Assembly: GCF_003704095.1 (NCBI RefSeq)
Contig: NW_020846492.1
Span: forward strand, 372,001 to 436,000
DNA: 64,000 bases
Direction of reading: 5' to 3'
From: Pocillopora damicornis
Lineage: Eukaryota
The translations under genes were made by a program, and so were the position numbers. Shown in pieces: positions 1 to 64,000 of this stretch. The notes beneath the pieces were generated by a model. The model searched no databases and had not been told where the DNA came from. It saw nothing but the letters and a program-made list of their open reading frames with translations. Within the stretch, counting starts at the first letter, position 1. Each line of letters starts with the position of its first letter.

Positions 1-3
1 TAC

Positions 4-3000
4 CTTAATGCCTCTTTTTCACTGTCCGTCGTACAAATGCCATTTTGTGTTGCCATTCTTAACGCCCCTGTCTTTTCATCGTCTGTTCTGTTTTCATTCA
101 TTGTGTTTTTCTCACTACTGCTGTCTGCAATGGTGCTCGAGTATAATTCTTCTTGTTGTGTTAATTCTGAGGCGTTGCCACCGTTTACAGTGGGCTGTAG
201 ATTGCTTGGTGACGAGTCGCTGATTATCAAGTTCTCCTGTTTGTCCTTTAAAGAGAAATAATAATGTGAGGCTCAAGAATTTTTAAACAGTTGGAATATG
301 AACTCGAAATTTTTATTGCTTAACAACAAGATAAGCGCATAAGCAACCCACTTTACTCAGAGTCTATCATGGAATAAATAGCAAATAGCATAGCCAATCA
401 GATTGCAGCATTTGCGATAGGACGCCATTAGATTTACACCGACTTGATGCGGTCTTAAATTTGATTTCTTAACCCTTTAACTCCCAATATCTGATTGTTA
501 ATTCTCACCTCTAGCTGCTACACATTTCCTTGTAAATTGGTTACGAGAATTTGGTGTTTAATCAAGATAATATCTTGTACCTGATAAGTTTGAGTATTCC
601 CACTACCTGTTTACTGGATAATGTATGGATATTATAGGGAGAATTTACATGTTAATCACTTCTGGGAGTTAAAGGGTTAAACGCGCTGTAGTTTTGCGAG
701 AACTGTGGCCAATTCAGTCCTCAAGAAAAAGCATGCAACTTCTATGGATCATTCTTATTGGCTATGTAAGAACTTAGTAAAGATGTTTCTGATTGGCCGC
801 GAAGACACCTTGTGTTGATGACTCTGGCTGACTGCGAACGTAAGGAGGTACTCATGAACTTCGTTGCCGGAAGCCCGAAGAGTTCGCTTTTTATCGCATC
901 TTTCCCCACAAATCAAGAAGTCAACCCTTGATCACTGACTTCTTTTAGTTTTATTACTATTGAAATCACCGAGTTCTGGTAATAAATATCGCAAAAACTT
1001 ACACCGATCGCTCTCGCTCTTGACTTCTATTAAATTTGATACCTGACTGACTCTCGAGAACGAAATCTGTCAATGCAGATTAACTCTCTTATCACAAATA
1101 GATTCTCAGCAATTGCTATGCCAATATCAGCTTTGTTGACATTTATCAAAATAGCCGCATCCAGCAATCGTGGTGTGTGTTCATTGTTCTCACGCAAGAA
1201 AAAGAGTATACCAATCAGTTTTATTTTTTCAGTTTCATACGGAAAGAAAAATTTAAGCGGGTTCAAAGTGGCTTAAAACGACTCATGACAAAATCCTTAT
1301 CGAATACATATATCGACCGTGTGCGAAGGATATTAGATAAAATGTAAAAATACAGAAGAGCACTTAATTGTACATGTCTTGTTTTTACGTAGAACGCAAT
1401 AATAGTATTGAGGAACTCGATATAAACATCCTTTATTATATTTAGCGCTTAACCCTTCGTGAATCGTTCTGACAGAGGGCTAACGCTCGAAACGACTGAT
1501 TTAGAAACTCTAAACGGTGTTCTTATTATATCATTAAGTCAGTTGATAACACCAAACTTCCCTTTAAGAACCCCCAGCGACGCAGCACCACAGTTTCTCT
1601 AGAAACTTACCCCCCTTAATTCATTTATCATAATTAGCCTTTCTGGAACTCTGAACGGCAATGGGATGATTGCGAAATTCGTATCAAACTTGCAATATAT
1701 GAGACGCAAGCTCACGCGTGTACGGACGTCAACGATGGTTTACATCAACCCGCAAGCAGCGATATTGCCTATTTGTTAAACCTCCTACAAGCTGAAAGTC
1801 TTTCCAAATATCCTTTACATTGCCGAATTCTGTGGGAACTCTGATAAATTGCAGCAAAAAGTGACATGGCGAAAGAGTGAAATTCTTCGCGCGTCAAAAC
1901 AAAAAAGAAATAAACTGGCTACTTGCATTGGTTTCAACTATTTTACTCTACCCACAGTAAAGTTTACTTACCTTGTCAACATGTGAAAGACCTTTCTTTT
2001 CCACTGTTTTATCACCTTCCTCTTCCCTCTCTTCGTTTCTCGCCTCAAGGTCGGTTTTATTCTTGCTATCTTCGTTTTCGTTGTTATTGGAGTAAACAGA
2101 TTGCAATCTCTCCGCATCTACGTTACTTTCGAAACCGTTGATGGCTGGAGACGTCGATTCAAGAGATGCTTTGGAGGAATCAGGGCTACAAGGCTGGTGG
2201 TTTTCGTTCAACTCGATCACAGTTCTCCCAGACTGATCCTGATGGATATTCGTGGGTGACGTAGGTATTGAGGGTTCTTCTGATATTGTGGCACCAAAAT
2301 CTGTTGACATAACAAAAAAAACAAAAAGTTGCTCACAGACTATTTAAGGGAGGGAAAATTGTAATGCAACATTGTCACGCAGATACAGGCTACGGAGAAA
2401 AAAATCATGCCTCTCTCATGAGTAATTCTCCTTACTGTCTGCCGTACAATTCTTATGACGTTACTTTAGAGAATTTGATATTGGATCAACTACACTGATC
2501 TAATCCGCTAATTTCTATTTCGCTTTGTTCTCATCACTTTTCTACTTGAATTTGTCTCTATCTTGAGCGGAAAAAATTCCGTCTTGGTCACACATGGGAG
2601 TTTAAGTGTTAAAGAGTAACACGGAAAAAACACAAAAGAAACCTAGAAATACCAAAATAAGGACATTTATCGGTTAGACCTAGAGATGATTTAAATGAAT
2701 TGTAGCAGCCAACAATTTTAATACACAAGGGCTCAGTTGTTTTAAGGATGGACAACGCTATCTAACGAATATATCGCTATCCAGCAGATAAGAGTTAACA
2801 AAACGTACTGCACTATCCTCCGAACAGAGATTTAGCGAGTGGATAGCATTTTCCCCCTTTGAAAAACCGAAAACATATGTTAAAACTTCAGATTCGGCTT
2901 CCCTAGCAAGTTTAACCTGCAGAACAGTCGGATTAGCGGAGCCGAAGCGATACACCGATTCACTAGCGCGCGCGAGGCAAATACAAAGTTGGAAGGGCCC

Positions 3001-6000
3001 TTGACATTGTTCCTCATGCGAACGTGAGCGTGTCAAAAAACCACAACAAGCCCCTCCGTTTTTAAAAAAACCACAAAAGGATAAATCTTACTAATTTTAA
3101 CGATAAGTATACGACAAAGACGAACACATTCTATTTAATCAAATTCGTGCCCAAACGCCAAGCTTGGATGAACCACGACAAAAAAAAAAGTATTCAAGAG
3201 AACAAATCAATAACAACAAAACCGAACTCGATCCAGATTAATTTGCATAAATTCTCTGCCATCGTTACAAATTACCTCGAGTCAAATCGAGCGCCTTTTA
3301 TACATTGCAACATTCGCTTGTAAAATACCCCGTCAAAATATTTATATTAACGCATTCGGTTTACATTGCTCATCATAACTTAAATATATAAACACCTGAA
3401 AGTAGTTGACAGATTTCTACCGGACAATAAATTGGTAAGATCGATTCGCTATTCGCAGTGTAAACAAGCAATTTTTTCAATTGAATGGATTTTACACTGA
3501 CTCAAAGTTTCAAATTTATTCTTGCACCTGAATTGACACAATCAAATAAACTATTCTGGAGTAAAGTGATAATCCTAATATTTTGAAACTCCCTTTGAGA
3601 GAACACAGGTCAACAAAATGAATATTTGAAGAAAATTTAAAGTGATTTTAGCAACCGAACTAACTTTAAATAATTATGGGAAATAACGAGAAACAGATAT
3701 ACTACCGAGAAAGAATTCTGAAAATTAAAAAACTTCCATTTTCCTGACAATTATCGGAAATTCGGAAATTTCCAGAAGTTTACAAACAAAGATAGGTGGA
3801 TTACAACGGCGTGAAGTGTACTCTATTTAATGGTGACTGAACATGTCACAAAAGTAGGTTAATGGATTATTCTAGCAATTTGGGGGAAATTTTGGAAATA
3901 AATTTACTAGAAAGCGAGTGTCATATTTCGGTTTTCAATACTCATGTTAACAGATTCCGTTTCGATTTGAAATTGTGTAGAAAATTATGAAAAATGGAAA
4001 ACGACATTTCTGTTTTGCAAAGACGAGGTTCTAATTACTCAAAGTACATATATAAAACCGCAAATATGCGTTACAAAATACAGACGTGCTTGTTCTTAGG
4101 GTAAACCTTTGCTTTTCGCTTTCACGAACGCGCAGTGCTAAAATTAATATTTTTAAGACTTTCGAAGTTACAATCAGGAAGAGTACTTCTATGGCTGTGG
4201 AAAGTTATGCTTTTAAATACAGCTAATTAACGAATAGAACTTCGTCAAAATGGCTACCCGTATGTGTTTACTAAATCGATCGACTCTTTCAAGATTTTAA
4301 AATCGCATAACCAAATGATTTTTTTAACATTTTGACGACTACAGAGATTTTTAAATTGGGAAACTTATAATTAGAGGGATTAAGAAAAATAGTTTTTACT
4401 TGACAGTCACGCAAATGAACTACAAAAGAGGTCTTACCTTTCAGGTCGCCATCTTCTCTCCACAGAGTTAGTATTTCTTCATCTTCTCTGCCTCCAACAG
4501 GTACTCTATGATTCTTGTAGGCCCCACGGAAAATATCTTTACCAGTTGGTTGACGTTTGAGCAGAAAACTTCGGTCAAACGGCTTAAAGCTCTCTCGCTT
4601 CGATTTGTCTTTGAGTTTTTGCAGCGCCTGCAGGAAAATGCAAATTAGTGTGCGCTCAGAGAGATGCTAATGTGGTATGTTGTCAGGTACGCTTCGGCAC
4701 TCAAGCGTTGCTCACTACATGGAGAGAGAATGTAAACAATACTCAACTTCAAACAAACCGAAAAAAACAAAACTTCCGATTAAAAAGAGCATGTTCTAGT
4801 ATTTTCAAGAGTTCACAACAACTCCATTTCAGCTCGTAAGTATAATGGATTCATGCAAATTATTAGAAACTTGCTGTTTCTTAATAACTTACAAGGTATT
4901 AACAGATTAGCCATCACTCTGACCTGTCATCGAAAATTCATTAAATCTGTCCCAAGACGGCCCACCGAAAAAAAAAAAAAAAAAAAAAAAAAAAAGACAA
5001 CGTGGGAGACTCTTTAGTTGTTATTTTTGCTAATTTTGAATCCTAAACAGCGATCGTTAAGATTGTCATAACTCATACTGTGCAGAAACGATTCTCATCC
5101 ATTGGCTTTGGCTGAATGCGTGCCAGCTTAGCTTTTTCACTACCGATATCTGATTATTATTTCTCCCTTCATGTTGTTGAACAGTTATTTGTAGTTTAGT
5201 TATGATAATTTAGTGCTGTATTAAGATAACACCCTACAGCAGATACGTTTAGATTTTCTCACCACCTGTTTTGGGATGACGTATCGAAATTAAGAGAAGT
5301 TACAAGTTTTTCACAACCGCGGGTTGAAAGCTAGACGAATCAAAAACGATTACATGCAGTCTTTCATACACTTCAAGTTCACTATCAATCCCAAACTCGC
5401 TAACTAAAACAAGTTTATCAATTTGTTGCAGTTGGCAGGTAGAATATGTCAAGGCATGTACGGAGATGGGTGGACAAACTGTCGGATCAAAACAACAAGA
5501 GTGACTTGGAGAAAAAGAAAATAAAAATTGTGCGTGAATTATGTGAAAAAACAAAACAAAACAAAACAAAATAAACATGTTTTTAAACAATAGAGTTTAG
5601 TTTTTGGGTGCATATCAAATTAATTTTCTCCTCCCAACCGATACGGTAAGTTGTTTGTTCCCAAGTTTTCCTCCTCAAAACATTCTTGGATTTTGCAAAA
5701 CGTAGAATTTTTCCTACCTCTTTAGCGTTTGTCCATCTAAGTCGGCAAACTACATACGTTAAGTTTCTTTTTTAAAACGAAACAGCCTACGCCGACAGCG
5801 GAATATCTCTATAACTTTCTGTGGGTAGAGAAACTCATTTAAAAGGTGCAAGAATATCTCCAATGGTGTCCTCTCACCAAGATGTCTACAAACTAAAAGT
5901 TTATAAACTACTAATATTCTGTCTCCTATCAAATAAAACAATCGCCCGTCTTTTCAAAGCATGGGGATGTTCAGTGCACGCGCAGCGTCATTGTAATGTC

Positions 6001-9000
6001 CATTAAACCTGTTGTTTAGAAAGATGATCTTTGTCGTCGACATTCGGCATTGCAACCAACGTGCAGTGACCAAGTTCGCACTGTATAGAGTCGCAATACA
6101 CGACAGTAAATACCTTTCAACAATTCTTTTTCAGTTAGAGTTTGCAATCACTTGACAGACTATCGCGTGATTACCGTGGGATCAACTATAAACTGCACAT
6201 GGCGATGACCCACCGGTAGTGTGACGGATGCGGAGAATTATGAATGGCGGGAAATTAACGCTGAATGCGACAACCATGGGACACTAACAAGTCCCTAGCC
6301 CCATTTTCAACACTTCTAATTGGAAACACTCTCTACGACAACAAGAGATAATCTAGGGTATCAAGACTAACTATAAACAAACAATACCGAAAAACGAAAT
6401 CTGCAAATCAAAGAAGACTGAGGGAAGTTTAAAACCTGAACGTCCAAGACTACTCAGTGATCGATAAGAAAAAGAAACAACTGAAATAAAGTCTGACCCG
6501 TCTCAGCTCATTTTCCTCCTTTTCCAAAACGTAAACTCGTCTTTCAACTTGATCCAGTTCGTCTTGTATCTTCTGGGCCATCACCTCTTCTTCTAAGTCA
6601 CCGGCTATTTCGTGGCACAGTTTTTCCTGAAGCAGAAACGATATGGCGTTAAATGAAAACGAAATAAAAGATGTAGCAAGGAAACCTAACATAATTGACA
6701 AAAACTGTCCTTACACATGACGCTTTTCACAATGCTAACACCAGAACTTTGCAGGACGCTTGCCACGTATGAACTTGTAATGCTCTCTGAAGCTAAGCCT
6801 GCAGGCAGCCTCTTATTAGCTGCAAAACTAGGGGCAAGGCCTGCGCGTTTCGAGTCGACGAGTGATGAAAGCAACGTCCGCGAGGGTTCTGGCACAAAAG
6901 ATTCTTAGCCAAATTCTCAGCGCTAAAAAATTATGAGAAATATAAGAGGAACTGTGTAGCAAAATGATATTTCGATCTTGGGAAAGAGAGCAATATGTAC
7001 GTTCATACCTTTACTGAAAGGAGCTTCCTTTTTTCAGTTTGGACTTCGGCCAGTCTGCGACAAGGAAAAGCAAAGGTGACGGTTAGTTGACCACAGCTAA
7101 TTGTTTCCTGCTTAAAATATCTATCTTAAGTTTCCTGCGTAAAAACCTCAATCTCTAAGTGGCTTGGTGAGAGCTGTAGAAGCTCTGCACAACAATATCA
7201 TACATCGCTAATAAACACAAGTAGCTCTGCGGAAAGCTCTTGTATTTCATTTAAGCTGCTATTGCCCTTTCAAATTGATCTTCAGAAAAAATCGACAATG
7301 GCTTATCTAAAGAACCAGTTGGTGCTCCACGAATTGCAACGTAAATACGTTGATTTTGCAAGAGAAAATATGCCTCTAAGAAAAAACATGTCCGTGCAAA
7401 GGGGTATTACCAAATGCGTCAAATAGCCACTTAGTTTTCCGGGTTGCTTTTAACTAAGATTTCAAACCATAAAAATGCCAACTAACCGTAGTCTCTTGCT
7501 GTCATAACACTCCTCTGTCAGCTGCGCAAAAGAAAAATAATAAAAAGTCAATCAACAATTGATGGGTTTAAAGCCAGTTATAAGTTTTTCCACTTTAACC
7601 AGAAAAATCGACAATGAAAGAGTACTACACCATTTATTTACCTGTTCCGATAGAATTGATCTTACATTTACATTCCCCTCAATTGAGTTACCTACAGAAA
7701 TAGATGAACAGTTACAGTGGTTATTTTCCAATACAAAACCTACTTTTCATTAATTTCTATCACGAAGTAAAAGGTTTGAACTTAGGAACAACTGTTAATA
7801 ACCCTTTAACTCCTGTAAGTGTTTAACATGTAACCTCTCCCTATAATATCCATACATTACTCAGCAAACAGGTAATGAGAATCATCAAACATATCAGGCA
7901 CAAGTTGTTACCTTGATATACCACAAAATTCTCTTAACTAATTTACAGGAAAGTTGTAGCAGCTAGAAGGGAGAATCAACAATCAGATCTTGGGAGCTAA
8001 AGAGTTAATCATGCTATCTGATGGATCAATGTGAGTATCAGACCAACTGTGCACCTACCCCTCCCCTAACATTAACCCTAAATTGTTATAAGTCAACTGC
8101 TGTTGAGTGAGGGGAGGGGTAGGTACACAGTTACCCAGATAGGATAAATGACAACTATACTATTTCCTTATCAGTGTATACATGTTTTGTTCATGATAGT
8201 AAATGGAAATTGTTTGTACCTTGCTTGCAGAATCGTGTTATATGCACCGCTATCAGAAATTCTTCAAGAGAGAGTTTTCCATCTCTATCAATGTCAGACA
8301 AATCCCTGTGAAATTAATAAATTTATTAGTGACAATTATCATTAGTAGATACTCAATTTAGATGTCAAAATTATTGAATTAATTCAGGCCTGCAATTGGT
8401 CTTATTGTCAAAGTGTGATTTTCTGGTCTGGTAGAGTAGAATGGATTTCATTACAAAGACTATGAATCTTAACCCTTTAACTCCCATGATTTCATTAGTA
8501 ATTCTCCTTACTGTCTGCCAAACGTTTCTGATCATGTAAATTTGGAGAATTTGGTTTTGTATCAATTAGTAATCCCCTAATTGATATTTTTCTTTATTTG
8601 CATCACCTGTCTGCATGATATTGTATAGATATAGTATGGAGAAATTCTGTCTTGATCATTCACAGGAGTTAAAGGGTTAAATTGGCTTGATTTATGCAAT
8701 AACCTTTTACAAACAAACATCACTATCAAGTATATTCTCTGTACTCCTCTCTATTGTAATTTTGTACTGACTAGGAGAATATGTCTAGTAATCAAAAATT
8801 CCTACGTTGGCGATCATTTCCCTATTCTCACAATCTTTATGAACAATTCAGCAGTTTTTCTGTAAGGAGAAATTAGATGCTGGTCACTCTTAGCCTTCAA
8901 GGGGTTAAAGGCAGTCACTAACAATTTTTTAGCCAAAATTGATCAACAATTCTCTTCCCTTCATCTAAAATATGTTTCATGAAAACATTTCCAAAATTTG

Positions 9001-12000
9001 TAACTAACAAGAAGTTATTAGTCTAATAAACTGACCAAATTCTTGCTAAAATGTCCTCAAGAAGGCCTGATCCAATAAGAACAGAACAAGCAGTTTCAGC
9101 TGCAATTTAAGAAAATATTATTAACTCCCAGTGGTAGATCAGATAAATTATTACATCAGAAACCAGAAAGTTGGAGAAAGTTTATTCTTCAAAAAAGCAA
9201 GAACTTTGACATGTTCATCAAATTTAAGGGATTCCAGAGATAAAATTTCTCACTATAATTCATTCTCACTATTGTAACCATAACATAACCATCAGTAAAA
9301 TTAGGATTCATTCCTAAATCCAAAGAGTAACAATATAACTGTTGATTATTAAGCTATTGCCGCTGTAAAATAATAACTTTTGCTTGCAGGAAGAACATGC
9401 AGTATCGAACTCTGAATGTGCACAAATCTGTCAACCAGTTTGAAAAGGTCACTAAGCCAAAGCCTTGTGACAAATTGAAGATCCTCCAAAATACCCCTAT
9501 ATACCCAGATGGTATATCTTGGCCTTTGAAAATGGGAAATTAAATTTTTGCCCTGAGCCATGAGTACTCCTCAAGGAGAGGATGGCGAAGAGTGAAATAT
9601 GACAAATAATTAAGCCAAAAATCAACATGCAACACTTCAATTTTACAGAAAGGGGAGGTAAGGTGAGATGTGAAGTTTTTCATTCAAATCGGTAACATTT
9701 GAAATACTGTTTGAGGTTCCTATGACACCTTAATTTTTCAAAAATTTGTCTGTGAAATGGGATCAGTACCCCCTTTACTACACTCTAAGCATAATACTAA
9801 ATCAGTAAGAAAGAAAATGACAGAGATGGATTTGCTATCACAAGTCTCTTGCATCTCAGTGGTAATACATCAAAAGTACTCATGGGATGGGCATAAGTTC
9901 TTATTCCAATTGGGATCTCTCTGATTTTGTTTTACTGAGTACAATAGGAAACTGAGAATTGTATGAAATTCTTACATTCAAGCATCATCATTATGGGACA
10001 AGGAAAAAGTGTGAGTTGATCCTCACTGATGATTCTAATTTCGAGGCTTAACTGAGGGTGAGTGACAAGACAGAAAAATCAACCAGAAATTACAAAATTA
10101 GTTATTGTCTTAACATGTCTTACCATCAATATAACTTGTCTTATGGCCATTTTTCCACCTGAAAGCTCTTTCATAAGCTGCTTTTTCCTCCTCTGATATA
10201 AAAGGAATGCTTATATGAGGTAGATGCTTTGGACTTAGGGTCTCCGGCAGCTTGAGGGGAATATCTGTGCCTTTTAAACGACTCTGAATAAGATGCATTG
10301 CCACAGCAAACTCAGCAATGTCTAACTTGTTGTTCCGCGAAACATCTGCAAGTTTCCTAGAATAAATAAACAATTCAGATCAATGTCAGTATCTGAGCAA
10401 CTGCCCACCTACCACTCCCCTAACTCAACATTAACCCTAACTTGTTATCAGTTGACTGTCGTTGAGTTAGGGGAGTGGTACGCAGTTGTTCAGATACTGG
10501 CATCCATCTGACAATTCAGCTATCTATCACAACAACTCAAAACTTTCCACAGATATGTGTTGTTGCTCAAAATGAACTTCTTCATTTCACGTCAATAATA
10601 AAACTTCTGCAACAACCTTCACCTGGAATGAATAACACAATTTGTTCACTGTTTTTTCATCTCAACTATGAGGACTATCCAGAAGTTTCAATAAAATTTT
10701 GTATATGAAGCTGCTGATAGTGTAACAGGGAGGGAGGGGGAGTGTGCAGAAAAAACTCAAATGCAAGAGCCTGTTCCCATGCTAAACAGATGGCAGGATG
10801 CCACTGTTAACCATTTAACCCCTAAGAATGACTAGCATCTAAATTCTCCTTACAATATCACCCCCCAAGTCACACATAAAGGTTACAAGAAAAAAAGGAA
10901 ATAATCACCAACAATAGAAGCTTATGATTGTTAAACAAATTCTCCCTGTCAGCACCTTAGGAAATGTATTGAGAACAGTATGGAGAATATGTCTGCTGAT
11001 GTTAGGATGCAAAGAGTTGACGAGTTTTTTTAATTAAAACTCCTGACTATTCCTTTTTCACAGCTTTCTCTCAGTGGAGGGGAAAAAAGTGAAAGACCCA
11101 ATATAAACCAAGTTGAAAAAAAAAATAGAAAATAAACCATGTATGAAAATATTTTGATAAACATTTATTTAGGGTATCACAGAGAAAATAAACCATGCAT
11201 GAAAATATTTTGATAAACATTTATTTGGGGTATCACATTAGAGCCAGAGTATGACATTTTAAAAACTTACAAAACGATATAAGATTAGTGGATCCACAGA
11301 ACAAAAGGTATACAAAAATAGGACACTGAACAAGGGGCATTGTGTGTTTTGGTTTCATATCTAATTCAGAGTGTGTTTTTGGCTTTTTCTATTTAAATAT
11401 TTGGTTTTCAATTTTGATTTTTGAGTACCATCATTTCAACTAAGTTTACCAGTAGTTCATCACTCTCAGTGATGTTTTAAGCAATGTTTATGTTTACTTC
11501 ATGATGTATTTCAGGTCTTTGGTGCGCATCAATACCCCTTCCACTATGCCTAATCACATCTACCAAGAATGATCTGAGAAAAGTATGGAGCAGCATAGCA
11601 TTCCTAGAAAGTAGTTAAGTAAATATTGAGGGGTAGTAGTGAAAGAGAGGTGGCCAGCAATGAAGGTGTTCCTGTGGTTGAAGAAGGTGTAAACAAAACT
11701 CTAACATATCTGAGGTCTACACATTTGATTTACATTCTGTTTAAAAAAAGTCCTGACTGTTTGTGTTATTGCCTTATACAATGCCAAACCATAAAGGTTA
11801 CACTAATCATCATAAACGTCTAACAATGCAAGCTGCGTCTGAATAGATGTCACTGTAGATTTTCCTCCATATCAGCGGTAGGCAAACCTCTTAAGAAAAT
11901 CTTGTCTGACCAAATCTAAATATTTTCCCACGATTTTTATGCTTCAGTGTCGTGTGAAATGGTGCATATAAAAACAGTGCTTAACCCGTTTATAATGCAA

Positions 12001-12707
12001 ACCTATCTCCACTTATTTTTGCAATTTTGTTTCGTTTAGATAAAAACAGTTAAAACAGCTTGCGTCACCAGATTTTCCAACACATTCACCATTACAATGC
12101 CAGGCGATGCGTGTTGAATCTGGCTGTTACAGACAAAAACACAATAGAGTTGTAGCCGTGAAAGAAATAACAAAACCACGATTGTATTCAACACAAACCG
12201 TTGACGGTATTCTGTCGATTCCTAAAAATAAACACAGAAACTTCTGCTGCGCCAATTGCACCGATATCGCTGCTTGCTGTTACCAGGAAACACACAACAA
12301 CGCTTAGAGTCCATCCTATATTGAAAGGGGATCCAACAACCGCAGTGGTTAATAAACACATTTGGTGACCCGGAGGAAAATTTAGCGCGAAGGAACGCGA
12401 TAAATGAATTCCTTCGAAGCATACATCGATTATACTAAACAAAACAAAATTATACATATCCAAGTTTTCCTTACCATATTTTGCTCAGCTCTGGTAGAGG
12501 CAGTTTAGATCTTATAAATAAAGATCTGGCTTGCTCTCCTGCAATAACAAATATATTTGTACAATTGAGTGAAAAAGCGTACAACCACCTTAGCTCAAGG
12601 TATTCCTTGCGCTCACCTGATAGGTATCTATCTTGAGGTTTTTGGCTGTAAAACAAAGCATCATGGCGAGTTCTTTCCTCCTCTGATATCGTCCACTTTA
12701 AGTCCAT
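4..12707 (-). CDS. Tandem EH-domain (intersectin/Eps15-like) protein; 14 coding exons in window, continues past left edge
   Basis: Exons, all GT-AG and phase-compatible (1637 nt, 545+ codons): 12617-12707, 12475-12538, 10124-10356, 9036-9099, 8220-8305, 7642-7691, 7487-7521, 7009-7054, 6498-6626, 5718-5749, 5354-5399, 4438-4627, 1972-2300, 4-245. EH1 reads WTISEEERTRHDALF..LSGEQARSLFIRSKLPLPELSKIWKLADVSRNNKLDIAEFAVAMHLI. EH2 reads ..YIDAETACSVLIGSGLLEDILARIWDLSDIDRDGKLSLEEFLIAVHI. A coiled coil (EKLCHEIAGDLEEEVMAQKIQDELDQVERR) and a low-complexity tail follow. The small central exons are less certain than the EH exons. Confidence 0.85.
469..680. mobile_element. ~210-bp MITE with TTAA ends (piggyBac-type), family A
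   Basis: TTAA-CCCTTTAACTCCC ... GGGAGTTAAAGGG-TTAA terminal inverted repeats. Confidence 0.85.
1465..1623 (+). mobile_element. Family B repeat with decayed hammerhead motif
   Basis: ctgacagagggctaacgctcgaaacgac ... cgacgcagcaccacagtttctctagaaacttaccccc. Confidence 0.7.
7798..8008. mobile_element. Family A MITE, opposite orientation to 469-680
   Basis: taaccctttaactcc ... gggagctaaagagttaa; internal sequence is the approximate reverse complement of 469-680. Confidence 0.8.
8023..8146. mobile_element. ~125-bp hairpin MITE, family D
   Basis: caactgtgcacctacccctcccct ... aggggaggggtaggtacacagtt inverted arms; second copy at 10378-10509. Confidence 0.7.
8469..8680. mobile_element. Family A MITE; a divergent relative follows at ~8700-8908
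   Basis: ttaaccctttaactccc ... ggagttaaagggttaa. Confidence 0.85.
10378..10509. mobile_element. ~130-bp hairpin MITE, family D
   Basis: cagtatctgagcaactgc..ccactcccctaactcaac / gttgagttaggggagtgg..gcagttgttcagatactg inverted arms. Confidence 0.75.
10807..11020. mobile_element. Family A MITE, divergent subfamily
   Basis: ttaaccatttaacccc ... ggatgcaaagagttga; shares internal ttctccttacaatatca and ggagaat motifs. Confidence 0.7.
11127..11237. repeat. 56-bp tandem duplication (2 copies)
   Basis: agaaaataaaccatgYatgaaaatattttgataaacatttatttRgggtatcaca twice. Confidence 0.9.
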
Positions 12708-13999
12708 CTCGGGCTGAAGAAGCGACCTGTAATTGAAAAGAATACCCTATTAACTTGTTCGGAGCTTTCATTCAAACGACCCCGAATCGCTACATTACTG
12801 ATCAGACTTCGAACGACAGAACGCGTTGTGACTACAAAAATTCCAAAACGTTTGGATCACCTTATGAAGACTACGCATTAGTTAAATTAACAAATGTGGA
12901 AAATATATTTGTTTAAGGCTTCCCATGTTGACGAGATATTCTTCGGCCCGCCATGATCACTCTAATTTTGATGTCATGCCAAGTTTTTCTGCAGATGATC
13001 GTCACGGTGAGAACGCTTGATTAGGTTCCATGGGCGCGCGTTCATAATCCTCTCTATGGAAACCGCTTCAAAAATTTTTAAAATTATTTTCCCAGCACTT
13101 AACTTATTTTCCTTCGGAATTTTTTTCCCTTTTGAGAACTTTTCCCATAATTATTCTGCCATGGTTCTGTTTGGTCTTTATTTATCGTAATTCAATGTCT
13201 TGTAAATTGAAATATAACACCTGCTGAAAGCCTGTGTTTTTCAGACTTTCATCGTACTGTCAAATTCTTTAAACATAGAGAAGCATTCAGGCTCCAATCT
13301 CTTCATTAGGCTTCATCCATAATTTTCGCCATCGATTTAAGAATTACTCCTAAATTTCTATATATAATCAGCCTTACATTATCTTTCCTCGTTTGCTTTT
13401 ATACATTACTAATTGCATTGTGTCCATTGTAGAATAAACTAAGAGCTGTGATCAGTCACTATGATCAATACCTACCAATGTAAGCTTAAAATCATCATTC
13501 TTTACACTGTTTAGGGTCCAACAATATTTCAGGTTAATGCAATGCTCTTGAAAATCAGACTAATAGGATCGCGGGAGGAGAGACTGGGGCTGAGTAATTA
13601 CAATTTTGTCTACTAATAATGGTGGTTTTCTAATATAAAAATAAAAATAAAAAATTATCAGATTTTGATAAAAATTATCTTGTTTCGGTGACAGTTTGAG
13701 TAATCAGTAAGCTTAACTCTTGAAAACTTCAAACTGATAATCCTTCCAAAGTCCGTTGGCTCCCAACATAAATACCAGCTTTCCTTTGCTAAANNNNNNN
13801 NNNNNNNNNNNNNNNNNNNNNNNNNNNNNNNNNNNNNNNNNNNNNNNNNNNNNNNNNNNNNNNNNNNNNNNNNNNNNNNNNNNNNNNNNNNNNNNNNNNN
13901 NNNNNNNNNNNNNNNNNNNNNNNNNNNNNNNNNNNNNNNNNNNNNNNNNNNNNNNNNNNNNNNNNNNNNNNNNNNNNNNNNNNNNNNNNNNNNNNNNNN
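12708..13999. promoter_or_regulatory. Divergent promoter interval between the EH gene and NOC4L
   Basis: Head-to-head genes about 1.2 kb apart; CpG retained here and depleted inside both gene bodies. Confidence 0.5.
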
Positions 14000-16680
14000 C
14001 TGCGAAGAAGGTGAAGACAATCAAAGAGAAAACTAAAGCTATTCTAGAGAGTGATACCAATTCAAACTTCATTGTGGATATCCTGGAATTATCAGAAACC
14101 CAAGACGAGAAAGTTTTGGTGGGATTCATAAGGTCAGCGCACAAAATTTTCACAACTTTTTCATCGCGGGGAAAGCTGTTTCGATCGTCGAAACAAACGC
14201 GTTCCCTTGAAGAAGAAGGGAGTCCAGATCCTCAAGATGTTTTCAGATCCTGGCTACACGATAAATATTTGTTGAACTTGACTCGGCTTCTACATTTGCT
14301 TCGTGTCGGATCACAAAACGTAAAGGAGTTTGCTCTTTGTACCTTGATGAAGTTTCTCGTGGAGGAGGCAAAACACGACAGGAACTCGAAATCTACCGAT
14401 CGTTTTCCTACAGTTCTATTTAAGAAAACTTGCGATGCGTTGTTTGATGGCAGGTACAGTATGAAGAACTGTATCGAAAGGTTTGCTGAGTACTTAGAAT
14501 ATGATGATGTCAGGTTTTACGTGCTCAAAAATCTGACAAAAGTCCTCGGAGACGCTTTAAATAGCGAAGAAAGCCAACGTCGGTTTCTTGTAGAAAATGC
14601 ATTCGCAATGCTAAGCCAGGTGAAAATGAAGAAGCAAAACGAGGATATAACGAATCTTTTGATAGAAGTAAAGCAACGAAAAAATGAAAATAGTGAGAGG
14701 AATGAGTACAGCTTTCTAGAGTTGAAGAATCATCAAAAAGCCTTTAGTTCTGCCTGGCTTGCACTACTGAGGCTTCCATTGTCATCTGAAGTTCATAAGA
14801 AGGTTTTACTCAACTTACATACAGATGTGTTACCACACATGACAGATCCAAAACTGCTTATGGATTTTCTCACTGACTCTTACAACACTGGTGGTGTAAC
14901 AAGCCTTTTGGCACTCAACAGCCTTTTTGTACTTATCCACCAGTATAACCTGGACTATCCTGACTTTTTTAAGAAGCTTTATGCATTGTTTGAACCAAAC
15001 ATTTTTTATTTGAAGTACCAAGCAAGGTTCTTCCACTTGGCAGATTTGTTCCTGATGTCCACCCATCTTCCAGCATACCTGGTGGCAGCCTTTGTCAAAA
15101 GATTGTCACGCCTTGCTTTATCTGCTCCCCCATCTGGCGCAATGTTGGCCATACCTTTCGTCTGCAATCTCATGAAACGACATCCAAGTGTTGCAGTTCT
15201 TATCCATCGCAAACAAGTAAGTTAGAATAATAACATATTTTAATTGATTATTATAAAATGAGGACCAAAGTAATCACAAAGAATATTAACAACACAATAA
15301 GAAGAGGGGCTAATGCTTAAAACATCACCTTTGAAAACTTACATTATCAACCCGGATAATAAAACAAAATTATCATGTAATACCTCCCAGAAAGGAGACG
15401 TGGTGGCCTCATGGTTAGTGCGCTCGACTCTGGATCGGGTGGTCTGGGTTTGAGCCCTGGCTGGGGTCATTGTGTTGTGTTCTAAGGCAAGACACTTTAC
15501 TCTCACAGTGCTTCTCTTCACCCAGGTGTACAAATGGGTACCAGCAAATGTGCTGGGGGTAACCCTGTGATGGACTAGCATCCCATCCAGGGGGGAGGAG
15601 CAATACTCCTAGCCAGTTCATGCTAAGAAAACCGGAGTTAAGCACTGGCCCTGTGGGCCCACATAAAGGCTTTACTTACAGACCAGTTGCCGCATGAAAT
15701 GAAGCAAGCTGAAGCAATCCTAGATAACTCTCTATACAAAGATAATGACTTTCTGACGAAAGGCTAACACTTGAAATGTTCGCTTTAGAAACTCTCTACG
15801 TTGGCTAATTTATATTATCAACTCAGTTTCTTAAACCAAATTATCTTGTGATATACCCACTAACCCAGCACTTCAGTTTCTTTAGAAACTTAACTCCATA
15901 ACTATTCAGGTGCAATTTTCATTCAGGAAATGCAGATACGAAGAATCTAAAATAAACCTACTCATCTGTCCTAAGTAAACGAAATGAAGATCCAGGGATA
16001 TGGATAATTTAACTGATTTTTTTCCTGATCAGAGGTGGTTGGCAAATCTAGGGTTGTAGTCTGAACTAGGCACATTCATCCACAGAACCTTTCTTCATCC
16101 AGAAGTATTAGTGGGAACCTATAATATGTTGGAGAGGCTTGAAGAAATGTGGTGGAGTAATCCAGAATTGACTGCATGTATAGAATCAGATTGAGATAGT
16201 GAAATATTTTAAACTGTTTTACGCTTTCAAAATCAGTATAAGTGCAGGCTGTAGTTGACACCACCCTGAGAGACATAAACTTTGCTGTGTGGTGAGATTT
16301 AATCTGTGTTTGTTTGCTTCTAGGCGGGAAAACTGTTGCTTGATCATGGCACAGAAGAGAACATTGCAGATCTCAGCAAAGGTGATCCATTCATTGCCGA
16401 TGAACCTGACCCTGCTAAATGCAATGCCATGAAGAGTTCCTTGTGGGAACTAAAATCTTTGCAGAGTCACTTCTATCCTTTTGTGGCATCCCTTGTGGAA
16501 ATTCTAGAGAAGCCTCTCAACACTGGTGAAACCGACATCTCAAAGTACTTTGATGATGGTTATAACCAACTGTTTCAGAGAGAGTGTATTAAGATTACAG
16601 ATCAGAATGCACATTTGGAGTTCCAAGTTCCCAAGAGTCTTATCAGTAAGGATATGGCAGAGAGATGGGTCTTGGAATAG
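14000..16680 (+). CDS. NOC4L: Nucleolar complex protein 4 homolog (CBF/Mak21 family); start codon lies in the N gap 13794-13999
   Basis: Exon to 15216 (CAA|gtaagt, phase 0) joins 16324-16680 (ctag|GCG) in frame. Diagnostic segments: EYLEYDDVRFY, LMDFLTDSYNTGGVTSLLALNSLFVLIHQYNLDYPDFFKKLYALF, FLMSTHLPAYLVAAFVKRLSRLAL, DPFIADEPDPAKCNAMKSSLWELKSLQSHF. Confidence 0.95.
15394..15680 (+). mobile_element. tRNA-derived SINE in the NOC4L intron
   Basis: A-box-like TGGCCTCATGG and B-box-like GGTTTGAGCCC, followed by a SINE-type body (ggcaagacactttactctcacagtg ... tggactagcatcccatccaggggg). Confidence 0.8.
15750..15908 (+). mobile_element. Family B repeat, CpG-decayed
   Basis: ctgacgaaaggctaacacttgaaatgtt ... 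cagtttctttagaaactta. Confidence 0.65.
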
Positions 16681-17438
16681 ATTTTCAATCTGTAAGAATT
16701 TCAATGGTGAAGCATCCAACATCCACTTTTGTCGCTCAGTGGGTACTCTTACGTTCATGTAATTACAATAATTAAAAAAAAAATAAGAAATTCGTTGAAA
16801 AATTGTTAAATTAGGTATTCAAATTCCTACTTTTTTCTTTTATCCTCTTTCAAGGTTTCTGACACAAAATTCTCGTAACTTATTTACAAGGAAATGTGTA
16901 GCAGCCACAGGGGAAGATTAACAATCAGATTTTGAGAGTCGAGGGTTTAACAATACAAAGTTTTTCATGCTCTTGCATCTAATTATTATTCAGTTCAAAT
17001 ACTCCGACTTCATGTCATTTACTGAAACAAAATTGAATGAAGCGTTTCCAAACGTTAATTGTAGTGCGGACCTCCTATTGGTTGACATAGTTCCCTACGT
17101 CAATAATTCAACCTCGAAAATACAATAATATAGTTTATTTAATGAAACCTGGCCAACTTGAACTGGAAGTTTATTAAGAAAAAGAAAAGCGTTCTTCTCA
17201 GTCTGTTCTTTCACAGCTGCGATCAAAATGCTTTTTCCCGGAGGAAACATGTCAGACGTTTAGGTTGAAGTTAATTTGTAGAGGGCCAGAGACTGAATGA
17301 GACTCAGAGATATTTCCCTTACCGCGGCAGAAAAGATGAAGCGCTTGGAAAACGCGAGAAGGCGAAACTTGTACAGAGTCTTTAAGGATTAAATTTAAGG
17401 ATTCCACTCAATCAAGTCTATTTGACGAGAAATCAGGC

Positions 17439-17750
17439 ATGGGAACATCATATAGCACATGGAGACTTCACAAAAAGACGTCAAGACCGCGAAAATTGAG
17501 CGACATGGCGATCAGAGGATCTGTCAAACGTGGCGGAATGAAAAAAAGTAAAAGTGAGGGTAACTTAGTGGACGATATATCTACCCACAAAGTACACACC
17601 AATCCGTTATATCGCCATCAAGATTTGTTCGATAATGACATGTTTTTCGAGGAGATCTTGGCAAAGATAGAGCGAGAAGCGGCCAGGTTATCAAGTTCCG
17701 ATAGAAACGGTGAAAGCCTAAGAGGCTTTGACTCATTTATGATGTATTAG
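17439..17750 (+). CDS. Small intronless orphan protein (103 aa) with MGxxxS N-terminus, polybasic tract and NPxY motif
   Basis: True ATG in good context (ggcATGG), coding-like composition. Sequence includes MGTSYS, RLHKKTSRPRK, KKSKSEGNL and TNPLY. ATTGG and ACGTCA elements lie upstream near 17075-17102. No family recognised. Confidence 0.5.
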   Translation: MGTSYSTWRLHKKTSRPRKLSDMAIRGSVKRGGMKKSKSEGNLVDDISTHKVHTNPLYRHQDLFDNDMFFEEILAKIEREAARLSSSDRNGESLRGFDSFMMY

Positions 17751-20700
17751 ACTAAGATCATATCATTGCAAAGAATAGTCGCTGCAAAATCGCAGCAAAG
17801 ACACAAAATACGCGTCAGGTCTATGACTTGTGTTAAGATCACCCGTGGAAAAGTAGCGATGTATTTACAACACAACTGAGATATCTTTTCATTAGGCGTC
17901 CATTCAGAGATCTTAATTGCTGTAACTTATGTTAGGACACCCTTATGAGTACTGCTTAAACCTTTGCTGCAAAGAGACTTTATATGAAAGAAACTTTTAG
18001 CGGTGGAATTCAAGGCTAGTAAGCAAGAGAATGGAGTTTGTTTGCGCTATAGAGTCGCCAAGGCTGCAAAAAGACGTGTTTGTCAGTAAATTATTCGCCA
18101 AACAATTAACTTGAACTCGTAACATCTTTTTAAGATAGTGGCGTCGGTTAGAACATGCAATTGTTATATATAAAGGCGTCAAGCCCACAAATAAGGGAGA
18201 TCATTGATATATCTGAGAAAATATATGATATTTAAAGAGATAAGGATACGGCTTTGGTTACACGACTTTATTAATACCACCTGTCGATTAATTATTTATG
18301 TTCGTATTATTTCCTACGTAAGTAACCTTACAAGGCTTGGTGTCTTACCCTGAGGCGTCTTTGTAATCAAGCTAAGTTTGTCAAACTTTGTGTTTGTTTT
18401 TTTCGCATATTTTCTTTTTGCGGGCGTCATTATAAATATTAATGCGTTTGACGTTGTTCTGTTCCATGGAAATAATCTTGGCGTCTACGAAACACTCCTC
18501 TCCAGTATTTCTCTCCTTCAATTCTACTTTAATATCATGAAAAGGCGAAGCTCAATTGCCCTGGAGAGTTTCTGTAATCTCTATACAAACCATTTGCGTC
18601 AAGAATGAAACAGCTTGCCTCCTCTCAGACAGGCGTCTGTGACAATTTCTATGACAGACGAAAAAAGATTAGAATTTTCCGTTACACATTTTCGCCAACT
18701 ATGGTCATATCTATTTTTGTGAGTCTTTCCGCAGGGCACACCTCAATGTTTACTTTGTTTAAATTATGTATGGCAATGAAGGTCTGATCAATTAGGCAAA
18801 TTTTGTACTNNNNNNNNNNNNNNNNNNNNNNNNNNNNNNNNNNNNNNNNNNNNNNNNNNNNNNNNNNNNNNNNNNNNNNNNNNNNNNNNNNNNNNNNNNN
18901 NNNNNNNNNTTCAAGAAAGCCAACTTGGTAATCTTTCGCTGAGTATTCAACTAATTTTGTTGTACCAAATAAATGTGTTGAAAGCAAGGGAATTTCTTGA
19001 CTGAAAGTCATGTTTCAAATAGATCTCAAACTTATTTCATTATACTGGCGGCAACGTCAAAAAAACTTTGAGGTCGCGCTACCTCGTTTGAGCTCTTGAC
19101 AAATTCAACCGATTTTTTTTCCAAATTTTTCTTTCTTATATATCTAATAATCCCTGAATTTTACAAGAGTTCAACCAATCACTCAATCGATAAAATCATT
19201 CTTATATACATCTTGCGTGACCCCTTTGTTTATTTGTTTACTTACTTATTATCTATTATGCCGCTTGCGCAATTGCGACATTCGGTGACTGAAACATAGA
19301 GTCTGCGCGATAACTAGCGTCTACACATGACTTCTAACCATGACAAGGATACACAAGTAAGGCTCATCGCGAATTCTCAGAAGCCAGCCTCACCGTCCAT
19401 TAGCTCTTCCTTGAGGTAAGAAACGTTCTGCTTGTATTTCCGACGTTAAATTACGAAAAGATACACTAAGAGGTGAAGGCATTAGTTCCAACTATCGTTT
19501 TAACTGCGCCGCTAAGTTTATCGACTTCATTATCCGTGATGGCTTGACTACATCATTATATAAATACCGCCGTTGTCGCCTCACTCGGGGATAAAATCGT
19601 TATTGATATGTTTGTTAAGGGCTTTATGACAATGCTTACAGCGAGCTGGATAGAAAACGGGCGTTTCTTGGGAAATTAGATGCCGAAATTTCCTTTCGCC
19701 TGAGGACTATATGATAAATACTCACATAATTTTGTGACTTGATCAGGTTCGATGGTAGCGTCTAATTAATTCACATATCATGTTATCATAACATTTCGCC
19801 ACCTGCACTCAAACATAAAAGACTGTCAGTATTATTTATAGCGCATTATACCCTGGAAGATAGCGTTTCTTTCTTTGGAAATCCTTTCGTAATTATAATC
19901 ATATACAAGTACAAAGGATTCTGCAGAAAACAATAATTCACTTTCTCTGCTGGACAAAAAGGCAAACAATAACTTAACTATGTAGGCAGAAATGTGTGGC
20001 AGTTCTAAGTCTTGTTAAATATCGTTCGCGCTTAGCAAATTCTTGTCTTTTTTGTAAAGACTTATCTGTGAGGTCGACAGCATTTCACAAGATTTTGAAT
20101 ATCTTCATTTTTAAGGAGTGAAGAGAACTTGTTTGTGCATTGTCATCTTAGTCTTTTTCAAGTAGCACTGTTGTGCGGAGGTCACAACTTGTTTAACCGG
20201 AAACATCAAATTCGTTAAGTCCAAAACCCTGCAAGCGTTAGTTCTTTCTCGTAAAAATACAGTCCGTCAGGTAGGATTACATTTGCACAAAAATAGACTG
20301 GCTTGTTGACGGGTGCTTTCCCGACTTCGTCAATTTTACATGCAACACTTGTCATGTTTGTTTGCGTTGGAAAGTAAAATTCAAATTAATGTTGAGTAAT
20401 CGTACTGGAGAGTCTCAAATCCACCCATACCTTTCCACGATCAAGCTTCATAAAAAGCCATATTAAAAGTTTTCCTATGCATGACTCATTTTAAGACCGA
20501 GAACGGGAAATAATGGAGCTTTCTGAAGCATCGAAAGGGTACTGAGACCTGTTCAGGGCACATTTAGATGACTGTAACATGAAATAACTAACAGATAACA
20601 AGTAACCGGTAAATCACATGGAAACAGTCCCTTTCTGCAGATATAACCCTGAAAAACTAGTGAAATCATCCTTGATCGCCATGTTTGCGATGAAACGCAA

Positions 20701-21405
20701 GATAAGCCATCAATACGTGACGTGTTCGCCAACAACTGTGACCTTGACGCCAACTTTGGCTTCTGAAATGCCGATTTTTTAAATGAGAATCTGGGATTAT
20801 AGTTAATTTGTCTCCTGTTATATACGCTCCCGACCCGAAAGCTCTAATCCTCTTATTAACTTCGAGGTAGTTACAAATGAGTTCGTTATCTTAAATTTAA
20901 TCGGATCCTTGGCGGGTCAAACATAAACGCTTTATAGGCGAGGGTTTAATACAACTAAACCCTTCCACTCCCACGAGTGACCAATAATGAACTTCTCCTC
21001 ACAATATCAAAACATTTTCGAGCAGAAAGGTAATGAGAAGAAATCGATCATCAAGTGAGATATTATTTGAATAAACTTCAAAATTTTAGAGAGAAAATTA
21101 GATGAAATGTATTATCAATCATGACCGAGCGGATAATTGATACTTAGATTTGCAAGTGAAAGGATTAACCAGGACTTGTGAACTGCATATTATAAGCCGA
21201 GATTTCTATCATGTGATGGATTTATGATAGTCAATTAGTAAGGGAAGACCGAAGCAACTTTCACGCGTAAAAATCGATGGCGAATCTTACTTTGTTAGTG
21301 TAAAAGCACTGATCTTCTTAAACTGAACAACAAGATCAGCCCGTGTTTTCACTTTTTTTTTTTAGAATTACACACTTATTAGGCTCCTAGCTCGACTATC
21401 TGTCA

Positions 21406-21616
21406 TTAACCCTTTAACTCCCATGACTGACCAAGACAGAATTTCTCCTTACAATATCAATACAATATCGAGCAGACAAGTGATGAGAATAAAGAAGTAT
21501 ATCAATTTGGGGATAATCAGTTGATCCAATACTAAATTCTCTGAACTAACATTATAAGAATTGTATGGTTGTCAGTAAGGAGAATTACAAATTTGATCTG
21601 GGAGTTTAAGAGTTAA
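21406..21616. mobile_element. Family A MITE
   Basis: ttaaccctttaactccc ... gggagtttaagagttaa. An older copy lies at ~20957-21169. Confidence 0.85.
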
Positions 21617-22412
21617 AAGATAAGCTGAGCTTATACACGCATTTTGATTGGTTCCTACTTATGATTTATTTGAGGACAGACGTATAGATGACATCACCAT
21701 GACAACAACATTTTGCTTTTCTATCGCACAAAATAAATAGTACGAGTAGCCTAGTCAATCAGCTCGCTGCGTTAGTGATAGGGCGCTGGTTTATTCATTC
21801 TAGAACTAAATAGATGGCGGAATTTTGAATTTAACCCCTTGAACCAGTTGTGGTTTCCGATGGCCACAAAGAATCTTCCGGGCCATTTTTTTTCTCCTCT
21901 TCAAATTATTCAAAAGACATTCTAGAAACGAATAAAGGCGGTAAGTTTCTAGAGAAACTGTTGTGTTGCGTCGGTGGAAGAGTATAACAGGGTAATTTAG
22001 TGTTATCAACAGAGTTGAAAACGTAAATTGGCCACCGTAGAAAAGGCTAACGCTCGAAACGTCAGCCTTCAAACTCTTAACGGTGGCCAATTGACGTTTT
22101 CAACTCAGTTGATAACAGTAAATTACCCAGTTACATTCTAGAAACGTTCAGTAATAGACCACAGATGACGTCAAAATATGGTAAGAACAAAAAAGTGGGA
22201 CACAGGGAGCAGCCAAGTGTGTCACTGATGTTCTCAGGTACCACATTTTGATGTCATCTTTGATCTATTACTGTACAGACCCACAGCAACATGGAATTTA
22301 TTTGTTCCGTATGATAAAAAAGCAAAATGTGCGAAGATATCTATGCTTCTGTCCTCCAATAGATCATCATGGTATAAGAACGAATTAAAATGCGTTTATA
22401 ATAGAGTAGCCT
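21617..22412. mobile_element. Long-TIR non-autonomous element (family F) with a nested family B insertion
   Basis: Left arm acgcattttgattggttc..gaggacagacgtatagat is inverted relative to right arm atctatgcttctgtcctc..attaaaatgcgt. An end fragment recurs at ~60865-60945. Confidence 0.6.
21931..22132. mobile_element. Family B Penelope-type palindromic fragment with 14-bp target-site duplication
   Basis: acattctagaaacg at 21917-21930 and 22133-22146; inverted arms surround ggctaacgctcgaaacgtcagc. Confidence 0.75.
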
Positions 22413-22721
22413 GGTATTACAACAGAGAAAAAGATTACACCCCAGTAAAGTTGGAACTTAGTTAAGACTGACAAATTAGTTTCCTCGAGCGCTAATTGGT
22501 CATCAACAATGAGGAAGTTTATAAAAAAGGTAAACCCAGAAAGGATAATACAGGAGACAAACTCGAACTGGTGTTGTCATTGCATGATGGCAAATTTCTC
22601 CAGTGAAATCATAGAAGTACAGAATCTTTAATAAGTGGTTGCTAGTTTACATTCGCTTTGTGGAACCGAGAAGAATCAAAATGATTCTATACATTCGCGG
22701 GTCAAAACTGTAGAGTATACG

Positions 22722-22897
22722 AGGGTAATTTAATACCATCAACTGATTTGATAACGTCGTTAATCGGCCACCGTAAAGAGTTTCAAAGCTTTGAAGCTCT
22801 TTACGGTGGCCAATTTACGTTATAAACTCAGCTGTTATACTCTCCCACCGACGCAGCACTACTGTTTCTTTAGAAACTCATCCCCTTTATTCATTTC
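22722..22897 (+). mobile_element. Family B Penelope-type fragment with inverted 5' arm
   Basis: ggccaccgtaaagag..aaagcttt..ctctttacggtggcc palindrome, shared 3' tail cccaccgacgcagcac..gtttctttagaaact, imperfect flanking repeat agagtatacg/agagtgtatg. Confidence 0.7.
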
Positions 22898-24516
22898 AGA
22901 GTGTATGGCCAATGTTGGAATGTAGTTGTTTAGTTGATTTATCAGTTGGCGTAAAATTGATGTACTTTGATCGATAATCATTATCTGTATTTTCTTGAAT
23001 GTAAACCGTTTTCTACCAGTTTAACTTTCCGAATTATAATTAGCATAAATGTACCGCCGGGTATTTTCAATGAGCTCCTTTTTTAAATTGACCGATATTA
23101 TTAAAATACTACTTGGAAATGAAAGACTACGTCGGTCTTTATACAAGGTTCATTCTTAAAATTGACCTAAAAGGGCTCAATGGCTCCCCCTCTTCAAATT
23201 TAATGGGGCCTATTTTTAAGAAAGGGGCTCAGAGAGGGCCTTCGGAAAGGTGTTCGAGCTGTGAACGTTAATATATTTTGTGTTCGAGCTTATTTGTACA
23301 GTGTAGTCACTGAGAAAACGAGGAAGAGAAAAGAAATTGAAACAGTGAGAGACTATAAAGTTCAAAGTGAGTTTTAAAGCGCAACTGTCATATCAATTTT
23401 GTTTTCAGTTATGTTTTTGAATACTTTATTTAGAAAATAGTACTAAGAACGGGCATAAGCAAAATGTATTGCACCGCGTTGACGCTTAGATGTACACTTA
23501 AGAGCGGCTTTTTTTTTCCGAAGTGTCGAAATCCCGTTAAAGCGCCCACTTAATACAAATTTAGCACAGATTTAAACGGTATCAGCATGAATCCTTCATC
23601 AGCACGAAACATTTTGATTTCATCACTTCTCGGCTTGAAGTAAATCTTTAATTGTTAAGGGCACCCTTAAATTAAAAATAGATTCAATTGTCGCTTTTAA
23701 ATTCATTGAAATCAATGTAAACGAGTATTAAAATTTGACTCTTTAAGGAACAGATAATTTTCCTTTTTGACGAGCGTTGGAATTGTTTTTCAACGATAAT
23801 AGAAGCGGCAAGTCGAGAAAAGCCTCGTTGAAAGAAGAGATCAAAAATCTCCTTCTTGAGATTATCATGAGTTTAACTTTATCTAAGCGTAACCGTTTTA
23901 AATTTAAAGAGAACAGAATGGTTATTTCGAGAATTTTCAAGTTCAGGAGAAGAATGTAAGCGTCATAGTTTACGAGGGTGAAGTTTCTTTCTATTCCAAG
24001 TAGGTCAGAGAAACTGGGACAGGAATGTCATAACACGGGGAGAAATCGGAGACGAGAGCCTTAAAATTTGAGAGAACTTGTGTACGACACGCAATGTTAA
24101 AGACAATTTACCACCCCTTATGTGATTGTGAAGGCGGTGAACAAACATTATTTTTAGCCAATGAAATCAGTTTCCGCATCAAACCATCGCTTCCATTGAA
24201 ATGGATATAATTAGAGTTTGCGGAAAGAAAGATTGTGGTATAGTTTATATTCTGTTCTCTGCACGCATAAATTAGCTGGGCTTTGCATATGATTTGTAAG
24301 CGATGTGTCACCGACATACGACGGTCTTCCATGTAAACACATATTATTCAGCAAAGTTTGCACAAATTGTATGGCTGGCTGGTACACTGCTGCGATTAAT
24401 GATCGTAAAATGAGATCGTTTTGACGACTACGAACTCGGTTTTTAATTAATAGCAACGTTTATACTCGGTGGTAAGCTTCTCACTCAAAGAATTCTGTGT
24501 ATGTATCATAAGTATT

Positions 24517-27500
24517 ATGGCGACGACAGAGTTACATGTTAGAATCAGCTCGACACCTTCTACAAACGGAGAACCTAGTTTCACGATTTGCACGTTCTGT
24601 AACAACTCAACAAATGGGTTCGAGAAGCGTTTATTTGCGACAACACAACCAAAAGGACCTTTTTTCCCTGTCTTAGCCGAGCTACAGGGAAAGAAAACAA
24701 AGTTAGACGACCTCGGTCGAGCGGTTGTTTGTGTGGCATGTTTTCATCATCTTTTGCGACAATGGAGCAGTTTTGAACGAAGGGGTATTCCTGTTCGTAA
24801 ACGGGAATATAATATTATTACAGGTATGCGATTCATATGATTATTCATTTACAAAATTGTTATCTAGAAACATCGGGGCTTTCGCTTGAAATACTTTTGT
24901 TACCAGTTTACTAGGGCAGTCTGATCACTACTGGAGACCTTTGTTTGAATTGGATCACTGAGACTAGGTCGATAAAAATGTTGTTAACCACAATTTTAGT
25001 ACCTTAAGCGCCATTCCGTACGCTACCGTATTTACAGACCGCCTGGTTGCGAAAAAGGTTTATTTATGATGGTTCCCATGATATCACTTAGTAGTTAATT
25101 TATTTACGTCTACCGAGAAAAGCTTTCGAAAGGTAATTTAATTTTCGAAAGTATCTGTTATTCAAGCATATAAACAAAAGGAACTAATGTGTCTGAAATC
25201 AAGCGTTGAAACACATCAATGAGTTTATTCTCGTGGGAAAAAAGCTTAGGCTCTTGTTAATTTGAATTTGTTTCCATTCATTTTCAAATGTATTTGTGTC
25301 TGTCAGGTCGTCCTATTCCATTAACTTATAATTTACTTTTTAAACAAACTTATAAAGAACCTTTTAAGCACTGTCTTCTAAAGTAACAGACAAGACATGG
25401 TATTAAATGCAACAACTAAGATGTTTTTATTTACTCTTTGTGAAACATATCAGCATTAATACGACCTCAGGAAGACAATGTGAGGTACATTTTGTATTTT
25501 TAACCTCTCCAAATTGATATGTTTTTACATATTTGTGTCCGTTTAACTTTGTGCATAAGCAGATAATGTTTTAACTCTGTATCACATGAAATATAGAGAA
25601 CTCGAACATTGCATAATTTGCATATTTCCTGATGGGAAATTGGGTATGTGAATTTAATTAAACGTAAATTGTGTGCACTTAAAATAACTGTTTACCTAGA
25701 TTTGCAGAGGCGGGTTCCATCCCTTATCAAAGAAATGCCGCAAGAACGAGCTATGGCTACCCTATATGCAAAGACGCTTGCACCAGCAGACACCCTTAAA
25801 TAGCTCGAGATTGTTCTTTTCCTTCTATCAGTCAGTAACGTTCAAATGCCAATGCTCTCCATTTAAAAGAGCTCTTCCATTGAGTGTCGTAAAACAAAGA
25901 CCTAAATAAACTAAACGACCATTCATTACAATGGGAAATTGTCTCAACCCTTTAAGTCCTTGGAGTGACGAGCATTTAATTTTTTCCTTGCAATTGCAAT
26001 TCACCCCTGAATGAAACATCAAAGTCACAAGAATAAAGGAGATGATCACAAACTAAAGAAGCTCTTGATTATTAAACAAACTTTTCTTGTCAGCATCTGT
26101 ACAGAGAGCAGTATGGAGAGTATGCATACTGATGCACGCTGATGCCAGGGTATAATTGGTTCAAGAGTAAGCTAGAACTTAAAGTGGAAAATATTGACTG
26201 CCTAAGCACGGAAAAAACAGCGGTGTACGAGTCACGATTGTTTTCTGATTGGTTGAGAGAGTGACACGAGTTTTCTTGACCGATTAAAGAGCAAAGTAAA
26301 ATAAGCCAAAGCCACCCTGGGTTGCTTTGCTTTCTCAGTTGTAAATTACTTTATCATAAATTTCTTGAGATCTTAGCTTTGAGAAATGTGGTGTATATCT
26401 ATTCCTGATGATAACATTCAGGGAAGCCACACACCAGGCTCAAGTTACATTAATCTCTGGAAAGACTAAAGATAACCTCAAAGAGAATTCCTTAAGGCCT
26501 TCAGGGGGAGATTAATCTCGTAGCTACAACCTGAATCACCGGGGATGGAAAATTGAATCGGTCAACATTTCACCATTGTGACATAATGTTTTTTTTAAGT
26601 AATTTCCAACTTTGAAAGGGTGAATCGGGACGCCGAAATCTGTTTGGTAGATAAATCTGATAATTGACGAATTTTTCTTATTTCTTAAACAAACTTTGTC
26701 CAAGATTAAAAATTCTTCCATAGCTAAGAAGTGAGTTGAACACAATTAATATGTATACTATTTTCGAACAATTTTTCTATGCCTTCATTCTGGCGAGACA
26801 ATTCAAAAGCGAAACTATCAAAATGATACCAAAATACGCACACGGTAACTGAATGGAAAGAATATTTCTTGAGGTATACGTTCTGAAACTTTCTTTTTCG
26901 AGGTTGATAATTTGATTAACTGATAGGGCTCGTGAGGTGAGTTTCCTTTCTTATTCAATTAACTTACTTTACCAAGAAAGAGTAAATTAACAAACCAAGC
27001 TATCAAGCTACGACTTCGCTTGAAACTTCTCTGTTATGGTAATTTTTTTAACAACCTTCAAGGTCAAAAATTACTTTTGAACTTCGGGACGCAACTTACC
27101 TGTTGTTTTTGTAATCCCTCATTACAAATTATCTAAGTAGCTCTGTAAGTTCTTTATTTTTCTTTATCAACGTATTTTCTTTCTTTATTGAATGTTGGGT
27201 GTACTTCAGTCATGCATGTATCATTGGAATATTACTTGATTTTCTTACACTGTTTCAGTTACAAGTGCAATTGCTAGTCTAAAACATTTGTTAAGGATGG
27301 ACTTAAATGCAAAATTTTAGTTTTAGCATCATGACGGGGTAATTTCTGCAAAAGATTCTTCAATTAAGGCTCATTGTTTTCAGTTTTGGAATAGACACAA
27401 GGAATTCAAAGTCAATACATTTTTGAGAAACAGTTTGCTTCAGTTTCTTCAAACGATGTATTCTCGTTTTATCCTAAGATTGATATTGTCTTGCAGCCCA

Positions 27501-30500
27501 ACTTACAGCTTTTCCTGATGGATTTTTAGAGAATTATGAATTATTCAGTCGTTAAATTATACTACCCATTAGTATCATGGACCACTGTTGCACAATTATG
27601 GACGATATCGACTTTTATCTTGCGAAATGCAAATAACTTGCGGTATTTTCCTTCCCGTGCTGCGCGATACAATAATGTTTTGGCTTCTATTATCTTTTCA
27701 AGTTTTCGTATTCGTCCGATTTAGTGTCGCTTCAGAATTGATTCTTAGTCAGGCAGCTGTTAAAATGTTTTGGTGTAATTAAAGACTTACTCAGTGCAGT
27801 CTTGTCCTGATAACTCTTTCTAATTTTGGAAATGGTTTCGAGATTCAGCAATCAAGATTTTCCTAAAACATCAGAAGTTAGGTCTTGAAGGTAAGAAAGC
27901 CTAACACGCTTAAGCTGCTAGGTCATGTATCGAAAAATTTAAGAGAAAACAAGCTTTTCTTGAACATTGTTTAATAATTCACATAAAGTTTGGTCTTGCT
28001 CCCTCTCAAGTCTAGCTGAGAGCTTTCCGAAACGAAGACGTACATCTAGTGTATCTTTATCTCAGCCGGAATATTAACAGGTATTCTTTTGCAAGCAGAG
28101 CGTATTCATCTTTTTAGCTAGTTAAAAGCTGTACAAGAGCTTAACAGCTGCAAAAGCAATAGATTTTTCAAAAATAACCTCGTTTGAAGACTTATCTATA
28201 ACGGAACACTGAACTGTTTTGTGCGAGTAAACGAACCTCGAACCAGATTTGAATACTGGGGAAGGAAATACGTGCGACAAGTTATGAGCGAAATAGAGGT
28301 CTCAGTGAATGTTTTAAAACTTCATCGACGCTTATTCATGCTAGAAACTTACTGCATGGCTCCCTCAAAATTTAGTAGCCAATAGGGACGTTTTCTTTAA
28401 ATTAATTTTGAAGGTTTGAAATTTATTCAAGGATGTGACTGACAACCATGTCAAATTTTAGGATTTTTGTCTCCAAAACGCTATAAGCACTTACCATACT
28501 ATTTCGTTACGGGTCAAAACACGTAATATATAATTCATTTGGTTTATTTTGGGCGTTCACAATGCTAAGTAGTATGAATTCATCATGTTGGTGACAAATC
28601 ATAATTATTTTTATCGAGAGTTAATGGGCGAAGTTTTCAACGTGAAAATAATTTGTTGGTAAACATAGACGCGTGAACAGAGCATAACCACAGGAATCAA
28701 GGACTCTTAGAAGAGACTTCATTGAAGGTGTCAGTAAGTCCAGAAAAAACACACACTTGACTCTGATGATGACTTCCGCTCAGTTTTTCGAAACGTCAGT
28801 CACTACAATCAACACTCACTTGAACGATCAGACTACACAGTCTGTATTCCATCACCAGCGTCTACGAGAGATTTTCATCGTGAAAGTAGCATGTGAGGGA
28901 ACAGCAAATATTTCACTATTTTTGCGTGCCCTGTGGCTCTATTATTTGGCACATATTTAACAACTTTTAAACAACTGTTTACAAAGCTTAGTAATGAAGA
29001 ATCGAGAAGTATTTTAGTGAGTTCAAACGAGTTTATAGTGATTTTAATAAAATAAAACAGGCAAGCATACAAGTCCAACTCAAGAAGTTTGCAGTCTTGT
29101 TCTTACCTGTGTTTATTTGTTTTTGTTTTTTTCATTTCAGAGGAGCGTGTGAACCACTACCAGGTCAGACGTGAAGAGGAGATACGACAAGAGGCCGAAC
29201 ATAAGATAAAAGAAATTCAGGATCGCGAGGAAAGAATCCGACGAGAAGCCGAAGACAGGTTCGAAAAGTATCGACAGCGTCAAGCAGAGATCCGACGGGA
29301 GGCCGAACAAAGGCTACTCGAGGAACAAGCCAAAGCTGAGGAGTTCAAAAAGCAAGCAACATTTCAGCTCAAAGAGGAGCAACAGCGAGAAGAAGAGTTA
29401 CGACGACAAGCCGAAGATCGAATTCAGGAAGAAAAAGAGAAACGAGAGTACATACGGCAAGAAGCAGAAAGACTCCTTCGCGAAGAGAAGCTATTGGACG
29501 CACAAAGGCTGAAGCAGGGTTCCATATCACCAAGCCTTGAGAAAGTAACAACATACCGGACTGAAGTTATTATTCCTTCCACTGTCAAGGAAACTGCACC
29601 TTTGAGGGAAATTACAGATAAAGGGGAATCCGAAGAGATGGCAGGTGTAATTAGTGAGCAGGAGCTAGACGCAAGACGCCAGAGGCGCAAAACGATGGAG
29701 TACGATCCAGAAACGGGTTGTTACAGAAAAATAACAGCAGATGACGATAAAGAAAATACCTTGGTTGAGACCAGAACAGAGAGGGTGGAATATCGTTTTC
29801 GTCTCCGCTCAGACGAGAATGCAAAGGAAACCTCAGAGAAGAAAGATACCTCCTCTAATCCTGACAAAGCATCAGAGGACATCACAGTGTCAATGGAGCC
29901 AGTAAAATCCTTTAGTACTGAACAAACTATTGTATTGAACGGTGACGATAAATCGAAGAGGAAAAGTAGTGAAGGCGACACTAGAGGTGAAGAGGACCTA
30001 AAAAAAGCTGGTGACATAATGAAAACCAAGTTTGAAGAGGGTCGGAAGAGATTCGAGCAAGAATCAGTTGGAAAAAAGGGGAGTGACTCTTCTAAACAGA
30101 GAACGACGAGGACAACATCCGACGACTCTCTAGAGGAGAAGATCAGAGAAATGGAAAAGAGGAGAGAACGACTGCTTCTCAGAGGGCCATCGACAGAATC
30201 GAAAGACACCTTGGGTCGAAGACCGTCGGAAGAAGGAAAGGACTCCTCTGTTGTCAGTCCCGGTGAAGACTCAAAGAGTCTGGTTGATGATGGTACTAAG
30301 AAGCAGAGAAGTCGCAGTGAACGAAACAAACGGCGCTTAACAGCCGAGGAGATGACTTTTAAAAAGTCTCCTGGCAGCGAAGAGGATTCAACGGGGACAG
30401 ATGCCGCAAAAGTACCAAAAAAAGATGTCAAAAGCGAAGAACGCGAAATAGAAACGAAGAAAGAAAGTTACAAGATTCAATTGAAAAAGGTCGAGAAACC

Positions 30501-30888
30501 AGAAAGACCAGTAGAAGAAGACATTGTCATGACTCAGGTGAAAAAGGTTGAGGCCTCAGTTGACCTCATGAGCTGGGACGACTCCACCGATGGACCTACC
30601 TACGGTAGTGAGGGGGATCCAGCTCCAGTTGCCCAAACAGAGTTAACGAAGAGGGCTGACAGCACTGAAGGAGAACTGTTTTCCAGACCGTCGAAGCTGG
30701 TTGACATGGAAGCCCCTATCAATGTGGTTAAAAAAGGAGATGTTGAGACCGTGCCCAACTCTAAAAATCTTCTAGACCTTGAAGAGGTGAGTAACTTTCG
30801 GAGGTAACAGATCCATAAGGCATTAGAAAATATTTAATTTTTTCGCCCTATACCTGTTCAGGGTACCCTGTTATACTCTCCCACCGAA

Positions 30889-30924
<36 letters not shown>

Positions 30925-33900
30925 ATCCCTGTTCATCTCGAAATGTCAATGGTTTTATTCCTTTTAAAACTGTTGGGGAGAATGGGAAGGGGGTGGGTGG
31001 AGTCCAGAAAGTTAAAATGGATCCCACCAATCAAAGCTAATTGAATAGAAAAGATACAGGAAACATATATATACCAAAACATACAAGTAGAAAAAAAACA
31101 CATTTCTTTTGATGATAGGACATTATGAGGACAGCCTTTTAGCGAACTTTACCAATGCTGATCCAGCTTTCGCTGACGCACAACTTCGATTTAAAGTAAA
31201 AACCAAAGGGACGAAGGTGATAAACATTAGGGACTTTAAGGGATGAAAATTCGAACATTCCAATTTTAAGAAACCAGGAGAAAACCCTACTTAATGACTA
31301 CTAGCGGTACTGAGGGAATTAGGAACTTTGGCGGTGAGTTTGGTGCGGGACCGAGCTTGTTGTCACATTAACAACGGCTATTCTTAATTTACACTTTGCA
31401 TTTGGAGGGTTAAGTTTTGTCCAATAAAAGACAATTTCAATTAACGATGGTTAGTTTAAAACAATAACATAATTTGATGCTTGTTTAATCCCTCGGCTGG
31501 TATTATCTAATCTACATAACCATTAGGCGAATAAGTATCGTAACCGTAAATCGTTCAAATCTGTGGTGTTCACGACTCCTTATTGAAGTGTTTCTCATGT
31601 CGGTAATCTCTCTTAACCAGGCATCGGGTCTGTCATCAGCACCCATCGAGCCCATCTCGACATGGGACAACAGAGGTCGCACAAGCAATTCCGCCGAAGA
31701 AGACCGAAGACGTCGCGAGAGAGAATACGAAGAAAGGAAGCGAAGAATCGAGGAAAACCAACGGCGAGCGGCGAAAGAGCTCAAAGTGAAGAAACTCTAC
31801 GAAAACGACGTGAAGCCCTGGAGAGGAGAAGAGATCCACGAAGGAAAGCACGATGATGTATCCATAAAGGAAAAGAGGCGTTCGTTGGTGGATATGTGGG
31901 AGTCATTTTCTGAGCCCCACACCAATGTGATGTCTTTTGAAGAATACGAAGATGAAGAAATGCCTGAAGAGAGGAACAAAGTCGTGACTCTCGAGAAAAG
32001 AGCTGTGTCGGTGAGTACAAGTAAATTTTTTGATTGATGAACGTCACAAAGTTGAACTGAGGGGTAGAAAAATTGCAGCGGTTTGCAGAGAAACTTGTCT
32101 GAGGGATTAGGCCAATTTTGGATCTTAAACTTAGCTTAGATTTGCCTCAACTTGTTTAAAATAAACAAAGATTCAAGGAGGTAAGAATGCTACTAGTCGT
32201 CGATTATCTATCTATCAGTCTTCTCGATCATTATCAAACGGTTCGGAACACACAGTAATGTTGCGTTGATTAATGCAGTTGATTGTTACTGGAAACTTGT
32301 AGTGCGTTGATTATACGAGTCAAAGTAGAATAAAACACTAGACAGATCAACAGCTCATGAAAATACAACGTCGATAATTTTGTTCAAATTACACAGGTGG
32401 GATTTTGACAGCGAAAACTAAGGAAGGTCCATGTACTTATCAAAATTCGATTTCTCTCTTTACACAAAAGATTGACTCGCAGCAACAGAATTTGAATTTC
32501 ACACCTTGTATCAACCAAAGAGGCTGATGTGTTCCGACTATACAGGTGTTTTACAGAACAAAATGTTCGATAATCGAAACAACAAAAAAATCCAACTTTG
32601 TTGCCAATATTTCAAAGACAAAAAAATAATATCAATATATTTCTAGTGCTGACTGTGGGAGCTTTACAAAACGGTTTGTAATGATATCAGACCCGAATTC
32701 TGGTAGAAGTCCAGTTTTCCCCAGAGACTCCATCAGCGCTATTATTCATACAAATTATTATTCAAAGTTGGGAAAGGTTTACTTTTGATAGTACTTATAA
32801 TTTCGAGAATACTTAGCTACATATCGAACGTCACGTGAAAGGTAACGATAACGATCTGTTTATGTGTGGTATAAAAGTCTCTGTTCGAATTTTCCACCAA
32901 ATTGACCTAGATATAGTCTTTTTTTTAAGAATAAGGTTTACCATTACTGAGGTACGCTAAATCTGTTTGACCCGATCTTTTGTTTTTGTTTTGCCGAATG
33001 ACTACCAGGTATACTTTGAGTGATTTTTTCACATTCATACAAATACTCCCCAAGTTTATTTTCATTTGTTTGTAAGAAAATCTAAAAAAATAAACGAGAA
33101 ATAGTTATTTGATCTCATCTCTGACAGTTTCACGGTCTAAAGACTTCATTAGCAGTCTCTCTATTGTCTGTCAAGATAAATGACAAGTTTAGATGAATTA
33201 AGAGAGAGATTATGCAGTGCGTTAAGACAGGTTGAAATTTTAGCAGTGCTCGTCCCACGTATAACTGATCTCACCTTAGTTATTCCCACTTGGATTTCTT
33301 AAGTGCCCCTTGAGATATTTGCATAACACGCATGTCTGTACAGGTCCGTTTGATAAAAAATAGCAAGGTTTCTCAAGCTTGGGAGTAGCGGCGAGCTAAA
33401 TTATACCAGAGTTAACAGTTAAGATGGTTTCAATTTAATTTGGCGAGTAGTTTGATCCGTTGAAAGAGAAAGACGACGAAGGAGACATGGAGGTCGAAGT
33501 TATCACCACAACACGACCATCTGCGGACACGGACATCAACCCAAATTTGACTGCGGAGGAACAACGATGGGAGAGCGCTGGACAATTCCAGCCAGGCCGG
33601 CTACAAAAAACTGTGTTCCACAGCTTGTCTGAAGCGGCCTCTGTCGACGAAAAACCGACACCAAAGCCTCGTAAGAGTCGATACGACTGGATGAAGGGGG
33701 AGACAGAAGATGACCAAGCGGCGCTTGTGCCAACGAAGTTAAAAATTGACCGGCAGAGTAATCAACTTGAAGATGGAACATTCAGGTGAGAAAATTTTAA
33801 TAGTCTCTCTACCAATCTTTGGCAATTTTGCCGACCGTTGCACTGAAAATACAACCGACTGCAGTCGAAACAAGCAGACGAGCACGTATCTTAATCACGT

Positions 33901-36900
33901 TCAAGGACCGTTCCACTTGCCTGACCTCCATTGCAGTTAGATTATCAAAATTCCTGGATTTTTCTTTTAACGTTAAAGTAATGCATAAAACGCTATATTT
34001 TTTTTTACATTTGTACCGCAATATTCATGGCCAATACTCGAGGGAGAGCTCTCGCTTAATCCAAACGGCACGTAGTGTTGGTTAAAGGATTTAAAACCTG
34101 AATTCCTGAATCGACTTGTGGTTTTGAGTTTCACAGCTGCGTTAAAATCAATTATTGCTAAATTGTGTTTTTTGAATGACTTTTTCACCGACAAAGTAGA
34201 CTTGCGGTCGCATACGTTTGACTCTTGATTGTTTTAATGGCTGTGCGTGGGTCTAAAGGGCCTGAAAATACTGATGAAAAATTCCTGTCAAGTATTAACG
34301 AAATGTTATATTTGATATTCTTTGTAGAATTTTGTAAATGTTTTAAATATGTTGTTTGTGGTATGGATGACTAATTCAAACACATTGCTTTTATTTACAT
34401 GTTCACCTCATTCATCGTTATCATAAATACTGATTTAGTATTTTTAAGCAAACTACAGTGGTAATTATTTCAAGGAGATTTGTGACATGATGATGTGTAG
34501 TTTTGAATTAGCATTTAACTCGGTAGATCGTCACGCCACCTGTCACGCGGTATGTCACGCATTCTTTTTACTAAAATCAAAGACCAAATTCATGTTAACC
34601 TTTTAACTTCCACATTAAATTTGTAATTCTCCTTATTGTCAACCATGCAATTCTTATAATGTTGGTTCAGAGAATTGAGTATTGGACCAACTAATAATCT
34701 CCAGTTAATAGTTTTCTTTATTCTCATCACTTATCTGGTTGATATTGTATTGATATTGTAAGGAGAAATTCTGTCTTGGTCACTCACGGGAGTTAAAGGG
34801 TTAAATTAAAAGCAACTGGAGAATATAACAAGACTCTTGAAACAACTCATACTTTGCCTCTTCCGTCGAGATTGAAATTTCTTTTAAATAATTTTCTTTT
34901 CCAAATGTTTACAAACATTTCCTGTTATTTCCCTTTTTCAGCAACGGTCAAGACAGAACAAGTCCACCCGAGGTAGCTTGAATATTTGTTTAAGATTCTT
35001 TAAATGATACAATTTTATCTCATAAAGCAGTAGTATCGTTGTGTAACTGTTCCATTTCCTTAGCCTGTTTGAACCTTTCGGTAAAGTGCAGGAATAAGGA
35101 ACGTTTACGTACAAGTTAAGTAACGTATACTCTGGAATGGAATGGACTGGACTGGACTGGACTGAACCGTACTTAACCGTACTAATACCTCATTCACACT
35201 GGCAAAAAAGTGTTTAGTTAAACCGGATTTAACTGAATGAAAACAAGAAACAGAGAAACGAGGAACCGAATTTTCCATGGGATTCAAGTAGTCCCTTACT
35301 TGTATATTCAATGTGCTGCATTTGAAATCGACAAACATCGGTTCAAGTAGCTTCTATGAAGAAAAAAATCTCAATCGTATTACACAAAACGCCTTCAAAA
35401 AATGTTTAAGCTTTGGTGTGAATGGGGTATATGTTTAAATGAGACAATGAAATAAGGAAAGGCAATTAAAAGTCTATTTTGATTTTTTAGACCAAGAAGT
35501 TAGATTCTACGCGATATGTACCGTTTAAACAATTAGAAGCGACAACTTTGTCTTGTTTAGTATTAGTTTTTACATTTTATGTTAGAGCTTTGAATATCAA
35601 TTTCACTGCATTTCCCACAGTGAATCGAGACTAGAGAAGAGCAGGCTGACGGAAGACGCGCGAAAAAGGACTCACGTGAGAAACGAGACGCGCAGAGGAC
35701 AGGATGCGTGTAGCAAGACTGCTAAAATATCTCCTTCTGACATATAACGCAAGTCTGCTTCTCGTGAAAATACGCTCTAAAAATTTCCACTTTGTTTCAC
35801 TCCTTAGCCAGTCCCAAGGAAGGTCAAGACGGAAAGCCATGATTTAAAAAGCAGCAGCGAGAGCGAAAGCGAAAGCGAGAGTAATGGAGGAAGTGACAGC
35901 GAAAGTGATAATGAAGAAGAGAGGGTTCCTCGAGTGGATACCGTTGAAGTTCTCAACTCACAACTCACAGAGGAGGAGAAACAGTGGGAGCAAGCGGGAA
36001 ATTTCCAACCCAAAAAGCTAAATCTTTCTCTATTTGCTGGGTTTCAACAAGCACCTGCGAATGCAGCAGACAGACCGGCACCAAAGAAGACACAAGGAGC
36101 ATCCCAACCCTCGCAGTATAAAAAGCCACTTGTGAACAATGAAGAAGAGATTCCCGCTCCGGCTGAAGTGAAAGTTCAGGAAACTGAGCCAGAAATGGAG
36201 GACATCAGGTAAATTATTTAAGGTTTTGGGAACAACTCTTGGCGCAAAATCACTTCATTACATTTGCTTACCGTCACGTTTGGTTTGGTTATTTTCTGGT
36301 ACGAAGTAGTTTTACAAGGAATATCAGCGGACACTTGAACCCCTTAGAATGACTTGGATAAAGTTTCTCCTTACAACAGCACCCCCAAATAGCATATTAA
36401 GGCCACAAGAATATAGGAATGATCACCAACTAAATTCTCCTCATCAGCACCTTGGGAAATGTATACAGAAAAGCATAGAGAATATGCAAACTGATTTTAG
36501 GGTGTGAAGGGTTCACTTCAAACACGTGTTTCGTATTTCTCCTTTTCAACTGTGTTACGTTTTCTTGTTGATCAGTTAACCCTTTAACCTCCAAGATCTT
36601 ATTAGTAATTCTCCTTACTGTCTGCCATATAGTTCTTGTGATGTTAGTTTGGAGAATTTGTTATTGGATCGACTAATAATCCCCTAGTTAATGTTTTTCT
36701 TTATTCTCATCACTTTCTGCTTGATATTGTATTGATATTGTAGGGAGAAATTATATCTTGGTCACTCATGGGAGTTAAAGGGTTAAGGAAACTTGCTACC
36801 AACTTATGATTCCCCTTGTAGCTGTTGGGTGTCTTTGTGCTCATTTCCTACTTGCTAAATAATGTATTGATTTTTCAAGAAGACGTTGCATGTTAACCCC

Positions 36901-39900
36901 TCTACCCTAGAAAGTGTCTAGCACTTAATTTCTCTTTACAGTATCACTAATGAATTAAACATTAAGCAAGACTAACAGATGTGATCGCCAACTAAACTAT
37001 CTCACGATTGTTGGACAAATTGTCCTTGTCACTACCCAAAGAAATCCTTTACGTCACACTTGCAACTAATCCATGAAATCGGAAAGACATCGATTGCTGC
37101 ACTTTTCATCCCAGAAATGGAAATATTTTAGAGATATTTTCATGCAATCAATCCTTCACGCCGATCATCATCTGTTCAGAATTCAATTGTGTCTCATGAT
37201 GATGATATGATCTCTGAGTTTTAAATCTATCGACCATACTTCATTTAATTTTCAAATTTTTTTCAAAGAGAAAAACAGCTCATTCAATTTAAGATTTTTT
37301 TTTCTTTGCAGTCCGGTTCTTGAAGTAAAAACAGAGACAGAGGTAAGGTTTCAATGTTATCTTGTGATTATTTTTCTACACCTTAGAATTCAATCGCCTT
37401 AGGATGTTCTGCTGTAGGAAAACGAGTTGAAAGATTTTTTTAACGCACTGGTAAAGTTGGGGGCGAACTTGTTTCACTGCAGGGGGCGAACTCGCAAAGG
37501 GGGCGAACTGGTATCGAGAGACACTTTTTCACACAATATCCCAAACAGATCGAAGTTATTAGAGAGTGAGGATTCGAGAGGGTAATTTAACAGTAATGCA
37601 TTTAAACTCGTCATGAGAGTCTTGCTAATGCTGCAATCATTAACCTTTTGGCGAGATGTACTGGTGAAGGTGAATAGTATGTTTATGAGAGTAAAATATT
37701 AATTAATAAAAGCGCAAGATGCTGCATACAACACAACTATTAGCTTAAAATCTGCGCAACAGCACTGGCTAAATCACATTAATAAACAAATGCAAAACTG
37801 ACTACAAATTGTTCTTACTGCTTTTAACGCATTTAGGAAATATATTCTTTTGTTTTCTTCGTAATGGCAACGAATTACTTAGACGACTGCAACTAATAAA
37901 CGAGCTTTCTAACACACAGTTTACTGGTTTTGTTTTTAAATGTGAGCTTTTTGTTTATTTTAAACACCAGTCTGTTAAAAGTAACTTAAGCTTACGCATG
38001 CGCTGCTGCTGCTTATTGCGTTGTTGTATACCTGGCTTAATTTCTCTTGAGAAAGAAGACAACCATAGCTCTTGGAGAGGAGGGCATTGAGAGCTATCAC
38101 TTTGACTCCAAATACCGGACAAAATATCCAATAAAATTCAAATACCAAATCGAAATAACTCAACCCAAAGGTTCGAAGATTTTAATCTAACTTTATAGTT
38201 TGGACTATTTTAAAAACGATCAAAAAACCATTTAGATTTAAGAAAAAAAAAAAAACCACGGAAACCGCTGCGGATGTCAAAGCCACAAAAGAAGCCACTT
38301 TGAATAGAAAAGATCGAAAAACCGATTTCGAAAATTACCAATATTGAAAACAAAAAAACCAAATGCCCTCCTCTCAGTTCGATAGCTAAACCTCATTTAG
38401 CGGCTAAACTGTATTAATCACTTGTAGCCTCTCTCATCTTCGCTTTACACCTACACGTATGAGGAGGAAAGTGATGACGACGATGACGTTCCCGGTTGGA
38501 GAAAGGTAGAAGAGCAACGAAGACAACAAGAACGAGAGGAAATCGAAAGAGCGAAAGAAGAGGAAAAAAGACGACGGGAACAAGAGGCCATGGAAGAGGA
38601 GTCACAAAAGCAACCTGATTCAAGTGACGATGAGTTTGAAACCAAAGTACGCACAAAGGAAGTCAGAAAGATTAATCCAAATCTGTTGTTTCAGTTCATG
38701 AAAGAGGCAGACAAAGAACCAGAGAGACCCCTGAAATCGTCGAAACCCAAACAGCAACAAATAGATGTATCCAGTGTCTCGTTGTCAGAATCTACACCCG
38801 TTGTCGACAACCCCTCCGAAGACGGCTATGCAGGAGACCAAGAAAGAGAGGTGGAAGATGAGTACGAAGAGAAAGTACGGAGCGGACAAGTAAGAAAGTT
38901 GAAGCTAGTTAACAGTCCTTTTCTTCAATCGAAGGAAACGGAGATTGCTCCTGACTACCGTCGGGATGAGCCCCGTAGCTCTCGAATTATCAAAGACGAG
39001 ATCTACGTAGAGAAAGTTGAACACTCGACTGTCGAGTCTGCGCCAAGAAGAGACTGGGAAGAGGAGGCAGATGAGGTATTCAAGCATGCCGCTGTCCTTA
39101 GCGATCCACATGAACGCGATCATACGTGTTTTGTTAGTACCAAGTAATTGACAAATTTTTGACAAGCGACTTATCAACGCGAACCATACACTAAATTCGT
39201 AAGGCGGCCTTTAGATTACGTATTGCAATCGAAATCACACTGTTCTTTAGTTTAAAAAAATGTACACCTGTGGAGTGATCCGGCTTGCTAATAACAAACA
39301 CAAGACAGTGTAATATTGCTGTTCCGCAATTGCACCATTGAAAATAGTCACGTTTTGTTTGTTCGTTGTTTTCTGTTTCACACTAAAGACCAAACAGCGG
39401 CACCCATGTAACGCCCTATCACCTAACACCTACTGGTGGTTTATAATTTAAGTTCAAAATGCTATGGTCCTTCGTGGGAATTGTTTCAATGATGACGCAA
39501 CTCCCTTATCTGGTATCAATAAATTTAAGTATTGCTTGAAAAATCATTGCAACAGCTGTAAAGTAGACTAACATTAAACCACCGTGGTATGGACCACTAC
39601 TATGAAATATGAGTGCAAAAATATTCCGTACGGAATAGAAGTCGAGTTGGTGTCAGTGAACAAGTTTTGCACATTTTCTTAGACGTGATTCGTTGTTTTT
39701 TTTTTTTGTCATTAGCCTGAAGTCGACAACGTTGCTGGCGCAACTTTGGAGAGTTACGAAGAGGAAAGTGAAGATGATGGTGTTCCTGAATGGCGCAAAA
39801 TGGAAGAAAAACGAAGACAACAAGAGCTGGAGGAAATTGAAAGGGCCAGATTAGAAGAGCAAAGGAGACGAGAACGGGAAGCGCTTGAATCCAATGAACA

Positions 39901-42900
39901 GGAGGATGAAGATTCAATCGATGATGAATTCGAAGCAAAAGTTCGAACCAAGGAGATTCGAAGAATCAATCCTAATTTGCTTGTTCAGTTTATGAACGAG
40001 TCAAAAGAAGAACCCGCAAGTGATAGAAGACCCAAACAGGAAATCGTAAAAACTCAGCACGTGTTGGTGACGGAAACCACGTCCAAGGATGACAGCGATC
40101 ATGAAGATGCTCTGGAAAAAGATGACGAATTTGTCGAGGATGAATACGATCTCAAAGTGAAAAAAGGGCAAGTGAACAAGCTCGTCCTTGACAACAGTCC
40201 TTTCTTGCAAAAGCAAACCAGAAACGAGACACCTGTTTTGCAAACGAAATCAGAACCAAAGACTATTAAAGTACCTAAACAGGCCTTGCAGGATTCTTTT
40301 GTGCGGGAAGAAGAGCTTGTTCAAGTAATTGATGAGAAAGTTGTGGAGTGTCAACCTGACTTGGGTTTCCGTGAAGGAAACGAACACGATGAGTACGAGG
40401 TAAAAGTTAAATCCAAACTTGTTAAGAGGTTAAGTCATGACCAGTTCCATTTTCTCCGCAAGCAAGAAGAAGAGGAGCGTAAAAGGCTTCAAGAAGAGGA
40501 GCGACGTCGAATAGAACGCGAGGAACGCGAATTACTTAAAAAAGAGGAAGAGCGCAGAAGAAGGCTAGAGGCTGAAGCCCGTGCTAGAGAAGAAGAGAGG
40601 ATTCGCAAAGAAGAGGAAATCAGAAGGCAGGAAGAAGAAGCGAAAGCTCGTAAAGAGGAAGAAAACAGGCGTCGGCGTGAAGAGGCTGAACGAGTTAGAA
40701 AGGAGGAGGAAGAACGGTTACGAAGAGAAGAAGAAGAGGAGCAGATGCGCATGGAGGAAATGCGGAGGCAAAAGGAAGCAGCTAAAAAGAAATTTCAGAC
40801 CGGAATTTTTGATGATGTTCCTGTGACTCGTTCTGAGAAGGATATATACAGCGTGGGGCGTCTTGATGCGAATAAGTTCTTGCAATTCCAGCAAAGTCCT
40901 ACGGAAGAACCAAAACTGAAGTCAAAAGCGCGGTACGACCAGAAGGTAACAAAAGAACCCAAGGTACCAGAAGGTGTTGTAGAAACTGTTCAAGTGGCAT
41001 CTGTTGATTTGATTGAAAGCAGTCCTTATGAGGAAGATGGAGGATCTTTGCTATCCGAAGACGCAGAATACGAAGAAAAACGAAAGAGTGTGGGAAAACT
41101 GGACAAGGAGTGGTACATTTTACAGCAACGAAAGCAAGCGGAAGAAAATGAGCGGCGAGCCAAAGAATTAGAAGAGCAAAGGCTAAGAGAAGAACGTAAT
41201 GAAATATTCCGGTTTCAGGACGACGATTCCACTCCAGAAGTTGTTGGCACTTTGGAAAAAAGAAGAAGCAAGCTTAGCGCCGACAAGTTTAGTGTTTTTG
41301 AACAGGATGCTGTGGGAGGGAACAGTGGACCCGGAAAAACCCAAAAAGAAGGTTCAATTATGGTTAAAAAGAGGGAAGAAGTTCAATCTGCACCTGCAGA
41401 AATAAAAGAGTATGAAAGTAATGGAAAGATTAATAGAAAGAATTATGACGATGACAATGTTATCATTCTCGGAATGGATGATTCCGAAACAGTCCAACGG
41501 AAAATGCGTCTCCAGCGAGAAAGAGACGAAAAACAACTGCTTCGCCAAGAGGAGGAAAGGAGAAGATTGCTTGCCGAGGAAAGTTTGGACTACCGTGACA
41601 GTGAAACAGAGAGTGATAAACCCAAGAGTGTTGGAAAACTGAATTACCAACAATTCTCTGTGTTCCAGCAGGAAGGACCAGTCGCTCCGATAGCAAAACC
41701 GCGCAAGCAGGACCCGCAAGTGATCCAAGAAGTGGTCAGTGTCAAAAGTCAGGAGGTAGTTGAAAGCTCTCCAGTCGATATGAACGAAGCTTATGCCTGC
41801 CACGGGGGTCCTGCTGAGACGCAAGAAGATGTTGAGTATGAGAAAAAGATCAACGCAGGCCAGAGACTTGATGTGGAAAAGTTCTTGAATGCCAGGTCGC
41901 AGGAGTCAGTAGAGAGAACACAACGTGCTAAACGAATGGCAGAGGAGAGAATGCGTCAGGAGCAGGAAGAGCTGGCTAAGTTAAGATTAGAGGAACAAAG
42001 GCGGATGCAAGCGGAACTAGACGGGGGCTATGAGAAAGAAAGTGATCATATTCAGCCGCTGGAAACCGAAAGTAGGGAATCTATAACCGGCTCCGATTCT
42101 GAAAGGTCACGAAAAGTGTCCATTGAAAGAAAAACGTCGACACCCATGGAACATGAGCCAGAGAGTACAGAAAAAGGTGTTGGTGTTGGTGTTGGTCGTT
42201 TACCAGAGGAACTTCGTTTACAATTTGAGAGTGATAGCAAAAATACAAGTTCTCGACGACAGTCCACTAAAATCAAAGGCTCAAGATCACTGACAGACGA
42301 AGAATCGACAAGGACAAACTCGATTGAGAGTCTTCGCAGTATTTCTGGTGAAAGTATGTCTTCTGGGGCGCGAGAAAAAGACATGAATGGAACCGCTAGT
42401 ATCACTGAAAAATTGTCGTCCTTAGACAGGTAAGTACAATTTAATTTCAAACCTTGTAGTAATATACTGATTTTATTCTTAGTGCTCGACTCACGGTCCA
42501 TTAAGAGCTCATTTGGAAACTTCTGGCGTAACATACCTGTGTGAGATACCGATAAAAATCGCTTAGTTGAGTCGTAATCAGGTTTTTCCAATGCAGAATA
42601 CGCTTGAAACTTTCAGCTTTTACAGAAAATAGTAAACCAAAACTGCTATGATTTGGAGGACATGTTTACCTTCACGAACTACATTTATATACCACGAATG
42701 CTTTCTTTCAGGAGGGAGTCCAATCAGGAAGTTCAAGTGGAAGACAGAACAACAGAGGTGTGTTTTATAAACTTTTTCCACACATTATTTTTATACATTA
42801 CTTTTGGATCTGTCCTCTCGCCAAAAGAAGTAAACTATCTATGAATGAACAGACAACCTAGCTAATTTCCAACCAAGATGACCGGAACGAATGAAAGCTT

Positions 42901-43558
42901 TTTAATAGGATACATAGACGTTTACTTTGTGACATTTTCAAACACGTAAATAGAATATATCACATATTTCAAAAACCACACAGTAATCTTTTTTTAAGTA
43001 AAAAATTCAAAAAAAATTCCAGTCATCGGAACCGTTCCACTGCTATCAGTAGAAGACGTAGTAGAACGGCGCCCAAGCAAAACTACATTTTGTGAGCAAC
43101 TCATGGGCCAGTTCCAAAAGAAAACGAACAGATAAGCATTAGTTTCACGAGAAATAAGTTCAGATGTCGGATTTCGCAAGATTTCGCTACTTTTTGGATG
43201 ATTCATGTTTGCTTATGCCTGGATATAGTTTTGGCTTCGAGTTCCAGTGACACAGTTGTTGAACTATACACCTGCTATGATAAATAATCTTAAGGTTTCC
43301 TGGTTATAGTCGTACTCTCCAGAGGAAAAACCAATTCCTAAGAAACTCAACACAAGTATGTTTGCTGCCTTTGAGAAGAGCGACCGCGGACCAGTACAGC
43401 TTCGGCGTGCGAAGAGCGAGAAGCGTGCCAGACCCAAGAGCATTGGAAACGTGGACTTATTGATATGGCAAGATGACGCTAATCTTTCCCATCCTCCCAC
43501 CGACGTTTCAAGAGGGGGGTCTGGGCGCCAGCCACGACCAAAAAGCATTGCATTTTGA
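24517..43558 (+). CDS. Large (~2265 aa) Glu/Arg/Lys-rich protein: N-terminal plexus/GSE1-like C4 finger, ER/K helices, repeated GKL..F motifs
   Basis: Exons 24517-24823, 29141-30786, 31621-32010, 33451-33785, 34942-34972, 35808-36208, 37312-37342, 38428-39075, 39716-42429, 42712-42757, 43310-43558. All junctions are GT-AG and phase-compatible; total 6798 nt = 2266 codons including stop. The 39075 donor (GAG|gtattc) and the 33451 acceptor are weaker. Confidence 0.8.
28758..28802 (+). ncRNA. Minimal type I hammerhead-ribozyme-like motif in a second Penelope-type repeat
   Basis: tgact-CTGATGA-t-gacttccgctcagtttttc-GAAA-c-GTC-agtca. Stem I tgact/agtca, both core boxes and the GUC triplet are present; stem II is weak. 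Confidence 0.55.
30861..30927 (+). mobile_element. Short family B 3' fragment with 8-bp target-site duplication
   Basis: cctgttca at 30853-30860 and 30928-30935 flanks the shared tail. Confidence 0.7.
34595..34804. mobile_element. Family A MITE
   Basis: ttaaccttttaacttcc ... gggagttaaagggttaa. Confidence 0.85.
35134..35190. repeat. Pentamer microsatellite (ggaat/ggact) grading into aaccgtact
   Basis: ggaatggaatggactggactggactggactgaaccgtacttaaccgtact. Confidence 0.8.
35621..35747 (+). CDS. Candidate alternative terminal exon of the 24517-43558 gene
   Basis: Good acceptor (catttcccacag). Phase 2, matching the donor at 33785. Reads (S)ESRLEKSRLTEDARKRTHVRNETRRGQDACSKTAKISPSDI-stop. Confidence 0.4.
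36576..36786. mobile_element. Family A MITE; relatives at ~36340-36514 and ~36893-37030
   Basis: ttaaccctttaacctcc ... gggagttaaagggttaa. Further decayed copies at ~2409-2612, ~16855-16950, ~25980-26160 and ~44250-44428. Confidence 0.85.
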
Positions 43559-44556
43559 GCAACGAATGTTGGCCAATAATCGATGAAACATATCATGATG
43601 TAGTAATTATACGTTTAATTGTATAGCTATAATAATTGCGATAAACTTTGTGCGAAATTTGAACAATTCGGTTGGTCCGAATGGCGAACGATCCACGTTT
43701 GATTTAATTTCGTTTTGAGAGCTCTTAATATTATGATACAAAAGGTGTAGGGGGGGGAAGGAGGCACATCTCGCTTTAACATGTTCAGTGTACTCCAAGA
43801 CAATTCAATACAACACTTACCCAAGTGCTATTAAAAGCATCTTTTTCACGTGATTAGATGTATGAAACGTCATTTTTCAACAAAAACAGTTTTCATATCG
43901 TTAAGCCAGGGTATGACCGCTGAAAAAAAAGAAAAGAAAACGACAAAAAAAAAATAGTTGACATCATAGCAAAATTTCGGCAAAGGTTAAATATGTTTCC
44001 AGTGTTAAGTTAGTTCCTAATTTTTTACTTAAATTTGTAAGTCAATTTGATTAACCTTTTGTTAATGACCAAGTCGACAAGAAAGGGTTAGAGTTTTATA
44101 GAATGGAACTTTACGATGGGTTGTTGGCTGTCGACATCTTGCGTTACGCATAACTCCAAGTTTACAGAAATGTCGAAGATGTAAAAAATTCGTGGAGGTT
44201 TTTTCATAAGTTTGTAACCAGATAAAACATTAGCACCGAAAAATCACTTTAAATCTTTACTCTTAATATCTGGTTGTTAATTCTCCCCTCTAGCTGCTTC
44301 ACATTTTCTTGTAAATTAGTTACGAGAATTTGGTAAACTTCTACCTGTTTGCTGAATAATGCATGTTTTTTTAATAGTGGGGAGAAGTTTCATATCAGTC
44401 ACTCGTGGAAGTTGACGGGAAGGGTTAATATCCTTTATGAAATCATTATCGTCTTTGTCGGCGTGTGTATCAGTAATGAAAAATGATAAGATATCGTAGA
44501 TAGTTATACGTGTATAAGCTCTGAAGAAATTTAGAACATTTTCAAAATCACTCTTT

Positions 44557-44686
44557 GAGGGCCCATGATTCTAAATGACCCACTGAGGGCCCCATACTTA
44601 AACGAACCCTTCTCATATCACCCGCTAAGAGCCCCATACTTAAGCGAACCTTTTTAGTATCACCCGCAAAGGGTCCACTACTTAGC
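44557..44686. repeat. Short degenerate tandem repeat, ~43-bp unit
   Basis: gccccatacttaaRcgaacc...tatcacccgc twice, plus partial units on either side. Confidence 0.7.
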
Positions 44687-47559
44687 TTTACTCAAAATCC
44701 CCGGTTTTCGCCCAGTCAATATCAAGATCAGAATTCGAAATAATGGTAGATTTTGGTTCAAACAGGAAGACCTATAATATAACAAGGTCGTCAATTGAAA
44801 GATCATTTTAAGAGAAAATTTCAGCTTTACAACAGGCGAACAATACACCCAGAGAAAACAGAGGTAGAAAATCAAAGCTGACCGATTCATATTGTTAAAT
44901 TTTCGCCCGCTAAACAATTCTACAAATTACAGAAACTGTCATTGGTGTTTTCTTTGTAGGACTTGACTTATTTGTAAGTCAATCATTTGAAATAAATAAT
45001 TTAAATTAAGTCTGAGTACTTGTCTTGATTGCAGTGTTATTTGCGGAGTTTTTTTATTTCTACTTTCAGTCGCTCTAGCCTTTCTTTTCTGCGAGATACA
45101 ATTTTCGACGACACAAAAATATGTAAGAATGAACCTTCGAGGTAACTGATGGTTTCACTAACGACCAGTTCGCTAATGTCTCAGGTCGTTTCGCCAACGT
45201 CTTAAAGGTCGTTTTGCTAACGTAGTACAAAACGTTCAGTGAATTCATTGGTAGAACTTGATCGACTTCTAATCGACCGAAAAATCGTAGGGGAAGTCAA
45301 ATAGTTTCAATACAAATTGAAAGTTGATTCCATACATGTAATCACTGTGACTTCAACCAGTCGATCTCAGTCCATTTTCGGCCAAAAGTACACGTATATT
45401 TACGGTACATTTCATTTGTCGCGACTTCGAAGAAAAAAAAACTTTAAAGAGACGTTAGCGCAGTAACCTAGAACGTTAGCGACACAATCCACGAAGTTAA
45501 CGAATGCAATTCACCTTTGGATGGTCTGCATGAACGATCCTTTATTGTTTTAGTAAAGCATGTTTGGTTCACTCCGCGGTCTCCTTGAACGTCCCGGAAA
45601 TTTTAGCACTACTACAAAACGATGTTGTGGTACCCTTTAAATTGGCTTATTCCCGCTCCCCGGTAAAAAGTGGATGCGTGTGATCTCTGCTTTAACCATC
45701 ACGCATGAAATAATTTTCTGGAGGCTACTCAAAGGAATTCTGAACATCCGACCGTAGTCCTCAACTTAATATAATAAAGTACTACGTTTCTAAAAGACGA
45801 TATCTTTGCTGCTAAGAAGCAGACGCTTCCAATACTAAAAACGTGACATGCCATTTGCGGTGAAGTCGTCAGTCGAAGATAATGAAAACTTAAATGTCAT
45901 CTGAAAGTCTTCCGGTGTTCTTTTAAACAATTTACTTTGTGCTCGTTATTTGAATTTACTGGAATTATCGATATCTCCCAAAAGTGCAAATGATATCACT
46001 TGTGTTAACTAAGCATAGATAGTTCGCAATACGTCTTTGTACTCCCAAGGTGACATCTGCGTCACGAAAGTTATAATTATCATGATATCACTAAAAACTC
46101 GGCGGGGACCCATTGCACGGAAGCAATTAGTTCCAGTTCATCCACTTTGTTTTATAGTGACCCCAGTTGCTTATGTCTCTGATTTCATTGATGGCAGTTG
46201 CTAGGGATAAAATCGAAGACCTTGAAGGCAAGATCAATATCAAAATGTTGTGTAAAACCGTGGGAAAAGTATACAATAAGAATGTACAATGATATGAGAG
46301 AAAAGAGAGTACTTTCTTTTACTTATTCACCTGTTTTTCGCTCACCAGGCATGCAGATAATTCTTGAAAGTTCCATAAAGATAGACGAGTGAATGGATTC
46401 AAAATTTCAATAATTAGGTGTTAAAAAGCGGTATAGCTGTGTTTATCACTGATTTAAAAGTAAGGGGTAGTTATATAAGATACAGAATCATTGATCCACA
46501 TTAAATTTTCCTGGAGTCATATAAATCCAAATTTACTACCACCTGGAGGTCTTTAGAAAACTAACTGACAAACGATTAAATACATCAAAAATTTCCAGCT
46601 TGTGCGTGCAAAGGATTAACAAATTGGTAATGTTCGTGCTACAAATTCCGTCGGTTTTCCTTTACTTGGGAATAACCTTCTTGAGAGAAAGCAACTTCAA
46701 AGAAACCGTGGGAAATTGGCCGAGTTAGTCATGGTCGAATGAAGATGTCATTATCCTCAACAAAGAAAGTGATTAGTGCATTTTTTAATGACAATTCCTA
46801 AAAACAGTTCAGGAGAATTCAAACTTTTATCAGCAAAAATAATAGAAAATCGACAAAACAAACGGACAGCAAACGGGTCCATACTGTTTTTAGTTTTTGC
46901 GTTGCGAATCAATTAACAATAGTGGTATCGTTTGTGGGCTGGAAAGTGGAAATTCGGCCAAAGAGGAAAGTGGGATGTGTTAAAACAAGACCGGCTTCAC
47001 GCATGAGGCAGAACCTTCTAGTTGCCATAATTATCTTTGGATCAGTCACACTCCAATAACCTTGTCCACAGTTCGTCCTGTTGTTTTGGGTCGTTGCTAT
47101 ATTACGGTCAGTCTCTTAGACTCGCTCAGATGACTTGGAAAAGTTACTAGGTACAGCTTGTGTCAAGAATCAACATATTATAATCAAGTTGAGCAGTGCG
47201 GTTCGTTCGTTCCATTTTCAAGTCCTCTCCAAGGAAGAAGGTAATATTTTACTTTCCTTTATCTAAAGATCAAGAGAACACTGCATGTCAATAAAGTTGG
47301 CGTAAGGAGTGAGAGGCGAATAAACCTCTTTTAGAGGAGCATACGAAGGGAGACAAGACCCTACCTTAATCGCAACACTAGCTATAAAATAAAATGATTA
47401 ATGTTCTCTACTACAAAAACATAAAAAGCTGCAGTTGTTACATCTTCATTTGAGTGCAGTTTGATAATCACAGAACGTATTTGGAAAAATCTGATAATCT
47501 TTGTGTGTTTACTTCCCCTGATTAATGTTCAGTTTACGGCTTGATCTCCATCAGTTTAT

Positions 47560-47720
47560 TACAAAAATTCTAGAGACTCCGAACTTAGTTAACTCAGTCG
47601 GTTGTCCAACATGTATTTGCTTCTTCACGCTTGGGGAACTCAGGCACTCCATCGAATTCAATCGTGTCTCTAGATTGTTCCACACACGAATGCCTAATGT
47701 ATATTGCAAAATTGTCGAGG
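47560..47720 (-). mobile_element. Possible decayed LINE (CR1/L2-like) ORF2 C-terminal remnant
   Basis: YTLGIRVWNNLETRLNSMECLSSPSVKKQI resembles the G.++WN.L....+....SL..FK..L tail of these elements; short and degenerate. Confidence 0.35.
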
Positions 47721-48947
47721 ATATGTGGCAGGGTGAGAAGGAATATCTATCATCAATTTCAAGCACCTTTTAACGTTATTGTCTTACGGAACTTTCCAGC
47801 AAAACAAACCCCAACCTTTCTTTGTCTATTAAAAAACGTAAGAGTTTACACTGATGAAACAAATAATACGACTGTCTAATTTAAATACAATACACAGTTA
47901 ATTGAAAATAAAATATTTTCGGCTCTTGGAAACGCCACAGATTAGAGAATCGGCTTAACGTTTTTGTGTACGTTTCAGTATTTTTGATTGAGCATGCTTG
48001 AGTTGAACAGTTTGCTTGTGTCAACTCAACTAAACAAAAACATAAAGGTAAATCCATTGTCGGCAATCTCGTTCTTTCGTAAGGAGTCGAGAAAAATCAA
48101 ATAACTGCAAACTGTTTTTTTTTCGGCGTTTGAGACAATAAAACTGTTAGAGTAAAGGCTAATGAGAATCGATATTTCGATAAAAATAATCCTAGGGAAC
48201 GAAGTCTCGGACCAAAATCCAATATACCGATCATTAAGACTTTGGTATTCCTGAACCTTTTCAGAAGACAAGTAGATATATCAAGGGAGTTGCTTGGAAC
48301 TTAAGAATAAGACTTGTGGCAAACGGTAATCGACACATGAAAAATTCTTTCATCCGCTTTTTTTGTACCAAGTTTACTACCTTGAAAGTATTAGAATTAA
48401 TAATATATGTTGTTTCCGATGTTTTTTTTTTTTTTTTTTTTGGGGGGGGGGGGGGGGTTTAATTTATGTTTCAGGGGAAAAAAAACAAAAAAGGAAATCG
48501 CAGGGGTTTTTGCCGTATTCCGTTACTGTGAATGTCATTATTAATAACGCTTATCTTAAAATCGCCAGTTTATGCTAAAAGTTGAGTTGTATCAGGTTGT
48601 GACGCACGATATCTTACGCATCACCTAAAATAGTAAGTTAAGGTGAACAATCGCTCGTTAAACACGTACTACTGGGCGTAACGCCGAAGAAACACTTTTC
48701 TTATTATGGATAACACTAAATAGAAGCAGAGGCAATAAATGCTACCTTATCCACCGTAAAGAGTTCCAACAGCTGACGTTTTGAGCGTTAGCCCTTTGTG
48801 GGAGCGAATGATTTAGTTTTACCAAAGAAAACTTGATGAGTGGTCATAAGCTTTGGTCACAACTTTCTTACACTTTTCCCTCATGGTTTTTCTACCTCAC
48901 ATTGCCTCAGTTCTAGGGACCTTTAACAAGATGGCTAGGGAATACTA

Positions 48948-49403
48948 CAGTCAAACCTGTATTAAGTTGTCACCCGAGAGGAATGGCGGATGACCGCTTA
49001 ATACAGGTGGACTACTTAATGCAGCTTGACCGGCAAATGACTTGTCTGATGTTCGTGCGTAATATTTTTCCAAACAGTCCAAAGAAGAAAGATAATATAC
49101 AGTGCGTTGACGACAGTTGAACTGAAAGTTACTAACATTGATTCCGGGAGATAAACATGGAATAAATTTGACTTAAGAGAATTCTTAATGTTATATGAGA
49201 GGTTCGGCTTTAAGTGATCATTCAATACAGGTGGAAGACAATACAAACAGGTCGTTACGACTCAGTCAAGGGTGACCACGAACACTCAATAAAGGTGACT
49301 GCTAAATAGAGGTGAAAAATACCGGCGTTAAGTGGAACAAAATTACGGGACTTTGACAACCGACCGCTTAATACATGGTGACCGCTTAATACAGATTCGA
49401 CTG
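48948..49403. mobile_element. Tc1/mariner-pogo-type MITE with TA duplication
   Basis: TA|CAGTCAAACCTGTATTAAG ... CTTAATACAGATTCGACTG|TA, with internal repeats of gaccgcttaataca. Confidence 0.8.
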
Positions 49404-49717
49404 TAGTATGTCACAATTGTTTCCGTATCAATTAAAAATATAATTAACCTATTGGCCCGGCAGGCTAGAAACCACTATATATCAATTGATTTAAGTATTC
49501 ATAGAACAAACTCAGATCAGATCAAACAAGAATTAATTCCTCTAAATCCCCGCACGAGATTTCGCAACGTCCTCTGGGAAATAATCCCACACTCAATCGC
49601 TATATTCTTCACTTTTTACGCAGCACAACAACGAAAATATCTCCGAATTCATCCCATGACGCCGCTTGGTTAGATAACACGAAGGAAACTCTTCCTTCCA
49701 CTTCAAATTGAGAAAAA

Positions 49718-52700
49718 ATGTCACAAATTATCACGAGAAAGGTGTTCACGTGTTCCAGCGCTTCGACACAGCACCCGATCGAAATAACAGGCGAGGAGGG
49801 CACCATCCTAAAACCAGAAACGTTTCCTTCGAGTTACGAAGCAGCAGTTGCAGAAAGTCCACACAGTGAAATAGACCAAGGAGGTGGAATTGCCTTCAAA
49901 ATTCGTGGGAGTAAAGATGCTAATCCAGCATATACAAAACAAAGTTCAACAAAGATCGTTCGGACATTTGTTACGAATGAAGAAGAGAAGAAACAGCTCG
50001 CCAACGAGGCAGCACTGAATATTAAAACAACAGTAAATTCTAATACTGAACAAAGTCTTGCGATATTACAAGAAAATATTCAAACAACGAATAGACACTC
50101 AACCACTGCAGCCAACGAAGACCCTGGAAAACATACCAACGTGGACTCTACTAATATAACAGCTACCAGCAGACGAAGGTCAAAAACGAGTTACACATAC
50201 AGAGTTCATGATGGCATAGCAGTGTTGGAAAATGTAACAAGATACCAGCCTGAAACGCAAACAATCACAAACTTTGCGCGCCAAAATCCAAAACATACAG
50301 AGATATCCAATGTATCCTTTGAAATAAATACAGAAGACCTGGCAACAAACCAAGACCATGACGTTCAAAAACAAAACACCTTCAGAACAAATCTGGCCTT
50401 TCAATCCAAGCCCAAGACGATATTTACGCAAATGGATATGGTCTCTAAATCAGAAAATAGAGCCGTAAGAGAAATATCTGGTAATCGTCATACTGAGGGC
50501 ATTGGCCAACCATCAACAGACGCAGAAAAAAGGAGACAACTAAAATTAACCACCCGAACTACGGCATACCATGCCACAGCACAAAATTCATCCCAAGGAG
50601 AAAGGCAACTTATTGACACCCCCCAAGACACCCAGAAATCACCAACATACTCTTACTCAGTCACAAGCCCAGGCCCTTCTCACAAGATTTTTGGATCAGA
50701 GGTGTACGGAGTAAAATCAATAACACAACCGCAGCACCAAAAAGAGCGTCTCCCATCAACCAATACAAAACAAATAACGACACAGCACCAAACAACAAAT
50801 ATATCTGACTCTGGAAAACTTATAATTCCCAATTTTACTCAATACACTTCAACCAATCAGGTAAAACTATGTGAGCCAACACCAAAGGACAACAATGTCA
50901 AAAGTGACGAAAAAGTAAAAGACCCCAACACTGAGGAGTGGGAAACACAGGTAGTTACTCAGAAAGATGTCCGTTCAGAAAAATCGCTGCCAACAAATAA
51001 GCTCTCAGCATATAAAATGCAACTTCTTCACAACCAAGATACACAGCCCAAGAAAAACCTCGACAAATCCAGCCCTGGAAGACTTGTCATTCCCGACTTT
51101 AATCAAAGTACTTTCACAGCAGAAGTCAAAGAGACCAAGCCATCGCCCAAAGTCGACAAACTCAAAACTGAAGAGTGGAGAACACAGGTAGTTACCTACG
51201 AAGAATTCAGATCAGAACCAACTCTCCAGGCAAACAGGCTCTCAGAAGATAAAATGAAATTTCTTCACAACCAAAATACACAGCCCGAGAAATACCTCGA
51301 CAAATCCAGCCCTGGCAGACTTGTCATTCCCGACTTTAATCAAAGCTCTTTCACCACAGAAGTCAAAGACATAAAGCCATTGCCCAAAGTCGACAAACTC
51401 AAAACTGAAAGGTGGGCAACACAGGTAGTTACTCAGGAAGATGTCAGATCAGAACAACCTCCACAGGCAAATAGACTGTCAGCAGATAAAATGAAATTTC
51501 TTCACAACCAAGATACACAGCCCGAGAAAAACCTCGACAAATCCAGCCCTAGCAGACTTCTCATTCCCGACTTTAATCAAAGCACCTTCACTACAGAGGT
51601 CAAGGAGACTAAGCCATCGCCCAAAGTCGACAAACTCAAAACTGAAGAGTGGGTAACACAGGTAGTTACTCAAGAAGAGATCAGACCAGAACCACCCCTC
51701 CAGGCAAACAGACTGTCAGCAGATAAAATGCAATTTCTTTACAACCAAGATACACAGCCTGAGAAAAACCTCGACAAATCCAGCCCTGGAAGACTTGTCA
51801 TTCCCGACTTTAAACAAAGTACTGTCACCACAGAGGTCAAAGACACTAAACCATCGCCCAAAGTCGAAAAACTCAAAGCCGAAGAGTGGGTAACACAGGT
51901 ACTTACTGAGAAAGAGGTCAGATCAGAGCCACCTCTGCAGGCAAAAAGGCTGTCAGCAAATAAAATGCAATTTCTTCACAACCGAGATACAGAGCCCGAG
52001 AAAATTCTCGACAAATCTGGTCCTGGCAGACTTGTCATTCCCGACTTTAAACAAAGTACTTTCACCACAGAGGTCAAGGAGACTGAGCCATCGCCTAAAG
52101 TCAACAAATTTAAAATTGAAAAGTGGGTAACACAGGTAATTACTCAGGAAGAAGTCAGATCAGAGCCACCTCTCCAGGCAAACAGGCTGTTAGCAGATAA
52201 AATAGAATTTCTTCACAATCAAGATACACAGCCTGAGAAAAAGCTCGACAAATCCAGTCCTGGAAGACTTGTCATTCCCGACTTTAATCAAAGCACCTTT
52301 ACCTCAGAAGTCAAAGAGACTAAGCCATCACCCAACGTCGACAAATTCAAAACTGAGGAGTGGCTAACACAGGTAGTAACTCAGGAAGAGGTCAGATCAG
52401 AACCACCTCTACAGGCAAACAGGCTGTCAGCAGATAAAACGCAATTTCTTCACAATCAAGAAACACAGCCCGAGAAAAAGCTCGACAAATCCAGTCCTGG
52501 AAGACTTGTCATTCCCGACTTTAATCAAAGTACTTCTACCACAGACGTCAAAGAGACTAAGCCATCGCCCAAGGTCGACAAACTCAAAACTGAAGAGTGG
52601 GTATCACAGGTACTTATTCAAGAGGAGATCAGATCAGAACCACCTCTCCAAGCAAACAGGCTGTCGGCAGATAAAATGCAATTTCTTCACAACCAAGCTA

Positions 52701-55700
52701 CACAGCCCGAGAAAATGCTCGACAAATCTAGTCCTGGCAGACTTGTCATTCCCAACTTTAATCAAAGTACTTTCACCGCACAGGTCAAAGAGACTAAGCC
52801 ATCACCCAAAGTCGACAAACTCAAAACTGAAGAGTGGCTAACACAGGTAGTGACTCAGGAAGAAGTCAGATCGGAACCACCTCTCCAAGCAAACAAGCTA
52901 TCAGCGGATAAAATAGAATTTCTTCACAACCAAGATACACAGCCCGAGAAAAAGATCGACAAATCCAGTCCTGGTAGACTTGTTATCCCCGAATTTAGCC
53001 AAAGCACTTTCACCACAGAGGGCATAGAGACTAAGCCATCACCCAAAGTCACCAAACTCAAAACTGAAGAGTGGGTAACACAGGTAGTTACTCAGGAAGA
53101 AGTCAGNNNNNNNNNNNNNNNNNNNNNNNNNNNNNNNNNNNNNNNNNNNNNNNNNNNNNNNNNNNNNNNNNNNNNNNNNNNNNNNNNNNNNNNNNNNNNN
53201 NNNNNNNNNNNNNNNNNNNNNNNNNNNNNNNNNNNNNNNNNNNNNNNNNNNNNNNNNNNNNNNNNNNNNNNNNNNNNNNNNNNNNNNNNNNNNNNNNNNN
53301 NNNNNNNNNNNNNNNNNNNNNNNNNNNNNNNNNNNNNNNNNNNNNNNNNNNNNNNNNNNNNNNNNNNNNNNNNNNNNNNNNNNNNNNNNNNNNNNNNNNN
53401 NNNNNNNNNNNNNNNNNNNNNNNNNNNNNNNNNNNNNNNNNNNNNNNNNNNNNNNNNNNNNNNNNNNNNNNNNNNNNNNNNNNNNNNNNNNNNNNNNNNN
53501 NNNNNNNNNNNNNNNNNNNNNNNNNNNNNNNNNNNNNNNNNNNNNNNNNNNNNNNNNNNNNNNNNNNNNNNNNNNNNNNNNNNNNNNNNNNNNNNNNNNN
53601 NNNNNNNNNNNNNNNNNNNNNNNNNNNNNNNNNNNNNNNNNNNNNNNNNNNNNNNNNNNNNNNAGTCGACAAACTCAAAACTGAAGAGTGGCTAACACAG
53701 GTAGTAACTCAGGAAGAAGTCAGATCAGAACCACCTCTGCAGGCAAACAGGCTGTCAGAAGATAAAAAGCAATTTCTTCTTAACCAAGATACACAGCCCG
53801 AGAAATCATTCGAGACATCTAGCCCTGGAAGACTTGTTATTCCCGACTTTCGTCAAAGCACTTTCACTACAGAGGTCAAAGAGACTACGTTATCGCCCAA
53901 AGTCGACAAACTCAAAAGTGAAGAGTGGGTAACACAAGTGGTTACTCAGGAAAAAGTCAGATCAGAGCCACCTCTCCAAGCAAACAGGCTGTCAGCAGAT
54001 AAAATAGAATTTCTTCACAACCAAGATACACAGCCCGAGAAAACGTTCGAAAAATCTAGCCCTGGTAGACTTGTCATTCCCGAATTTAACCAAAGCACTT
54101 TCTCCAGAGAGACCAATGAGACTAAGCCATCACCCAAAGTCAACAAACTCAAAACTGAAGAGTGGGTAACACAGGTAGTTACTCAGGAAGAAGTCAGATC
54201 AGAACCACCCCTTCTGGCAAACAGGCTGTCCGGAGATAAAATGCAATTTCTTCACAACCAAGATACGCACCCCGAGAAAACGTTCGACAAATCGACCCCT
54301 GGGAAACTTGTCATTCCCGACTTTAATCAAAGCACTTTCACCTCAGAGGTCAAGGAGACTAAGCCATCGTCCAAAGTCGACAAACTCAAAGCTGAAGAGT
54401 GGGTAACTCAAATACTTACTCAAGAGGAGATCAGATCAGAGCCACCACTTCACGCAAACAGGCTCTCAGCAGATAAAATGCAATTTCTGCGCAAAGATGA
54501 TACACAGCCTGACAAAACATTCGAGAAATCTAGCCCTGGAAGACTTGTTATTCCTGACTTTAGTCAAAGCACTTTCACCACAGAGGTCAAAGAGACTAAC
54601 TTATCGCCCAAAGTCGACAAAATCAAAACTGAAGAGTGGGTAACACAAGTGGCTACTCAGGAAAAAGTCAGATCAGAGCCACCTCTCCAAGCAAACAGGC
54701 TACCAGCAGATAAAATGCAATTTCTTCACAACCACGATACACAGACCGAGAAAAAGCTCGACAAATCCAGTCCTGGTAGACTTGTTATTCCCGAATTTAG
54801 CCAAAGCACTTTCACCACAGAGGGCAAAGAGACTAAGACATTGCCCAAAGTCAACAAACTCAAAACTGAAGAGTGGGTAACACAGGTAGTTACTCAGGAA
54901 GAAGTCAGATCAGAACCCCCCCTTCTGGCAAACAGGCTGTCCGGAGATCAAATGCAATTTCTTCACAACCAAGATACACAAGCCGAGAAAAAGTTCAAGA
55001 AATCCAGCCCTGGCAGACTTATCATTCCCGACTTTAATCAAAGCACTTCCACCACAGAAGCCAAAGACACTAAGCNNNNNNNNNNNNNNNNNNNNNNNNN
55101 NNNNNNNNNNNNNNNNNNNNNNNNNNNNNNNNNNNNNNNNNNNNNNNNNNNNNNNNNNNNNNNNNNNNNNNNNNNACCACCTCTGCAGTCCAACAAGCTG
55201 TCAGCAGATAAAATGCAATTTCTTCACAATCAAGATACACAGCCCGAGAAAAAGCTCGATAAATCTAGTCCTGGCAGACTTGTCATTCCCGACTTTAATC
55301 AAAATACTTTCACTGCACAGGTCAAAGAGACTGAGCCATCGCCCAAAGTCGACAAACTCAAAGCCGAAGAGTGGGTAACTCAGGTATTTCCTCAAGAAGA
55401 GATCAGATCAGAGCCACCATTCCACGCAAACAGGCTCTCAGCAGATAAAATGCAATTTCTTCACAAAGATGATACACAGCCTGACAAAATGTTCGAGAAA
55501 TCTAGCCCTGGAAGACTTGTTATTCCTGACTTTAGTCAAAGCACTTTCACCACAGAGATCAAAGAGACTAAGTTATCGCCAAAAGTCGACAAAATCAAAA
55601 GTGAAGAGTGGGTAACACAAGTGGTTACTCAGGATAAAGTCAGATCAGAGGCACCTCTCCAAGCAAACAGGCTAGCAGCAGATAAAATAGAATTTCTTCA

Positions 55701-58395
55701 CAACCAAGATACACAGCCCAAGAAAATGCTGGATAAATTTAGTCCTGGCAGACTTGTCATTCCCGACTTAAATCAAAGCACTTTCACCGCACAGGTCAAT
55801 GAGACTGAGCCATCGCCCAAACTCAAAACTGAAGAGTGGCTAACACAGGTAGTAAGTCAGGAAGAGGTCAGATCAGAACCACCCCTACAGGCAAACAGGC
55901 TGTCAGCAGATAAAATGCAATTTATTCACAACCAAGATACACAGCCCAAGAAAAAGCTCGACAAATCTAGTCCTGGCAGACTTGTTATTCCCGACTTTAA
56001 TCAAAGCACTTTCACCGCACAGGTCAAAGAGACTGAGCCATCGCCTAAAGTCAACAAACTCAAAGCTGAAGAGTGGGTAACTCAGTTAGTTACTAAGGAA
56101 GAGGTCAGATCAGAACCACCCCTTCTGGCAAACAGGCTGTCTGGAGATAAAGTGCAATTTCTTCACAACCAAGATATACAAGCCGAGAAAAAGTTCAAGA
56201 AATCTAGCCCTGGAAGACTTGTCATTCCCGACTTTAATCAAAGCACTTCCACCACAGAAGCCCAACACACTAAGCCATCGCTCAAAGTCGACGACATAAA
56301 AAGTGAAGACTGGGTAACAGAGGTTCTTATTCAGGAAGAAGTCAGATCAGAATCACCTCTGCAGGCAAACAAGCTGTCAGCAGATAAAATGCAATTTCTT
56401 CACAACCAAGATGCACAGCCCGAGAAAAATCTCGAAAAATCCAGCCCTGGGAAACTTGTCATTCCCGACTTTAACCAAAGCACTTTCACTACAGAAGTCA
56501 AAGACAATAAGACATCTCTCAAAGTCCAGAAACTCAAAACTGAAGAGTGGGTAACACAGGTTGTTACCCAGGAAGAAGTCAGATTAGAACCACCTCTCCA
56601 AGCAAACAGGCTCTCAGCAGATAAAATGCAATTCCTTCAATATCAAGATACACAGCCCAAGAATAAGCTTGTCAAATCCAGCCCTCGAAGAGTTATCATT
56701 CCCGACTTTAATCAAAGTACTTTCATCTCAGAGATCAAAGACACTAAGCCATCGCCCGAAGTCGACCTTCTCAAAACTGAAGAGTGGGTAACACAGGTAG
56801 TTACTCAGGAAGAGGTCAGATCAGAACCACCTCCCCAGGCAAACAGGCTGTCAGGAGATAAAATGCAATTTCTTCAAAACCAAGATGCACAGCCCGAGAA
56901 AAAACTCGAAAAATCCAGCCCTGGCAGACTTGTCATTCCCGACTTTAACCAAAGCACTTTCACTACAGAAGTCAAAGACAATAAGACATCGCCCAAAGTC
57001 AAGAAATTCAAAACTGAAGAGTGGGTAACACAGGTTGTTACTCAGGAAGAAGTCAGATCAGAACTACCTCTCCAGGCAAACAGGCTGTCAGCAGATAAAA
57101 CTCAGTTTCTTAACAACCAAGATACGCATCGCGATAAAAAGCTCGACAAATCCAGCCCTGGCAGACTTGTCATTCCCACCTTTAATCAAAGCACTTTCAC
57201 CACAGAGGTCAAAGAGACTAAGCCATCGTCCAAAGTCGACAAACTCAAAACTGAAGAGTGGGTAACACAGGTAGTTACTCAGGAAGAAGTCATATCAGAA
57301 CCACCACTTCAGGCAAACAGGCTGTCAGCAGATAAAATGCAATTTCTTCACAACCAAGATACACAGCCCGAGAAAAAGCTCGACAAATCCAGCCCTGGCA
57401 GACTTGTCATTCCTGACTTTAATCAATGCACTTTCACCACAGAAGTCAAAGACATCAAGCCATCGAAAAATTACTTCATAAAGGATATACATTCTACTAA
57501 CGGTGGGAATGCCTTGTCATCTGAGATGGTTAGGCATATGAAGAGCCCTAAAAATGTCATTGAATTACAAAGTCGTGAATTACCACTTACCCAAAAGAGA
57601 GAGTTAACGGATGAATGGAAAGTGGAGGATAAAGGAAACGAAGATTGGCGATCACAAGCACCACAACCTTTAAAGGAGTCATTGGAAAAACTTAGATCAC
57701 TTTCTAGAACCCAGGAAATGCATTCAATGACAGGATCTGATGTGTTACCGAAAAATTCAAATGTGCCTCTGAGGGGTACTGACAACACCTTCTTCATTCA
57801 GATTCAAGATGCAGCCTTCACAACTGGAAATTACAAAGATGAGCAGGCGATAAGGCATTATCTGACTGAATTACCTGCGGGAAAAACAGGGTTTGTTCGA
57901 TCAAGGGAAACAAACCAAGTTTTAAAGTCAGATAGAGCTCATTCCTCCGACAGCGTTGTAATTCCCGTTGAACCGAAACAAGTTTCTTCTTCTTCTGGAG
58001 TCGTCATACATAACAGTGAGAACTGGATAACTCGCGCAAATACAAGTATATCGCCTGCAGAGAAAGAAAAGATTTTTTTCCATGCCGGTGAGGCACGTCA
58101 GGCTGTAAAATTAGGAGGGGTCTCATCTAGTGGCAGCGCAGTCATTCCCATTGAAATAAAGGACATTTCTTCGTCACCAAAAGTCCAGATACATGATGGA
58201 AAGACGTGGACTACTCGGCAGACCTCAGTTAAGTTGTCAAGAGATGACAGATCCTTTGTAAGTACTGGCGAAACTAAAGAAGTCATAACGTTGGATGGCT
58301 CTTCATCCAGTGGTGTTGTGATTCCAGTGCAAATTTCAAGCGAATCTTTGACTACAAACGTCAAGATATATAGCGGCCAAGTCTACACACCCTGA
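49718..58395 (+). CDS. Giant single-coding-exon tandem-repeat protein (roughly 2900 aa; exact length unknown because of gaps)
   Basis: The two long ORFs of the track are one reading frame broken by the N gap 53107-53663. About 370 aa of T/Q/S-rich N-terminus, >=26 units of 79 aa, then a unique region with three ~60-aa repeats; TGA ends at 58395. Splice acceptor ttcttcactttttacgcag ends at 49623. Confidence 0.85.
50930..57466 (+). repeat. Coding tandem array, 237-bp (79-aa) unit
   Basis: Trp codons recur every 237 nt: 50939, 51176, 51413 ... 53072; 53689 ... 54874; 55372, 55609, then 55837 (9-nt deletion) ... 57259. Consensus TEEWVTQVVTQEEVRSEPPLQANRLSADKMQFLHNQDTQPEKKLDKSSPGRLVIPDFNQSTFTTEVKETKPSPKVDKLK. 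Confidence 0.98.
53107..53663. other. Assembly gap; others at 13794-13999, 18810-18909 and 55076-55175
   Basis: Runs of N. Confidence 1.
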
Positions 58396-61300
58396 TACGT
58401 TCAAAAAGAAAGGCGTAAATCACAAACCGCTTCTCTCAAAATCGTTATATTCTGAGCTTGACTGGCGATGGAAAAGTCCAAAATTTCATCAAAAATGCAA
58501 TAACACTTAAGACATATTATTGGCAGTACCCCTGGTTAAATTCGCAGTAAGTTGCCGCTGGTCTTCCAAGAATGTTCTTTTTTTTTTAATTTAAGCGGTG
58601 CCGTGGTTTGCGTCATTGACCAAGGCTAAGAGGAAGTACAAGTAACCTGCACATAATAGGTCAAACTTTTAAGTAAGAATTATCTGCTCAGTCTCATACT
58701 TTTCTAAAGTAAAGCCGTTTGAGCCCGAAAGCGAAAGGCTGCATTGGCAATCTACTGCTTTCGCCCTTGTCTTCTCTGTCTGATAATTGTATGCATATAA
58801 TGAAGTTTGGGGCTGTGCGGAAATCTCAGCAAAGTTTCTTCAGAGGCTCTTAAAGCTCCTGGTAATGCAAGCGGAATGTATAAAGTGTATCATGACTTTC
58901 ACTGAATGAGTTATCTTGATCGGTTGGAATCACATCAAGATGACTGGCATGCAACAAGTAAAACCTAAATTACGAGAAAGATGTAGATTAGACAATTAGA
59001 CAGGAGCAAACATGGTCTATTTTTTCACTTGCTTATGGTAATGATGGAATCAATTTTGTTTATTTATGAGCTTTTAAAAAGTACAGTGACCTGTTTGCTT
59101 ATACTAAGTCAAATTCTCAGTTGAGAAATATGGTGGAGTCACATGAATTTACAGTTGATTTTATTGTGAATTCATATATTTTCTGAAATTTGATCTTATG
59201 TTTTCTAAATTCGTTTTTTGTTTGATTTTAGCAAATGTTGCATCAGAGTTCCCAGCTTTTGTTTGGACAACTCTACCACTTCAATGGCTACAAATAATCT
59301 TCAAAAAGCAGCTTGCATAATGACTTAAATTAGAAATTAGGCAAGGTAAAAAAATTTGTATAAAGTATATTATACAATGCATTAAATCAATAAGGACAAA
59401 TAATTCTTGTTAAAAAAAAAACAATAAATAAATACTCCTTGGTCCATTTTACTTGTCTCACTTAATATGTTGAGATATTTATGAAAATTAAGCTTGAATT
59501 AATTAACAGTTTGAGATATACAAGCTGTGAGAAACAAATTGGATGACAACAATAATATCAAAACACTAAATCCTAAAATATGACTTGACATACCCTGCTA
59601 TATTTTCTACAAATTATTCAGCAGGGGGCTATAAGCTTAATCCAAAAAATTGCCTTATTAATGATCGAGAGCACTGATAAAAACATTAAGAACTTACCTC
59701 AAAAGCTACATAGATACTCCAAAATCAGCAGAAGGGAAATCAGCTTTATCCTTAGTCAGTACTGTTGAAAAAAATGTAACTACTCTGCTTTCATCAGAAA
59801 CTAAAAAGTTTATGATTAATTGGTGGAATGTGTCAAGCAATTTCATACTGAATTGATACAACTGAATTAGATATTAAGGAATCATTAGTGGGATGCCAAT
59901 TTGTCTATAAAAAGTGTATCTACATGCCTTAACATTCTAGCATGCAGAAGTTTTGGCAAGGGCAGTGTTTTCAGAAAGCAATTATTAGTTGATCCCAAAC
60001 AATGCAGTAAGGTGAAATTGAGTGCAAAAATATTGAAACTGAGAACAGAAACTTGAAAAGTGTCCCCTTACAAAGTTTACCTATAGGTCCATGCATTGTG
60101 CTCAAAATCACTTTGATCAGCTAGTCAAATGAGACTCCATTGATTCCATACCATAACTTATCAGATCATTAAGGTAACAAGTGGGTAGAAGTCTGTTAAA
60201 GGGTCTAAAATGACAGTGAGCCCTGAAGTATAGGACACCCCTTCCTTAGCTTTGAAAATAAATGAGAGTGATATCTTATTTGTCATGTCCTTAGGCATCT
60301 GTAACATTTCAGCATTAGACCCCACTAATCTGAAATATCTCCCTTACTCTTGATAAGGGACTGTGCAGCCATAATCTGCTTGAAAAGAAATGATTCATGG
60401 GTTACAGTTACATTGGAAGGTAGTTCTGTTAGTACAACAAATTGCCCTGTACTTCTGTAGTTGGCATGCAAGGTCATATGGTGTTTAAATTTGGTCTTAT
60501 TTATAATCCATTTGACTACTTATAGTGCCCAGTGTTACAGCTAAACAAAAATGTGAAACAAGTTACTCTGATTTAATCCACAATGCTTCTTCTCTTTCTA
60601 CCCATCACAACATGATTCAGGGTAAAAAAAGGGATACATTGTGGTATAGAATTCAATGTTATCCTTAGCCATGTGCAAAACCTTAAATCAAGACTATGAC
60701 AAAATCTATGGAACAAGATTCATGGTTATTAGCAGTCTGATTTAAGCTCTTATGAATCAGTGTATGCAGCATGCTTGTAATTGGAAAGTGTAATAGGAGA
60801 GGTTACTGGCCACACATGTGTAATTGAACAGTATGTCTTTTGTGCACTATCTTGGTTGTATGGTAAGCTGAATCATACATAATTTTTTTTGGTTCTTACC
60901 CATGATCTATTGGAAGACAGAGGCATAGATGAGGTCAGCATTATAACAACTGTTAATAATCATAATAGGACCAGGTGGAGTGCAATTCAGTCTGTAACCA
61001 TACAAGTCTGATTTGTTAATAATGAGTATGATTACAGACAGAATTGAATGACACAAAGTCCTGTAACCAATTAAACAAAACTATGACAACTTAGTTTGAG
61101 AAAGAAACTAGACATTGGTTATACATTTTCATGAAAAAACAACAACATTGGCTTCCATCCAATTGGATACAAATGTGAAAATATTCGCATTGGTTTTGAA
61201 TAGGAAATAATTGTTGTTGTTATTTTTTGTCGTTTGGTTTTCAAAGATTAGAATTAAAGCAAGCAAAGTTACGAATAAATTTCATCGTTCTCGTGTAGAG

Positions 61301-61664
61301 TGCTCGCAATTAAAGTTTAAAACCTAATAAAAATGTCCAACAATTAATATTCAGCTTTTGTTTGTATGCAGTTAAGAAATATTTCTTAATAAAGTGCGAT
61401 GATCTATGCTTTTTTAGGTCGGAATGGAAGCTTGTTTCCAAAACCCTGATTCCAAATATCTGGAAAATTTTACAGATTGTCTAAATCTTCTCTGAAATTT
61501 CCCAGTGGAGATATACCAGCGTTCCTTACGAATAGCGAAATGACGCGATTTTCAGCTTGCCTGCGCTTTAAATTGAGTTGTTTTTGTAAAGATACTCTTA
61601 ATCTTACCTTTGTTTCCCTCTTAGATATAGATCATAGAAACCATTCTGAAACGAGGCTGAAGCA

Positions 61665-61735
61665 GCCACGTTTTTGGCGCGAAAACCTGAGCCTTCAGAC
61701 TAGTGACGTACACACGTTCTTGCAGCCAATGAGAT
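61665..61735. promoter_or_regulatory. Candidate promoter: double E2F site, CRE-like site and CCAAT box
   Basis: TTTTTGGCGCGAAAA (61671-61685), GTGACGTA (61703-61710) and AGCCAATG (61724-61731) in a CpG-retaining patch. Confidence 0.6.
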
Positions 61736-62121
61736 TTGAATAATTGCGACATAGGTGATACCAAGTGGGAGAGAGAGACAGAGAGGAAGGGAAATCCATT
61801 TATTTCCTGAGTTCCTTTCTCTAATTTTGTAAGGCACGGAAAAAGTTGATGGCTAAAGATGGATATGTTGCGTAAGTGATAGTGGAGAGGAAATGATCGC
61901 AATGAAATATTTATCTGGAATGGACTATCAGACTGCAAAAACATTCTGGGAATAGTTTCCTATTAAGATTAGCCTTGAACTGCTTGCTGCTTACTTAAAC
62001 GGCAAACAGTGAAAAAAAAAAAAAAAAAAAAAATTAGCATAAGATAATATACACTGTCTCGGAGACGTCTCATGCATCAGTGAAATCTTTTGTCAACAAT
62101 ATACTGCTCTTTATATCATGC

Positions 62122-62960
62122 CGCTCTGACGAAGAGCAAACGCTTGAAACGGGGATTCTTTACGGTAGCCAATTTACATATACCCCCACCGATGCAGAAC
62201 TATAGTTTCTTTAGAAACGTTCCCCCTTTCGTCATATATTTTTAGAAAGATGAGCCCAAATATTTGTCGATATCGTTGTGCAAAGAAAGATAATTGGTCG
62301 CTACTGAGGATTCAAACTTCAAGCATATCAATTTTGTGGTGGAATGCTCTATCAACTTATCGTGTTTATTTTTTTGTTTTCTTTGTTTTTTTTTAATAAA
62401 ATTTGGCCATGTAAAAAAGATTTTCATTTTTGAGTTGATCAAAAGAAAAGGAAAATAGGCACGATTAAACCGCCATAGAAAGAGAAAAGGTCTTAATGAA
62501 AGTAAACGGTCTTTAATTACAAACAGGAAATATTGAACAAACAACGTGACGTTTAGCACGATGCGAAACCGGAATAATTCAACTTGAAAATTTTAATTTC
62601 AAATATGTTTGGCAAAGCTTAGGTCGATCGACGCCAATAGTTAATGTATTTCTGCGATTTGCGGATTGCCAGCTGTCGAGGACAGCGTGCCTCGGCAAAT
62701 TTTCTTTCTTAAGGTAATTTGGCTTTATGATGCAAATTAACCACCGTAAAGAGTTTCTAAAGCTAACATTTGACATTTGAAGCATTTAATAGCTCTTCGT
62801 TTGAGCGAATAACCGGAAGGGCTAATGCTTGCAATGTTAGCTTAAGAAACTCTTTACGGTGGCTAACTTGCATCATCGATTTAGTCGATAAAACCAGATT
62901 ACCTTTCAAGAACCCCCACCGACGCGGCACCGCAATTCTTTTAAAGAATTTCTCCACCTT
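62122..62960 (+). mobile_element. Two family B copies (62122-62230 and palindromic 62712-62960)
   Basis: gctCTGACGAagagcaaacgcttGAAAc at 62123-62150; ccaccgtaaagagtttct / agaaactctttacggtgg inverted arms. A minus-strand fragment lies at 48751-48810. Confidence 0.65.
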
Positions 62961-63429
62961 TAAAGAAATTTCCGTTCACAATTTATTTCAATTTCGTGAG
63001 AATTAAATTTTATTCGAAATACCTAAAAATCGTGACTCATACCCTGTCTTCAAATTATTGTCAAATAACTCTTAGTTAAAGACGTAATGATCACGAAAGT
63101 GAACCGTTGCATGTCATCAAATTACATAAAAGGCCAATTGACAGTCACGAACACTTTCATGTAAATACAGCCATTACGAGTATTTGGCTGTAGGTACTCA
63201 CGTTCGTAATAGCATGTTACTTTTAAGAAGCAAAACGTTGTTTACTTTACTTCAGTTTCGCTGAGTTCGCCACGTGAAGTGAGAATGGCACCCACACGCA
63301 CCTAAATTTGTAACAAAGAGCCTAAGCAACCGGATGGGTTAAACGGAATTGTTTTAAGATTAATCTGCAAGTTAATGATTCGTACTAATTTTAAAACTTT
63401 TGTCGCGTCATTGATCGAGGTCGACAGTA

Positions 63430-64000
63430 ATGAACCATCAAGGTCTTCTCAGCTCTTTCTTCATTCTGTGTATTGGTGTATTTACCGGAATCACGGTTTC
63501 CATCCAAAGCCATGTTCAAGAGAGAATATTCAAAGACGGTGACATAAATTTAGGTGGAATGTTTCCTCTCCATTTATTCAAGAACGGTCAGGGATCGTCG
63601 TCATCATGTACGGATCTTCGCTCCCGAGTGTTGCTTCTATCAGAGGCCATGATATACGCCGTCGATGAAATAAATAGAAATGGCACAATTCTTCAAAATG
63701 TGACGTTGGGCTACGACATTCGCGATACGTGCGGCAACGAACAAGAAGGCATTTCTATAGCGTCGGATTTTGTTTACGAGAATGCACTTAAACTTGACCC
63801 ACGCTTCTCTGTGACAAACTCTTGTCGTGCGGAAGTCGCGCCATCAAAGGAAGCAACTGTAATAGCAGTCATTGGAGGACTGGATTCTCGTGTTTCTGTC
63901 AACGTGGCAAATGTACTCCAAGTACAAGATGTACCGCAAATAAGCTACGGGGCGTCAAGCGCTGAATTAGCGGGAGCGGAGTTTACATCGTTTTTTCGCA
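63430..64000 (+). CDS. Class C GPCR (mGluR/CaSR-like), signal peptide plus start of Venus flytrap domain; runs off right edge
   Basis: Absent from the ORF track because there is no stop in the window. Translation: MNHQGLLSSFFILCIGVFTGITVS..KDGDINLGGMFPLH..SEAMIYAVDEINRNGTILQNVTLGYDIRDTC..VIAVIGGLDSRVSVNVANVLQVQDVPQISYGASSAEL..FTSFFR. Confidence 0.95.
   Translation, partial: MNHQGLLSSFFILCIGVFTGITVSIQSHVQERIFKDGDINLGGMFPLHLFKNGQGSSSSCTDLRSRVLLLSEAMIYAVDEINRNGTILQNVTLGYDIRDTCGNEQEGISIASDFVYENALKLDPRFSVTNSCRAEVAPSKEATVIAVIGGLDSRVSVNVANVLQVQDVPQISYGASSAELAGAEFTSFFR

Follow-up and report, generated by a model that had tools for sequence, protein, structure and literature searches.

Two adjacent stony-coral genes encoding predicted disordered, multivalent proteins that appear to share one short sub-motif

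The window analysed here, a stretch of 64,000 nucleotides from Pocillopora damicornis contig NW_020846492.1, carries two neighbouring genes on the forward strand, which we call gene 1 and gene 2. Gene 1 is a multi-exon gene on the + strand whose final coding exon ends at 43558, and searches with it were run exon by exon, each piece separately. Its exons and candidate exons are as follows:

24517..24837, + strand: candidate first coding exon with a CxxC...CxxC pattern, membership in gene 1 putative; called as an ORF with the limits of the open frame, not splice sites; no Pfam match
29056..30804, + strand: candidate exon, membership putative; E/K/R-rich start, then S/E/K-rich; no motif copies; open frame, no Pfam match
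31489..32034, + strand: exon with open-frame limits, matched over 31858-32013 by an orthologous transcript (tblastn with the transcript-derived protein P0122)
33451..33786, + strand: exon with motif copy 1 at nt 33592-33633 (PGRLQKTVF...), a paralogue of the exon at 35808..36209; motif scan and tblastn with P0122
35808..36209, + strand: exon with motif copy 2 at nt 36009-36050 (PKKLNLSLFAGFQQ); motif scan and tblastn with P0122
38428..39144, + strand: exon with motif copies 3 and 4 at nt 38662-38703 and 38890-38931; motif scan and tblastn with P0122
39716..42430, + strand: large exon of about 900 aa, whose nine motif copies (42 nt each) start at nt 39956, 40172, 40421, 40853, 41090, 41264, 41630, 41858 and 42191; ORF, motif scan, orthologue conservation and AF2
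43310..43558, + strand: last coding exon with motif copy 14 at nt 43337-43378 (PKKLNTSMFAAFEK), the C-terminal ...RPKSIAF and the stop codon; open frame

Three spliced orthologues (P0007, P0014 and P0122) have the same C-terminal ending. The exon at 38428..39144 is an internal duplicate of the initial ~240 residues of the large exon (profile match E = 7.7e-51), in which D, E, K and R make up 45% of residues and E/K/R-rich single helices and disordered linkers part the motif copies.

Gene 1 contains 14 dispersed copies of the motif V-(G/K/R)-(K/R)-L-x7-F-(Q/E). An earlier note on this DNA, made from the sequence alone, had listed 13 such strings; all were present at their places on the + strand, and a 14th (GQRLDVEKFLNAR, nt 41858) was added. 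The comparison with shuffled controls proposed in the note was carried out on composition shuffles: the strict pattern [VPI][GKRN][KR][LI]x4[FLYM]xx[FL], which was picked after inspection of the data, matched 8 times in the open frames of gene 1 (2,344 residues), as against a mean of 0.016 matches and a maximum of 1 across 2,000 shuffles. Independent support came from orthologue conservation, in that identity across 13 orthologues was 78% in motif cores and 48% in other non-helical residues (P = 1e-19). These sequence comparisons support a genuine, constrained motif, which is very probably functional. Because HMMER local scoring of the 14-mer was uninformative, ungapped matrices were used instead.

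AF2 predicted gene 1 to be disordered apart from long isolated helices and short helices exactly at the motifs. The helices in the large exon (residues 231-352, 454-492, 580-617 and 710-759; pLDDT 80-90) are long, isolated and E/K/R-rich, as expected of E/R/K single alpha-helices (SAHs) on the AF2 prediction. Gene 1 may thus be described as 14 copies of a ~26-residue element strung between long E/K/R-rich single helices, each element probably running from a short acidic/basic helix (D/E-E-Y/F-E-x-K-V-K) through a V-G-K/R-L break into a short amphipathic helix that would start at a D/N/S N-cap and bear the conserved F and F-Q/E.

Gene 2 lies downstream on the same strand and comprises the following features:

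46899..47238, + strand: non-coding 5' exon, start approximate; RNA-seq contigs from 4 runs of 2 studies
47239..49621, + strand: 5'UTR intron, GT..AG; joint 47238->49622 in contigs X1, X2, X3 and X5
49718..58395, + strand: CDS in a single exon that two N gaps break up; the ATG at 49718 is preceded two codons earlier by an in-frame stop, and the stop codon lies at 58393-58395
50912..57471, + strand: tandem array of 79-aa (237-nt) units, about 26 visible; repeat analysis
53107..53663, no strand: assembly gap 1 in the array, 557 N; frame and unit phase lost at nominal length
55076..55175, no strand: assembly gap 2 in the array, 100 N; frame kept, unit phase broken at nominal length
57472..58392, + strand: C-terminal region ending in three degenerate repeats with xVVIPVE-like and W-x-T-R segments; weak unit-HMM matches

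The polyA RNA contigs of the two studies showed that gene 2 is expressed with a spliced 5'UTR, and the start and end of the CDS agreed with the Stylophora LOC111324008 model (P0058). At gap 1 the frames of the flanking pieces start at 49718 and 53665, so that the nominal length shifts the frame, and at gap 2 the phase calls for 26 aa + n×79 as against the 34 codons written; since the nominal lengths misfit the frame (gap 1) and the unit phase (both), the gap sizes are placeholders. Further units are hidden in the two gaps, and the common repeat, the strand and the orthologues indicate that gene 2 probably continues across them as one ORF.

Each unit holds three conserved blocks, EEW(V/I)TQ, (N/K)(R/K)LSxDKxQFLxxQ and SPG(R/K)LVIPDFNQ. 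The visible sites number 25 of the NRLS type and 26 of the PGRL type, and the figure of 50+ motif copies given in the earlier note is therefore reached only if both sub-motifs are summed. Among units pS was 0.27, with a pN/pS of 0.44 overall and of 0.26-0.28 in blocks 1 and 3. Gene 2 was predicted to be fully disordered; the C-terminal region at 57472..58392 gave a few short predicted strands of low confidence.

The earlier note had further held that gene 2 carries the gene 1 motif twice per unit, and this stood for one of the two sub-motifs. A matrix of block 2 (NRLSADKMQFLxxQ), built from 14 coral gene 2 proteins without reference to gene 1, scored 21.2, 18.7 and 11.0 bits at three places in gene 1, each in register with a known motif site; shuffles gave a top score of 7.4±2.4 (P < 0.001), and among 83,623 control positions a single one reached 11 bits. 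Scans of gene 1 with the PGRLVIPDF and EEWVTQ blocks found nothing above chance (P = 0.23 and 0.47), and the EVRSEPP segment of gene 2 was not matched to the VVESxP blocks of gene 1 (P = 0.32). In the forward direction, the gene 2 consensus unit scanned with the gene 1 matrix gave at best a marginal 8.4 bits (P = 0.07), and PGRLVIPDF gave 1.0 bit. No DNA-level similarity between the genes was found by blastn. With hhalign, one gene 2 unit aligned to gene 1 residues 142-241 with a score of 30 (P = 0.0036), a value attained by 1 of 200 column shuffles (13.3±2.4). At the level of sequence these results support a relationship of the two genes via one sub-motif, and a common origin of the shared block is somewhat favoured.

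Each gene is single copy in the 234-Mb genome, which holds no further relative of either. The earlier note had proposed a synteny check; in Acropora digitifera the two genes are adjacent in the same order and on the same strand, so that the adjacency is preserved across the deepest stony-coral split, between two deeply diverged lineages. In another coral a 3,556-aa ORF lies 6.9 kb downstream of the gene 1 orthologue, and at the P0040 locus gene 2 was not found within 8.6 kb; P0038, P0055 and P0058 (no record) and P0048 (contig ends too early) fall outside this comparison. The gene 1 family was seen in stony corals and sea anemones only, the gene 2 family in stony corals only. Given the single copies, the conserved adjacency and the one common sub-motif, it is plausible that the gene 2 unit originated locally from a module of gene 1. 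Its source may be the stretch of gene 1 lying between copies 6 and 7 of the motif (nt 40172 and 40421), with a local duplication in the stony-coral ancestor followed by tandem amplification into the present array. The earlier note's account of local duplication and amplification is plausible on copy number, adjacency and the hhalign score; its view of PGRLVIPDF as the same motif was not supported.

Database searches yielded no known family. Pfam scans of all exon pieces and 17 relatives (E up to 1) returned no real family for gene 1 or gene 2, and WH2, caldesmon, calponin and nebulin repeats were absent from every one of these scans. The Gsf2 and DUF7083 matches of gene 2 were rejected as summed repeat noise with no passing stretch. 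Tankyrase_bdg_C (PF15327) and DUF4592 (PF15262), Atlas leads for gene 1 at scores of only 0.76-0.79, had no Pfam match in the exons, P0007 or P0014. Atlas gave zero leads for gene 2 and weak ones for gene 1, and the alignment of the 14 copies, run as a profile against PDB, returned only FEN1 at E about 0.9, a chance match; no link to cytoskeletal families emerged from the Pfam, PDB and Atlas searches. A profile search of 1.84 billion representatives recovered only the cnidarian family and E/K/R-helix noise, with no nexilin-like relative, and the literature held no match to the locus identifiers. Gene 1 resembles caldesmon and other E/R/K single-alpha-helix scaffolds in its long predicted isolated E/K/R helices between short binding segments, although no Caldesmon Pfam match or sequence homology was detected in the coral proteins. 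Gene 2 resembles nebulin-type filament rulers in having dozens of short units that are almost identical and individually under purifying selection, but its 79-aa unit is predicted to be disordered rather than helical and has neither an SDxxYK motif nor a Pfam match.

Nexilin is an F-actin-binding Z-disc protein. It contains SPGKLKLTFEE (PMC9306924), and its PGKL...F segments (SLSPGKLKLTFEELERQRQ, PMC9306924) followed by E/R/K-rich helices recall gene 1; however, its F stands one residue earlier than in the coral family, and its C-terminal Ig (I-set) domain has no counterpart there, nor has the coral family any other Pfam domain. Scored with the family matrix, the nexilin PGKL(K/E)xxFEE segment reached 2.3 bits (P = 0.06 against random sequence, 0.2 against its own shuffles), and the kinship with nexilin suggested in the earlier note was not upheld by this score or by the search of representatives.

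A second actin-related comparison was with the SFM, VxxLxxxFE, a short helical F-actin-binding motif for whose proteins no motif-positive cnidarian orthologues were reported (PMC13364712). The SFM and the gene 1 motif are both short V..L...aromatic-acid/amide motifs in disordered regions and are predicted to be helical, and gene 1 copy 9 (VGKLDKEWY, nt 41090) resembles the ABRA site VGNLKGRWQ listed for the SFM. The canonical pattern (V/I/L at P1, L/I/V/M at P4, F/W/Y at P8 and E/D/Q at P9 in nine residues) was nevertheless found neither in gene 1 nor in the unit or the unique ends of gene 2. In gene 1 the conserved aromatic and Q/E occupy positions 12-13 and not 8-9, the aromatic lying 8 residues past L rather than 4, and the context is disordered as in the SFM, but the AF2 helix begins at motif position 5/6, beyond V-G-K-L, which unlike in the SFM leaves no single helix spanning P1-P9. 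A complex prediction paired gene 1 residues 431-481 with P0189, an actin of invertebrate type taken from the search results, whose primate entries were left out; it stayed below the level for an answer either way, with 0.10 against a mark of 0.34 in a single run with no alignment and a predictor other than that of the SFM paper, whose own cut-off for actin complexes is an ipTM of 0.6 or more (PMC13364712). P0137 was rejected as an actin, being an intron read-through ORF.

We consider it about an even bet that genes 1 and 2 are, as a whole, adjacent, single-copy, lineage-restricted and mostly disordered multivalent linear-motif scaffolds, the gene 2 unit having arisen locally from a gene 1 module. 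The gene 2 coding exon carries at least 26 tandem 79-residue units; (N/K)(R/K)LSxDKxQFLxxQ in each would be a version of the gene 1 element, and many weak identical contacts could allow both proteins to decorate or cross-link one repeating intracellular partner. That the two proteins bind the same partner has roughly equal chances of being right or wrong. A cytoskeletal filament would be the most likely partner, and F-actin, the leading single candidate, can be put forward only tentatively, with the odds against it.

Other explanations were weighed against this reading. The element could be structural, with helix, V-G-K-L turn and helix forming a small hairpin for self-association or condensates with no external polymer; AF2 does place a helix on both sides of V-G-K-L in most copies, each helix has conserved hydrophobics (F/Y and V/I in the upstream one, two F in the downstream one), and outside these parts both proteins, which are highly multivalent, are predicted to be disordered. 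We regard this as unlikely: confidence in the short helices was modest, no packed hairpin appeared in the AF2 output, and the downstream block of gene 2 stays constrained although the EYExKxK helix upstream is missing there. Slightly less likely still is a convergent or fortuitous cross-gene similarity, gene 2 being an unrelated coral-specific repeat protein that adjoins gene 1. The single 14-residue block in common, the marginal forward test, the unmatched blocks 1 and 3 and EVRSEPP and the lack of nucleotide similarity speak for it; the three in-register matches of 11-21 bits, the adjacency kept across the deepest stony-coral split and the want of other genomic relatives of either gene argue against it.

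Improbable, too, is a microtubule lattice as partner, bound through a K-L-D-Φ-S/N-x-Φ core like the KKLDLS or EKLDF of tau/MAP with the E/K/R helices as spacers. Tau, MAP2 and MAP4 are likewise disordered multivalent arrays with a K-L-D-Φ-S core, and sea-anemone and distant members often read KKIDLSQFSQF, NKLDLNQFSQF or GKLDFNKITKSF; tau (residues 275-291, VQIINKKLDLSNVQSKC; PMC3893535) scored 3.3 bits on the anemone-only matrix (P = 0.011 against random background). This similarity is statistically marginal, however, with P = 0.065 against tau's own shuffles and a negative score on the coral matrix. In addition, the Pfam tubulin-binding repeat (PF00418) matched no window exon or family member (E up to 1), the KxGS/PGGG portion of tau repeats is missing from the coral family, and its motifs are spaced by 70-130 residues as against 31 in tau/MAP2/MAP4.

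Within the preferred reading of a shared filament partner, the N-cap position offers one further, decidedly speculative idea. Gene 2 has R/K-L-S there in its 26-45 copies, while D or N prevails among the copies of the gene 1 family, and R/K-L-S predicts basophilic-kinase-type sites (R/K-x-S). Phosphorylation might then mimic the acidic N-cap and switch on dozens of sites, making gene 2 a stony-coral innovation that could be switched to compete with gene 1 or to extend it on the same filament; we hold this to be a long shot.

If the motif binds a filament, it would represent a cnidarian-specific linear-motif class, distinct from the SFM recently defined in vertebrates and displayed at a valency of 14 (gene 1) and at least 26 (gene 2) by two linked genes. 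Coral cell biologists would then have a way into the lineage-specific organisation of the cytoskeleton, and the pair would illustrate clearly how a module of one gene can give rise to a giant repeat gene next to it. If the partner is another, the gene pair remains a clean case, open to testing, of motif islands that stay conserved amid otherwise fast-evolving disordered proteins.

Gene 1, the upstream member of the pair, is a multi-exon forward-strand gene ending at 43558, in a window that is eukaryotic in character (~38% G+C) and, from its coral protein matches, of stony-coral origin, Stylophora being the closest among the named ones. Searches with gene 1 were run exon by exon, and its pieces are as follows:

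24517-24837, + strand, open frame, candidate first piece of gene 1
29056-30804, + strand, open frame, candidate piece of gene 1
31489-32034, + strand, open frame of gene 1
33451-33786, + strand, open frame of gene 1
35808-36209, + strand, open frame of gene 1
38428-39144, + strand, open frame of gene 1
39716-42430, + strand, open frame, big exon of gene 1
43310-43558, + strand, open frame, last exon of gene 1

The order of the pieces from 31858 to 43555 was matched by P0122, a transcript-derived orthologous protein from another coral, and in the spliced orthologues P0007 and P0014 the big exon is joined to the last exon, with the terminus ...RPKSIA(F/Y). The frame at 24517-24837 may be either the first exon of gene 1 or part of another gene; it carries a small zinc ribbon-like CxxC ... 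CxxC pattern (TICTFCNN ... VVCVACFHH) and had no Pfam match. Gene 1 also contains internal exon-level duplications (38428-39144 versus 39716-40465, and 33451-33786 versus 35808-36209), the paired exons being alike well beyond the motif, e.g., in LT(A/E)EE(Q/K)(R/Q)WE(S/Q)AG(Q/N)FQP.

All 13 motif strings that the earlier note had read in gene 1 were located, together with a 14th copy, and the enrichment held against shuffled controls (8 matches to the strict pattern versus 0.016 in shuffles). More telling than this count was conservation among orthologues: motif positions were invariant or nearly so in an alignment of 14 orthologous big-exon proteins with identity down to 46%, and mean identity was 78% in the motif cores but 48% in non-helical residues elsewhere (P = 1e-19). 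The full element exceeds the string first noted, as it starts (D/E)-E-(Y/F)-E-x-K-(V/I)-K-x-K-x and continues V-G-(K/R)-L-(D/N/S)-x3-Φ-x2-F-(Q/E), and every family member, sea anemones included, carries 5-19 copies of an element of this type. For the big exon, AlphaFold2 predicted disorder plus four long E/K/R helices, with each V-G-K-L flanked on both sides by short predicted helices, the downstream one starting at position 5/6.

The neighbouring gene 2 (+ strand, CDS 49718-58395) is built of tandem 79-residue units, the 237-nt unit being repeated over 50912-57471 with about 26 units visible. Three features bear on its structure:

47239-49621, + strand, 5' intron of gene 2 (GT..AG), from RNA-seq contigs joining a 5' exon to 49622
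53107-53663, assembly gap (N run) inside the array
55076-55175, assembly gap (N run) inside the array

The nominal lengths of both gaps are out of unit phase, and that of the first is also out of frame; the gap lengths are therefore placeholders. PolyA RNA-seq contigs from two studies covered the unique N-terminal region, and an in-frame stop lies two codons upstream of the ATG at 49718. These contigs, the spliced 5' exon and the upstream stop together indicate that gene 2 is expressed as a gene in its own right, its coding sequence confined to one exon. Its start and end resemble Stylophora LOC111324008, and homologues were seen in stony corals only (Stylophora, Desmophyllum, Acropora and Montipora), the Montipora one (P0064) bearing the automatic name 'titin homolog'. 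Conservation among these species is concentrated in three blocks: E(E/Q)W(I/V)T (block 1), (N/K)(R/K)LSxDKxQFLxxQ (block 2) and SPG(R/K)LVIPDFNQ (block 3). The units are old and individually constrained, with inter-unit pS of 0.27 and an overall pN/pS of 0.44 that falls to 0.26-0.28 in blocks 1 and 3. AlphaFold2 predicted no structure at all for gene 2 (pLDDT 32). The C-terminus at 57900-58392 (+ strand) holds three degenerate repeats, each S-rich-VVIPVE ... W-x-T-R, which are reminiscent of block 3 and block 1 in the main unit, with block 2 missing. The C-terminal third of P0064 holds a second unit type of ~55 residues (KRNSLKLVFEADGRE plus INKLSAERLQF), and a block 2-type motif has thus been re-used with another companion block in the Montipora lineage.

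The claim that both sub-motifs of the unit are common to gene 1 stood for block 2 and failed for PGRLVIPDF, which scored only 1.0 bit on the gene 1 matrix. That matrix gave a marginal result against the gene 2 consensus unit (8.4 bits, P = 0.07). In the reverse direction, a matrix made from block 2 alone, using 14 coral proteins, had its top three gene 1 positions at 21.2, 18.7 and 11.0 bits (shuffles 7.4 ± 2.4), all of them known motif copies and all in register, while 1 of 83,623 control positions reached at least 11 bits. This reverse test is decisive for the sharing of block 2; for block 1, block 3 and the EVRSEPP segment, gene 1 offered no significant counterpart. By hhalign, one whole gene 2 unit aligned to the gene 1 stretch running from copy 6 (nt 40172) through copy 7 (nt 40421), residues 142-241, with a score of 30 (P = 0.0036) that was reached in 1 of 200 column shuffles (13.3 ± 2.4), a test that is not independent because block 2 anchors the alignment at both ends. 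The motif observation is real, with support beyond what reading the sequence could give.

No Pfam family matched gene 1, gene 2 or their relatives. When 1.84 billion representatives were searched with a profile, 18 clusters came back at E < 1e-10; those examined all belong to the gene 1 motif-repeat family, the sole named one being from a sea anemone, and the remaining matches cover the E/K/R helix only. An actin-filament-binding motif, VxxLxxxFE (SFM), was defined in 2026 in proteins for which that study reports no motif-bearing cnidarian orthologues (PMC13364712). The gene 1 element is similar in look, but it gave 0 pattern matches and does not fit the definition: its conserved aromatic sits one helical turn further on, and V-G-K-L is predicted to lie outside the helix. 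Nexilin does carry a PGKL..F segment (SPGKLKLTFEE; PMC9306924), but this segment, like KKLDLS of tau (PMC3893535), scored only ~2-3 bits on the family matrix. The gene 1 exon segment at 31858-32013 (+ strand) holds KEKRRSLVDMWESF, which is conserved in the P0122 transcript; its L-x3-W-E part is similar to VRNIKSMWE, an SFM site of caldesmon (PMC13364712), but it has R at P1, the first position, where the SFM needs a hydrophobic residue. We regard actin as a putative partner only tentatively, as a hypothesis that is rather unlikely to hold.

Gene 1 and gene 2 each occur once in the 234-Mb assembly, with no further relatives of either there. The intergenic region contains a 42-nt tandem repeat (44569-44684, 2.5 copies) and, in some runs, scattered low-depth RNA contig coverage. 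Open frames at 13756-15225 and 16336-16680 (+ strand; N gap 13794-13999) look by eye like a NOC4/CBF-type nucleolar complex protein, and at the Acropora digitifera locus (L016) the gene 2 orthologue is closely followed downstream by an oppositely oriented gene (19973-22778) that matches the Pfam families TPR_NOC4 and CBF; with such a gene near the pair in both, the neighbourhood appears conserved but rearranged. In A. digitifera the gene 2 orthologue has the big and last exons of gene 1 immediately upstream, in the same orientation. On a contig from another coral, an ORF of 3,556 aa lies 6.9 kb downstream of the gene 1 exon; at a sea anemone locus, nothing resembling the gene 2 unit was seen within 10 kb. 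The deepest split among stony corals separates Acropora from Stylophora-like lineages, and since adjacency is found on both sides of it, the gene pair is ancient. Gene 1 relatives outside the Scleractinia reached only 6-10 bits on the block 2 matrix, low scores that fit derivation of the unit from gene 1 in its stony-coral form. The proposed local origin of the repeat gene is thus plausible, given a single-copy pair, conserved adjacency and the sharing of block 2.

Follow-up and report, generated by a model that had tools for sequence, protein, structure and literature searches.

A giant stony-coral protein built of evenly spaced 79-residue repeats, tentatively read as an intracellular scaffold

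A 64,000-nucleotide stretch of the genome of the coral Pocillopora damicornis (here, the window) carries a long run of 237-bp units, and the question is whether this run is satellite DNA or a protein and, if a protein, what so regular a chain might do. A first-pass annotation, made from the letters alone, had proposed at least 26 copies of a 79-aa repeat in a single stop-free 8.7-kb open reading frame (ORF). The tandem array itself was confirmed by TRF, which called period-237 arrays at 50926-53106 and 53664-57465, and by a unit HMM that gave 28 matches, degenerate end units included. We counted 23 full and 3 partial units in the readable sequence, in agreement with the proposed copy number, but this number is a lower bound, as close relatives carry 52 to at least 60. 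Exactly one frame was stop-free in each readable segment (49718-53106, 53665-55075 and 55177-58395), so the ORF stands segment by segment, whereas its continuity and frame across two assembly gaps are unreadable in the window. The gap sizes are placeholders, because the unit register is off across both of them and neither repeat-to-repeat distance is a multiple of 237. The sole change in unit length, a 228-bp unit at 55597 that is three codons short, keeps the frame as had been noted. The whole window had no match in Rfam.

Units were 77-94% identical at the DNA level, with most variation at third codon positions. Between units, dN/dS was 0.36 in the open frame, and the two alternative frames gave 1.07 and 1.88; this supports the earlier view of the array as a protein under purifying selection and not satellite DNA.

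The repeat gene corresponds to RefSeq LOC113678991, annotated as 'uncharacterized', with isoforms that match the window exactly. All three isoform models span the assembly gaps by jumps and are gap artefacts. Only one locus was found in the 234-Mb P. damicornis genome. Expression, one of the checks that the annotation had suggested, was evident in polyA RNA runs, where 79-90% of sampled words of the gene were present; RNA depth was zero in nearby intergenic DNA (45900-46299). RNA contigs covered 46899-47240 and 46989-47238 and were joined to the repeat exon in three polyA runs (X1, X2 and X3) by a GT..AG splice joint from 47238 to 49622 (cut +2). LOC113678991 is present once, codes for a protein and yields a spliced, polyadenylated transcript (Table 1). 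All of its coding sequence lies on one exon, yet the gene is not intronless, as had been claimed, because an intron sits in its 5'UTR. Exon 1 holds three short uORFs and the 5'UTR part of exon 2 a fourth; the main ORF opens at 49712. The first AATAAA/ATTAAA hexamer 3' of the stop codon is ATTAAA at 59381.

Table 1. Features of the repeat gene and its upstream neighbour (window positions; a slash marks a splice cut).
Feature	Position	Strand	Remarks
Upstream neighbour gene	exons 29089-43555	same as repeat gene	separate transcript, many introns
Exon 1, non-coding 5'UTR	46899..47240	+	RNA contigs; at least 342 nt, a lower bound
5'UTR intron, 2383 nt, GT..AG	47241..49623	+	RNA joint; donor GAAG/GTAATA, acceptor TTTTTACGCAG/
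Exon 2, 5'UTR part	49624..49717	+	in-frame TGA at 49709-49711 just ahead of start codon
Start codon and N-terminal non-repeat region, 403 aa	49718..50926	+	ends in degenerate unit ~50729-50917
Array segment 1	50927..53106	+	nine full 237-bp units and 47 nt of a tenth
Assembly gap 1 (N)	53107..53663	.	frame off by 2 across gap as assembled; unit register off (617 bp)
Array segment 2, frame from 53665	53664..55075	+	unit tail, five full units, one 214-nt partial
Assembly gap 2 (N)	55076..55175	.	frame unchanged as assembled; register off by 24 nt (498 bp)
Array segment 3, frame from 55177	55176..57483	+	one 183-nt partial and nine full units, one of 228 bp (55597-55824)
C-terminal 303 aa, degenerate versions of the 79-aa unit	57484..58392	+	ends in conserved ITLDGSS.G.VVIP.QI block
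Stop codon TGA	58393..58395	+	

Among 1.84 billion proteins the family had 24 representatives, and those with names were all Scleractinia (Pocillopora, Desmophyllum, Porites, Acropora and Montipora). The family thus appears, as far as homology is detectable, to be restricted to stony corals. The window gene shares its defining features: 76-80-aa units with the anchors W-[IV]-T-Q, [KR]-L-S...F-L and P-G-[RK]-L-V-I-P-D-F at 20/26/33 spacing, a conserved N terminus and degenerate C-terminal units. Orthologues carry 40-71 units (that of P. verrucosa, which is near-identical, is 4555 aa long), in some of them organized into super-repeats of 156 aa or roughly 240 aa. An N-terminal block, MSQ..TR.V, and a block SYTY..DG[IV]A[IV]L were conserved in 12 orthologues. 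The C-terminal region aligned with five orthologues up to its final block, and its 303 residues matched the Desmophyllum gene's main units (28-30% over ~200 aa); the degenerate unit that closes the N-terminal region matched the unit profile weakly (E 0.0015). The product, of which 2671 aa are readable in the window, is several thousand residues long and consists of a ~400-aa N-terminal region, ~50 tandem 79-aa units and degenerate C-terminal units. Conservation between the two major coral clades extends to motifs, spacing, both termini and copy number (~50-70). The arrays evolve in concert, being homogenized within lineages (nearest-neighbour unit identity of 84-99% within species and 65-71% between genera) with three motifs retained while polar, proline-rich linkers drift.

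These motifs are E-E-W-[IV]-T-Q-[TV]; [KR]-L-S-x-D-K-x-Q-F-L, the sole predicted helix in the unit; and P-G-[RK]-L-V-I-P-D-F-x-Q. They lie 20/26/33 residues apart in a unit of 79 +/- 1 residues, and individual positions are strongly conserved family-wide (W4 95%, T6 87%, L25 88%, F32 86% and P55 91%). Across 20 proteins, the distance between successive tryptophans was 79 or 80 for 434 out of 458 pairs and the inner distances were 20-21, 26 and 33 in over 90%. Such tight spacing could partly stem from concerted evolution rather than from a lattice constraint. A basic-hydrophobic-aromatic pattern recurs within the unit at ~26/27/26-residue intervals, where K77, [KR]24 and [RK]51 each precede L/V/I and then, six to eight residues on, W or F. 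The sequence S-P-G-R, which forms a complete CDK-type consensus, was counted 20 times in the readable sequence, and roughly two in three family units retain it. The three conserved spots per unit and the S-P-G-R type of S/T-P site described in the annotation were recovered, and selection preserves three short motifs per unit together with the spacing between them.

No signal peptide or membrane segment was found in the readable protein (maximum Kyte-Doolittle 19-residue mean 1.06; GRAVY -0.94). The chain is of high net polarity and rich in proline, with 3 Cys in 2671 aa and a pI of 6.7 without acidic bias. AF2 produced a confident fold neither for two units (48-row alignment; pLDDT 56, pTM 0.12, no strands) nor for the N-terminal 190 aa (pLDDT 32, with weak beta-hairpin tendencies). 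Disorder predictions of this kind are compatible with folding on assembly. These features support a protein that is intracellular in character and predicted to be disordered, both as originally described.

Pfam searches with every segment and with a single unit (E <= 1) yielded no match to nebulin, Xin or calponin and no acceptable family, and the single unit matched nothing. The only family above the cut-off, Gsf2 (PF11055), was rejected: ~38 of its 373 profile positions were matched, and we attribute its score to summed noise from the repeats because no stretch was significant alone and the single unit gave no match. Sequence searches of the PDB with a segment and with the unit profile found nothing below E 0.2, and the ESM Atlas held no usable match for the units. 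The description of the repeat as unrecognized thus holds for Pfam, PDB sequences, the ESM Atlas and the literature, but the gene was already in RefSeq and has stony-coral orthologues. Those of Montipora carry the automatic name 'titin homolog', but Pfam detected no Ig I-set, fibronectin-III or kinase domain at E <= 1 in any segment of the window gene.

What might such a chain do? We favour, tentatively and at somewhat less than an even chance, an extended intracellular multivalent scaffold that may be aligned on a periodic cytoskeletal polymer as a filament ruler, tether or cross-linker. The disordered chain would offer ~150 binding motifs at fixed intervals, and the much stricter conservation of this spacing than of the linker sequence would make a periodic polymer its most likely partner. 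By analogy, its design could be that of nebulin, Xin or nexilin, and S-P-G-R and [KR]-L-S, both conserved, are candidate sites for a switch by phosphorylation. Against this reading, no known repeat that binds actin or microtubules was found to be homologous, and Pfam gave no match to nebulin, Xin or calponin.

The simple repeats of nebulin and nebulette (about 35 aa, one per actin subunit) offer a close parallel in layout: a giant chain of dozens of short one-motif modules, in which module length is far stricter than linker sequence and modules form super-repeats. The coral modules differ in being 79 aa long (or three ~26-aa sub-modules), in being predicted disordered rather than helical and in lacking any sequence or Pfam match to nebulin, and actin binding by the coral protein is our conjecture. 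Actin-binding motifs of the nexilin type and of the Xin/caldesmon type read G-K-L...F-E and G-D-V...W-L-F-E. The unit motif P-G-R-L-V-I-P-D-F presumably resembles them, with a glycine or basic residue, a hydrophobic residue and an aromatic 6-8 positions on, repeated in a charged non-globular chain. The same pattern is present in the neighbour gene and in the 5768-aa distant relative P0010 (P-G-K-L-K-I-D-A-F), for which a word-indexed protein search matched P0010 alone. The Pfam Xin model, however, gave no match to the coral repeats. Titin and AHNAK share giant size and repetitive composition with the coral protein, in which Pfam detects neither an Ig, Fn3 or kinase domain nor a match to PEVK or AHNAK repeats.

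The same motifs could instead recruit a soluble hub. Here, a small dimeric or oligomeric protein would bind each unit through the W-[IV]-T-Q-[TV] strand motif, which is similar to the TQT anchor in partners of the dynein light chain LC8 (DYNLL), producing a ladder or a phase-separated body instead of a decorated filament; we consider this rather unlikely. At unit positions 6-8 the family indeed favours T-Q-T (T 87%, Q 79%, then T 48% or V 31%), in a predicted disordered strand as expected of an LC8 partner; LC8 anchors tolerate this T/V substitution pattern, and the P. damicornis genome has two intact LC8 genes. Multivalent LC8 partners such as ASCIZ, Nup159 and Chica are likewise disordered chains with many T-Q-T-like strand motifs, but they have 4-11 irregularly spaced sites compared with ~50 even ones in the coral protein. 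In the window, moreover, the motif is mostly T-Q-V (21 times, against two of T-Q-T), the invariant tryptophan at -3 is atypical of LC8 sites, and a hub would explain neither the remaining two motifs nor why the spacing is so strict. Complex prediction for the LC8 of P. damicornis itself (L012:1498-1764:-) and a 35-aa unit peptide, with each chain in two copies, returned 'no answer' (score 0.02) and counts neither way.

Alternatively, the protein could itself be the filament or an elastic element, with units that are unfolded alone but build a beta-rich fibre, three strands from each, through contacts in one chain or among several. The ~26-residue recurrence, the strictly conserved unit length and the hairpin tendencies of the N-terminal model all fit such a polymer. 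We nonetheless judge it improbable, given that AF2 predicts no strands in the units, that the chain is so polar and proline-rich and that nothing else points to assembly. Export without a classical signal peptide, as a component of skeletal organic matrix, mucus or cnidocysts, is more doubtful still. Restriction to stony corals invites a link to calcification, and biomineral matrices often contain disordered proteins with repeats, but the leader and membrane segments are absent from a protein whose N terminus is conserved in all orthologues, its composition is poor in cysteine and not acidic, and literature searches with family accessions, locus tags and general terms found no paper or proteome list that names any orthologue. 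That the array is a functionless minisatellite, expanded in a frame open by chance, has almost no probability left: tandem structure, homogenization within lineages and changing copy number are what it would produce, but results already contradict it, since dN/dS is low solely in the open frame, motifs, spacing, termini and copy number persist across both clades, and the gene is transcribed and spliced.

Within the favoured scaffold reading, a more specific version, unlikely as a whole, would be a stony-coral filament ruler or tether of ~4500-5700 residues, in which the ~26-residue sub-period (three per 79-aa unit) registers with a cytoskeletal lattice. Its origin might lie in the motif-bearing neighbour gene, and it might serve a coral-specific structure, such as tissue-skeleton anchoring or epithelial contractile fibres, under proline-directed phosphorylation at ~50 S-P-G-R sites. 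Few order-specific intracellular proteins are known in stony corals. This one is large, expressed, single-copy and present in both major clades with an unusually rigid repeat geometry, and therefore gives practicable access to some cell structure peculiar to corals; it is also a clean natural case in which selection acts on the spacing of motifs along a disordered chain. In practical terms, the RefSeq models of LOC113678991 should be read as gap artefacts and the Montipora name as one without domain support.

The neighbour gene differs from the repeat gene in its many introns, its own transcript and its long, charged E/K/R-rich helices, which carry [GK][KR]L...F..F motifs. Two of its sequences, K-R-L-S-H-D-Q-F-H-F-L and S-K-L-S-A-D-K-F-S-V-F, resemble N-R-L-S-A-D-K-M-Q-F-L of the unit. 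The profile comparison (hhalign probability 10%, E 0.003) was not accepted as proof of homology between the two, and we keep the motif-level likeness as a lead; the neighbour-versus-unit HMM score of 9 bits barely exceeded the 7.6 bits reached by the best of 600 shuffles. The ESM Atlas gave weak leads only for the neighbour (0.79, Tankyrase_bdg_C / DUF4592), and a word-indexed protein search with one of its exons retrieved unnamed ORFs only. The adjacency of the two genes is conserved between the window and L010, and the P0095 contig carries a matching ORF upstream.

LOC113678991 is a real gene, under selection, expressed and restricted to corals, and its product is giant and disordered, each unit presenting three motifs at constant distances. 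Tandem Repeats Finder resolved the period-237 array into two blocks, one of 9.2 copies (87% matches) and one of 16 copies (76% matches), separated and interrupted by assembly gaps (see table). We counted 23 full and 3 partial units, in agreement with the at least 26 copies of a 79-aa unit claimed by the first-pass annotation; this is a lower bound, as family members have 40–71 units of 76–80 aa. A unit HMM gave 28 matches in total, including degenerate units at either array end. Each readable segment is open in one single stop-free frame, the last closing in TGA, so the stop-free array described earlier is demonstrated segment by segment, its continuity as a single ORF over the two gaps being conjectural. 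As assembled, the frame offset is 2 across gap 1 and 0 across gap 2, and the unit register over them is 617 bp and 498 bp; neither is divisible by 237, and the gap lengths are thus placeholders. At 55597 a unit of 228 bp lacks three codons with the frame kept, the indel noted before. DNA identity among units is 77–94%, with signs of duplication in multi-unit blocks.

Pooled Nei–Gojobori comparison of all unit pairs gave a dN/dS of 0.36 in the open frame, whereas the two alternative frames yielded 1.07 and 1.88. This upholds the proposal that the array is a selected protein; the most variable codon position is the third. The unique 5′ part was present in six runs recorded as RNA from two studies (metatranscriptomes with polyA or random priming, entered under marine or coral metagenome), four of which contained 79–90% of its sampled words. 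When contigs from four runs were placed on 44300–50299, a GT..AG joint was observed in three, splicing an upstream exon to 49624. The gene was therefore wrongly described as intronless, although all of its readable coding sequence falls within a single exon. An in-frame TGA just upstream of the ATG at 49718 makes exon 1 a 5′UTR, which in total spans at least 436 nt and contains four short uORFs, the longest of 18 codons. Depth was zero at 45900–46299 in every run mapped, and the transcript is separate from that of the upstream gene.

Features of the window
Feature	Position	Strand	Remark
NOC4-like (CBF/Mak21) gene	13756-15225	+	cut by gap 13794-13999
Open stretch with finger	24454-24837	+	C-x2-C ... 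C-x2-C-F-H-H-L-L-R-Q-W
Upstream gene, exons	29089-30807, 33451-33786, 35808-36209, 38428-39147, 39716-42433, 43310-43555	+	strand shared with repeat gene
Deeply covered RNA contigs	44336-45015		word depth 500–900 vs 9–26 on repeat gene
Dispersed ~75-nt element	44342-44419		at least 40 genome places, 74–80% identity
Repeat gene, exon 1	at least 46899-47240	+	5′UTR, continued at 49624-49717
Repeat gene, intron	47241-49623	+	GT..AG
In-frame TGA	49709-49711	+
Readable coding segments	49718-53106, 53665-55075, 55177-58395	+
Period-237 blocks	50926-53106, 53664-57465	+
Assembly gaps (N runs)	53107-53663, 55076-55175

An exhaustive phmmer search with 55177–58392 retrieved only 24 proteins among 1.84 billion representatives, and the named ones are, without exception, from stony corals. 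Cluster look-up identified the window gene as P. damicornis 'uncharacterized protein LOC113678991', isoforms X1–X3 (1891–2128 aa), which match the window exactly yet skip the gaps and adjoining units as pseudo-introns; these models are assembly artefacts. Relatives include P. verrucosa LOC131799867 (4555 aa, first and last residues identical to those of the window's protein) and proteins of P. meandrina (4968 aa or more), Acropora cervicornis (3653 aa), Porites lobata, Desmophyllum pertusum (divided among three models, of 4323, 1106 and 252 aa) and Montipora (automatically named 'titin homolog'). The 234-Mb assembly contains one copy of the gene. A literature search found no mention of the family's accessions, and Pfam (no real match), PDB sequences and the ESM Atlas gave no match, in line with the initial failure to recognise a domain. 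The family is new, although of a familiar general kind, and the gene already annotated as uncharacterised. It matters mainly for coral cell biology.

In a logo of 503 units with per-protein weighting, the three conserved spots reappeared: E-E-W-[IV]-T-Q-[TV] (W 95%, T 87%, Q 79%), [KR]-L-S-x-D-K-x-Q-F-L (L 88%, F 86%) and [ST]-P-G-[RK]-L-V-I-P-D-F-x-Q (P55 91%), the last followed by P-P/S-P-K-V-x-K. Spacing is strikingly rigid in 20 proteins of distant corals: from one W to the next there are 79 residues in 303 cases and 80 in 131, and the three inner distances are 20–21, 26 and 33 in more than 90% of cases. The C-terminal 303 aa consist of degenerate unit copies; the N-terminal 400 aa have a few conserved blocks. 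The residues K77, [KR]24 and [RK]51 are spaced by 26, 27 and 26 residues, and after each come a hydrophobic residue and, 6–8 positions on, W or F. This rhythm may be the trace of an older, roughly 26-residue module, a reading backed by a distant 5768-aa relative (P0010), in which G-K-L...aromatic modules recur every 30–40 residues and form a super-repeat of some 240 residues. In the orthologue P0005, the super-repeat is 156 aa, with two unit types in alternation. Adjoining super-repeat copies in both proteins are nearly identical, which points to very recent block amplification. The nearest relative of a unit is found in its own species (84–99% identity) or a congener (90–91% between P. damicornis and P. 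verrucosa), versus 65–71% or less between genera, which implies homogenisation or turnover of the arrays inside lineages. Throughout, the motifs, their spacing and a copy number near 40–70 persist.

AlphaFold2 modelling of two tandem units (alignment of 48 rows, units of four species) gave a mean pLDDT of 56 and a pTM of 0.12, the sole secondary-structure element being a seven-residue helix, A-D-K-M-Q-F-L; the N-terminal 190 aa reached a pLDDT of 32. The chain is accordingly predicted to be disordered, as first suggested. The readable 2671 aa contain no hydrophobic segment, as the claimed lack of a membrane segment implied, and three Cys (GRAVY −0.94, pI 6.7).

Of the disordered multivalent scaffold originally proposed, the design found support but the function did not. 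The protein would be intracellular, and we tentatively favour a ruler, tether or cross-linker that extends along a periodic polymer, chiefly because the spacing is so rigid compared with linker sequence, and also on account of the unit motifs, which we presume to resemble short actin-binding motifs. A ladder for a hub protein, with W-[IV]-T-Q-[TV] as a T-Q-T-like anchor for LC8, or a condensate, is unlikely. A self-assembling fibre seems quite improbable and, for a chain with the composition described, a secreted material more doubtful still; that an array with such a dN/dS is junk is scarcely credible. The remaining probability belongs to something outside these explanations.

The upstream gene encodes long E/K/R-rich, single-helix-like helices and about a dozen [GK][KR]L...F..F motifs, and its repeated motifs include S-V-G-K-L-N-Y-Q-Q-F-S-V-F and S-K-L-S-A-D-K-F-S-V-F; it has no Pfam domain, and the ESM Atlas gave weak leads alone (Tankyrase_bdg_C, DUF4592). 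An orthologue (47% identity) lies immediately 5′ of the repeat gene on another coral contig, and a third contig has a matching ORF of 793 aa upstream, so that the adjacency is kept on two or more further coral contigs. Units and upstream gene scored a probability of 10% (E 0.003) in hhalign, and 9.0 bits at best in an HMM comparison, where the highest-scoring of 600 shuffles reached 7.6 bits. Judged from these comparisons, the similarity is at motif level only, and a common origin is possible. The deeply covered RNA contigs between the two genes differ from the window in their upstream continuation, as a spliced terminal exon would, and may represent the upstream gene's 3′ end. The NOC4-like gene is a near neighbour in several other corals too, but there it follows the repeat gene and has the opposite strand, which indicates that the block was rearranged in Pocillopora. 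Elsewhere in the P. damicornis genome, dynein light chain LC8 is encoded by a tandem pair of intronless genes separated by 2.6 kb (G000:C787:73554-73805 and 76134-76385).
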